Shown here: in pieces, positions 1 to 64,000 of the stretch
Position numbering within the stretch: position 1 is the stretch's first letter
Layout: every line of letters starts with the position of its first letter
Source of the DNA: Mizuhopecten yessoensis
Taxonomy: Eukaryota
Assembly: GCF_002113885.1 (NCBI RefSeq)
Contig: NW_018480078.1
Location: 825,375-889,374, forward strand
Reading direction: 5' to 3'
DNA length: 64,000 nucleotides
Notes under the pieces: generated by a model
Databases searched by the model: none
What the model was told of the DNA's origin: nothing
What the model saw: only the letters and a program-made list of their open reading frames with translations
Made by a program: the position numbers and the translations under genes

Positions 1-128
1 GGGAGCGGGCCGTTGTCGGAGCTGTGATCAATGTCGAAGTCGTCTTCACGTGCGTTTTCGTTGGTGTTTACCTCGTCACGGTCATCGGCATTTCCAGTCA
101 TTTGTACATTAACGAAATGTGTGGCCAT
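1..128 (-). other. Open frame running off the left edge (MATHFVNVQMTGNADDRDEVNTNENAREDDFDIDHSSDNGPL...); identity unknown, possibly a TE ORF nested in the ABCA intron
   Basis: ATG at 128 in AAGATGGCC context, 42 stop-free acidic codons, higher GC than its surroundings; no recognisable domain. Confidence 0.25.
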
Positions 129-238
129 CTTGGAGACATTTCGAACAAGTCGAGTTGTCTGAAACTACCTGTCCATAACAGGATACCCTGGCTTTGTATC
201 TGCCAGTTTGTACAAATTTTCGGATGTGATTTGTAAGC

Positions 239-850
239 GTGTGTGAAAGAATCAATAAAGTTGTCAACTTAAAAACTGCCAGTAACCTGAATTCAGATCT
301 ATTTGAATCTCACCTAATTGATACCCCTGCCTGCTTATGTAGTTCTCCTGGTGAGGATTGTGATCACTTCTTCCATTGTACTCTGTATACTAATCAAAGG
401 CAAATTCTCCTTAACTCCATTTCTACTCTTAATGACATTATTCCATTAAATACTCAGACTTTTCCTTATGGATGTCGAAGACTCGATATCAATATGAATA
501 TAAGTATCTTCGAGATGGTTCGGAGATTCGTTAAAGATACAAGACGCTTTTACTAGATTGCACTTACTTGTTTATCTTTTTTCACATGACTTTGCTGTAT
601 GGAATGATACCAGTACATAAATGTACTATGTGCTGTCCACCAGCATAATTTTAATTGCCATTTTTTGTAAAATCTAGTTTTTGTATAACCACTATGAAAA
701 AATAAAATAAAAAATGACATGCAAATATCAATATTCATGGACATAATACACATGTTTTATCATTACTTCAATTCAATATGATGTGCTCATAGGCTTTGCC
801 TGTTGCCCAATTCCTTTGTATCTAATATCTGAACAATAAATATTGTGAAA
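239..850 (+). mobile_element. 3' end fragment of a non-LTR retrotransposon (ORF2 C-terminus plus 3' UTR)
   Basis: ORF 239..556 contains LNSDLF...CLC...ED.DHFFHC.LY...R...N..IF..V..F...T.RF, the Cys/His-rich C-terminus seen after the RT domain in invertebrate LINEs; it is followed by an AT-rich tail with AATAAA near 835. Confidence 0.7.
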
Positions 851-974
851 TAAGAAAGAGAAAAACAATCAATAAAGTTTATATCATCCGTTTCACAGTT
901 CGTGAGTTTTCCGTTGATACGGAGCTTCTCCCGGGTGATAGTATATATACCTACCGTCTCAAGACCTTTCAAAA

Positions 975-1379
975 TATATGTCCGTCGTCCGCTGACAGAG
1001 TAATTGAGAATCATGACCCTGGGGTCTCACGTTTCCAAAAGTTTATTTGTGAAATATATGGTCCCAATTGCAAGCCCTTTGGAACCCGAGGGGCGGGGCA
1101 TATTGACTAACTTTTCAAAAATATTCTTATCCAGATATGGTAGAATCAAATACTTTTCATAGATGGAAGTGTCTTAAGATGCTTAACCATAATTCAGCTG
1201 ACTGACAGAACCACTATTTGTACATAGTACATATACTACCTAGATCTTTCACGCTGCTTTTGCATTACATGTAGTTCAAGTTAACTTTGTTACAAAATGA
1301 TTTCTTATTCATTTGGCAACATCGATAACATCAGTTTTTACATAACCCAGGTGACCGTTAAGGCCCATGGGCCTCTTGA
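975..1379. mobile_element. Truncated HINE (non-autonomous Helentron-type element)
   Basis: Ends in CAGGTGACCGTTAAGGCCCATGGGCCTCTTG, the reverse complement of the terminus at 51841; GTCC-type microsatellite remnant near 980. Confidence 0.65.
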
Positions 1380-1651
1380 TTGGCTGAGCCCAACCGCCTC
1401 GTACCCACAAACCTTCCTCATAGGAAAACAAAACACGAGTCATGTTGACGATTGTGTAACCGACGAGTTCAAAATACAGGGCACATATATAACCGGTTGT
1501 GCTCCCTCGTGCGTGGTATATTTTTCAAACGGCCATTCTGATAGTAAAGATCACTTTGAATGATAGTACAGGACAGTTGCTGACCTAAGGCGACTTCACA
1601 AAGCCCGACCAGTGATGAATCCAGACCATATTGATTAGGAATGTGTGAAAG

Positions 1652-1678
1652 CACGGGCGTAGATAATCTAATTCCGTG
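1652..1678. mobile_element. 27-bp CA...TG palindrome with perfect 7-bp TSD (GTGAAAG); putative P-element excision footprint
   Basis: gtgaaag|cacgggcgtagat-a-atctaattccgtg|gtgaaag. Confidence 0.6.
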
Positions 1679-1873
1679 GTGAAAGCTAGTGTCTAGCTGT
1701 TTATCATAAATACATATTGTTCATGGTGATTGCAAGGACTAGAACCTGGCCCCTGTGATTTTCGTCACAACGAAGGTATCATAATATACTTCTGGACCAG
1801 ACCCTAATACTCCAGTTGGGTGACAAAGGTCTGGGTGGGGTCCTTCTATAAATATAGGGGCGAGGGGTCTTAC

Positions 1874-2183
1874 CTGTAATGTTGACGTTTTGCCCGAGAG
1901 TAACCGACAGTTCGTTCATCACATTTCTGACCGAGGTGTTGTTTGGAGAATATAAAATCCCGTTTGCGTCTATATACTTGTGTTGTGTATAATCGTCCAA
2001 TTGGAAACCATCCCACCTGAAGGGTTGGGTGTGGTCGACACTGGTCACCAGGAACCGCAGCATCAGTAACAACAAGGAAAAGGCGACTGGCAACGCCACC
2101 TCGAAAACTGTAGCACAGTAATTGCGACGAGACACCGTGAAATTCTTCCATACTAACAAGAGGAATTGTCCGGCAGCCCCCAT
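1874..2183 (-). CDS. ABCA3: ABC transporter subfamily A (ABCA3-like), first coding exon; gene continues beyond the left edge
   Basis: MGAAGQFLLLVWKNFTVSRRNYCATVFEVALP... matches the ABCA N-terminal QL.LLLWKN motif, followed by TM1 and 'ILYSPNN'; phase-1 donor CAG|GTAAG at 1873; upstream acceptor near 2255. The exact paralogue is uncertain. Confidence 0.85.
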
Positions 2184-4424
2184 AGTTACGATCGCTGTAA
2201 TGGTCCACACACGATTGTACACTTGTTATTATACTAATGTATAGTAGGTCTTCCCTGAACTATATTTAGAACAGAAAAAGCTGGTATATATAAAGCACAC
2301 CCATTGGCTGCAAGAGATCGGTCATCCACACATGATCTTCAGAATCGATTTATGCAGAGTACATACTGTATATGTATTACGAAATCGATAAATTGTCTGG
2401 TGTGGTATTATCTAGTCATGACGTATAAATGTAGCGGGCATTATTGTTAGCCAAAGTCATTCCAAGGAATTATCACATTCCAATACCTCGTGAGTTCAAG
2501 GAAGCGTGACGGAGACGGGTGTCCCAGATTTGTTCACCTGTGCTGGCTGGTGCGCAGTCATGCGACTATTTGTAAAATTCCTTACGGCTGTACATATATA
2601 ACATTGTTGTATCGGCAAGCCAATTAAGGCTAGCGACGTTTGTAATTTAGCGTCAAACATAACAGCAGCTGCCGCCTACAACAGTAACGAAACTTGTGCA
2701 CGGAAAATGTTTAATGCATCGCTCGAACGTATTGATTGATTGATTGATAGGTTTTACGTCCGCTTCACTACCGAGTGGTTCGGTTATCCAGCAGACTAAG
2801 AACAGAAAGGAAAATGAGTAGAAGGGATAAAGTATGGAGTAGAGGAGGGGTGATAGGTTAGAGAAGGGGCCGTCTATCCTATATATATTAACTGTATAAG
2901 TCTAGTTTTTGTAAGACGGCTCCTATGCCTAATAATGCCTTAACCTAACACTCATTGTACAGCATCACCAAGTCAGGACCGGAAGTGAGGTACTGTGCCG
3001 CCTCCAGCCACACCAGCCCCTGCCTATTCTATGAATTTGGCTTGTATATAAAATTTGGAAGTCCATCTAATGTTTTAATAAAGAGACCCTATTTCTAACA
3101 GCCTAAACTTTTGGATAAAGTTTTCACTATTCTCTGTGTCGGCGTTTACGCGCCTACTCTTTTTCGAAAAACACAGAGGGATTTTTTTTTCCGTTCGAGA
3201 TTGGACCGTTCTCACACGGGTCACCATTTATAGTCCCGGACATCCAACGGACTGTATATTAGTGGTTAGTGTCATGCATGTGCTGTTTTTTTTGTTGTCC
3301 GTTCCATGTACTCCTCATCATTCGTCACTGAGAATAGACCTGACTATACTTGTACCAATGTATTCTTTCTTATAAACACCTCTACTTCTCTTTCACTTAT
3401 TTCTGCTCATCGTTCCGACATTTATGAATTTTAGTGAATAGTGTGATTATTAGTATGGGTAAAGATGGAAAACGGGGATGGAGGGGGGATTAGTGTTATA
3501 GTTGGGTTATAACCTGGATGGGGACTGGATAGGTTGGGGGTTGAAAGATGTGCTGGGTGTCAAAGAGATGTGCAGAAGGATTTACGGGCTTTATTAAATG
3601 CTAGTAGTATGGACCGGAGTGGTGTTGGGGATGGTTTGTGGGAGGGGGAGGGGTTGGTTGGTTGTGTGAGGATATTTAGTGGTTGTTGTGTTTACTTTTG
3701 CGTGTATTTAATCATATACACACATATATAGTATTTTATTCAATTAGACATAAGATTGCTGTGGGGTGGAAGACTCGTCCTTTTTTTTTAATACGGAACA
3801 TCCCGCACGTGGTTAGAACACAAACGTTGCAGCTTTCCTACATCAACCGGAAGTGGCTTGTTTTTATGTTTATTAATAATTATGAAATATTTTTAGTTTA
3901 GAATAATTAATTTAGTTTGTTTATTATTTTGGTTGATTGGATATTGTTGTTACTACACTATTCGCTGTGTTAGATAAACAGATATTGATTATTAGTTCAT
4001 TGTTCGTTTATCCCGTTATTCCTACCTAACTAATAGGTCCATATAGCACCATTGGCCTCCCTCCTTTACCTGCGCTAACCTTGTAGCGTACGTAGATACT
4101 ACTTTATTTAAATAGGGACGAATCCTGAGGCTATGAATATCACTAAGACAGTAACGTAAAGCCAACGTGTAGTTGTTAGATCTAAGTTCGTGCCTAAATT
4201 TAGATATTCGCTGCTTGAAATCTTTAATATGTACATATTGTATTCTTATACTTTGCGTTAATTGCGCAGTTCTGTGTTGTACAGTAGAGAGGCTAAAGCA
4301 TACAATCACTCTAAAGCAAAAGGTACTCGGACTGGCGAGGACAGTACAGTAAATTAGACTGGATCAGATCAACCATTTCCACTGTTCTTTCAGTCCTGAG
4401 TATCATGGTACTACTGTTCCTATT

Positions 4425-4775
4425 TGGATTAACGAGTTTTCACTGTTAAGTCCGGTTTAGCTAGGTTCCAGTGTTCATGTTCGGATTAACGAGTTTTCAC
4501 TGTTTTAGTCCGGTTTAGCGAGGTTCCAGTGTTCGGATTAACGAGGTTTCACTGTTTAGTCCGGTTTAGCGAGGTTCCAGTGTTCCTGTTCGGATTATCG
4601 GGGTTTCAATGTTTAGTCCGGTTTAGCGAAGTTAAACAACTTCAAAAATATAAAGTCCTGTTCTGATTAAAGAGGTTTCACTGTTTTAGGCCGGATTAGC
4701 AAGGTTCTACGGTTCCTGTTCGGATTGACAAGAATTCACTGTTTAGGTCGGTGTAGTGAGGTTCCGATGTTCCAA
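4425..4775. repeat. Tandem array of ~27-bp subunits arranged as ~55-bp dimers, resembling Tc1/pogo-type transposon termini
   Basis: Repeating cggattaacgaggtttcactgt / ccggtttagcgaggttccagtgt. Confidence 0.75.
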
Positions 4776-5919
4776 GCATTCGGTATCTTATACATACACA
4801 GAGTTTGTATATGTACATTTGCGTGTGTTTTTTGTTTTGTTTTTTGGCTATGGACTTTTAAAATGAGAAATATACATGAACTAATATTGGATCATAAAAA
4901 TATGAAATAATGTCAAGAACATCATTAACCAGTGTGCAAAAAAAAAGTACACTTAAAATAGAAGATTGATGAACATATTTATAAAGCTAAGCATTCTTTA
5001 TGCTTATTTGGTTGTTCAAGGGAAGTGAGTCTTGTGCAATAATTAAAGGAACTTCTTATAAAGTCTTTTCCCTAACACCCAACGAAAATACATTCTATCC
5101 TGTATTACACAACATTTCATAAATACACGTCACACCCTTTGTGCTAAAGATAATCAAGTGCAATGACTCACACGACCACGCCTTTCAGAATAAATGTGGT
5201 AAGTCTAGTAAAGAGACTGGCGCTTTATAGTGTCATGGCATAATTCAACGATGAAAGATGTGCGGATTTCGGCATTATATAATCTGTTTTTGTATCTATG
5301 ACAGATTATCATGTCGAGCTTAAGTGTTTGTAATTTACGTCTGTTCACATTTCTACAGTGTATCGTTAATAATAATTTTAGCAGTTTCCTAGAGAGAAGA
5401 TAGAAAACTTAACATATTAACAATGAGCTAGTACGGAAATGTGTTTTCTGATACCTCAGCAAAGTGTTAAGTTAAATATCACATCCCACAAGTACGGTCA
5501 AGTGACAACGTCTTTGTGTAAATATTTACATCGTCATTGCACTTTTATGTGTAGTTGTCAGGAATTCGAAAACAAAAATATGTCGCATTAATTCGTCATT
5601 AATTCTACATTGCGTAATATAAGGGAAGTTGTAATCAACGTAAAGTATTGACTTATCAATACTTAAGGTAAACGGTACCACTTTCGAGTGATTATTTCAA
5701 CTCCTCCAAGATCTGGCTTAGAGTTACTTCCCTTGGCTCATTCATTTTTTTGTTTCCAAATGCTACGATTTCAAACAGCTAAAATTCACTAAAACTCACA
5801 AGAAATGTTAATTTTATGAAATTACATCTTTTGAAAATTACAAATTATTCATACTAGTGCCAATATGTATTAATTTACTAATGAATCCCTAACGCTACTC
5901 ATTCTTTTATGAATTACTA

Positions 5920-6890
5920 CCACCGTTCCCTCTCTCACGAAAAGTAGCCAACTTTTCCTTCTCTCATTAATAGTATTCAACTTTCCCTCTCTCACGAAAA
6001 CAACCAACTTTTCCCTCTCTCTAATGAATAGAAACTAATCTTTCGCTCTCTCACGAATAGTTACCAACTTTTCCCTCTCACGGATAGTAACCAATTTTTC
6101 TCTCTCTAACCAACTTTTCCCTCCCACAAATAGTATCCAACTTTTCCCTCTCTCACGAAGAATAATCCATTTTTCCCTCTCTTACAAATAGTAACCAACT
6201 TTTACCTCCTCACGAATAGAAACCAACTTGTCCCTCTCTCACAAATAGGAACCAGCTTTCCCTCTCATTAATGATATCCAACTTTTCCCTCTCTCACGAA
6301 AACAACCAACTTTTCCCTCTCACAAATAGTATCCAACTTTTCCATATCTCATGATAGTAACCAACTTTTCCCTCTCTCACAAATAGTATCCAACTTTTCC
6401 ATATCTCATGATAGTAACCAACTTTTCCCTCTTTCACGAATACTAACCAACTTTTCCCTCTCTGACAAATAGTAACCCAACTTTTCCCTCTCTCACGAAT
6501 AGTAACCCAACGGTTCTCTCTCTCACGAAGAGTAACCATGTTTTGCCTCTCCCGAATTTTTCTCTTGTTTTTCCTCTCTCACGAATCGTTACCTTGTGTT
6601 CCCTTTCTCACGAATCAGTACAATGCATCCGTTGACTCTATCACGATTTGTTATCATATATTTCCGCTCTCACAAATAATATCTATCCATTTCCGGTCTC
6701 ACGAATAGTAAACATCTGTCTCACGAATCGCTTGTGTTGACTCTCTCACGAGTAGTTACTGGTTGTTTCGTCTTTCAAGAATAAAAAAAAAATAAAAAAA
6801 AACCCTGCTCTTCCCTCTCTCACGAATCGTTTCCTTCGTATCCTCTCTCGAGTAGCATTACCACCTCTACTCTCCTCACGAATACTTATC
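5920..6890. repeat. ~30-bp minisatellite (ctctctcacgaatagtaaccaacttttccc), decaying rightwards
   Basis: Many visible copies; fairly homogeneous to ~6540, then degenerate. Confidence 0.9.
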
Positions 6891-8553
6891 ATATGTTACT
6901 TATCTGGAGCGTCCTCATAAACGATCACCTCCCTCCTCCTTATAAACCATAACCTCCCTCCCCTTCGCGTTCGTCAGAACTGTCACAATAACTTTCTCTC
7001 CTCAGCATCGTTTCCTTCAATCTCACGTTTCCATCTTTGAGACATTTTCAGATTATTATGAACTGCTGCCACAGGACATTAAGTTGTGCGTGCTTCAGGT
7101 CTCAGCTTATTGTAACGCAACGCAGTTTTAGCATTTTTTTTTTTATTAATTGCCATATTGCTACATTTTACGGTTACTGCTCCGCCTTTTTAACACTTTT
7201 CGAATTGATCTTAATTTTGTTGACATTTATTCATAAACAATAAACCCTGATCACCTGACAAGAAAGACTCAAATGTAACGCCACGTAACTTAACCATGTG
7301 TCAACACAAAGGATGCGTACAAAGTAACCGCGATAAAAAAAAAGCACCTTGGACTCTGATGTCACAACAACTACAAGAATGAAATAGCACATTTGGTAAA
7401 AGACGCATTTTGAAATTTTTAATAAATACGTGAAGTTTGGAAAGAGAATGTATAAAATCACATTAGATCATGTTGGCAGACTCTTTGAGGGGAAAACCTA
7501 TCACGGTAAACTTGTATCACATAATGTAATATAATATAAAGCTACAATGTGATAGGTTTGAAAGAACTATTTGAGTATCACAAATAGATTAAAAACCGCC
7601 GGGATTTGCAAAGTCCTTGACATTAATAAAGATGTCGGTGTTAGAATTTGCCGGGTATCTAGATTACATGTTAGATGTCACATGTGTACTTACCGTGTGT
7701 GTGAGTATAAGTCATATAGGCATGTACTTAGTGAAAACCGTGATACATATATACTCAATGCTCATTTGTTGGTCTTTTATACCACAAAGACGCTAAAATT
7801 ATTGTTCATAATGTTTAATAACAAAACAAACAAAATGTACCAAAGTTCAAATTTTGTCTTCGCGAAAAACGATATATGGTATCTCAACAATGTTTTTTTT
7901 AAAATCTTTAAGGGTTAAGGGTCATTGAAGACAGACGATGTAACAACGTTTCTGGCCATCACCAAGAAGTTGAAAATAATTTTATAGGCAGGATTGAACA
8001 GATAAAACGGTTTACAGAACAAATTGTAGTAGAATGAAATAGAACAATCCTCTTCAATTCATGGGGATATGAGGTGCAGGATTGTTTTGGGGTGCTGACT
8101 ACCCGATAAACGAGTTAGACAAATTAAACGAACGCTTTGTCTATGCTGATCCGAATTATAGTCCGTTTCTTATTGTTCAGAATTTGAATGTGATAGCTAT
8201 TTGTTTACAGTGCAATAAATAAAAAAGAAATGCTTCCGCTCATAACTCCCAATATGATTTCTTACAAGCCTACCGACCGGGGAAACTTTTGAGCATCCAA
8301 CTTGCAATATATGTTTCACTATAGACTATGACCCGATTGATTATATTTTCTTTTAAACATTTATCCAGCGAGTAACCATATTTGCAAGGTCGCGCTTCAT
8401 CCCAAAGTAAATTGGGGAAGTACTAGTCCAGCACCGATATCTATGTCGTCTGGTAAAACATCAAACGAGAAAAAGTGAAAAAGCAGAGGTCTGTCACCAA
8501 CGAAAGCTTTCACAGAACGTCGAAAAGACTGACTTGGGGAATACACCGGTATA

Positions 8554-8581
8554 TCATCATCATCATCATCATCATCATCAT
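8554..8581. repeat. (CAT)n microsatellite
   Basis: About 9 perfect CAT units. Confidence 0.9.
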
Positions 8582-9785
8582 AAAACTACAAATCATCGAA
8601 AATATCCTCAAATTTCGCTGTCATAGTCATACCTCAACATAGCAAAACATAGGAGAGGGAGAAAGGAGGTTTAGAGTCAAACCACTGCAGATACCACACC
8701 ATCCAATATATCAGCTCTACGACAATGGAAGGACGAGAACAAAATTCCTCTATCGCCGATCACTGAAAGGACACATGGTAAGACGTTCACAGACATAAGC
8801 TAGCTTGTCCGTATACGGAAAAATAGGGGACAAAAGGAGTAACAAGAAATAGAGGATATTTAAAGATACATATGTATTTCACAGTATGGCAGAATATAGC
8901 TATTCTCACAAGTGCGAAGTACGAGTGAAAATATCGGTGTATTCTGCCATACAGCGCTTGAATATATTTGATATTCAACGGGAAACCTATGTTTCTTGTA
9001 ATGGTTCCAATACTCCATTTTTTCAGTCACAAAATTTAATCCTTCTCTTGTCTGTGAACATCGTACTCTGTGTAACGTGTGAAGATATAACATTTCGTAT
9101 GTCTTCCATGCAGTGGAGATATAACATTTCGTATGTCTTCCATGCAGTGAAGATGTAAGACTTTTTCTATTTGGTTGACATTACCTGATACATGTATTTC
9201 ACTGGTAAAAATGTACTAAAACATAATATCGTCTTATGGAATGAACGAGAAAGTCATCAGGCTGTATAATTGTCGATTTTGTGGTGGTTAAGAAGATATG
9301 TTACAACCCACCTGATGTTCTGATGGGATCACAATGCCATTTCAAGAGATTAGCTACTCCTAGTACACTTGACCTTTCAACTATATTCTAAGGATTAGAG
9401 ATATCCAGATTGGCGTTGATATAATTAAGTCCCTTTTCGGCAATGAACACAGAGACCAACCTCAGCTGATGTGACCATATGTCGATTCGCCGAAGAAGCT
9501 CTTGCAACGTAGAAAACCAACAAGATGAAAACAGTTTTCCATATGTGCAAAAGTCAGAAGGAACTTGTTACTATGTATAACGGACACGTTCCAGACTTCC
9601 TCGAGTAGGCAGACTCTATCCAATAAACAAGAAGGAAAGAGAAAACGAAAGACTACCGAAGCAGTTCTCTGCAATAGTGTAAAATATGTTTGACCCACAA
9701 CAGAATGTGCTCCATAGGGGTTTCACCAAGGGATTCTTCTACTTCACAGCCGCCTTATTCTGCCCCAACGATATTGAAGACATAT

Positions 9786-9990
9786 GGTGATCGGGTGGCA
9801 CAGTGCATACCGCACTCACATGTCACCCAAGACGGCCACGGTTTGACTCCCTAGTCGGACTTGGAAAGGCTTTTGGTTACCTGCTCGACCATGTGTGATT
9901 TTTCTCGGTACTCCGGTTTCCTCCAACATAAAGACCCCTTGCGCACTTCGACCCGGACCTGGACTAACGAGCCTGATTAATATAACTTGA
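9786..9990 (+). mobile_element. tRNA-derived SINE with V-type core (degenerate)
   Basis: A-box-like GGTGGCACAGTG, B-box-like GGTTTGACTCC, core TTTCTCGGTACTCCGGTTTCCTCC; same family as 58672-58918. Confidence 0.75.
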
Positions 9991-11903
9991 AAAAGCTTTT
10001 GAAATAAGTAGAGTTCATATGCACAAAATAGGCATTCGGCCTACAGGACGCAAAAAGCAGTCGTTGACACTGTCAATCATAACATCTGGTTCAGCAACGG
10101 TTTACCATGCGTATCAAATGGCTTACATATTATGCATGACCTTGATGTATCTGCAAAACCCCCCATCAAGTGGGAAGGACAACATTCGACCATATACCTA
10201 TCAAAGAGGGCTTAACTAATGAGATATACAGATAAATACACAAGTAATATAAACTGCCTTTCAGACCAGATTCGAACCTGGGGTCCCAGAGACAAAATTG
10301 GAACTTTCAGCTGCACAACCCCGACATGTACTGCCCCTCCCCCCTATCGCTGCTCCTATTTATTTCTGCCTTCTGCCTGTTTCACAATGCTAACATCGCT
10401 CCTTCTCTCTCGCATCATCACAACTCTCATATATATCACAACCTCACGCCCTCGTCGATTTTCCATGACGCTCCGATCCCCTTACTCTTTTCCTGACCTC
10501 TTGCAGAACCTTAATTGGCTTATTTGGAATTAGATTTCTTTTTCAGCTTATTTGTATTTTAAAAAGAAAAATATGGTTAGTATTATTAATAATGTGTCTA
10601 ACAGTTGCACAATAAACATAAATTTTAAATTTATTCAGTTACCACATTTTATATATTTATTCAGATACCACATTTTATCTCATCTACATTGTAACATAGC
10701 CTATTTCTCTCTGCTCCAACCAGACGTGATTAATCGTAATAGTGTTGTCTTTGTGCTCATATAAATAATTTTGTTTTTTGACTGAATGCGTACGTCTGTA
10801 TGTCCTGCAAAACCAGCAAATTGTCTGACAGGAGCTGTTGTCATATGATGAACGGCGCTTCATTCCAATAACACCTATGTACAGATGAGAACGTGGGGGG
10901 TTTCGGCGACTTTTCACATTCTGGAATCATAACTGTCACCGTTGACGATAAACGAAAACAAAATTATAGGTGTGCATGTAATGATCAGTATTAAGTTGTT
11001 CTGACAAGCTGACAATCAAATTTCTGTTTATAGGCAATACGATTACATGTCCGTTTGTGATGGAAGTCGCTATCGATGAAAACTCTTGTATTTAAAAACA
11101 AAATAGCATCGAGACACTACAGATATTTCCAAGTGAGAAATAACGGCAAACAACCACATATATACATGTGGTTATACAGTCTTTATCTAAGAAATCCCGG
11201 TTATATTTCCCCCAGAATATACAAAGATATGATAATCATATAGTAATTATAAGTAGTGTATTCAAAACGTGATTGTTATGTTTGCATATTTTGTCTTTAC
11301 GCCGATTAATAAATGCCTTCCTTCTTACGAATTCATTCTAACATGCTCCCAAATACAAAAAACAAAAACAAAACAAAACCCTTATTCGGAAAACATCACA
11401 AGTGCAAAAGGTGGTTTTATTGCGGTGCACAAAGAAGGTAGGACAAACTGTCCATTAACGGTCCATATTTAAAATGCAGGAGCTTTTAAAGAGAAAAATG
11501 TTGATTGAAATAACCGAGTTTAGTTTGAAAAATGCAGTTGGCGGATCGAAAGACCATTGTCCTTCCTTATACTACAGTTGCAATGAGTGACCGTTGAATG
11601 CTATCTGCAGATCAAGCTGAAAGACTTATTGCGGTACCGATTCGACAGGCATTAGGAAAACACTTCCCCTGAAATAAGTTCATTATAGGCTTTCTACGTA
11701 AAACACCCGTTATGCTTAACAAATATAAAGCACATCTTGTTTTATCTAGTGAGTTTTGGTACGGATGACAGCGTATGATTCGAAGTTTGGTCATTTCGTA
11801 GTTTCTCTTTTGTTTTCTACTAATTGAAGTCATCAGTTTTGTCAATATTGCATATTTATAGGAAAAATAAGATGTCGATAAGTTTAGATAACTTGAACTG
11901 TGC

Positions 11904-12559
11904 CTTAGGTACAGTAGCAGTGAACAGTAGCGTCAGTGGTTATGCGTGAGATTTTTGTACAATGAATAACCCTGTTATGTTACAAGTATCACAATGTAAA
12001 AACAAAAATCAGCAGTAAAATTATCATTTACACGATTTAAGTGACTATGTGGGTTTCATAATTTTTCCAGAAAAAAAAGTTGGATTAGGTTTCAGAGTAC
12101 AGTTTTAGCCATTTGGAAACAAAACAAAAGTTAGATTTTCATGTAGTTTATTTTTACATGTATACTCAGTACATGCGTAAATATTGTGAAAAATCCATCG
12201 CATTGACCTATGCTAAAACGAGAGTATTTCTGTTATTGAGTAGGTAATATTTAAATTAGAACAGGTTTTAAGAAAAAATATCTATCCTCCGGGTCAAATT
12301 TTAAGTTAAAAATATTTTTTTATAGCATGTTTTGGCGTTTTTTGATGTGGTAACCATGGTCCGAAAACTTGGGAAAAAACTTCTTTAAAAACATCCTTTT
12401 TCTCAAAACGTATTTATAATGAAATGAATATATATATATATTTATAAATTTCATTATTAATACAATATATATATATACATGTATCCACTGTCCATGTGTA
12501 TTCAGACATGCCCTTTATTTTTAGGGTCAGACCAGTTCTACAGTGCACTGCTACCTAAG
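11904..12559. mobile_element. Non-autonomous DNA transposon with terminal inverted repeats
   Basis: Left cttaggta(cagta)gcagtgaacagtag pairs with right ctacagtgcactgctacctaag. Confidence 0.6.
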
Positions 12560-14036
12560 CATTTGTTATTTAGGTAGGAATCGAAATCTCAACAAAATTT
12601 TCGAGATCTCGGTCACACAGTTTATTTAAACCTTCCTCAAAATTCCCGGGGTTACGCTCACTTACGTTCTCCGATCCCCAGAATATGAAAAAACCGAAGG
12701 CACGAAGGAAGCTATTTGATGAATTTCAAGTGTAAAAAAATGACCTATCGCTAGGCTGATACCTGTCCTCACAGATATGTTACAGAGTTGCGAAGCCCCA
12801 CTTCAAAGCTGACCAATTTTACCGTAACACTGCTGCGCTATTACTTTGATCGCATAATCAAACTAAACAACTTGAATCATCAAGGAAACGAAATGATTGA
12901 CATTCCACAAGTTTGCACATTTGTTTCAAGCGAGAATAACCTTGTTAATAGGCGAATAGCAATAAAACGATTTTGATCAATTTTATAAATCCACGAAGAG
13001 AACAACAACACTTCATAAGCAAAAGAAACAACGCATGCATTTCAACCAGGAAAATACATCAACTAGTTCGGTTCACAATGTGAATACTAGGTAACGCACA
13101 TGTATATGAAAGATTGTTTAATGAGACTTAACGTAATTTCTCTTTTTTACATAAAATAGTATTTATCAAACAAGCCATATGTAGGTAGCGTTAACCTTTT
13201 ATTCCTGAGAATAATATGGTACCTTAGAATATAAAAAATCCCCAGAAAGAGGCTGCAGTCACCCTTAATTCCACCCCTGATAAGTCATATTCAAAGACCC
13301 TAATTAAAGATCGGAATTAATATATATAATGCTCCAGAGCGAGGTTAACGAAGTCAAAGATAAACCTTTCGTCTTCCCAAAACTAGTACAGCAGATCTAT
13401 AAAATATCTCTTTAGCAATGTAACTGATTGCTATGAAATGGCACATTATCTTGAGTTCATTTACATACCTAGGTCATACGTACTTAATTTTTCTTTCACA
13501 AGCTGTGGCGAGGCATATCAGCCTCAAATCAAGATAAATGTTGCTATGTGAAACCACTAAAATCGCCATAAAATTCCCTGGTCATACATTTAGCAGTTAA
13601 TAAAAAAACAACACAAAAGGCCAAGTAACCTAAATTGGTAAATGAACTTTAGAGGATGTCCCATTTCATAACATATTCCATGATGTTATGAATGCACTAG
13701 ACATGTTATAAACTATATATTATTTTCTCTCCAACAATAGCCCGGTTGACTTTTTTGTCACATATACCCATGCATGAAATCGAGTAATACGACATAAAAC
13801 CAACAAATCGAAGGCCTTGTTACAAAAACAAATGTGTCATCAACACAGCTAGTTTTTTGTGTTACACACACAAACTTTTATATAAAAAGATTATATTGTC
13901 GTTCACATTGATACATTTTGCCTGTGTATTGCCTTTTCCACTTCTCATTTACAAGGAGTAATCCATAATATAAAAAAAGGTATTACAAACACCAGGGAGC
14001 CTAGAGTCTCTGTCTTTGTCGTATTTGTCTCGCTTC

Positions 14037-15207
14037 CTATGTTTCTTTTAATATGAGCTTTTCTACTTTTTCTGTGTCAATGGTGACACCAATGTCTAGC
14101 GATTGGTTAAACTGATCCATAAGCAAACCCAGGGTAGCATCCTTTCCCGATTTTACCCGCCAATGCAACAGAATTTTCATCATCTGAGTACCACTATCAT
14201 GACAATCCATATCTATGTGATCTACATCGAGTTCAGGAATTCCTAAACACGTGGTCCACTGAATCTTGTCCTTTGGAGAGACGGTGGCGGAAAAGTTCAT
14301 CAACTGTTTATCAGTCAAGCGTAGGTGGCGTTTGTGTTCCGGCACGTGTATACTTGGTGTGGCTGCTTCTGCTGCAAAAGAACGTGTTACATATTTATCA
14401 GTTTAATAATAATAAAGTAATAATATACAACATTTATATAGCGCCCTAAATAATTTGTAAAACTAGTCTAAAGCGCTTTACAGCATAAGGATAATAGTAT
14501 TAGTTATGCTTGTTAATCCCTTTGTTTTGAAATAATAAAATATCTTGAAATGAAATCTTTATCACTTTGCATATTTTAAACAATTATGAAATGCTCTTCA
14601 GGTTGAATGAATCAGGGCAAGCATATATGATAATAATAATAATAATTCGAGGTTCTTATATACCGCTTTATCACAGCCTAGTTCGTAGGTCGTCTCAAAG
14701 CGGTTCACAAATTATTATCCGTGGTTATAGGGCCTTTGCAACCAGCCAATATCTTTCTCAACTCCCTGGGGAGCATACAGCCGGCGTTGCCATTTCGGCG
14801 CTCACAGCTAGCATTCTACAATTCTAGCACTGCTCAGCAACGTCCTCATGTACAGCTGAGTAGACTGAAACAAGCGGAGTAAAGTGTCTTGCTCAAACAC
14901 ACTCACCTTTCCCTGCCTTGTCCTCTGGTGGTAGGCCACTTTCAAGTTTGTCGATAATATTTGTATAATGTCTTTCTTTCAGGAGCTCAATTAGCACTTC
15001 ATATGATCCATCTTTAGATTTCATTAGACATTCGAGACATTTTCTGTTTTTATCACGAATTCTCTTGACTTGATCGATCTCTTGTTTAGTCTCTAGAGTC
15101 AATCCTTTTCCTACTAAATGAGTTATAAAATCTGAAACGTCGAAGTTTCCAACGATATACTCCATGTGTGCTTCTATTTTAGCCACATCTTTACCATCCA
15201 TTGGCAT
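14037..15207 (-). CDS. CARD + death-domain adaptor protein (CRADD/RAIDD-like architecture), copy A, 211 aa
   Basis: Exons 15207-14907 (CARD-like: LTLETKQEID...RDKNRKCLECLMKS..GSYEVLIELL) and 14371-14037 (DD-like: CLGIPELDVDHID...QMMKILLHWR.K.GKDATLGLL); phase-1 GT-AG intron joins them in frame; non-coding exon donor at 16184. Confidence 0.85.
14628..14897 (-). mobile_element. 5'-truncated Nin/CORE-type SINE in the CARD-DD intron of copy A
   Basis: Reverse complement of the SINE at 35588-35909 (ctccctggggagcatacagcc, taaagtgtcttgctcaa, (TAA)n tail); absent from the equivalent intron of copy B. Confidence 0.85.
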
Positions 15208-16242
15208 GACTCTAAAACAGAAATATATCATTTTCAGACAACATAATGAATCGGCAGTGAATGTTAAAACGTGTGCACGTTTGTTTCGCCATTGGATATT
15301 GCGGCTTCAATCTAACCGGCCCATTTCCTTGTGGTAGAATGGTTAAATCTTACATTTTAATAGTCACATTGTCGAATGAATTATCACTTTTACACAAAAT
15401 GTTAGTACTGACTGCATGGCATATCTTATATATTTCGTTATATACTGAAGAAAACATATCAAATATATCCATATACCCTGAAGCCTGTTGTCTAAACTTT
15501 TTGACATTGAACAACTTATTGCCAAAATCTTTTTTAATTAGCTTTAGGATAGCGCGTGGCTTTTTCTTATGTTGAAATAAACCGAAAGAACCCGCTGCTT
15601 ATGAGTTTTGCAATGTACTACATATTAAGCTTACATTTTATACAGATCCGTTTCTCGTTACAACGCGATCCGTGACCGTATACGTACAAAGTGGGTCATA
15701 TCAACCATGACATAATTACATGCAAGGCAATTAAAAAATGCATATATGTTCTAGCTTGTTTGACGATCACGAGTGCGCACATCTGGTTCAGATCACTCCT
15801 TGATCCCGTAGGACTATACATAGGTTATGCTATCCATTCTTTGGTATTATCACTTTCACTTTGTTCTTCGTCCTTGCATAGTACATGTATCTACAGTGTT
15901 GATGTCCCTGTTCCTGTTCAACCAAGTACATCAACACGTAGCTACAGAGAAATTGAGCTGTGGTACAATTTAAACATGGGATAGATTGTTTGTTAATTTT
16001 GTACAAAAATGAAGTTATCGGGAATGAAAACACGGCTTCTATATAGTCTGTCTCGAACCGGGCCAATCCACAGTCTAGTGATCAGTGTTCTGATAGTTAA
16101 GCCAACATGGTGTACTTTAAAGTATATAAGTGATATTTACCATATAACCATAACGACGATTATGAAAACTATATATAAACTTACCCCAATTTTTAAAGTA
16201 AGTCCACTTGTCCAGTATACAACCCGGTAGTTTATATCTTAG

Positions 16243-16268
16243 TTCCTGCTCTTTCGAATGACATGCGC
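16243..16268 (-). promoter_or_regulatory. Conserved proximal promoter block of CARD-DD copy A
   Basis: 25/26 identical to 20995-21020; just upstream of the non-coding exon donor; contains an ETS-like CAGGAA, with TATAAA nearby. Confidence 0.5.
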
Positions 16269-16989
16269 AATGGTAACATTAGCCTTACTCAAGTCCTCAA
16301 TCACATAATATTAACGAGTAAAAGATAAAAAAAAAATCGTAACCTCTTTGCGGGCGTACGGAAAACTAACAGCTTTTTTTTATTAATACATCTGTAAAAC
16401 AACATATGGCTAAATCCATTGATGAATTAAACTTCAGGTTCAGAAAGGTCTAACAATCGATAGTGTACGTGGAATCATTCTTTGAATGGGTGACCACGAC
16501 CCACTTATTTTTTTATTTTTTTTTCAGGTTGATTGTCTATGCCCTTGAAACAGTATTTTACAACCGTGAAATGCGCAACTGAACCTATTCAAATACACAA
16601 AATGACCTGTATTAAACAACGTGTTTTATGCAGAATATCTACTTTTGATATTCGTCATCGAGAATGATTTTCATTTGCTCTCAATATCAATACAGAATGC
16701 TCCTAAATGTCTAAAGAAATGTTGGCATTATAGAGTTGTTTTGGTGATTTACATTATGAATGTCATTAATATAAATCTGACAGAGGAGTTTTCTTCAATA
16801 GGAATATGTGTTAGTTTCAAGTTATTTCCATTGAACAAGGTGGTTGATGCACAGGCATATTAACACATCATTGCCTAGCATACTGGTGAAACAGTAGGTG
16901 TTTGGTCAACAAACTTACTTTGACAACACCATCACAGAATGACTGACAACTAAAGTGTTAAGATGAATTCGAAACGAATACATTGTTTG

Positions 16990-17725
16990 ACTTATTGTGT
17001 TTGTATTTTTTTCAGAAACTTGAAACTTCTACAGCAGAAATATTTTAGGATAGAAGTGATATTAATGGCACTGCGAAGACTTATGGTATAATGAATCACA
17101 TCTTTAAATGTGATTGTCTCAAGAATACATGTTGTATAATTATAATCTATTCCCCCATGAAATTCCTTCCTTTTCAGTTTTGTCGAAACACCGCAAAAGA
17201 AATACATAGTGACAACTCCCAATTGATTCCTGATCAAACGTTGACTAACAATAAATGCTATAATTACTTGTGAGTTCTTTGACCTTATATTTGCACAGTA
17301 GCAGGGACCTTGCTATTTTCATGATTGTGTAGGCGGACATTTATTTTATTTTGAAAACATGTTTTATATTATAAACAAAAAGTGACTTATTGTGTTTGTA
17401 TCATCTACGGTAGAAATACATTGATGTCACTGCGAAGTAATGAATAATCCAATACATTTATAAATAAGATTTTCTCAAGAATATGTTTATTCAATTATGT
17501 TGAAACATTGCAAAAGAAAGGTACAATGGCTACATCAGTGACAACTCCGAATCGATTCCTGATCAAACGTTGATCAACAATAAATGCTATTATTGCTTGT
17601 GAGTTCTTTGACCTTATATATTTGCACAGTAGCAGGGATCTTGCTGTTTTAGCGGACAGTAATCATGCGTAGGTGGAAATGTATTTTTTTTAAATTGAAA
17701 ACACGTTTTATATTAAAAACAAAAA
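16990..17725. repeat. Local tandem duplication of a ~350-390 bp non-coding unit
   Basis: gacttattgtgtttgta at 16990 and 17383; shared block gattcctgatcaaacgttga...gtgagttctttgaccttatat...ttgcacagtagcaggga. Confidence 0.8.
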
Positions 17726-18482
17726 TATCTTAATGGAAAATATGCCAAATATCCAACAGATAAATTGACTTGAATGTTTACCATTTGTAGTTCTACGTTA
17801 CAACAAATCATCAACAAAATCACGAAAAAAGGAGTTCCCGTCAATTTGGATATTAATGTCAAGCTAATTGAAAACCCAATACCTTGACTGTATGTTATAT
17901 GAATGGAAAAGGAGTAAGAGCACTTATATACATTTGAAACTCCGTGGTCATCTATGAGCTAATATGATGTTAAACTTATAAATGATATCATCAAAATCGC
18001 TATGATGTATTTTAATACAGTCAAACCCATGTAAAGAATATCAAAAGGAGTTAACTACTAAGTAAACAACATGATCGGAGTGGTAGTTATCAAAATCACT
18101 AGTTACTGTTGTCATAGTTACATATTCGTATAGGCTTTATGTTCAACCTAGAAAGACGTGTACTCCTTGTGTTAAAGTCTTTGAGTTTTAAATGGTGTTT
18201 ACTTAAAAGTAACGTATAAATGCGTATCGAAGGACCTGTCACTCAAACGAGTTTGTTACCAATACAGTTGATTGGTTATTACACTAACAAAGTATTGTAT
18301 TATCAAAGGGAACAATCATAGCATTCCCTGGTTTTACTTCTGCGCTCTCCTCCTTTACAATGGATACAAATATATCACGATATGTCACAGGAACCGGGAG
18401 TCTGGTATAGAATCAAGTTGGTGTTGTTGTTGTTGTTGTTCACAATTGTTGTTGAACATCACAATCTTCATCGTCATCGTCA

Positions 18483-19328
18483 TCATCGTAGGCCTTCAAT
18501 GATCTGCTCCATTTTGTCTGTGTCAATGCTGACACCGTTCTCGATGGCATCGTTAAAATGGTCCATAAGCACACCCAGGGTACAACCGTCTCTCGATTTA
18601 TTCCTCCATATAAACAGAAGTTTCATCATTTGTGCACGAACATCATGGTTTTCCATATCTATAACATCAACGTCATGTTTAGAAACTCCTAAACACGTGG
18701 CCAACTTTAACTTGTCCTTTGGAGAGACTGTTTTAGAAAAGTACATAAGCTCTTTTTCAGTCAGGCGAAGGCCTCGTTTGTTTTTCGGCACGTTTATACA
18801 TGATGTGCTTGCTTCTTCTGCAAAAGAAAAAGTCATACCATTTGTTGAATGTGCATAGCAGATATTATTTTGGTTTGTGAACGAACATGGTATATTCGAT
18901 TTGTTTTTTCCGTTTTTAATATGCAGCTTAAAGGTCTATTATGCAGCACATTTACGTTAGCTTTGTCATCCAAATATGAAGTACAATTTAATAGGGGAAG
19001 AGTTTAATATTGTGATGACGAACTCACCTGTCACTGCTGTTTCCTCGGGTGGAAGGCCACTTTCTAGTTTATTGATAATTTCTGTATAATTTCTTTTCCT
19101 CATGAGCTCAATGAGCACGTCATATGATCCATTTTCAGATTTCATTAGACATTCGAGACATTTTCTATTTTTATCACGAATTTTCTCGACTTTGTCAATC
19201 TCACGTTTAGTCTCTAGAGTCAATCCCCTTCCGACTAAATCAGTTATAAAATCTGTAACGTCAAAGTTTCCAATGATGTACTCCATATGAGCTCGTATTT
19301 TAGCCTTATCCCTGTGATCCATCGGCAT
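18483..19328 (-). CDS. CARD + death-domain adaptor protein, copy B, 211 aa
   Basis: Exons 19328-19028 and 18817-18483 have the same coding lengths (301 + 335 nt) and phase as copy A; non-coding exon donor at 20920. Confidence 0.85.
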
Positions 19329-20140
19329 GATTCTATAACAAAAAAAGGACAACACAGCGAATTAGCAATGGATGTTGAATAAGATTGTGTCACCTGGTAG
19401 AATACAGCAGCTTCCTACAGACACGGCTATAGAGAATTTCTCTTCGGCTCATCCGGTAGCTGTGTTAGACTAGTAACCAGAGGTTTGACACCTAGCTGTG
19501 GCACCGAATAACAATAATGACCCTTGTTACACTTGTTTCCGATTTTTATCTTTTATTTTTTTAGGGTGGGGGTAGGGGGGTATATTTCTTTGACAATTTC
19601 TCGGGGTACTGATTTTTTTTTTCTTCTTTTCATATAGTAACATTTTGTTGGTTCATTTATAAAATTATCATACTGACAGTATGGTATGTCTAAACTATGA
19701 AGATTGCACATACACCACCAAGGGAGAGAACTTAAACAGCACTCGAATATATGGTCCTATCTTTCTGGCATTGTAGTGCTTGTACAATATATTGATATTT
19801 ATATTTGTTATAAAGATCCTATCTAGTGGGGTTTTAATGTAAAAAAACAACAAACAAAAAACAATTTGTAAAAACCTGTTTTGAACAGTACATTCCGTCA
19901 TTTTCGGGTATTAAGCATACATGTATAAAATAATGAGATATAAAGGTTTGTTTAGCGACCTCATCTCGGGTTCTGATTCGCAAGTTCTTTTTCAATATTC
20001 CAATCACATCATCCCGCCACCTTCATTCAAATAAAAAAAAGGTTTTTCGCTTGTAATACAGCTCCCCAACCCACGGTCCGTATTCATGTAATGCGATGTT
20101 CAAATTATTCAAACTATATACATACATTCCTATACTAGAC

Positions 20141-20291
20141 ACATTTGTCGACTCTGTTAATTCGAATTTCCTCTGGCCCTGACACCACGCAGACTAAGAC
20201 ATTTTGACATGTAGACGTATGTTGTCTGTCAAAATGTCTAAGTCTGGTGTCAGGGCAAGGGTAAACTCGATTTAACAGAGTCGACAAATGT
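20141..20291. mobile_element. Fold-back palindromic MITE (~150 bp) in intron 1 of copy B
   Basis: acatttgtcgactctgttaa...gccctgacacca...gacattttgaca pairs with tgtcaaaatgtc...tggtgtcagggc...ttaacagagtcgacaaatgt; a fragment of the same family lies at ~29930-29975. Confidence 0.8.
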
Positions 20292-20994
20292 CATAGGTCT
20301 ACCTCACCCGTACCCACAGGTTAATGTCAACCGAAACACACACACATCAGAACGTGAAGGAATTAACAGATCCGTTTCTCGTTATTCCGCGTTCCGTGAA
20401 CATAACATAAAACATGTGCTATATCAGCCATTACAGGAAGCACAATAAAACACAAGTATGTTCAAGCATGTTTGACGAGTACGAGTAAGCATATCTTATT
20501 GAAATACCTTAGTGGCCCCTCTCGACTAGATAATCGTTATGATAACCTTATTTATGACATATTACTTTCACTTTGTTTTCGGTTACATATCATTTATACA
20601 TGTCTAGTTGGTGACCTTGATCTCGGTTAATCTCAAGTATACATCAGAACGAAGCTAAATGAGGTTTGTTATACAATTTAAACAACTTGCGATATATTGT
20701 TTAATAATTGTGTACAGAAATAAGTGTCCCGGAAGGTAAACTCGACATTTTATCGATCAAGAACCGGGTATATCGACCGTCCACTGACTGGGGGTCTCCC
20801 GGCACATACTAATTAGGGTTCAAAAAGTCAGTAGTATATATATGTCTCTGTTTTACTATAGCGTACATGTGATGCTTATAAATTATCATAATGAAGATAA
20901 GGTAAACTAAATAAACCTACCACTAGCTTTAAAGTACGTTCACCAGCCCACTGTGATGATCCGGCAGTTTATGTATGTCTATACCTAGTTATAC

Positions 20995-21020
20995 TTCCTG
21001 CTCCTTCGAATGACATGCGC
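20995..21020 (-). promoter_or_regulatory. Conserved proximal promoter block of CARD-DD copy B
   Basis: 25/26 identical to 16243-16268; ETS-type CAGGAAGT. Confidence 0.5.
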
Positions 21021-21215
21021 CAGGAGTCTAACTCAAGTCCCTAGATCACACAATAATAACAAAAGTTATATTTCTAAAAACGATAGTCAGCGCAGCTAAC
21101 AACATCAGTATGTGGTAATAAATTAACTGGAAAAGATATACTATACTTTTATTTTATTTTGACATCATATTAAATAGCATATGACCTAGAAAACGGCATA
21201 ATATATGACTTATAC

Positions 21216-21245
21216 CAGAGACGTATAATGTATTATACGTCTCTG
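21216..21245. mobile_element. 30-bp perfect palindrome with perfect 7-bp TSD (CTTATAC); putative P-element footprint
   Basis: cttatac|cagagacgtataat-gt-attatacgtctctg|cttatac. Confidence 0.65.
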
Positions 21246-21259
21246 CTTATACATATACA

Positions 21260-21590
21260 TCATCATTTATGTATTGACACTGACATCACATGAAATGCGA
21301 GATGACATGGTATAAATTGGTATTGCCTGCGATGTGACATTAATACATGATATAAATATTACGTTATTCGTCACATCACATCTCATTTTTTAGGCCATAT
21401 ATCATGTCATGTTATGTCATGTACAATAAATATATCAGAAAATATGTCATACTATGTAATGTCCTATTTGTGTCAAGTCTCATGTAACACGTCATGTGAT
21501 ATATTTTACATGTACTATATAACAACCAAAATGTCATGAACCATGTCATGTTATTCATGTACCACGTCATAATGTGATCATGTCATATGG
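21260..21590. repeat. Degenerate (ATGTC)n-type low-complexity repeat
   Basis: Recurrent catgtcatgttatgtcat motifs. Confidence 0.6.
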
Positions 21591-22056
21591 TTTACACTAT
21601 AAACATATCGGGTTCCAAATGATGTGCTAAAGACGCCACATTCAAAAAATTCAATTTAAATGTTTGGTTCATGGCTACAATAACTTAATTTTCACGTGTT
21701 CCCAGATTTTGCTGTTTTTGTTTAAGATCTGTGGAAACTTGGCAGTTATTGAGTCAGAAGAGTTATCACGGCAAAATAAGTAATGTCTCAATTACTCTTC
21801 ATCTCAAAAAAATGTTATTTCAGTACATCAGTCTAGGCGAAATGATGCGGTATAACGGTAGGTTGTATGTATCATGTACCAATATCATGTATGGATAAAT
21901 TGTTGTTGGATTTCTCATTCTGTTCATTTTAGAATCCAATTTTCGTTTGTTTCGCGGTAGCGCACACAACAACATATGGCGGGCAAGTAGGACTCAACCT
22001 TAAGCTTGGCCCAGACGGAGTAGGCATATATGTATGAGCTTGACCTATAACTGAAC

Positions 22057-25000
22057 ATGTACGGTATGATTCGGGGGATATCCCGCTTTAAATGCCAGCC
22101 TATCTGGCGGAATCTACTCGTACCTGCCACGGTGGTCAAAACGCCTTATTACTGTACAACTAACAGTAATGCAAGGGTACGTACAAAATGATTAACATTA
22201 TGTACTTAAAAATGTACTTGCTATTGTGTGAAGTGTTGTGATAGGATACATCTAGCTGTAGATCAATACACATGAAGCGGGATATTTAAAATTGTTTAAT
22301 GCTGAGAGAGTAACATTCATTGTGTCATTTCTACAGAAAATGTCACATATCAAATTTCGATCATATGAAGTTATCAATAGTTTCCAATCCTAACAGATAG
22401 ATTTTGTAAAATTTCATAAAAATAATCAATATTTGCGCTAATCGACTTAGTTCGATTAGAATACAATACATTTTACCGGTCTACCGGAATCGAGTAGGCC
22501 CATTTTGTTTTCAATTTTCCATTAGTTTCATTTTAGCAATAAGTTTCATTATTTAAATAAACGTGTTTATAGATACAATGTAGATGTATTTATTCCAGAA
22601 ATAAAATTTCCTCATTAATACATGTACGTTTGAAATTCACATTTATTCATAAAATAATAGTACATTCATTTGTAACTATGTTTAATAATTTTTTTTTAGA
22701 TATATCACTATGATACATTTTTCAGCTTTCACTGCTGCTGAAAAAATAGCCCAAATGAAAGTAATTACATTTATGTTTGACTTTGTCTTCATATTATTGT
22801 TTGCCCCTGTACATTTGCATTCTTATCATTAATTTCACCAACTTATCTTTCGTATAGAAAAAAACAAACGTTGGTTTCACGCACTTTGGCTTAGGACAAA
22901 TCGGGGAGGCCGTGGTTAGTCCACAGGGGCACGGTTCAGTAACTGGTTATTGAACCATGCCCCTGTGGTTATTCCTTAAAACCTCAAAATATTTTACTGC
23001 CCGCACTGAGAATCTAATGTATTACTTTGTATTTAATTAACTGTTTTAATATTAGTTTCAGGATAATGTAATTTTAATGGGCAGTCCTGGGTCCGGTAAA
23101 ACCACTGTTGGTCGACTGCTTGGTCCTAAATTAGGGATGGACGTGTTGGACATTGATGACCATCATCTCGAATCATTTTGGGGTATGCCTGTATCAGAAA
23201 AGGTGAGATAACATAGCTACACCTTTCTGTGTGTAACTAGTATTTTGTTATCATCATTGTTTGAAGTTACAATATAAATCTGCTTTATGATCGACGATTT
23301 GAGTGAAGACAGTTTCCATAGAAATGTATTAAAAGTATTGCAATTGGTGCGGCAATCTCTTGTCTAACCCGGTTGTCGCACACAGGGACCTTGTAATTAG
23401 TTACAGCTATATTTGGATCTAAACTAAGGTGTTCAGGTACTTTTACACGTTTTAGGGGTTTAGATCAAATGTCGGTAAAAAAAGCCACTCCAAATGATGA
23501 TATATACGGGCAATTTTACCCGGAAAGACAAAGTTGATCTAAACCCTTAAAACGTTTAAAACAACTCTGAACACCTTATAAAAGTAAAGCTGTAACAAAT
23601 GCTCATGCCCCTGTGTATAAGGAACGGCAACTCTGTGTAAAGTTTGGTTTGGTTTGGTTAAATATTGTTTAACGTCCTATCAACAGCTATGGTCATTTAA
23701 GGACGGCCTCTCCTGCGTGCAAGATGCATGTGTGTAGTGTATGCGTGTGTGTTTTGGGAGGCTGCGATATCTTCGTGTTTGCCTCCTTGTGATAGTGCGG
23801 AACTGATTCCGACTTTATAGTGCTACCTCACTGACACATACTGCCGCAGATACCCAGCAGGACACCCCACCGGAGGTACAATTCTTACGCCCTACCTGCA
23901 GGGACTCTGGGTAAAGATTCCGAGCGCAATGCATCATTTGCGATGTCTCTATGTCATCTATGTACACAGTACGTACATGTATCAAGGTTACGATCAGGTT
24001 CTTTCTTCCGTGTATAGGGAATGTGTATTGTATTGAAAACCTTGGTAAGCGAAGATTAGCACACCTAGAATTACCTAGATTCTACAGAAGACTCAACCTT
24101 TTTATTCTCAAACTGTGATGAAATAATAAACCTGCTGAATACATCAAGCAGATCGTATGAAGCGAATAGATCCGAGACTCCTTGCAGAATCAGTGTTTTT
24201 TTCTTCTGCATCTTCTGTTCCGCGAAGCCGACATTGATTACTACCTCCATCGCAACACTTCGGATCTTTATCTTTTGTGCCGCTTTAAAATGTAATTTTA
24301 TTCTAACGCCTGGTCATTGTTTGTTTGAATCTGTTAAATATGACGATATGATAACGAATGCTTGAAAACTAGTGCATTCTTTAGGCCAGCGTTGGACTGT
24401 AAGTCATGGCCCAATTATTTCCTACTGCTATTATCTAGTGACGGTAAGTCGAGTTTAAGTAGGCCGTATATTTACTTAAGGTAGTAGGGAGCGTCCAGAC
24501 ATTGTGCAAGCGCGTATGGCAAACGTGACTTAAATACTTTATCATCAGTAAAACGAGAGATAATATAGTTACCTGGTACCCAGCGTCCAAAACGAAATAT
24601 TGCTAACGTTATCGGTTCTCAAATATTGCTTTTACGATATGGGATATATATCAATTCATAAACATAAACATATATATACTCATGGATTTTGTTTACATTT
24701 TTAAAGTTGGCAGAAGTCGGATCAGATTCATTTATCGAAGAGGAAGGAAAAGCACTCATGGAGTTCAATGAACGTGGTAAAGTTATCTCCCTTACTGGTT
24801 CTAACCCCATGTACAAACCTGCGATGGACCACATAGCAAGGACGGGTACTGTGGTATTTTTGGATACACCCTCGGATGATATTGTTAGACGGTTAGAGGA
24901 AATGAGAGTCAATCGTATCGTAGGACAAAATGACGGAGTGACGATGGAAAGTATACTGAAATACAGACAACAGTTTTACGAAGGATCGTACGACATTCGT

Positions 25001-28000
25001 GTCATAGTCGAGGAAAACGAAAATCCGGAATCCATAACGAATAAAGTATTTTTAGCCTTGAGTAGGTTGAAAATGAAACCCGGGTATGTATCGACCCGAC
25101 AGAACTCAAAACCTGAAGCCAGGAAGTCTTTCTCCGATGTCATTCTAAAAGGTCTGGCGCCTGATGGCGGTTTATTTGTTCCTGGCTCCTGTCTGCCTGT
25201 TTTATCCATAGGAGAAATGAAACGAATGGTTGACTCAAAGTATCCCCAGCGAGCCCTTCAAATCCTTGAAAAGTGCATCCACCCTTCCGATCTCCATCCG
25301 TCAGTGTTGTCAACTTTCGTTTCTCGTGCTTATAGCAATGACAACTTTGAATGCTTCAAAGTATTTCCGGTACGTCATCTAGACAACAATCAATATCTCC
25401 TAGAACTATTCCATGGGCCAACAGCTTCCTTCAAGGATGCAGCTCTGCAGTTGATGCCACAATTCTTCGTTAATGCGTTGAAGGCATCCAAAACTACAAC
25501 AAAGTAGGTTATCTATATTCTATTTAGTGACAGCTACCCCTTCCACAGTGAACAGTCATAGTAGAAAATACCACACCAACTGTAGCAAACATTTTCATCA
25601 ATCTATCCCGTTAAAACAGTATTGCATGGCGGCGTTGGTGTTTAATTACTGCTTTGTAGTATTGTGTCGAGCAAGTTTGTTACTTTTCTGTGCTGTACTT
25701 TCTTATAGTTATTTAGTGTAATTGCCGATTCAGAGGCGGATCCAAGGGGGTGTCACAAGAACCACGAAAGCAAAATAAAAATAATAGATTAAAAAGGGAC
25801 CCTTAAAAAAGGCCAAAACTGTTATTTTTTTATGCAATATTCCATTGTTCAGACCAAATATGTCGCAGGATGAGCTTTGAAGTTATCGTTGGAGATTCAT
25901 AAAACATTATTAATATAATTTCATTAGATACCATAAAGTGATAGTACATGTAATATGGAAAGAATTACTGAGAAATGTAAGCATTATTTTAGTTGAATAA
26001 CCACCCGAACTTATACTATACAACGTCATAAATATAAATTCAATAAATGCATCATGCCTTGTGCTTTCATTGTGATGATTGTGTTTCAAACAGGTACGTC
26101 ATTATCGTGGCCACTTCCGGCGACACAGGTGGAGCAGTTCTTGATGGATTTATAAGGCATGAAGGTGAGTCATTGTTACGATGTACGTACTGTCGTCACG
26201 TGTACTCTATCTTATTTCCCCGACACGTGCAATATGTTCCTTGAAACGTAGTGGTAATGAAGTTTATACAATAGAACCAGCTTTACTGTCACGTGGCTCG
26301 CTGCATTATTACATCAGACATCGATAGATTCTGGTAAAATGAAAGAAACTGGGTCCGTATTTGGAAAACCGTGTTCATGCTTCAACACAGCTTTGGTGCC
26401 TAAATTCAATGCTTTCCATAGACATTTTCGAGTAACAACGAGTAACTAGAGACTGCTTTTCGTTATTTTGAACACAATTTCACTCTTGAGCATGATAATG
26501 AATTTATGAAAACGGACGCGGTCTTTTGAGACCAATGAAACATGCATCATAATATTAAAATGTTTATATATCTAGGTGGCGCTGATGTCGGCGTTCTGGT
26601 ACTGTACCCGGATGATGGTATCAGTGATGTACAAAAACAACAGATGACGGCAATGGCGGGCAGAAACATCCAAGTAATAGGTATGGAAACATGTGCGTTT
26701 CATTTGTATGCAACACCGGTCATTGCCAGTCTTTGCTTGACATAGAAAACAGATGTTTTCGAAAGCTCGCAAAATAAATTTTAAATTAGTATTTGTATTC
26801 AAAGCATATATCATTATTCATTGTCTTGCGCCTAAGTCGTTTGACGCACAATCGAATAATCGTATTCCAAAAATTGAAGGATAAACTGTAAATTCTGAAT
26901 CAAACATCATCCCTGGAGATTTGGGGACAAAATACAGACTGCTGTTTTTACATCCAAACCAAACAAATATTAGTGTCCGTCTCCCATCTTTATTTCAATC
27001 AGGTGTTCGTGGAGATTTCGACGTGTGTCAGTCCTTCGTCAAGCGTGCCTTCAAAGACCGTGCTCTAGAAAAAGACCTGATGGTCGACACGAACTGTAAA
27101 CTAAGGTATGTCGTTTTAAAGCATTGTGAAGACATGTGTCCATTCATCTCGATAGGGCGGTTCATGTAAGGCTATTTTCCGGAAACGTTCGTCTGTCTAT
27201 CAACAGATTAATATGACCATAAAGAACCATATGTGATTTGGCAAAAAATAGCAAAACTTTATCGAAGCACATTCTTTTTCAGTTATATCGTATAGATGTA
27301 TACATAAATAAGAAGAAAGGCAAGTCAGGTGTTGTTATTACTTGAAGAAAAGGACAGTCAAAGGGGGGAAGTTCGACCTTTAGGAAACAATTTGATTCCA
27401 TCAGATGCTGTTGGACATATTTAAATGTGAAGATGTTGTCCTCGTCCTGTTGCGCTCCATTTTCCCACAAATTCAAATTTGCCTGAAATTATTCTTGGAA
27501 TTTCATATTGCCTGCAAGCGATGAAAAATGTGGATATCAAGAGGGTGTCCACAATTATATGCAAGAAATATAACAAGATCATACTTTATGAAAGTCAACC
27601 GTTAATGTTCTTATTTTGTGTACAGGTCCTGTAGGATATTTAATTTGCAAGGTCCAGTGTTTTAATATCGTGGTTCTAAGGTAACAGCAGAACGTGCGTT
27701 AAATTCCTTTCGCATGATTTATAAGACTTAGAAGGGTACCTTCATGTTATCATCAAGCAGGTATTTTAATACGGGTAGCATTATCGAAATCTTACATCTA
27801 AACATAAAATATCTGGTTGTCCTGTTCATGTTCTTTGTGATCAAACGATATATTTCTTATCAAAATGTCTTGCTTGTATTGTGCACTCTAAATAAAAGAA
27901 AAATACGTTAATAATTAGGGAGAAAAAATGTCCAAAACGTACAAGTGGGACACATCTACAGTGACTTTTTAAATCAGTATCATCAGCTGAAGTAACGCCA

Positions 28001-30343
28001 GGATATCCTAGAAAATGACGAACCCCTGATTCAGCATTTTAGGACCTGCCCCCGTATTTTCTGTAGTGATACCGCACATTCCATCGTTTTGGTTCTTATT
28101 TTTGTGTATTTTTCCTTGTTAACAAAGCGCCGCCAACTCCATCAGCTGGGGGCGTCTCCTACCACAAATAGTGTACCACGTGTCTTCGTACCTCGATCTT
28201 GTCCAGAATGATGTCATCCAACTCGGAAGCGAAGTTGATCTCTGCATACCCACAGGCAACTTCGGAAATATCTTGGCTGCGTATTATTCAAAGGTTTTTT
28301 GTGATTACTCCAGTAAATCAGTTTCACTACAAAAAAACAGCAACATTTATGTAGGCAAACGTTATACAGACCTAATTACGTTCATTCCAGTACCATAACT
28401 TAAACGCGACACACAGATCTATGTGCGGGATCGCATTGCATTAACCTCTTCAATACTAGTTCGGAACATCAATCCATAATTCGTTCTTATCAATTTGTTA
28501 TTACTTGTTCTAATAAAGCTTTTAATCGTCATGTAACAAGTGATATTTAATTCTTTGAATGATGATGAAGCTATCTTTAATTTAATAGACACTATATAAC
28601 ATTTCTACACGTAATGTTCCAAAGTCAACAGCGCTCATATTGCACAATACTACTTCTGATTTATGTGTGCCTACTGTTCGATAATTTCCTAGAACCATGC
28701 GTACCCCAACTACAGTAACCATTAGAATAGAATTTTGCCGCGCATTAATCTTACAAATGGGCAATTATTGCATTAATTATAAACTTGTGTTCACAGACTG
28801 TAATAAAATAGCATTCTTGTATTTTGTTTTTATTTACAGCAAATGGGAGTGCCGTATCGGCGATTGATTTGTGCTTCAAATTCCAACAACATTTTAACAG
28901 ATTTCATAAAAACTGGAACCTATGACCTTCGGAACCGCACATTACACAAAACGACATCACCTGCAATAGACATTCTGGTCTCGTCTAATCTAGAACGCTA
29001 TTTGTATCACCTGTCGGGCGGATCTGCCGACTTCATCTCAGAATGCTTCACAAACTTGGAGTCATCAAAACATTTTTCTATACCTGAAAAGGTTGTTAAA
29101 CGTTTGTTCTTGGTATCAATATTCTGTCACATTTCAGACTGTTTCAGTTATTTACAGGCAAGATAACTAAATCCTATTTTGTGTTGATGTATTTTTATAT
29201 GTACTTTAAGCCGAACGAAAAACGTTTCTTGTTTATTTGTAGGTTTCATATTTTGTCTATTACATCATGCCTCTTATAAATCTTAGTTGATTGATTGACC
29301 AGAATTATTCCATTGTTTTAAGAAGCTTTTTATTCAATTATGATTATATCATATTGAAGAATATAAAAAGCTTGATTTTATGTTTATGCAACATGTTGTT
29401 CGTAAATGGAATTGTCCAGTTTGAACAGCTCCGTGTGGCGAGAGGTGTGAAGATGGAAAACGTGATCTTGCATTGCTTAGTGATATAATTCAGTCTTTTT
29501 ATTTTGCATTTCTTTTCCAGATGATATCGGCCATGAAGGAACTGTTTGTTGCGGACTGGTGTTCCGAAGAGGAAGTGAAGAGGACAATCCAATCTACCCT
29601 GGATAAAACAGGTATTACGTACACTGAGCCAGGAGTGATTGAACTGGCATTATTACTACATTGAACCACGGAATTAGATTATATAAGTCCGTACATGAAC
29701 TGTAGATAATAACATAAGCCAACTATTAATTTTGATAAAACTGTTTCAGTCGAAAAGACCCTTTGTGATCAGATTAATGTTTCCTAGGCAAGTTTGGATG
29801 TTCTGTAGTGGGGTCACTGTATTCTCTTTAAAAATCATATAGCGTGCATTACTTACCTTACAATTATTGTTTAACCCTCTTTTCTACTTACCGTACCTAC
29901 TGGCCCGACACCATTCTGGTAACATCTATCTGTCAAAATGTCCAAGTCTGGTGTCAGGGCCAGGGGAAAATCAGGCTACCGAACCTACTTGAATGTCGTT
30001 TGTTGTTCCATAATCTTATTCCACAGGCTACCTTTTGGATCCCCATACCGCTGTCGCAAAATCTGTCGGTGACCGCTTCAACGTCAAAGACTGTCCTATG
30101 ATCATTGCGTCCACAGCACATTACTCGAAATTTGCACCCGATGTGGCCAGATTCCTTGGTCTGGATATTGAAAACGAACAGCTGAACGAAGTGTTTGATA
30201 AACTTAAAGACATGTGCGCTAGTCCTGTTATGCACATTCCTCTCCAGCAATCGATTGAATGTCCACAAATCCACACAAAAGTCCTGAATTCCACGTATTC
30301 CGAAGTTCGGGAGGAAATCAAAACTTTCGCTCGTACGCTGTAG
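22057..30343 (+). CDS. THNSL1: Threonine synthase-like 1 (shikimate-kinase-like P-loop domain fused to a PLP threonine-synthase domain), 720 aa
   Basis: Exons 22057-22176, 23062-23202, 24707-25503, 26094-26164, 26576-26680, 27003-27105, 28128-28293, 28840-29091, 29521-29611, 30027-30343 join in frame (2163 nt). Motifs GSPGSGKT, GLAPDGGL, ELFHGPTASFKD, VATSGDTG, PTGNFGN, DPHTA. Exon 1 is Arg-rich and acid-free like a mitochondrial presequence (least certain exon). AATAAA at 31169. Confidence 0.93.
22922..22967. mobile_element. 46-bp palindrome with 7-bp TSD (GTTAGTC/GTTATTC); putative P-element footprint
   Basis: 22-bp arms, 20/22 complementary, 2-bp loop. Confidence 0.6.
23425..23578. mobile_element. 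Palindromic MITE, apparently nested in an older inverted-repeat element (23381-23615)
   Basis: taaggtgttcag...acgttttaggggtttagatcaa pairs with ttgatctaaacccttaaaacgt...ctgaacacctta; outer cacaggg...gttacagct / agctgtaac...cccctgtg. Confidence 0.7.
23641..23872 (-). mobile_element. SINE 3' portion with (AAACC)n tail
   Basis: ggtttggtttgg...tttaacgtcc...ggtcatttaaggacgg...ctttatagtgctacctcactg, a pattern typical of mollusc SINE 3' regions. Confidence 0.6.
29667..29693. mobile_element. Degenerate 27-bp palindrome of the CACGGAATTAGAT family
   Basis: attgaac|cacggaattagat-t-atataagtccgta|catgaac; left arm is the exact reverse complement of the right arm at 1666-1678. Confidence 0.45.
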
Positions 30344-33295
30344 GTTGTCTTGGAAACAATCAGACCATGAGTGGGTTATACTGCGTAGCGTTAGAATATG
30401 GATGACGACATTCTCGATGTGTAGAGTTTCATGAATGAATTCAGTTATCGCTAAGGATGTTTTAACTGAACATTAGTATTTCACATTACATTACATTACA
30501 ATCAACGCTTCTCGTGTAGTGATTCTGGCCAGGAACACGTTTATTCAAATCGTAATGACGACTTTACTTATATAGTGCGAAAATCACAAAATCTAAAAGG
30601 CTATTATATAACGTTGTTTGCAAAAGTTTGATTTTGAAAATAGTTCTGATTTATTTAATGTATTCAGCATTGTGTTCTTAAATGTGATAAGAGCTATTTT
30701 GGTACCGTTTCATTTACATTGGTGAATTTTGACCACAGGTTAATATTAAAAACTTGTTTATATCATAGGCGTATTGATAGACGATGCTAGTACCTGTGTT
30801 TTGAATGACAGAACATTTATGTTTCAGCTTTTCATATTTTTTTCTCTTTTCCCCCCCAATGTCAAATTCACCTCATAAATTTAAATGTATATAAGGAAAT
30901 GTGATAGACAGTATATATGTATGGCTTGTAAAGTAGCTAACTCACTGGCATCTGCCTAGCTTTTATCTGACATTGGGTATATAGTTTATTTACAGAATAC
31001 ACAACTGTATTTTTGTTGCTTTATTTGATTTTGTATATAAAAAGTATATATCTATGCAAAAAATAGATACATTGTACACACAACTGTGGGTGTACAATTC
31101 ACCTTTGTGCGATTATTTTTTAATGTGAACTTATGTATAACTCTGGGTATAAACGGTTTATAATGCTAAATAAAGATATAAAGTGATGGTATTGTGGCTT
31201 AAATTGTCGTTGATTAGAGTTCAGTGTGCAAAATAAATATACTTGGTTGTAGGATTGTTGCTATGTTAATTGACCTTGGGTGTACACCTCCTATTGCAGT
31301 AATTCTACACAGAAAATATTAAATGATTTATCCAGTGCATTCTTTTCTTATTATTATTCTAAATCTATTGAGGAAAATGAGAAAAAAAGTATTAAAGAGA
31401 CTCATAGGTCATGAATCTGTTTCCTGGCTATTTCGGAGTGGAAATACAAGCAGTAATTTCGGAGGAGAATCCCAGGTACATTTCCACATGGGTCCAGGAT
31501 ATGCTAGCATATATAATGATTTGGTTTAATTCTGACCATTAATTTGGAGTGATACGTCGTTTAAAGTTAATCTTCCTACTCGACCCCATTCGACCACACC
31601 ACTTAGCCGACAAGAAAACTCAGCCCTTGTACCGATATTTGTAAAACATTTAATCAATACTTGCTTAGCATGCTCCAACTGAAATCTCTGCCCAGTAGGA
31701 GATGTTTTTCAAAGTGAAATCATCGAATTTCATCCCGCTCCCAACATTCGTCTTAAAGTTTTAAATAATAATCTATTTGAGTTAACATAGTCAAAGATTC
31801 AGCAATTTCAACCAAATGTCAAGAGCTTTAAGAATTTTTATCCCAAGCATAGTTTTGACCAGTATCACAATAATGACTGTTCTTTTATAATGAACGATTT
31901 TGATAAATGAAGACTTCCTCATGTAATTGCCATTGACCCAAACCTTTCTTTAATTGACAGAAGGAAATAAATTGCAAGGTGCTAATGACACGGTTTCACA
32001 CATTTAAGAATTTCCAATATCATATCCAGTGGTAGAGAGATGATTTTTCTTGGAGGGAGTTTTAGTTTACTAAAGGTACAAATAAAGGGAGACTCTAAAC
32101 GAAAACGGAAGAAATGATCTTCCTATGCATGATATTATTTCAGGCCGCTAAACACCGCACAACCAACCAATTTTAGAACGTTTTATTCATCCAGAAGGAT
32201 ATCTTCAAAACCACAATTAAAATGAAATTCATTTTCCTGAAATAATTTTGCTTTCAACATGAAACATTGTTGCTTCACTGTAAATGATCAATTCTCTGCT
32301 GACGATTGATTGCATTATAATTTCATCAACTTGTTGGTTGAAGCATATTTTTTAAAACAAGTTATATGTATTATTTTAATATCAATTCCGTTTTTCATTT
32401 TAAAGGTCCTACAGTAAAACGTCTGCAGAAAAACTGCATATACATGTATCTAAACATTCCAAAAACAATGAAACATCTAAACATATATTATAGAATACAT
32501 ATCACACGCAAAAATATAAAAAGACCAGCCAAATAAAATTTACGTAAACTTCCTGTTCATTTTATGAAATTATTTAACTCTTTAGTTGATCATTCTATTA
32601 GGATGTGTTCAAGCTTATTTTCAGCATTTTTTAAGTATCATTACCAATTTACCACCCAATCGATTCTAGATGAGATTCAAAATGGACGAATGCTACATGA
32701 AGAGAATAACATTAGCAAATTAATTGCATTTTGATAAGCTTAAAAATGCAATCTTAACATTGCAATGGGACTTCTATATGCATGGGATACAAAACGAGTC
32801 ATCTTTTGGTAAATGGTACCCCTCCATCCGTTTTAATAGTGAAAAAGAGTTCCTCTTAGAGTTGTTTTAGAATTAGAGTATTCTCCCTTCTATATAAAAG
32901 GAGTTAAGAGTAACTTCCCCTGTGAACTTTGTTACATAGACTTTGTAGTTCATGGGACCTTGCAATATGAATTCATCCGAATTCTTCTTCTTAACCTGTA
33001 CTTTTCTTTTGTATAAACTTTTATGAAAACTTGTTCAGAAATAAAGTGTAGAGCATTGCAATGGGATGGGATGAGCTTGGATAACACTATATGCCCCCTC
33101 CACATTCCAACCCACACCACAACAATTGAGTGATAGAGGCATAATAAATAATTTCTTAAATCAACAATGGTGTTTTATGCTGTGTGTAAGTAGAGTAAGC
33201 ATGCACAAAGATTTAACAACCAAGATAACAATAAGTGGAAGGGTTTTATCATTATATTTGAGCTGCAAGTTAACAACTTCCAGGATACTTAAAAC

Positions 33296-33992
33296 TAGGG
33301 TTGTTAAACCGGTCATATTTTGGTAACTGGTTACTCGAACAATCTTCCGATGGATAAACTGGTTAATCGGTCATCAAATAATAAACAGCAACAAACACAA
33401 TATATGTGTAGAAAATGTTCTATCTAAAATGTATTTACACTACAAACATACAAGTATATATATTAATTAGCATTATAGTTTACTCGCATATTTCAGGCTA
33501 AACACAGGAAATAGTTGCATGTAACCTCAGTAAGTATAGTTCCTGGACAACAAATGTCGGATTGCAGGAAGACAGGATTCAATTAAAGTTATATGTACTC
33601 GAAATCATCTGCGGTATTATTGCTCTTTTTGCTTGACAAACATTTTTCAGACATGCTTGTTCATTCAAGTGTATACACTTCTGATTATATTTACATGTCG
33701 CATGTAAAAGCACATTCTATCTCTTAAAGTTTGTATTTCGCAACTTTGTATTCTGGCTTCCTTTTAGAATCTGTTCAGATTATTATGGTGCTGGCGGCAT
33801 CTCTCGGTCAGTATTTACAATAGAGTACAAAATTAAAACTAACATGTCATCCCTGAACACTGATGTTTTTAATACAAAACTATCCAATTTTGGTCGAATC
33901 TATGATAATTTGTAGGTAGGTCTAAGCCAGGGAAACATAGGGCTCCCCAAAAGGATAAGTAAATGTTCGACTATTCGGTTAATCCAACCCTA
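33296..33992. mobile_element. Non-autonomous hAT-like element
   Basis: Termini TAGGGTTG...CAACCCTA; flanks cttaaaac / cttgaaat (6/8 TSD match). Confidence 0.6.
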
Positions 33993-34545
33993 CTTGAAAT
34001 AATAGAATACTCTCTATGATACATGTACCAAAACTGAAACTGGAAATGCGGGTATAGGACATTTACAATGTAACAAATATATGAAACATAATCTTTAAAC
34101 ATGTACATGTAATATGCTGAAAAGATATTGAAATGTTGTACATGTATTTAAAAGCTGAACACAACGCATCACATACAGTAATACATATGGGTAGTTTGTT
34201 TCATATGACTCAAATTTTTAATTTTTTAAAGTTAGTTTGGACTATATGTCGATTCCGGGATACTTTTTCTCACGAGATTCGACCAGGTTTTAGATACACA
34301 TGTCATGTGATAGGGGGGATGTGTACTTCAAGTATACACTGAAAAATTGAGAGTTGCATAAAACAATACGCAACAAAACCAGGCTGCATGTCTAACAACA
34401 GGGGACTTAATTATATATAGTCAGCAGATATCCATTTCTTGATAATTTTCAAATTTCTGCCATTTTCGTCCAAATTTTTACCAATGCTTTTCTTTAGTTG
34501 GTTTGCCATTGATTTACTTTTACACTGGAAGTATACATACCCCCT

Positions 34546-34635
34546 TAATATACCATGTGACTGCCAAATCACATGACTTATTAAATATTAATATACCATG
34601 TGACTGCCAAATCACATGACTTTAATATACCATGT
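34546..34635. repeat. Three tandem copies of taatataccatgtgactgccaaatcacatgact
   Basis: Directly visible; each unit contains the hairpin CATGTGA...TCACATG. Confidence 0.9.
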
Positions 34636-34866
34636 GACTGCCAAATCACATGACTTTTATTCTGGAAACTTTTATCATTGATTATTGACGGTGATAGATA
34701 AAATTAAATTCTGAAGGTATGATCTACCTTCATTACTGGATGGAACTTTCTGACTTACAGTTAACAACTTGTAAGTTATGACACCAACAATTTTCAAAAA
34801 ATAAAGCTTAGAATGTGTATGTCAGTCCACAACTCCTCAGTTTAATATAATAGGTCACAGAGATTT

Positions 34867-37800
34867 TTATTCTGAATATTGTTCCTGATTTAACTCATCA
34901 GCATCTTGATCATAAGGTTGGAGTTCTAATTTCACCATTGTATCGGCAAAGTATTCTGGCAATGGTGCTTCTATCAGGAAGGATTCTGACTTTTTATGAG
35001 GAAATCTTTTTAGAATCAGTCCACTTCTGTGCAGATGCAATGGCACCAGATGAGCATGCACCCCGGGCGGTACGTTAAGTTTATGTTTGACTTCTGTCGG
35101 AATAACCTGCCAAAAAATCAAAACAGCTGTTACTATGTTTCTAAACAGGTTTTTTCAGTTTGGTTAGAATAGACAATATACAGGCTCATATAGCACAACC
35201 AGTGAAATGTTCATGTGCGACATTTCAATCACTTGTATAATATGTACTCATTACCCTTCTTTAGACTAATGACCAATAAAGCATACATTTTTATTTACAC
35301 TGAGGTTTAAAATATGTACTAGTGATAATTGCTGTTGACTTGGAAATTCTCGAAGTGTACCAAGTATGTACACTTGGATGTACAAAACGACGACCAAATC
35401 CACAAATCGATTCGGCTATGCTAAATGTTTATACCTGGTCATAGATGTGCAAGAGTCTATGATGGTGATTTTTTGACAACTCGTACACATTGTACACCTT
35501 TGTGTATATATGCTTTACTGGTTGTGCTATGTTATTCTTTATACAAGTTGTTACTATGGTCATAGTTAAAGTACATGTCATAAATAGGAGGCACGGTAGT
35601 CTCGTGGTAGGACGCCGGGCTCGTGACTGAAGGGTTGCGGGTTCGAGTCCAGGCACGGCACTTTGTTGTATCTTTGAGCAAGATACTTTACTCTGCTAGT
35701 ATGTGGTTGGGCAGTGCTAGAACTGTAGAATACTAGCTGTGAGCTCCGAAATGGCAGCAGCCGCTGTATGCTCCCCAGGGAATTGAGAAAGGTATTGGCT
35801 GGTTGCAAAGGCCCTATAACCAGGGATAATAGTTTGAGAACCGCCTTGAGACGACCTTCAAACTACTAGGTTGTGATAAAGCGGTATATAAGAACCTCAA
35901 ATTATTATTATAAATAGAAAAGAGAAAAATTCAGTGATTTAACATAATGGTAGACCCATAGACAATCACCATAAAAAACACTGTAGGTCTAATACTATGG
36001 AATTTCAAGTAACACATTGTCTATGAAGTTATTTCTGATGTCAGATGTGTATGTTTAACAGTGAGCGGAAAACATTTTTGTGTACAATTATTTTTCTTAA
36101 TATATTTCTTAATTTCATGTTATCAAGCACAAAATACCTAAGTCAAGGCGTGGTTATACAAATTTCAGAAAGAAATCTTATTGTCCACACCTATTGTCTA
36201 CCGTATATAAATCCTAAATTCTAAGGCTCTGATCTCCATTTAATGCTTGAGATGTAAATCTAATGTTTTTAGTTGAAAAAGGATATTGAGTAATATTGAG
36301 AATTCTGGCTATATCATCATTTTCTAAGTACCTAACTTTCTTTATATGTGTGCTTTTGATGTACACAAACAAGAAAACCTTTATTAAAGAAAGCAGAATA
36401 TAAGTACATGTACCTGAGGGCCTCGGATGGCTGCGTTTTGATCATTTTTGACAGCCACTCCAGCCACTGTTATTACACGATGAGAATAAACATGATCTCC
36501 AAGGATAGGACTCAAATGTTCTGCCATATACATTTCTAAACACTCCTTCTTCCCTGTAAACAAAATATAACATTTAGGTAAATAAAAAAATTGGGTGTTA
36601 ACTGTAGTCCATAATAAAAAGGAATTAGCAGCTAGACAATTTTTTTCTTCAAATTTTACAAATTATTTTTAGAGTAGAGATTTAGAGACTTTTTTCCAAG
36701 TGTTCACCCCAAGCATACAGCCAGTATTTGAAACAAGGGTTGGTCATAGGCACCAGGAACAGGAGAAAGGATTCGTGCAAAATGGTCAAATCATAGTTAG
36801 AACCAGACCTCAAAAGTTCACATCGAGGCTCTAATCAACTGAGATATTGGTCACAAGCAGTCACCAGGTCCTGTCCTGCTTCACCCCTGTATTACCCGAG
36901 TTACACAATGTATATCCGGTATCCCTAACTCGTTATATAATGTACATTACATCTTGGTTCTTTGCCAAGTCACTGACATTATTATGACTTGGTCAAACAC
37001 GTAAGTGATCCTTACCGCTGTCACAAGTAATGCCTACGAGAGAAACTTTTGGAGTTGTTTCCAGGGGGCTTGTGGCCAACACGTCTGCCTTAACGTTGAA
37101 ACTAGACAATAGTCCTTTCTTCATGTACCTGCTGAAGTGTGGCACCAAGACGGCCTACCATGATATAAAACACATTATAACAATAACAGTTAGGAGTCCA
37201 GCGAAGAGAATCCTTAGAATGAAACCTGTGTTGGAAAATATCAAAAAAAGTAAAATGCTTTTATACAAACAGCTACATGCCATACATCATGCTTTTAGGG
37301 TAATTTTTTCGATACAGAAAATCTCAGCAATTTTACACCATTGACAATTCCAATTTTTACAGTATGCTCAAACAGCCTACAAATGTTACACAAACAACTT
37401 ATCTTAAGTATTTTCAAGTATTTTGCTGCAGGAAAAAGACCGGTGTCTTGACTTTATTTAGTAATGTTTAGGCAGACACTACATGTAACTGATGTAATCA
37501 AACGATTATGTATATCCTTTCTTGAGTATTTTCTAGGTTGTTTTTTTTCTATGTGTATTTTTAACCCTTTCACAACTATGAAACGTCCATTATGGTCTAG
37601 TGGTGACAATCTAAAGTGCAAATTGTGAATGTAAAAAAAAACATTTTCTGTTTATTTTTTGTTTGAGTCATAAAAAAATAATTTTAAGTTTGATTTGAAT
37701 CTGAAAATATTGCAGCAACTTCCAACACATAATGACATTATCGTTAAATCACAAAATGTGTTTACTGAAACATCAATGAAGACCACAGTAATGATTTCAT

Positions 37801-40800
37801 AGGAGAGCTTAAATATGTTGAAAACCATTTTTCTGCATCAAATTTTAAACACTGCTTTACCCCTGTGAACCCTTTCCAGTGCCTAACACTTCTGACACCT
37901 TATACAGATAATTTATATTCAAGTCATACAATTAGATTGTAAGAAAAAGAAAGAATATGATAATCAACCTCTTATGTCTTAACACTTAACTACGGTAACC
38001 ATACCTGTTGACGTCCATTGATGTTATTCCGTAGATAGCGAACTTTCTCGACTTCTGTCTTAAACTTCGGTTCACCCAAGCAAACACATCTGTTGTAGGC
38101 AATAATAAGAAACTTTCAGTGTTTTTTAATCTGGTGACTTTTTGGGTCCGATAATGGAACCTATTCCCAATTGAAACTATTTCATATTTACGTCTAATTC
38201 CCAAAATTTGCTGTTTACTACTGAATATTTACTTCCAAATTGGTACATTTTCTTCCCAAAATAAGACAGTAAGCCCCCATCCCAAATTAACGGTAAAAAA
38301 ACCTGATTTAAAAATTTAAAATAGCAACATTTTTTAAAATGTTTTACTAGCTTCAGTTTCTTCAAATGGAAATAGTAACCATACTTAACAGCACATTATA
38401 ATGATGTGGTTTCTAATCGTCAAGACCATAATGACACATTTAAAACAGATAACTTTATTTGTACCAAAAAAATCGGGTCATAAAACACAACATATATATC
38501 CCGCTTTTGGCGCAAAACATATCTCTCCCCCAACCCCTATTTATTTATAACTCCCATACCGTCCACCCATAAAAAAAAAGAGAAAAAAGCTATGCTTTTA
38601 TGACTAGACTAGACTTCGTCACATAATTGAGAACAGCAGCAGCAGTTAAATGTCTTTCAGAAATGATGTTTCAAACAGGAGTCCCAATGGGCCTGCATTG
38701 ATCTAACACTTGCTACCTAACAAGAATTACGTGTAATGAGATGTCTTGCCTGTCCCCACTTTGTGCATAAGATTCAATGTGTCAAGCGTTGTAAGTTTGA
38801 GCCGAAATTCGGAAATTTACATTTTTATAAACAATTTGGCAATACATGGAGGTATAAAAGGAACAAGTGCTAATTGTAATGGGAGCCGGCCATTACAGAT
38901 ATCCCCCAATGCGAACTACCCCCAAATTTGGAAAAACAAATGTAAAAGGGAGAAAGGAAGTTGCAGTGCCATAATACACGTACATACCAAATTTCAGCGA
39001 AATCAAAATACATGTATATGTGAATTTCGATCAATCATGCAGAAGCAAGTATATGACGAACATCTTGTCAGATCAGAAAACGGATGCTGCGGTTGAGTTC
39101 ACAGTGCAAAAATACACTTACATACCAATTTTAACAAAATTAAACAATAACTGAATTTCGACCAATCAGAAGCCAATTATTATATTGTGGCCATTTTGTC
39201 AAATAATAACATGAATGCCATGGATGAGCTGGCAGTGCCAAAATACATATACATACTAAATTTAACAGAAATTGAACAGTAACTGAATGAGATCAGGAAA
39301 CAGAAGTCACAGTTGAATTCATAGTGCCAAGATACATCTATACACCAAATTTGAGCGAAATCGAACAGTAACTGAATTTCGACCAATCAGACCCAATATA
39401 CGGCAGCCATTTTGTCAAATCAGAAAACTGATGTTGAGGCTGAGTTTGCAGTGACAAAATACACCTTCAAATAAAATTTGAGCAAAATGGAACAATATCT
39501 GAATTTCTTTGAATATGAGTCAAGGTCCTTTATTTGGACAAAACTGGTAGCACTTCACCCGAGCACTTTACCATCCACATATCATCACCCTGGTCCTTTT
39601 GGTTATTCAGAAGATGTTGTTTAAATATTTAACATGTTTGACCCCTGTGACCTTGAATATGGGCGAAAGTCATTATTTTTAACAATCTTGGTAGCATGCG
39701 CACCCTTCATCCTTGAATGATACTTGCTAAATATTATGACATAGGTCTCTTAATTACTCAGAAGAAATTGTTTAAAGTAAAAAATTATACCGGACAGTAG
39801 TCTCACCATAGGATAAGCGCACTGGGCCCTTCAGGCCAGGTGAGCTAAAAACTAGCTAACATCACAATCAATCAAATATACTTACACAAATTCATGATTG
39901 ATGTCTTGATACGATCTTGCCCCTTGCAGTGACCTCTTTAACTTCACTTTGGCCAGGGCATGCTTGCTTAATAATATAATGCCACTCTGGTTTCTGAAAA
40001 AAAATATTAAGCTAATGTACAGATCTCTTCACAACAAGTGTAACTTTTACACGATCTGTAGCTGTAGACTTGTTTTATAAGATGGAGCTTGAGACGGGAA
40101 TCTTATAGAATCTTGTACAGGTTGACAGTATCAGATGTATACTACAGGAATTATATTTTTACATTAAAGATTCTAATGCACAAATTTAAACAACTTTGTA
40201 TATAAATGTAGCTAATTTTGTACAGACTTAACCCAATATCCATAGTATTCCAATTACTGTATCTATATATTACCTTGATAATCCTAGCATATATTCAAGT
40301 TCTGGAGTATCAAAACATTCTCTTAAATCTTCCAGTATATCAGCCATTGAGGGAACGCCTTCACCATGTAAAGCTGAAATACCAGATAAACAATTAGTAA
40401 GATTGATGTCCATAAAAAACAAGAGGCCCAGCGGGCCAGTACTGCTCACCTGGAAGTTTTATGACGGGGCAAATCTAGCAAGCATATGTGTATTCAAATC
40501 TTCATACTAACCAAATGCAAATACGCAATGTATTATAATAGGGTTAGGGCCTCAAAGTTTATGACCCAATGACTAAGTCCCTAAGAGAGTGGCTACACCA
40601 CAGAGTCAATTATAATACCATGACTGTAACCATCTGTTTATGCCCAGAAATTGTGTATATATGGCTAAAAAGAGGGGATCTCAACAGTTTCAAAGTTATG
40701 ACCAAGGATTAAGTCCCTAGAGGTGGGGCCAGATCCCAGTTTCAATTCTAACAAGAGGCCCAGAATGCCTGTATCACTACCCTGGATATCTAAGCAATCA

Positions 40801-43800
40801 CGGCAAAATGTTCTGCAAATAAGATCCAAGGGATAGGGCTAGACCCCAAGGCCAATCTTTGTAGCATATCTGTATTCAATTTTTAATGCCCAGCAATTTT
40901 ATGTAAGGTTATGGGGTGGGGATCTCAACTGTTTCCAAGCTGTGACTCAGAAACTAGGTCCCTAGGGTTGGGCCAGACCCCAGGATCCATTCTAATATCA
41001 AAACTGCATTCGTCTCTTTATGCCCTGCAATTGTATGTATAGTTTTGAGGTAGGGATCTCAACTGTTTCAAAGTTATGACCCAGGGTTTAAGTCTGCAAG
41101 GGTGGGCCAGACCATGGGGTCATCCTAGAAGCATATGTGCATTCGTCTCTTTATGCTCAGCAATTGTATATATTGTTATAGGGTGGGGATCTCAACTGTT
41201 TCTAAGTTGTGATTCAGAATCTAGGTCCCTAGGAGTGTGGCCAGACCCAAGGGTCAATGCTAATATGATGAGTGTGTTCGTCTCTTTATGCCATGCTTTT
41301 ATATATTTAGTTTTGGGTTGGGAATCTCATCTGTTTCAAAGTTATGACCCAGGGACTCAATCTCCAGGGGTGAGGCCAGACCCCAGAGCCATTTTTGAAG
41401 CATCCGTGCATTCATCTCTATATACTCAGCAATTTTATATATGGTAGGGTGGGGATATATCAATCATTTCCAAGTAATAAACTATTTTTGCCCCACCTCT
41501 TAGCCCGGGGGTTCAGTCTGTCAATTTGCGCAATTGTTAATCCCAACCACCTAGGTATACTTCCAACAAAATATATTTGATATCCATCGCTAAGTTCAAG
41601 AGAAGAAGCTGCTTAAAGCAATATAGCCAAATTACCTTGTATGGCCCGACTCTCAGCCCCTGGGTGGTCAGCCCCACCATTTGTTCAATTTTTAATCTCA
41701 ACCACCTAGGGATGTTTTCAACTTAATATTGTTGACATCTCTCTCTTAATTTCAGAGAAGAAGTTGCTTAAAGCATAACTTGAAGTAGTTTAATTTGGCA
41801 CACATAGAAATCAAAAGCTTTTCAGGTTCATTTGTACATAATTATAGATAACCATATATGAGGCTTTCAATTTACTCAGCAAAGGAACTTTTGGGTATGT
41901 TCATACTGGATACTCCAGGGGTTATGCTCACTTTCACTCTCTGCACCCCTGGAATATGTCACAGCAAAATTGAAGGCACACGGCCAGCTATTTGATTGGT
42001 ATTAGGTATTAAACAAGAGGCCCAAGGGCCTTAGCGGTCACCTGAGTTATATCATAGGTACTGGTAGCTTTATTTTATTGTTTAGATGTGATGTGGAAAT
42101 CAGCATGTAACCTAAGTGAAATATAATACTTGTCATGTCATCAAAGGATAGGAATTTTAAAATATTTGTAAATGTTCCCTTTGGGGCCCCGCTCTAACCC
42201 CTGGGGATGGGGCAGGAATTCCAAGTTTACAATTTGATACCGTCATCCACCAAAGATGATTCTGACCAAGTAAAAATAATTTCCAACAGAAAATTGTCAA
42301 AATATACCCAAAAGTGTTGTTTCCCTATATAAACTATAGTAAACTTTACCCCCTCCCCAAGGGAGAACGGATAGCTCGGGGGTCCTGAAATTTACAATTT
42401 AAATAAAGCCCCTGATGATCTTTCCATCCATGCAGAGAAAATGACTGTAATACCTCTGAGTCTGGAGAAGAAGATTTTTGAAATATTGGTTAATTTTCCC
42501 TTTTGGGCCCCGCCCTGGCCCCTAGGGTTGGGGTAGGAATCCCAATTTTACAATTTAAAACCATCTTCCTCCTCCAAGGATGATTCTGACCAAGTAAAAA
42601 TAATTTCCAACAGAAAATTGTCAAAATATACCCAAAAGTGTTGTTTCCCTATATAAACTATAGTAAACTTTACCCCCTCCCCAAGGGAGAACGGATAGCT
42701 CGGGGGTCCTGAAATTTACAATTTAAATAAAGCCCCTGATGATCTTTCCATCCATGCAGAGAAAATGACTGTAATACCTCTGAGTCTGGAGAAGAAGATT
42801 TTTGAAATATTGGTTAATTTTCCCTTTTGGGCCCCGCCCTGGCCCCTAGGGTTGGGGTAGGAATCCCAATTTTACAATTTAAAACCATCTTCCTCCTCCA
42901 AGGATGATTCTGACCAAGTAAAAATAATTTCCAACAGAAAATTGTCAAAATATACCCAAAAGTGTTGTTTCCCTATATAAACTATAGTAAACTTTACCCC
43001 CTCCCCAAGGGAGAACGGATAGCTCGGGGGTCCTGAAATTTACAATTTAAATAAAGCCCCTGATGATCTTTCCATCCATGCAGAGAAAATAACTGTAATA
43101 CCTCTGAGTCTGGAGAAGAAGATTTTTGAAATATTGGTTAATTTTCCCGTTTGGGCCCCGCCCTGGCCCCTAGGGATGGGGTAGGAATCCAATTTTACAA
43201 TTTGGTAGCCTCATCTACCAAGGATGATTCTGACCAAGTTTGAAAAAATTACATCCACTGGTTCTTGAGAAGAAGTTGATAATGTAAAAGTTTACGCACG
43301 ACGCAAGACGGACGACGAACGATGGACGAAAGACGACGGACGACGACGGACGGAAAGCGATTGGAATAGGTCACTTGAGCAAAGCTCAGGTGACCTAAAA
43401 AATGTTACCAATCTCTAGGCTGATTCCTGTCCTTTAAAGATTACAGAGGAGCGACACTTGACTTCAAAGCCAGTCAGTTTTACTATTATGCAACCAACAT
43501 ATTTGATTTCTTTTGATGTACATCAAAGGATCAAACTAGTTTTGTTGTCTCACCTACAAGGTGATGCACACTGCACTTTCCAATTTTCCATGACATCTTC
43601 AAGGGGTGCAGAGAGCGGAATTGTAAACCCTGGAGTATCGAGGGTGGGTCTGTTAAGTGAGTATCGAGGGTGGGTCTGTTAGGTGAGTATCGAAGGTGGG
43701 TCTGTTAAGTGAGTATTGAGGATGTGTCTGTTAAGTGAGTATTGAGGGTGGGTCTGTTAAGTGAGTATCGGGGGTGGGTCTGTGAAGTGAGTATCAAGCG

Positions 43801-45736
43801 TGGGTCTGTTAAGTGAGTATCGAGGGGGGGTCTTTTAAGTGAGTATCAAGGGTGGGTCTGTTAAGTGAGTATCGGGGGTGGGTCTGTGAAGTGAGTATCA
43901 AGCGTGGGTCTGTTAAGTGAGTATCGAGGGTGGGGCTGTGAAGTGAGTATCAAGGGTGGGTCTGTTAAGTGAGTATCGAGGGTGGGTGTTTTAAGTGAGT
44001 ATCAAGGGTGGGTCTGTTAAGTGAGTATCGAGGGCGGGTCTGTTAAGTGAGTATCGAGGGTGGGTCTGTTAAGTGAGTATCGAGGGTGGGTCTGTGAAGT
44101 GAGTATCAAGGGTGGGTCTGTTAAGTGAGTATCGAGGGTGGGTCTTTTAAGTGAGTATCAAGGATGGGTCTGTTAAGTGCCAATGCTATAAGCTCTATTT
44201 GCAAAATGCAATGTAGCCATATTAACATTGGTCAAATTTTCATTTTTTCCGTTGGGAAAGATATACTGCATGTGTGGAAATATAAGTATCAATGTTTGAC
44301 AAATTTATATCATTGTTTTAACAATTTACTATAAATAGTAATAGTAACCTTGATCTTGACGTTAGAACTCTGAAAAAAAATGTTCATGGTATACACTTGA
44401 GCAAAAACACAAACAAAAACATGAACACTTTTGCAAGTAAAGAAGTGTAGGAATTAAATCCACTATGTTAATTCAATGCCCTAAAAATATAACTGTTTCT
44501 ATAAGGAAGTAACTTTACCTTTTATAGGAACTCCACTTGGTTTGTTCAATGCCAATATGTTTTCTGTAAATAAATAATTAGCATAATTGTACAAATAAGG
44601 TTCTATTTATTTAGATACTATATAGGATGATATTTCATTTAATCTTTTCATAACTATTTTGTATTTGTTGAAATTAGAAACTGAATCTTTAAAACTTTTT
44701 TTTAATTCACTTTAAAAACATGTACAGTACTAACACTGCTAACATTTATAATATATCCTGTTACGTTAACTAAATCACACAAATTATATAACATTAGCTA
44801 CACTTAGTCCCACACTGAAAAATTACGCAAGAATAAAACGAATTGAGCAGCACATACACTTTGCTTATGAATCACTGAATTTTTGTTTTAGTGTATACTG
44901 TAACGGGACTTGTGGCGTGTCAGGTTCTACTCCGACAGTCCCTATCCTTTAACTGACATCATTTCTTACTTCTTCCAGGTTCATTGTGAATGTACATTTT
45001 GGTAATAATACAAAATAGGTTCTAGAAACTGGTCTAATAGAAAACTAGAAGAGTTATATATAAATTTTGCTTACACTAATGGAATTTTTTTTATCAGCGT
45101 TGCATGAGGACCATTTATTTACATTAAGTTTAAAATTTACAAACACTAGTTTTGTTCAGGAACCCTATTTGTTTTGACATGTTTATGACTAATAATATGT
45201 CCTCAAATTATATGAATCAATAATTAAGACGACTACTCCCAAACCCTAAATAGAAATCTAAGTTACCTAAAATGTCACCAGATCGACCATACAGGAACCC
45301 TTATAATTACAACCATACTTTTGATGTCTGGCCCAAAACAGAAGAACAGATTTGTGAACATGCACGTTTTATAATCCCGAATCCCCCTATGCACGCACAA
45401 GCCTCTCATCACCCAATGGACATCGACCAGCAGGGGTGCTGCATCACAGTAATATCCGACAAAGACTGTCTAGTCTATAATACGTACTATTAAATATACA
45501 ATACAAAACTACATACCATCATCGTAAACAACACTCTTTTGAATATGCTCGATTAAAAGTTCCTTTTCTGCAAAGACTGGTGCATGCAATGAGTTCCTAT
45601 CCTGGTACGGCTGCTGACTTGCTGTTTCGACACATCTTACAGGAGTGTACACGTCCTGCAATTTACTTATCCTGTGGACATGTCTCATCATGGAGTAGGT
45701 CCGCAAACAACAGGAGCTGGTCTTCATAGAAGCCAT
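34867..45736 (-). CDS. RPUSD3: Mitochondrial RluA-family pseudouridine synthase homologue, RPUSD3-like, 358 aa
   Basis: Exons 45736-45517, 44563-44519, 40373-40274, 39993-39886, 38089-38005, 37154-37016, 36553-36414, 35106-34867 join in frame (1077 nt). Motifs LALNKPSGVP, SGIILLSK, PILGDHVYS, PLHLH. The HRLD motif reads LGLS, as expected for RPUSD3 rather than RPUSD4. Basic N-terminal presequence. Non-coding exon donor at ~47637. Confidence 0.85.
35588..35909 (+). mobile_element. Full-length tRNA-derived Nin/CORE-type SINE with 8-bp TSD
   Basis: A box TAGTCTCGTGG, B box GTTCGAGTCC, ttgagcaagatacttta core, gctgtatgctccccaggga domain, (ATT)n tail; TSD ATAAATAG at 35580-35587 and 35910-35917. 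Confidence 0.9.
38673..39850. mobile_element. HINE element with degenerate internal repeats
   Basis: Begins aaacaggagtcccaatgggcc; ends cactgggcccttcaggccaggtgagctaaaa; internal repeats of aactgaatttcgaccaatcaga. Confidence 0.7.
40417..41780. mobile_element. Nested HINE elements with ~134-bp internal tandem repeats
   Basis: aacaagaggcccag starts near 40418 and 40750; gggatctcaactgtttc recurs every ~133-135 bp. Confidence 0.7.
42012..43400. mobile_element. Intact HINE carrying three near-identical ~324-bp repeats
   Basis: aacaagaggcccaagggcc...ggtcacctgag start; gatgattctgaccaag at 42255, 42579, 42903, 43223; (GACG)n microsatellite; aggtcacttgagc-aaa-gctcaggtgacct terminal hairpin; A-run flanks. 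Confidence 0.9.
43634..44179. repeat. 26-bp G-rich minisatellite (aagtgagtatcgagggtgggtctgtt), ~21 copies
   Basis: Head-to-tail units with no spacers. Confidence 0.95.
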
Positions 45737-45837
45737 TTTGTAACATGAATTTCAAATTTTGACGAGGTAATGCAACTTGATGTTTCTTTCCACACTGTTA
45801 AAAAAATGTTTATACGTTAATTATTAGTATATTTTAC

Positions 45838-46421
45838 CATAGGTGTCAATCACCCGGATTCATACTTGCCAATTCTCCCCATTTAGGAGGGAGACTCTCG
45901 ATTTTGGACCCCAAAATTGAGTATTATCAACCTGTGAATTTGCTAAACAGGGAGTATTCTTATTTTCTACGATGTGATGATTTCACCCGTTAGAACAGCT
46001 CAAATGATGCCGTCTAATTATAAAAGTGTTATTTTTCCCTAGGGCGTACATACACACATTTTATTTATGCTGTTATGTTAATTCTGAGCACACCTAATCT
46101 CCCCCATGGAAATTTCAGAAAGTTGGCAAGTATGCAGACTGTGAATGACGGAAAATTCATAAAATTAGCCCAAACCCGATTTGGTACATCTCCAACATCG
46201 GGGGTCAATTTAATCCCAAATTTTGGAAATGAAAAGAATTAAGGATCATATGAGGTCATTTGTTTTTTTATTTATTTTTCAATTTTGATACTGAAGTCAT
46301 TAGCCCTATTATTATATGCTCAACAAAGTGAGATTTTTGCTATAAACACTTCGTCCCTGTACAAAAACGATGGAATGAGGTAGATCTCCCACATTGGAGG
46401 TTTCAGAGGTTGACACCTAAA
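45838..46421. mobile_element. Two nested MITEs (inner 45861-46134)
   Basis: Inner TIR CATACTTGCCAA / TTGGCAAGTATG; outer TAGGTGTCAA / TTGACACCTA. Confidence 0.6.
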
Positions 46422-46885
46422 TTCTTTGCTTAATTTTAAACTGTTGAAGATCCAAATGCCTTTATGAAACTTTTATTGCATCAAGCATGTGCAGTGCACC
46501 ACTTCTGAATCAAGTGTCATCCAGATGTGACCTTACATTGCTTCTGATGAGGAAACAATTTCTATAGGCCAGGTACTAATTAATATAATATCATTACTGT
46601 ACTTTCACCAATTGAGCCACCTGGTAGGTGGCAGTAAGAAGTCTATAGTTTCGCTTCATTCCTCCCTACTGACATTTTCATAACTTTATTTCAGATATTG
46701 GCTACCCAGGTATATGTAATGATAAGATCAGAAATATGCTGAACACAAATACTTCTTCCTTTTGAATGTTTTTATTATATATTGTTTAATTGCAATAAAA
46801 TTGCATAGTACGTATAATATTCATTACTTTATTTCCAGAATATTTTCTTAAAACGTATACATTCAAATAATTCATAACACCCCTC

Positions 46886-47048
46886 CATCTGCATCTGGTA
46901 TGTAATTCAAATATGTGAAAATATGAAACAGTCTTGACCCTATGTACCCTCATATATATTCTGAATACAGGTTCTGAGCAGAGAAATTATAGAATTGAAG
47001 ACTATTCTTTATTTTCAAATATATATACGAACCAGATGCAGATGCCTG
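46886..47048. mobile_element. Small inverted-repeat element
   Basis: catctgcatctggt / accagatgcagatg. Confidence 0.5.
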
Positions 47049-47112
47049 TGACAACACTTTGTTGATTTGCTGTTTGTTAACTTCATAAGATTTTGTGTTT
47101 CTGAAAATGCAG

Positions 47113-47234
47113 TGTAGAGAAATTAATTAAACTAGACTGTGTCAATCGTCAGCGACCAGGGTAGCTCAATTTGTAGAGCATCCGTCTTGGGTTTGAACCT
47201 CTGTATGGCCGTGCATTTGTCCTCTTCTACAACA
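47113..47234 (+). mobile_element. Solo terminal repeat of the tRNA-related TRIM family
   Basis: TGTAG...ACA ends; gaccagggtagctcaatttgtagagc; homologous to the repeats at 48484-49022. Confidence 0.55.
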
Positions 47235-47414
47235 GTAGCAGTAGGATAACCTAGTTTTGATGAGTGCATAATATAGATTTCTAGAACAAATAAAATCAAA
47301 CAAAAAATAACAAGCGAAGTTAATTTTCTTGAGGCCTGTTCGTTTATCTGTTGATGTGGATCAACCGATTTCTCTTTTTTTTTTAAATGTGATATTCCAG
47401 TCAGCTGGTAAAAC

Positions 47415-47445
47415 CACGGAATTCTATAGCTAATTTAATTCCGTG
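47415..47445. mobile_element. 31-bp CACGGAATT...AATTCCGTG palindrome with near-7-bp TSD; putative P-element footprint
   Basis: gtaaaac|cacggaatt-ctatagctaattt-aattccgtg|gtaaaca. Confidence 0.55.
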
Positions 47446-47637
47446 GTAAACAAAATTAAAACCACCTAATACTAGTACAACAGATAAACGTAATAGGCTA
47501 TGGCTGGATTTTTGGTAAAACCTAACGAGTGACGGACCTGCAAATAACAATGCTAATGTAGGTCTCTGGCGTCTCGTCAGATAACAACATCAAATCACCA
47601 GGTCCATCCCTATTTCATAAAAGAACAGCCTTGTCAC

Positions 47638-47861
47638 CTCGATGTTCAGCCTCCTGTCACGTTCTTGAGCTCCAATGCGACTCCAGTACAATTGAAAGTC
47701 AATCGGGGTTATTCGGGCGTTTGTCGTAAATATCGCTAATCAACGTATAAGCGTTTTCGTAACTTCGATGTAAACACGTGGTCCTAACTTGTGCAATATT
47801 TTGTGTGTCAGATTTTCTTACTTTGACAGAAAAAGCAGCGAGAGGAATACTTATACATCTG
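47638..47861. promoter_or_regulatory. Compact bidirectional promoter and first non-coding exons of RPUSD3 (-) and LLPH (+)
   Basis: Opposing donors GAG|GTGACA (~47637, -) and CTG|GTAAGA (47862, +) are ~225 bp apart; CpG-enriched; E-box CACGTG at 47775. Confidence 0.55.
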
Positions 47862-48017
47862 GTAAGACTTCAAAACTAGTATAAACTACCGGCCACCACA
47901 TGTACAGTTCTACTTTTGTATATCATTCTTAAACATACAACGTGAATTGTTGGGTATTTTATGACTAATTCGTCCATATTGTTTTTGTGTAGGGCCTATA
48001 CCTTTTTTTAGTATGCT

Positions 48018-48042
48018 CAGGGATGTGTACTTCACATCCCTG
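48018..48042. mobile_element. 25-bp palindrome with perfect 7-bp TSD (GTATGCT); putative P-element footprint
   Basis: gtatgct|cagggatgtg-tactt-cacatccctg|gtatgct. Confidence 0.65.
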
Positions 48043-48322
48043 GTATGCTTCATGCTTTTTTTCCTGATAAAAGGTTAAGAGACTTGAAAAAGTGGTAATA
48101 CATGTATCCTGTATATAGATTCAGTAAGATAATTAAAGCTTTTAAAAGTGGTCATGCATGATTGACATGATAAGAGATTTGATATATATATAAAATGACA
48201 TTTTTTCTTTATTCAAAAACAAGTCCCATCATATAGTTTTACTTTTGTATGATGATCGAGATGTGTACTTTATATTTCAGCTTTATACAAGGTATAACTT
48301 CGATAAATCTGAGCCAATTACA

Positions 48323-50682
48323 ATGGCTAAAAGTCTTCGCTGCAAGTTCCGAAAGAGGATGAGGAATGTGAAAAGAGAGAAATATGGAAAGAAAGAGCTT
48401 GAAAGGTTGAAGACAATGATTGAGACAAGTGGTGGACAGGATCAAGAAGTAAAGGAAATCTACAAAGGTAAGAACAATACTTATGTAACAGGAGCAGAAA
48501 AATGCACAGCCAGACCGGGGTTCGAAACCGGGACCCTCTGAACTCTAGATGGACAATTTAAACCAATTTAGCTACCTGGTTGGCGGCGATCGACCCAGTC
48601 CAGTTCCCCTACATTCTATTCCTCCCTCTTTTATCAAAATGTGTTGAAGACACACAAGACCCTATACATGTACCACCTTCTGTGGGTATATTTTGTTGGG
48701 TGCCAATTGTAAGAACAGCAGAAATGCACGACCAGCCCAGAGTTCAAACCCTGGACCCTCCAAACTCTGGACCGACGCTATAACCATTTTAACAAGCAAC
48801 CCAGTCCAACTCGGCTACATACATCCCTCCTAATTAACAAAGTCTTTAAATTTGCCCCTTATAAGACAAACAAGACCCTATACCACCTTCTGTGGGTGTA
48901 TTTTGTTTGGCATCAAATGCAACAGAAACAGAAAAATGCACGGCGAGACCAGGGTTTGAACCAAGGATCCTTCGCACTCCAGACAGATGCTCCAACCAAT
49001 TGACACAGTCCAGTTCCCCTGAATAAATTACCAATGAAACAGTGTTAAGACCATTCCCCATTCCTTCAATTGTTTACATATCTTGCTGTTACAATTGTTC
49101 AGGTTCATATTGGAAAGTATGCCCTAGCTCACTTAATCTGAATAGATATCTTTTGTGGATAGTGGCATACAAAGCTGATCATAGCACATTCATTTAGTAG
49201 TTTTCTTTTAAAAAGTTATGTGTGTGCTCATTTGATGATAAATTGGTCACATTGACAACTTGGCTATTAAAACAAAAAATATTTGGTGTTTCCGTTAGCC
49301 CTACCTACCTTCTACCTTAAGTTTTTGTGCCTTACCCTAAACTTTTTAAAGCAATTTTCAAAGAAGCAATGATAAAGTCAAGATCACTCTCCTATATAAA
49401 CCATATAAAATTATTTAAAATAAAATTTGTTACCTACCTCCCTACCCTAAATTTGTCCAACATGTTATAGGAAACACATGTATTTTTTTATCTGGCACAA
49501 TGTTATTGAAATGATCGAATATGATGCTTTAAGATAGTATTTATATATAGGCAATCTGACAAATTAACATTTCTAACTTTGTAATTTTAGTAAAAACAGC
49601 AGAAGAACTGAAGGAAGAAATGGAAAAGAAAGCAGGTATGTTAATATATAAAAACAATAACGAAACATGACATTATGTCAAGTTAATTAAATACCACTGT
49701 ACAATGTGCTACCAACATTTTACATTTAATTCATAAATTATCAATTTATGTAGACAGTCCTGCAGAAAACACACGTAGAAAATGTACTATCATGTTGATC
49801 CTTCCTAAAGATATATTTTATAATTGTTGTATTTTAAATGACTGAAGGAAAGCTTGAATGATATCAAATTTTAGATCATTGTGAAGACTGAAGGAAGTAT
49901 ACATTCATTTTAAATTTCAATGAACTGAAGGAAAGATCCACATGGTTTCATTTCTTCCAAGTATTCTGATCTGAACTGCAGCGATGCTCATTAATTCCTA
50001 GATCATAACCTACTTCAACCTCAAAAGTATTCTGACAAACACTAAAGGAAGGGTTGAAAAGATATCAAAGCTTCTGACAAACACTAACAGAGGGGTTGAA
50101 AATATATCAAATATTCTGACAAACACTAAAGGAAGGGTTGAAAAGATATCAAAGCATCTGACAAACACTAACAGAGGAGTTGGAAAGATATCAAAGATTC
50201 TGACAAACACTAAAGGAAGGGTTGAAAAGATATCAAAGATTCTGACAAACACTAACAGAGGGGATGGAAAGATATCAAAGATTCTGACAAACACTAAAGG
50301 AAGGGTTGAAAAGATATCAAAGCTTCTGAGCTTTCTTTAATTTGTGACCAGGACAGAACTTGTTCTGCTAGGTTGATTGATAGTGATACTGGCATACTTG
50401 TATATTATTAGTGTTATTACACTAATTTAACAAATATATGAATATATGGTACTGTATAAAGACAGAAATTGATTATGTTTAATATATCACATTGTAATTG
50501 TAGAGGACACTATGGAACACAGTGGGAAATCTTTCCACCCTGTGACATTAAAAGACGAAGATGGACATTACCCAGGTTGGATGAACCAAAGGGCAATAAA
50601 ACGACACAAGACATACCTGAAGAAATCGGGAAGAGTCAAAACCAAACCAAAGGCCAAAGGCAAGACAGGAAAGAAAAAATGA
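48323..50682 (+). CDS. LLPH: Protein LLP homolog (LAPS18-like), 122 aa
   Basis: Exons 48323-48467, 49591-49635, 50504-50682 join in frame. N-terminal MAKSLRCKFRKRMRNVKREK and C-terminal TLKDEDGHYPGWMNQR plus Lys-rich tail are LLPH signatures. AATAAA at 50919 and 50935. Confidence 0.93.
48484..49022 (-). mobile_element. Tandem-array TRIM: three tRNA-related terminal repeats separated by two ~95-bp internal segments
   Basis: Repeats 48484-48613, 48708-48819, 48918-~49022, with TG...CA ends on the first two; PBS-like TGGCACCCAAC (-, 48705-48695); polypurine tract AAAAGAGGGAGGAATAGAA (-) abutting the repeat. Confidence 0.7.
50029..50328. repeat. 42-bp minisatellite, ~7 copies, alternating A/B variants
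   Basis: ttctgacaaacactaaaggaagggttgaaaagatatcaaag alternates with ...actaacagaggggttg... Confidence 0.95.
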
Positions 50683-51838
50683 TTTGATGTAGGAACATTT
50701 ATTTGTTATCATAACTACTAACAAGGACAGATATTAAAGAAACAGTTTCTTCTGTTGCTTTTGATGAAAATGTTTTCTAGTTTTAAATGGAAGGATTCTG
50801 CAAAACTATAAAGATATACATGAAAATGATGAAATCTCAGTTATATCCATAAAGATTAATTATTGGTATGGGTACCTTCAAGTTATATAAGACTTTTATT
50901 GTCGGTTTAATACATTGTAATAAAAGTCTGTATTAATAAAATGGAAGAAGAGAGTTTCTTTGAGCATAGTAATAGTGGTTAATCCTTTATAGATGTAGAA
51001 TAAGACCTGGATATAAATTGATTCAAAATTGACCAATATTTTACTGTGGGTTGGCATTGTTTGTGTATGCATGCATCATGCCTACATGCCTGGAGAAGTA
51101 AAGTGTAGTATGACAGAGATTGTGATTGTGGGAGTGTATGATATGAGATAGATGTACATGTATATGTTGCACTGTATTTAAAAAAAAACACAGAATAAAA
51201 GTTAATTCTGGTTATTGTCTTTGATATTTTTTGTATTTGATAACAGTGATTCAAGATGCTAGTACATATGACTTGTACACATATTAGTTTCCCAAATTAG
51301 TAATGCATCAATTAGATGCATCCTTAAAAAACCCACTGTGGCTGGAGACAGTAAACTGTCTCAGTTAAAATATAAAGGGTGAATTTTATCTTTGCTTCAA
51401 CCCTTATTTTACACTATTCTTAGCATACATAACTAAAGTGTTGTTTATTGGAGTGGTGAATGCATATGTGATTTAGCCATGAAAACATGAATGCATAAAG
51501 TATATCCCACATTTAAATATTTTTGAACTAGCATTGATGAAGACAAGGAAATGTCAATTTGTTACATTTGCAAAGGACAAACATGTTGGTGAAGTTACAA
51601 AACCTCATGACCTCTACATCTGATACCAAGTAGATTATATATATATAATTCTGTGCTAAAAATGTAATAAAAAGATGATATTTAATGGTTTATATTTTAT
51701 GGAAGTTAAAACTAATACTTTTACTGAAAATGCAACATTTCAAATTCAAACGGTACATTTTTGTTGGTATGTAAAATAACAGAAAAATAAAAAGAATGCA
51801 AGTTGATTGCCTTATGGAATGCATCTTATCCTATTTAC

Positions 51839-52665
51839 AACAAGAGGCCCATGGGCCTTAACGGTCACCTGAGTCTATAGTATTTATTTGTGTTGTTGAA
51901 ATATGTACCAATTTGAGTAAAAAATAGTATAATGTTAACTTAACTTTGTCAGGACCATGAGCTGATCATTCCTAGACCAATTTTAAGTGAGATCGGCCTA
52001 TTAGAACTTAGTAGCAAAATAGCGGCCATGGCAGCCAAATTGTATTTCTGATTGACCCGAAAAATAAAAACACTTTGTCAGGACCATGATTCGATCATTC
52101 CTACAATGTTTCAGTTCAATCGGCCAAGTAGATCTTTACTTTTAGTTTGAAATAGTTTTCCAAAATGGCAGGCGTGGTGGCCATATTGGATTTCTGATCG
52201 ACCCGAAAAATAAAAACACTTTGTCAGGACCATGATTCGATCATTCCTACAAAGTTTCAGTTCAATCGGCCTAGCAGAACTTGACTTTAAGTTTGTAATA
52301 GGTTTTCAAAATGGCGGCCGTGGCGGGCATATTGGATTTCTGATCGACCCGAAAAATAAAAACACTTTGTCAGGACCATGATTCGATCATTCCTACAATG
52401 TTTCAGTTCAATAGGCCAAGTAGATCTTTACTTTCAGTTTGAAATAGTTTTCCAAAATGGCAGGCGTGGGGGCCATATTGGATTTCTGATCTACCCGAAA
52501 AATAACAACACTTCGTCAGGACCATGAGTCAATCATTCCTACAAAGTTTTAGTTCAATCGGCCTAGCAGAACTTGACTTTAAGTTTGAATTGTAAAATGT
52601 TAACGGACGACGGACGAAAACGGATAGCAATAGGTCACTTGAGCTAAAGCTCAGGTGACCTAAAA
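51839..52665. mobile_element. Intact HINE with 146-bp internal tandem repeats
   Basis: aacaagaggcccatgggcc start; gacccgaaaaataa-type anchors at 52054, 52200, 52346, 52492; GACG microsatellite; aggtcacttgagc...gctcaggtgacct hairpin end. Confidence 0.9.
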
Positions 52666-54035
52666 ATGTAATATAATAATGAGAGGAGTAGAGTACCTTG
52701 GCCTGATTTTGGTCATTTTGAACTGTACAGCAGTGACCTACTTTTTACAATGTGGGTTACATATACATATATTATATTATCCAGTAGAATGCATATAGCT
52801 GTAATCACTCTAAATATTTTGAAATTTGTTAAAGAACCAGATTTTCTATAATCATTCAAATAAATTACCATATTGTGCTCTTTTCAACTTCCCCCTCTCA
52901 TTTTTCTATGCAAGGACTTCATAATTACCTATTTAACTACTAGACTAAGCAAAAAAAACAAGCATATCTGTTATTGCCGACTTAAGCATTGAAGTGGGAA
53001 GTCTTCTTTATTTTATATCCAAATAAAACAATTTTAATATTGCTTCACTTATACAGTATATAGAAATAAAATTATTTTTTTGGTAAACTTGATTAAAGAA
53101 ACAAAAAATGACATACAACTTTTCCAATGTTAAAACAATTGTTGTTTTATTTCATTCATAGCACAATCATGTACTTTTATTCTGATCTGTTACACATACT
53201 TTCATTCAAATATTTCCTATCATAGCACATTTCACACTTTGTTCATGTATCATAAGTCACACTCTGCCATACTATATACATTATCTGTCATACTACTTCG
53301 AACATGAAGGGAAAGTCTCTCTTTGTCATGCCAGAGGTTATTGTGTGTGGAGATTTGGCTGGTTACATTCTTCAGTTTCCTTTGTGCATAATAGTTCAGA
53401 ATAATTGACTAATTTCCTCTGTGCATAATAGTTAAGAATAACTGACTATCTTCTTTTACAAAATTTCTATTTCTGCCTCATTGATACATGTAACATTTTA
53501 AAAGGAGATACTAAAAGGATCCCAAAGAGAACTAGCACACCTTATTATCCACTAATCAACATTTCTAACAGATTCACAAAATTAGTGAATGCAGTCAAGA
53601 TATTTCGGTCATTTTCTGTGATTTTCCATTACTCCATCAGATGCAGATAGTGTCACTTTGATTAAGATTTATGTGTTAAAGTTTTCTTCCATACTGTAAG
53701 TCTGATCTCTAACAATGACTTTCAGAAGGCTATCTTCTCTCTTAACCATCATGTGAGTTTCACTAGCACATGAGTACCATACTGCTTACTCTAGCTTTGT
53801 GTAAAAGCAGCACTGAACAGGAATCCTGTTTAATCATCATGTTTCTACATCTATTCATTTCTTGCATTATTCAATGCAGATCAAGAAATATTCACTTGAC
53901 GCTTAACTTGGATCAATATGATCTAAGGTTTTGTTGAATGAACACGTGAACAACTGATGGTGATTTCTGCAATGCTATCTGCCACACAGATTTTCCAAGT
54001 TTTATTTCCACCCTCGAATATAGAACCTGTGATCA

Positions 54036-57000
54036 TCACCACATGAAAGGGGCTCTTTCCCGTAACATGCGGACGTTGAACTGACGCCACTCGTGCTGTT
54101 TGATCCAGAGTTCCTGTGTGGTGTCCAGACAGGCTAGTACAGACGCTCCCTTCCAACAGGTGAGGGTTGGGTCCATGTCCTACAGCAGAGACAGATTTGT
54201 AGCAAAAGCCTGATACTTTAAGATGATGATTCAAATTCAATCATATGATTTATTTACTGTTTGTCATGTAAGAATGTCAATGATGTCCACATGCCGGGTA
54301 TATTTAAGGAATAATGATATAAAGTTATATTCAGAGACAACCTTTAAAAGTACATACAGTGGTGTATTATTACAGGTAGCCTATCCATACAGCTTCAATT
54401 AACACAAAAAAAGTTCAATAGGGATTTTATAAAGGTGGTCTAGATTTTTAATACAGGTAATCTCTTATTAGAGACAGTCTTTTGAGCAGGTCTGACTAAT
54501 GACCTTTTGTTGTGCTAATATGTCAATATTTATGGTACATTATTATGATCACTTGTGTGACTATAAAAGGACAATGATGGGTCTATATATAGCTTGGAGA
54601 TGATTACATTTTTATGGTACATTTTGTATAATATAATTCTTGTGAGGACATTCAAAGTATTATATATAGCTGAAATAAGATGGATTAACTCTGGTGTGTG
54701 GCTGAAATCCCTTAAAATGTAAACCTGATTTTAAATATACTTGTCATGCAAGGACATTTTCGTTCTTTATATATAGGTAGATTAAGATTGAGTTTGGTGG
54801 TATGATATATTTACCTTCTGTCGTGTGAGTACGTCCATGGTTTCTAGCATAAGTCTGTACTGGGGAGGCATGCCTACCCAGACCCGGTACTGCAGCCACT
54901 GCTGGGCCTCCTCAAACATCATCCCACCTCCCACCACAATGATACAGCTATACATCTTCTTCTTCACCTCGTCACTCCCTGTGTAATGAAAAAGTAGAGA
55001 AACTGAGCAAGATCACAAAATTATAACACCCCCCATGCACATCCATGTATGTTGTACTTTCACTGTGTCAGGTTACAGAAATATCCAACCAACTGTTTAG
55101 GAGAAGTTGTGCCTACAAGCACGACATGGTGATTTCTACTTACCTACCACGCCCAACTCAAAGTTTGGGGGTGTAGTAAACATACAGACAAAACTTAGTT
55201 CCAAAGGGACTTAAACATTAAACCATTAATTCATGAAAATCTTTGTTAATGCAAAGACATATATATTACAAATCTCTGTTATTATAAATCTCTGTAATAT
55301 ATATGTCTCTGGTTAATGTTATGAATTGATTAGTACTGTTTCGCAGACATTAGTTTTCCATATATTGGCCCCTATTGTTAACTTGATATACCACAGTACA
55401 TTCCTATAGTCTTGTTTATGTTAACAGAAGGTAACTTTCTATTTATACTGATGATGATAATAATTCTTTGTATAATGGACAGAAAATGAAATTTTTTGAT
55501 ATTTATGCAAAATAACGGAAAGTTTGGTTTTTGGTGAATATTGATTCTTATTACAATCTTATTAAAACACAGATGTCTAAATGACCTTTTGACATTCTGA
55601 TGAGGCTTAGGATCATGAAAACTTTCAACTGAAGTGATAATTTGAGGTAAATGTACAATTTTTGAGTCCCATATCAAAATGTTATGATATTAATATGTAC
55701 TTACAGTAGAGTAATACATATTATTACTGTGGAGGGTTCACCCAATTTACTCTAGTTTCCAATAGAATACAGACTGCATTGATATTATTGACATTAAATT
55801 TGAGTCTTTTACTATTTCATGACCCTATATCGATACGCTTTTCATAAATTCACAAAGGAAGGGAAACAACTCTCGTCAAACCTACATAGATAACTTTGAG
55901 CACCAGACAGTGATTGCATTTGGTCACAGGTCATTGCCCATAACTCATAAAACAAATAATTAATTCCAAACTTGTCCTCACCACATCTGTCTATACTCTG
56001 AAGAATGGCCTGGTCGACCCCCATCAGTTGTAACACTGGCTCAGATTCCATTTCCTGCTCCTCCTCGATGTCCAGTCGCCGTGTCCCCTTGTTGCCGTCT
56101 CCACCTGTCACTTGGAGATTGTCGGGAGCATCGTTGGAGTCCTCGTCCATCTGTTGCTGGACCTGTGTGTCGTCCAGCTGTCCTAGGTTGGCCTCAGAGT
56201 TGTCTCGGCTCATCTCTGTGTTGTCTTTTTTCTTTGCTAATTTTGCCTGATTTTTAAACATTTTATATAATTTAATAATGACAATAATTGTCAAAGAATA
56301 AAAATAGACAGCATTTATACCATATAACGAAACCTTAACATTATAATGAATGAAGAAACTTTGTAAATTATAAATATAAAGTACAAACATATCTTGCTGC
56401 GAAATTGTCATAATGAAAAAGATACACATGTGTATAATATTTTTCTGGATTTGGTGACGTTTTGACATGTAAAATAAAATATAGCTTTTTTTTCATAAAG
56501 TTAATATATTCCGGAAAAGAAAAGAAAACCTCAATAAGGTATATGACAGTCTTGAAGACAAAATTATTGTTAATTATCTAGAAACATATAATCTTCAAAA
56601 TGATGGAAACAAACTATTTTAAGAAAATATTGTTAATACAGCTGCTTCTATTTAAAACTTTGAAATTATTCGGAACATTTTCTAAACGGAATCAATAAAT
56701 ATAAGTTACCTCCCTGGAAGTGGTCTGGCGGAGAAAGAACTCGTCATGAGGGTCCGCCGGGTCACCATCGGAGCGACTCTGGACATGTATGAGATCAGAC
56801 CCTTGTAGACCGAGCATGTCTGGGAAAAACAAACTCATGGGAGCCAGAATTGTCTCATCACCAAACTTCATAGCATATTTAATAATGTTTTGTTCTGGTT
56901 TCCGTATAAGTATTGATCTGTCCTTCACTCCAAAGTTGTCCTGTAAAAAAAAAATTGATACAAGGGAAAGTGACTAATCTCTATCCCCAAAATCTTTAAG

Positions 57001-60000
57001 ATTTCAAAAGACTTTCTACATAGCCTCAGTACATACTGAAATGTTTCTAGTTGTAAAGCAATTTGTTGAATTGTTTTAGAAGATGAGGATTTACTTTGGA
57101 ATTTCAAACTTTAAACCCACCGCAGTTCACTATTATCGAAGGGAGATAACACTTCAACAAGTACTTACCAGTAAAATAGTCAACAGTATAGGTTTCCAGT
57201 ATCAATATTATGTTGTTTTTAAGTTTATATAAATATAAAATCATATCCTTCTCATCCAAAATCAATAAACTGTTAGGAGTAATTAAAACAAGGGGCCTGC
57301 ATTGCTCACCTGTTAATTAAGGGTGTCGGCAAATTGTATTTAATGCAGAAATGCTTCGGAAGAAACACTTTTGCAAAAAAGTTATAAATTCTTTCTATGA
57401 AACCTACTTGGTCTAGGTGGCAGTATGATTCTTTATATTCCTGCAGCAGTAGTCCATCTATTGTATTTCTGGGGTCAAGTTCACGTGGGCTGAACCCAGA
57501 CTTCCCAAGTAACCAATGGAAACACCTGGTGATGTCACTTCCTCCATATTCCATTGTTATTCTGTCAAAAGAACATTTTCAAATGATATTGTGATTCTCT
57601 TTAAATGGCATCAAAATGTAAACAACAGATTTAAGAATGTTTCTAAACGTTTTTATCAGGTTGGTTAGTATGAAAAGAAGGTTGAAGAATGTCTTCTCAA
57701 AAAGCAAACCATAGGTTCTTGTGTATGTACAGGTAAACACACTTATTATCATAAAACTTGTGAAGTTGGATGTTTAAGTACATGTATAATACACTTTAAA
57801 CTGGATAAAACAGTTATCTTTCTTTGATGCTGTGAAGATCCATAATGCTTCCCTAGGTTTTCAAGTCATTTTGTCTATATTTATTACAACCGTAATATTT
57901 TATATTATATTACAACCGTCTGCCTGAGTGTCATGTTTTATATCATCCTACATACATGTTGTAGACACTTTATTGTCACATCTACATTTGTGCTACAAAC
58001 AAATATAGATTTTTTAACAGAAAATGCTAAAACTGTACATATCTACATCTAAACAAGACTTACATTGTACTTAGGATCCCTTAACTGCACTGTGTTTTTT
58101 TTTCTATATAGAGTAATCTCCCTTTAACTTACATTTGGATACAACTGTAGCACGACTGAGCCAGTACGTTGACCAGATAGCTCAATATGAGGTCCAGGGC
58201 TCGAGTCAGGGTTTATATAGCCTGGCTGAATCTTTTACAATCAGACCACTGTTGTTATTTATACGTTTTTCATTTCATCTTTATTATTTCTCAGAGAAGT
58301 CCCGCAATGCAGGCTTTCCTTTTCAGAAATAGTCTATCAAAACTATAGCCATGCAGGAAAAAAGAGTTTCCAATGCTTAGTTACAGTTTTTGAAAATGGT
58401 ACGAGGATCCTTAAGTCCATTATTACCTGGTATTTTTGTGAGATATTCCATCCTCCACACAACACACGCTTGTTTTCTGGTCGCCAACATCTACCACACA
58501 GGCACTGCCCACCCCTGCACCAAAAGTGGCACACACAGATTCCTGTACAAACACAGCATAAAGGAAAGATGGATTTCTACTTACTTTATATATCCGACTA
58601 TAAGCCCATACCTGGTAATAAGCCCACTCATACATGTATCTATTACAGTACAGAAGAAATGCCAACAAATGTAAAATGTAAACTTCATTTATTTTACGCC
58701 AATTATAAAACAAGTTATTTCCACTTATATTAATCACTCTTGTTGGCCCGGGTGTTAGCACGCTAGGGGTCTTAGTGTGGGAGGAAACCAGAGTACCCAG
58801 AGAAAACCCACTTGGTCGGGCAGGTGACCCCATACCTTTTCCCATCTGATCGGGGAATCCAACCCTGGCCGCCTTGGTGAAAGGCTAGTGAGCTATTCAC
58901 TGCACCACCCGACCACCCAATGCCAACAAATGATAATACATTGTCCTGTAATAAGCCCATCTCCCTTACTTTTAGTCAGACATTATGTTCTAGCCTCCGC
59001 AGCTTATATTATTGCAGGATGAATACAGTAGTCTAAAAATTCCATCTGTATATCTTATACAAGAAAACAAACTCCAGAGTTTTTAGTAAAAAACTTCAGT
59101 AACACTAAATATATATTTCAAAATAAAGGTGTAAAAAATTATACTTTTTAATTGAAAACGATTCCTTGTTCCCTCATGCAGAATATTACAGGGTAAAAAT
59201 ATTTAAACACAAATTAGGAAAATGAATTTATTCTTGAAATGTTTTTATTCCTTTTTAGAGAAATAATAAAGAAACATGCTGTTATCAGTTTTCGAGTCAC
59301 TTTCAAATTGGTTTGAATATTTAAGCCTGTAGAATAAGTGTTCCAAACTATTGTACTAAGATTTACTTGAAGTATTACGGTAACAAACCTGATGTACGAC
59401 AGCTGCCCCGAAGCCCAGTTTCTCCAACAGAATGTCCATCATATGTTTTACATGATGGTGGATGTACACATCTGGTATCAGGAGGAGGGCTTTATATAGC
59501 TGTAAATCAACACATACTGATTATAGATCTTTTACCGTATTGTAAGAAACTTTCATTCTCATTTCAAACTATTTGGCAGAGACAAACTATGGCAGTAAGT
59601 TTGCAAAATATTTGTTGCTTCTCTAGGACACAGAAACTTTAACACAACAAATTTTATGTTTTACATAATTAAGATTTAAGTTTATAAGAAATATAATCGG
59701 TTCCTGCAGACAAACTAGATAACCAATACACCTGTTGGATGTCAGTCTATTGTCAATGCCAGTATACAGTTTATTATAATGATTTCAAAGTCATCCAAAC
59801 CTTAGCTCATTTTGTAATTATAGCCCGACATTGTCAAAAGAGTTTGAAGTTCATCTTACAGATAATTTCATATCAGGGAACATATAAATATGACTTTATT
59901 AGATAAACTATTATTATATTTATAACAAACATGTTTTCTTCCATAAACATATCATAAATGAAAACCTTGAGATCTTTGAGAGGAATATCCAGCAGAGTTT

Positions 60001-62594
60001 GGATGGCCTGACCCCATATGGTCTCAATGTCAGCCATGACGGCTGTCAGTGTTCCCCCTGGTCCATTGTGAATATTTAAATGTCCGCCTCGCATCGGCCA
60101 ATGAAGATGATAATTGTCTGCTGGGTTCATATATAAGGCCTGAAAGGAAATTTAAAATGTTAAAGATAAATTTCCTGGTAAATAATCAACACATTTTTGG
60201 CACATTTTGTTTTTCATATAAAGTTATGAGATTTCAAATACAGGATGTCAAGTTGATGTAAAATAGTAGTTAATTCAGTTAACTTTGATTAATTTCATTA
60301 AACTATTGAAATGAATAAAATTTATTATGCGGTATTAGAAAAAAATTAAAATGGTCAATAAGACACACAAAAACATGGCCGCTTATCAATCACTGATCAA
60401 TACATGTATATATATTGATATAATGTCTTTTCACAGTAAAACTTATTTCATTTGATAGTATTTAATAGTAATAGTAACTTCATGAGGTGCTGTAGAAATT
60501 GATTGGTCCAGAATGCTTGAATATTTAGTCACTGTTTTAAAAGAAAGTTACTGTAAACAAACTTATTTTAGCAGCAGTCATAAGTTAAGGCCATTCATGC
60601 CAATTTGAAAGTGCTTATATATGTTAAATCCTCTATATTATGGATAACTATAGCTATCCTATCTTAGAAATTTTCACGAAAATAATATGTTCAATTAAAG
60701 TTTGGGGATATAAGTAATTTTACAGTACTAGTGAACATGGCACTTAATGAAGTGGAATCAAATACAGCTCAAAGTCATTCTTCAGAAAGAAAGAAATATT
60801 CAAAAAATCCACAATATTTTCAAAAATAAAAACTGAAATTCAAGATATTTCTAAAAGCTTTTTCTGAAATTAAAAACGAAATTTAAACTATTTTGAAAAT
60901 TTGAGTAAGTCAAGTCACTTCACTCAATTTTTCAAAATAGTGATTCTGATAGGTGTCAGTCATCAAACATTGACCAATTAAATTAAGAACTGACCAATGG
61001 GTTTTTTCCAAGTATGACAATTTGCTGATCATATTAAAGTGATTCTTCTAACTACAGTACCATGTAACAAATATGAACACATTTACCTCTTCTCCTATTA
61101 CAAAAGGCAAACTCTGGTCAATGGTAGTCCACCTGTGTGGACAAATGACCTCGGTCAACTGTCCTCGGACATTATTGTTGTGGGAATATAGCTGGAAAAC
61201 AGAAAATAAGTCACTAATTTAACATATATTTCACTGGTTTGTATTTTCCGTAATAAAGGAACATATTTAAATAGACTTTTCATTTGTGTTTCCGCCGTCA
61301 TCCTCAGAAAAAATAGGGTAAATGTAGGTAGGTAGGCAAATTTGTTTTTGATTTTTTTTTTTTTACTATGCTTATATAGAGCAGGTTTTCTTACTTAAAC
61401 AATGCTGATCACCAAATGCCAATACTTTTTTAGGGTAGACACTAAAATCTAGGGTAGGTAGGGGAAGCGGAAACACAAGATTTTTTTTTTCATTTGGCCT
61501 GACCTGTGTTAGGACCTACCAGTTTGTGTGATGTCGGCTGTCTATACTCCCCAGTAGATGTTGGCTTGTAGGCTAGAGCTTCCTCTGCCTGCTTCAGCCC
61601 CTGTCTTTGCTGGTATTTGCTTTCTGGTTGCTGTCAACATTGATGTACCGGAATGTATTATAGTAGATAAATAGCATATCAAATATATCATATCTGACTG
61701 AAGTTCTACATAAATCATTTAACAGTTATAGTTTCCTTTTATGTCAATGAGCCAAAATACAATGTAGGTTACGTCTAGTGCTTATCAGAATATTGCAAAG
61801 TGATTTGAAATATAATCAGAAGAAATTTACTATCCAAAGTAAAAATTACATGTAGACCTATATTAGGTGTCAGAACCATAATGCAGGTGATGACCATTAA
61901 AAACACAGGTCATAACATTATGTAACCAGTGTAAGTTTTGGCATGTAATAACTTCATCACTTACTGTTATTTAAAAGTTAAAACATTTGCTGACTTGCTG
62001 TAATCTATTGTCATCATAAACACTTTGAGGTCTGATAGTCAAAAACAGTAAATTGTTTGCAGGAAGTATTCAATTTGTTAATAAAATCATTTGAAATTTA
62101 TTCTGAAAATACAAAACAAGAGATTTTCTCCTGGTTGAAGAAGCCAATTTAAGATTGCCTTGCTTCCGTCAGCATGTCGAAGTGTTCACATCTAGGACAG
62201 TAGTACTAATATATTAATACCCGGCCTCGAGGTATGATAAAAAATTCTCTCGTCATCAGAAAGCTATGTGAGGACAGTAACACATTTTGTATAAGTACAT
62301 TAAATGATTCACCTGTGACATATATTCTATGAACACTTTAAATACAGGTAGGTAATTAATCATTTGTAGTGTACAAACATAAGCACTAGATGAATGATTG
62401 AAAAGGCATACAACAATGAATACCTGACATTCAGGACGAAGAATCCACGGAGTCGACTGAAGTGGTTTGCTAGGGTCCTTTTTCTTACGTGCAATACAAT
62501 GTGGAATTGTGATAGGCAGTCCATCGGAACCTCTACCAAGTCTTAGGTTGTAAGATCCAGGTTGAATGACAACAGTTGTTGCTGTTTGAACTGG
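54036..62594 (-). CDS. ACTR8: Actin-related protein 8 (INO80 subunit), 5'-partial
   Basis: Exons 62594-62424, 61630-61520, 61191-61087, 60139-59966, 59499-59389, 58542-58427, 57561-57408, 56940-56710, 56246-55982, 54978-54815, 54179-54036 join in frame. Motifs VIQPGSYNLRLGR, VVHQESVCATFGAG.GSACVVDVGDQKTSVCCVEDGISH, AILQSIDRC, LDTTQELWI...LRERAPFMW. Start exon not identified. Confidence 0.95.
55252..55311. mobile_element. 60-bp element: 19-bp inverted arms, filler DNA and perfect 7-bp TSD (GTTAATG); putative P-element footprint
   Basis: gttaatg|caaagacatatatattaca-aatctctgttattataaatctc-tgtaatatatatgtctctg|gttaatg. Confidence 0.65.
58672..58918 (-). mobile_element. Full-length tRNA-derived V-type SINE with 14-bp TSD
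   Basis: Core TGGGTTTTCTCTGGGTACTCTGGTTTCCTCCCAC (-); TSD AATGCCAACAAATG at 58658-58671 and 58919-58932. Confidence 0.9.
61283..61500. mobile_element. MITE with ttgtgtttccgc / gcggaaacacaa inverted repeats
   Basis: Inverted repeats visible; related copy in the opposite orientation at ~49260-49500 (shared ctaccctaaa motifs). Confidence 0.5.
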
Positions 62595-63734
62595 CTGTTA
62601 ATTTAAAGTTTATTTGAAAGAAGAATTATGGATTTAAATAAATCATCAGAGTGGACTAATGAGGTCATGTGACATTACCATACCATAAAAAATGCTGCTA
62701 TGTTTGTAAGACATTTTTCTGATCAGTGGATAACTTATATAATTAGTATTCAATGAGTTTCAGTTAAAAAGGAGATATGGTTCTTGGGGAATAAAAAATC
62801 TTGTATAATCACAGAATGAAATATTGAACCTGGTATGGCATGCAGGCCTAAACCTCAGCTGTATTATTGTTAGAAATCAAATATTATATTGGCATTCGCC
62901 ATGTAATAAAATTTCTTATTCCATGCTCATATCATCAAGTTCTGTCATTGATAGGCATATAAACATTTAAATGGTGATATTCTTGATTATCTAACACAAC
63001 GGCTTGCTTCAAGTCCTGTTGAGTTGATATTTTTCTTGCATATCCCTACTACAGGGGTTGATTCTTTTGCTCCCATCATAACGGTAAAGTGTTCAAAAAC
63101 AATATAATCAGTATAATTATTTGATTTGCACAATCTTTCATGTCAAAACTGTATTGTAATATTACATTCTCCATGTGACATCATTTAATCATTGTGTTGT
63201 TTCTACAAGCTATATTTCTCAACAGAAATATGTTAATTAATCAAACCCTCGGGGTGAACACATAAAACTGGAGACAATCCTGTGATAGGTGGACTGTTAC
63301 AAATTAAGGATGTTGTTACTCTAGTTCTATAAAAACTAATTTGTTATATAAGTTTTATTTCTGTGTGTATTCTCTATATTTTGTTGTATTTCCACTTTTT
63401 TGTTTTTGTCTTCACTTCTGCTTAGTATGCCCAGTGTTTTAATGTGTAGCTAGCTAGATCATCAACTGGTTAAACGTTCGACTATAGTTTGGAGGGTCCC
63501 AGCTAGATCAAACTCATCATGCTTACACCAATTTTAGTACAGTTTTTTTTAATTTTTTTTTTTTACATATCATTATACAGGGGTTAGCCATTCAACAAAA
63601 ATATCACCCATGGCCACAATTACCCTCTACTGTATACTGCTAACTACAGTATTACATTTTGTGCCTGTGAGCAACCCTCATTTCAAGTTCTGGGTGAATG
63701 CTTGTCATTCCCGAACCTGGGTTGCAAATACTGT

Positions 63735-63872
63735 TGTCTTTGGGACGAATACTTAGTAAAAGGAGGGAGGAATGTATATGTAGCAGAACTGGACTGGGTC
63801 GATTGTCAGTGACCAGTGCAGCTAGCTCAATTGTAGAGAGCATCCATCCACATTTTGGAGGGTCCCGGGTTT
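63735..63872 (+). mobile_element. TRIM fragment (polypurine tract plus terminal repeat)
   Basis: aaaaggagggaggaa followed by tgtagcagaactggactgggtcgat..., matching the reverse complement of 48560-48635. Confidence 0.6.
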
Positions 63873-64000
63873 AGTTTTCTGTTTAAATTTTTTATTGTGC
63901 TTTTATGTATACCATTAAGCATGTCTGTTATTGTTACTTGTTTTTTGTGCATACACTGTACGTTTGTCATAAAACTATTACAATCGCTATACATCGCTGA

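Follow-up and report, generated by a model that had tools for sequence, protein, structure and literature searches.

Seven palindromes between 7-bp repeats

Seven very small palindromes of the form CA...TG, each lying between 7-bp direct repeats, are present in a 64,000-nt stretch of Mizuhopecten yessoensis DNA (the window), which raises the question of what process could have left them there. An earlier sequence-only reading had attributed them to the excision of P-superfamily transposons and had sorted their ends into at least four terminus families; all seven were found where it had placed them, and its grouping was correct. The sites, numbered 1 to 7 in order of coordinate, are as follows, with their target site duplications (TSDs):

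Site 1: 1652-1678 (27 bp; 1645..1685 with TSDs), minus strand, family-1 scar, two perfect copies of the TSD GTGAAAG
Site 2: 21216-21245 (30 bp; 21209..21252 with TSDs), unstranded, family-2b scar, perfect TSD CTTATAC
Site 3: 22922-22967 (46 bp; 22915..22974 with TSDs), unstranded, family-3 remnant, TSD GTTAGTC/GTTATTC
Site 4: 29667-29693 (27 bp; 29660..29700 with flanks), plus strand, family-1 scar, TSD decayed
Site 5: 47415-47445 (31 bp; 47408..47452 with TSDs), unstranded, diverged family-1-like scar, TSD GTAAAAC/GTAAACA
Site 6: 48018-48042 (25 bp; 48011..48049 with TSDs), unstranded, family-4 scar, perfect TSD GTATGCT
Site 7: 55252-55311 (60 bp; 55245..55318 with TSDs), unstranded, family-2c remnant, perfect TSD GTTAATG

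Sites 1, 4 and 5 share CACGGAATT.. ends (family 1, F1), with CACGGAATT-type sequence in both arms of site 5; sites 2 and 7 have CAGAGAC(G/A)TATA ends (F2), and sites 3 (F3) and 6 (F4) are the only members of their families in the window. Site 1 has its left end on the minus strand and belongs to a common 27-bp class, with substitutions in its right arm. The structure at site 4 ends in CCGTA, its right arm ending ..AAGTCCGTA, and its flanks, ATTGAAC/CATGAAC, agree at 5/7 positions; the same right-arm variant (AAGTCCGTA) recurs in loci L007/L026, where the TSD is perfect. The 30-bp junction of site 2 is found in the same form at at least 4 further loci, alongside a 34-bp form with 17+17 nt, and site 6 is a recurrent 25-bp class of CAGGGATGTGTAGTGGA termini with one substitution.

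We scanned the window with a strict pattern, which required CA..TG, two arms of 9 nt or longer and no more than 1 mismatch in the TSD, using 100 dinucleotide shuffles as a control. With a TSD length of 7 there were 4 matches, against a shuffle mean of 0.05; the same scan gave no match at TSD lengths of 5, 8, 9 and 10, and only weak matches with 9-nt arms at 4 and 6. Matches with a TSD of 5 within the fetched loci were dismissed as AT-rich chance matches, and other short inverted repeats of the window (20190-20246, 47110-47139, 60887-60941, 14662-14704 and 52631-52662) were rejected as scars for want of 7-bp TSDs.

Abundance, arm lengths and junctions

We also compared the abundance of the four termini across the 988-Mb genome with that of reversed patterns, and each was far more frequent than its control, including the F1 terminal 13-mer (3029 copies vs 17). 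Pairs of ends no more than 30 nt apart numbered 1388 for F1, 575 for F2 and 169 for F4, compared to 0 for each control, and 27 of 30 sampled F1 loci were 19-36-bp structures of a left and a right end with 7-bp TSDs. Both in the window and genome-wide, the structures therefore pass the comparison with background which had been proposed for them. The four families together account for approximately 3,800 sites, from which about 0.25 sites would be expected per 64 kb; 5 were observed in the window, which is a hotspot at about 20 times the genome average. The large genome-wide record that had been anticipated thus exists, but the figure of one per 9 kb describes this hotspot and cannot be extrapolated to the genome. 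Some scars were also nested within others, and a separate 7-bp TSD accompanied each.

Arms, junctions and TSDs of F1 were described from 39 unique scars with flanks, whilst the TSDs of F2 and F4 scars were examined at a few loci. The 7-bp TSD of F1 was perfect in 20/39 scars and had at most 1 mismatch in 29/39, and the target consensus was G-T-W-W-R-A-C, confirming the GT...AC bias noted from the window. A TSD of 7-8 bp with a palindromic target motif, as found here, is characteristic of the P superfamily, a member of which, Galileo, has the 7-bp target GTANTAC (PMC4168063).

The length of element end kept in the scars is sharply limited. The left arm of F1 was 13-17 nt long in 37/39 scars and 19 nt in 2/39, and the right arm was at most 17 nt in 38/39 and 18 nt in 1/39. 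The arms of F4 end at 17 nt, though the long elements run on with GGGAT.., and extended beyond 17 nt in only 2 of about 45 scars. For F2 the limits were 18 nt (left) and 19 nt (right) in F2a, 17+17 in F2b and 19+19 in F2c, so that the limit is 17, 18 or 19 nt depending on the family. Beyond it, pairs become scarce: 42 F1 left-right pairs had a gap of 31-60 nt, compared to the 1388 at 0-30 nt, and nearly all of the 42 were double, tandem or nested scars.

A limit of about 17 nt on both sides is that of P-type footprints, and the predicted limit held at 17 nt for F1 and F4 and at 17-19 nt for F2, but not for sites 3 and 7. Site 3 consists of two 22-nt arms plus TG; its terminus is that of a small MITE family of roughly 180 bp (41 ends, paired ends 114-202 bp apart), in which it is the sole copy shorter than 100 bp. 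In site 7 a left arm of 19 nt and a right arm of 26 nt are separated by some 15 nt of filler, which repeats AATCTCTG from the right arm. With one arm or both longer than 19 nt, neither site is a simple overhang-to-overhang join, and the two are best read as abortive gap-repair products, in which excision would have been followed by slight template-directed synthesis and joining.

The junctions between the arms are diverse. Among 100 F1 junctions listed there were dozens of distinct sequences, the 27-bp class accounting for 30 of them (and for 11/39 of the scars with flanks); junctions outside this class carry filler, which in one case includes a piece of an F2 terminus. An overlap of 1-3 nt was found in 21/39 F1 scars and a filler of 1-12 nt in 15/39, whilst a 22-bp class made up 13/50 of the F4 junctions. 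Microhomology, filler, templated inserts and many variants, the signatures of end joining, were found in F1, F2 and F4. TTA microhomology would explain the 27-bp class of F1, and the recurrent classes are exactly those that the longest microhomology between the termini (TTA in F1, TA in F4) would predict, a correspondence which fits end joining without proving it.

Transposase genes beside the termini

We searched for longer elements with the same termini and found them, with P-type transposase genes adjoining the ends of F1 and F2. The profile PF21787 had 25 matches genome-wide. At locus L074, a 766-aa open frame (2811-5108, minus strand) with PF21787, PF21788 and PF21789 lies downstream of an F2a left end, from which it is separated by a run of 870 N. 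At locus L064, a gene fragment 94% identical to the L074 gene is contiguous with an F2a right end. The two copies diverge near the L074 3' end, and neither fuzzy matching nor an inverted-repeat search found a right end for the L074 copy; the left and right ends of F2a are linked via these two 94% identical copies and their co-occurrence in scars only. For F1, frames on contig C2226 (locus L073) match PF21787 and PF21788, and an F1 left end precedes them by 2.8 kb in the same orientation, with the 3' part of the transposase copy hidden in a stretch (14907-17400) which is all N. In the genes beside the F1 and F2 ends, a GTP-binding insertion domain interrupts the RNase H-like catalytic domain. 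We estimate the chance co-location of 31 long F1 ends with 25 transposase matches in 988 Mb at about 0.002.

No THAP match was obtained in five frames lying upstream in the C2226 copy, and the N-terminus of the L074 gene falls in the run of N. A complete autonomous copy, with both terminal inverted repeats (TIRs), TSD and transposase gene, was not recovered, as runs of N interrupt both candidates. A 4.2-kb F1 element at locus L031 was rejected as autonomous because it has no long ORF and contains a nested retroelement-like piece. No transposase partner was found for F3 or F4; at L086 two F4 ends lie 6.3 kb apart, and the sequence between them shows no ORF of at least 100 aa, no TSD and no similarity to P transposase, so that no autonomous partner of F4 was found. 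A genome search with the profile PF12017 gave no match, and since control genomes were likewise without a match this result is uninformative.

Origin and meaning of the structures

We conclude that these structures are very probably sites at which a P-superfamily element was inserted by cut-and-paste, with duplication of a 7-bp target, and from which it was subsequently excised, as the arm limit, the diversity of junctions and the transposase genes beside F1 and F2 termini indicate. On excision, the transposase would sever the transferred strand precisely where the element ends, and the other strand at a point 17-19 nt within it; with such a staggered cut, each donor flank would carry, beside its copy of the TSD, a 3' tail made of the terminal 17-19 nt of the element. 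Alternative, microhomology-using end joining may then trim, anneal or fill both tails, giving a product in which the two TSD copies enclose a left and a right end of at most 17-19 nt each, joined with 1-3 nt of overlap or with 0-12 nt of filler between them. As movement of this kind would be non-replicative, with one scar per donor site, scars should outnumber surviving elements, and the ratio observed was roughly 3:1 for F4 and 30-100:1 for F2a and F1. We infer excision rather than observe it, because no locus was seen as both full element and scar.

The palindromes could also be mobile micro-MITEs, minimal two-end elements cut and pasted by the transposase from a few master copies. The few junction classes which occur at many sites with differing TSDs (27-bp F1, 22-bp F4) are what such an amplifying micro-element would also give, and identical complex junctions were found in the 60-bp F2c form (at least 8 loci) and the F2a form with TAAC filler (at least 14 loci). 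Against this, all 7 fetched 60-bp copies share flanking sequence, as do both fetched TAAC copies, so that these are duplicated loci inside a larger amplified repeat; the locus pairs L004/L005, L007/L026 and L084/L085 are likewise duplicated, each pair bearing the same scar. Identical junctions within families had been named as a test of the scar reading, and what was found instead was high variability, with dozens of junction variants per family and not the homogeneous interior at many unrelated insertion sites which is typical of MITEs. The longer variants hold parental bases at positions 14-19 and are not derivable from the short forms, the recurrent classes match the longest terminal microhomologies, and an element of 22-27 bp, being shorter than twice the inferred stagger, could presumably not be freed by the same cleavage. 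We therefore consider mobile micro-elements very unlikely.

It is likewise very unlikely that the structures are internal deletions, arising within inserted elements through random deletion or replication slippage, with breakpoints not set by transposase cleavage. Non-autonomous P elements do arise through internal deletion, one or both arms of sites 3 and 7 are longer than 19 nt and rare scars run a few bases beyond the limit; however, nearly every copy has both breakpoints no further than 17-19 nt from the ends, and products of 54-83 bp are about 30 times rarer and mostly double scars, where random deletion would give a broad length continuum. A non-P cut-and-paste superfamily with 7-bp TSDs and long staggered cuts is also a very unlikely source. 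It draws on the lack of a recovered autonomous copy with both TIRs, the lack of a transposase link for F3 and F4 and the lack of THAP in the frames tested, but F1 and F2 ends lie beside genes with the P-specific GTP-binding insertion domain, a co-location which chance, as estimated for F1, would scarcely produce, and the 7-bp GTnnnAC target agrees with Galileo. We know of no superfamily other than P in which some 17 nt from either end stay behind at the donor site.

Excision by a P-type transposase also agrees with known systems. Experimental junctions of Drosophila P excision consist of TSD, at most 17 nt, microhomology or insert, at most 17 nt, and TSD (PMC2895639), and the 17-nt stagger of the Drosophila P element has been described (PMC7776569). 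Like the scars reported here, Drosophila melanogaster footprints keep both TSD copies and no more than some 17 nt of either inverted end, with short microhomology, AT-rich filler and templated inserts, and the Drosophila transposase has the GTP-binding insertion domain. In contrast, the TSD is 7 bp here and 8 bp there, the termini are unrelated in sequence, the limit here varies from 17 to 19 nt by family, and thousands of naturally fixed scars compare with the products of a laboratory cross. The Galileo / 1360 branch (PMC4168063) shares the 7-bp TSD, a palindromic GTAnTAC-type target and a P-type transposase, but Galileo has very long, foldback-like TIRs whereas the elements here have short ones; the Galileo paper reports no scars and the word "footprint" is absent from its text. 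P-derived MITEs, such as the Anopheles gambiae P-MITEs (PMC1562414), are similarly short and non-coding with P ends and P-type TSDs; MITEs, however, are uniform in sequence, measure about 100 bp or more and transpose, whereas the structures here are 19-48 bp long, have heterogeneous junctions and are apparently immobile end products. No report of genome-wide P-type scars was found in the literature searched, coverage of which was incomplete.

The chances appear evenly balanced that these scars can be read as a quantitative fossil record of P-type transposition in a mollusc, with pure cut-and-paste families, landing-site hotspots and a family-specific cut at 17-19 nt. If so, the excess of scars would point to pure cut-and-paste movement, with donors healed by end joining and not by sister-chromatid copying; the kilobase-scale hotspots shared by scars of unrelated P families would map preferred P landing sites; and the family-specific cut would imply that the long stagger is ancient, has been conserved in the superfamily and can be slightly tuned. 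No feature of P transposition is odder than the 17-nt staggered cut, which to our knowledge has been shown biochemically for the Drosophila enzyme only. Thousands of natural scars with a 17-19-nt limit, from several families in a distant animal, are independent, sequence-only evidence for its conservation across the superfamily. The scars record past excisions which repeat maskers ignore, permitting estimates of excision vs retention, of insertion hotspots and of how repair pathways (microhomology, filler, templated inserts) are used in the germline of a non-model organism. It should also be noted that palindromes of 20-50 bp with 7-bp repeats risk mis-annotation as hairpin elements or regulatory palindromes.

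Seven palindromes and the families of their ends

The seven CA-starting palindromes with 7-bp flanking repeats which the sequence-only reading had proposed were all present (7/7). Each starts with CA, ends with TG (TA in one) and consists almost wholly of two inverted arms between 7-bp flanking copies, and by their termini they fall into families F1 to F4:

1652-1678: site 1, F1
21216-21245: site 2, F2 (subfamily F2b)
22922-22967: site 3, F3
29667-29693: site 4, F1
47415-47445: site 5, F1
48018-48042: site 6, F4
55252-55311: site 7, F2 (subfamily F2c)

A strict scan of the window (CA..TG; arms ≥ 9 nt with ≤ 1 mismatch; target-site duplication (TSD) with ≤ 1 mismatch) recovered 4 structures at a TSD of 7, a frequency above the shuffled background (mean 0.05; 100 dinucleotide-preserving shuffles). 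The same scan gave zero structures at TSDs of 5, 8, 9 and 10 and weak AT-rich matches alone at 4 and 6. The remaining three sites, with diverged arms or TSDs, were picked up by the family-terminus search. Two 28-bp imperfect CA..TG palindromes 292 bp apart (52161-52188 and 52453-52480) have identical flanks and were rejected as a local direct repeat. Solitary terminus-like matches with no partner end nearby, all on the minus strand, lie at 4192 (F1 right-type), 20850 (F2-type), 23615 (F3-type) and 47568 (F2-type), and may stem from truncated elements or be what is left of one side only. Two coding frames were also seen, the first 1.7-3.5 kb downstream of sites 2 and 3:

24689-25507, + strand: open frame with shikimate-kinase and threonine-synthase-N domains, resembling a THNSL1-type gene exon
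58423-58845, - strand: short actin-like frame, near 58.4-58.8 kb

We searched the termini across the assembly (988 Mb, 82,659 contigs, ~36% G+C). The F1 13-mer CACGGAATTAGAT has 3029 genomic copies, against 17 for the reversed control, and 27 of 30 sampled loci were a left end plus a right end (..TAAGTCCGTG) of 19-36 bp together, flanked by 7-bp repeats. Exact left-13/right-10 pairs 0-30 nt apart number 1388 genome-wide (control 0). Tiny sites were likewise found for F2 (CAGAGACGTATA; 575, control 0), subfamily F2c (39) and F4 (CAGGGATGTG; 169, control 0). F3 (CACAGGGGCA) has just 5 tiny sites, and its 17-mer marks 41 ends, several in plus/minus pairs 114-202 bp apart; F3 is therefore a small MITE family.

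TSD length is exactly 7 bp; among 39 F1 scars, the two copies agree fully in 20 and differ by at most one base in 29. The suspected GT...AC target bias was borne out by these 39 scars, whose consensus is the palindromic G-T-W-W-R-A-C. Galileo, a P-superfamily element of Drosophila, also has 7-bp TSDs, and their consensus GTANTAC (PMC4168063) resembles the GTWWRAC of F1.

Junction diversity and the limit on arm length

The 100 listed F1 junctions (of 1388) comprise dozens of distinct sequences. The 27-bp form, 30 of the 100, fits left bases 1-15 and the last 15 right bases overlapping at TTA; no microhomology close to the F1 tips is longer. In the remaining junctions the overlap is 0-2 nt or filler is present, and one filler includes part of an F2 terminus. 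When 39 unique F1 scars with flanks were compared to long-element ends, the left arm measured 13-17 nt in 37 scars and 19 nt in the other 2; the long element runs on for kilobases past this point. The right arm did not exceed 17 nt in 38 scars and reached 18 nt in the remaining one. Overlaps of 1-3 nt were found in 21 and filler of 1-12 nt in 15. In F4, long elements read GGGAT.. past base 17, and just 2 of ~45 scars reaching base 17 extend beyond it; the repeated classes are 22 bp (TA overlap), 25, 30 and 33 bp, and a 40-bp form has 17 nt from each end with 6 nt of filler between. The limits are 17+17 in F2b (a 34-bp palindrome), left 18 and right 19 in F2a, where the 37-bp form is the most frequent independent class, and 19+19 in F2c (38 bp). 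Arm lengths mostly at or below ~17 nt had been anticipated, and the cut-off was found at 17 nt in F1 and F4 and at 17-19 nt in the F2 subfamilies. Filler between the listed F2a arms is often (TA)n, n = 0-3, which might reflect slippage of the polymerase or synthesis from a template while the ends were joined.

An alternative origin is random internal deletion of longer elements. Only 42 F1 left..right pairs are spaced 31-60 nt apart, against 1388 at 0-30 nt, and nearly all 42 are adjacent scars, tandem scar-plus-flank arrays or a scar within a scar (with its own 7-bp repeat), so breakpoints at both ends together fall within the terminal 17-19 nt. Cleavage-defined ends predict such a pattern and random deletion does not. 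The palindromes might instead be mobile micro-MITEs, for which the sequence-only reading had taken identical junctions genome-wide as the mark, and two complex junctions do recur: a TAAC-filler F2a junction at at least 14 loci, and at 8 loci the following compound:

60-bp F2c compound that combines a single left end with two right ends: fetched loci L077-L083, e.g. contig position G000:C42:209609-209668; at least 8 copies of a larger repeat, flanks shared

However, flanks are common to all fetched copies (7 of the F2c compound, 2 of the TAAC F2a form), so each is one scar inside a larger repeat which was later amplified, and among these copies no junction with filler turned up in unrelated flanking sequence. 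The simple repeated classes, which do have unrelated flanks and differing TSDs, are those that microhomology predicts. The recurring complex junctions checked in this way are thus duplicated loci, and the excision-scar reading stands.

P-type transposases and the excision reading

At least 25 genomic matches to the P/THAP9-type RNase H N-terminal domain were found. Locus L074 (contig C5526) carries a 766-aa open frame with PF21787, PF21788 (the GTP-binding insertion domain) and PF21789, with an F2a left end upstream on the same strand; because an 870-N run intervenes, this link rests on the scaffold. At L064 (C3819) a gene fragment 94% identical to the L074 gene is contiguous with an F2a right end 196 bp on, and since the two ends co-occur in F2a scars, both belong to one element family. 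Just 31 F1 left ends genome-wide continue as a long element. One (C2226:8506) is on the same strand as, and 2.8 kb upstream of, open frames with PF21787 and PF21788 that have 52-70% protein identity to the L074 gene, and the interval contains no N; by our estimate, chance would give ~0.002 co-locations of this kind. The 3' part of this transposase region is an N run. A THAP domain was not found in five frames upstream in the C2226 copy, and the L074 N-terminus falls in an N run. The proposal that longer elements share these termini and encode a P-type transposase is supported for F1 and F2, whose termini lie beside such genes; no transposase partner was found for F3 and F4. A second, distant P-type clade (L065-L071; ~25% protein identity to the L074 clade) includes some genes with long open frames (718-774 aa).

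Experimental P-excision junctions in Drosophila have the same anatomy as our palindromes: TSD, ≤ 17 nt, microhomology or insert, ≤ 17 nt, TSD (PMC2895639), and P ends are cleaved 17 nt inside the element (PMC7776569). Given this match, the transposase genes beside F1 and F2 termini and arms that stop at 17-19 nt, the palindromes are best read, as proposed, as P-superfamily excision scars. We conclude that P-type elements inserted and were then excised with a 17-19-nt stagger: an element would insert at its target site, its removal would leave staggered tails on the donor, and these would be united by end joining. Both the point of cleavage and the repair pathway are inferred. Two window sites exceed the limit: site 3 has 22-nt arms, and site 7 has a left arm of 19 nt, a right arm of 26 nt and filler which is a partial copy of the right arm. 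Over-length products in Drosophila come from slight templated repair synthesis before joining (PMC2895639), and with less confidence we would attribute both sites to a little of the same.

Abundance and clustering of scars

P-element footprints from Drosophila crosses are textbook knowledge. A literature search of incomplete coverage returned neither an account of any genome with thousands of fixed P-type scars nor a stagger inferred outside flies. Scars outnumber long elements: ~1% of F1 left ends and 2-3 of 100 listed F2a ends continue as a long element, and F4 has roughly 3 scars per long element. The four families combined give ~3,800 sites in 988 Mb, or ~0.25 expected per 64 kb, against 5 sites of the counted kinds in the window, so the extrapolation of one per 9 kb genome-wide fails.

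Scars of differing families cluster: an F1 scar lies no more than 2 kb from 7 of the 39 F2 scars listed, where a conservative permutation within contigs predicts 0.36 (P < 0.0002). Within the window, 1.7 kb separates sites 2 and 3, and 0.6 kb separates sites 5 and 6. At G000:C2573:389066-389126, C210:1209067-1209140 and C5243:280093-280159, other scars lie nested in F1 scars, and every nested scar has a 7-bp duplication of its own; two come from another family, whose ends read CAGGGAC(A)GTATA... This nesting suggests repeated insertion and excision at one spot. Tandem arrays whose unit is an F1 scar plus flank (G000:C4496:388077-389587 and C4918:143377-143825; periods roughly 105-130 bp and 64 bp) are scars that became part of a satellite-like array. 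At L048:1913-1993, a near-perfect palindrome of 81 bp, CAATCGCAAC...GTTGCGATTG, has a perfect 10-bp direct repeat, AGGACAAGAC, on both sides and is a small element of a different kind.
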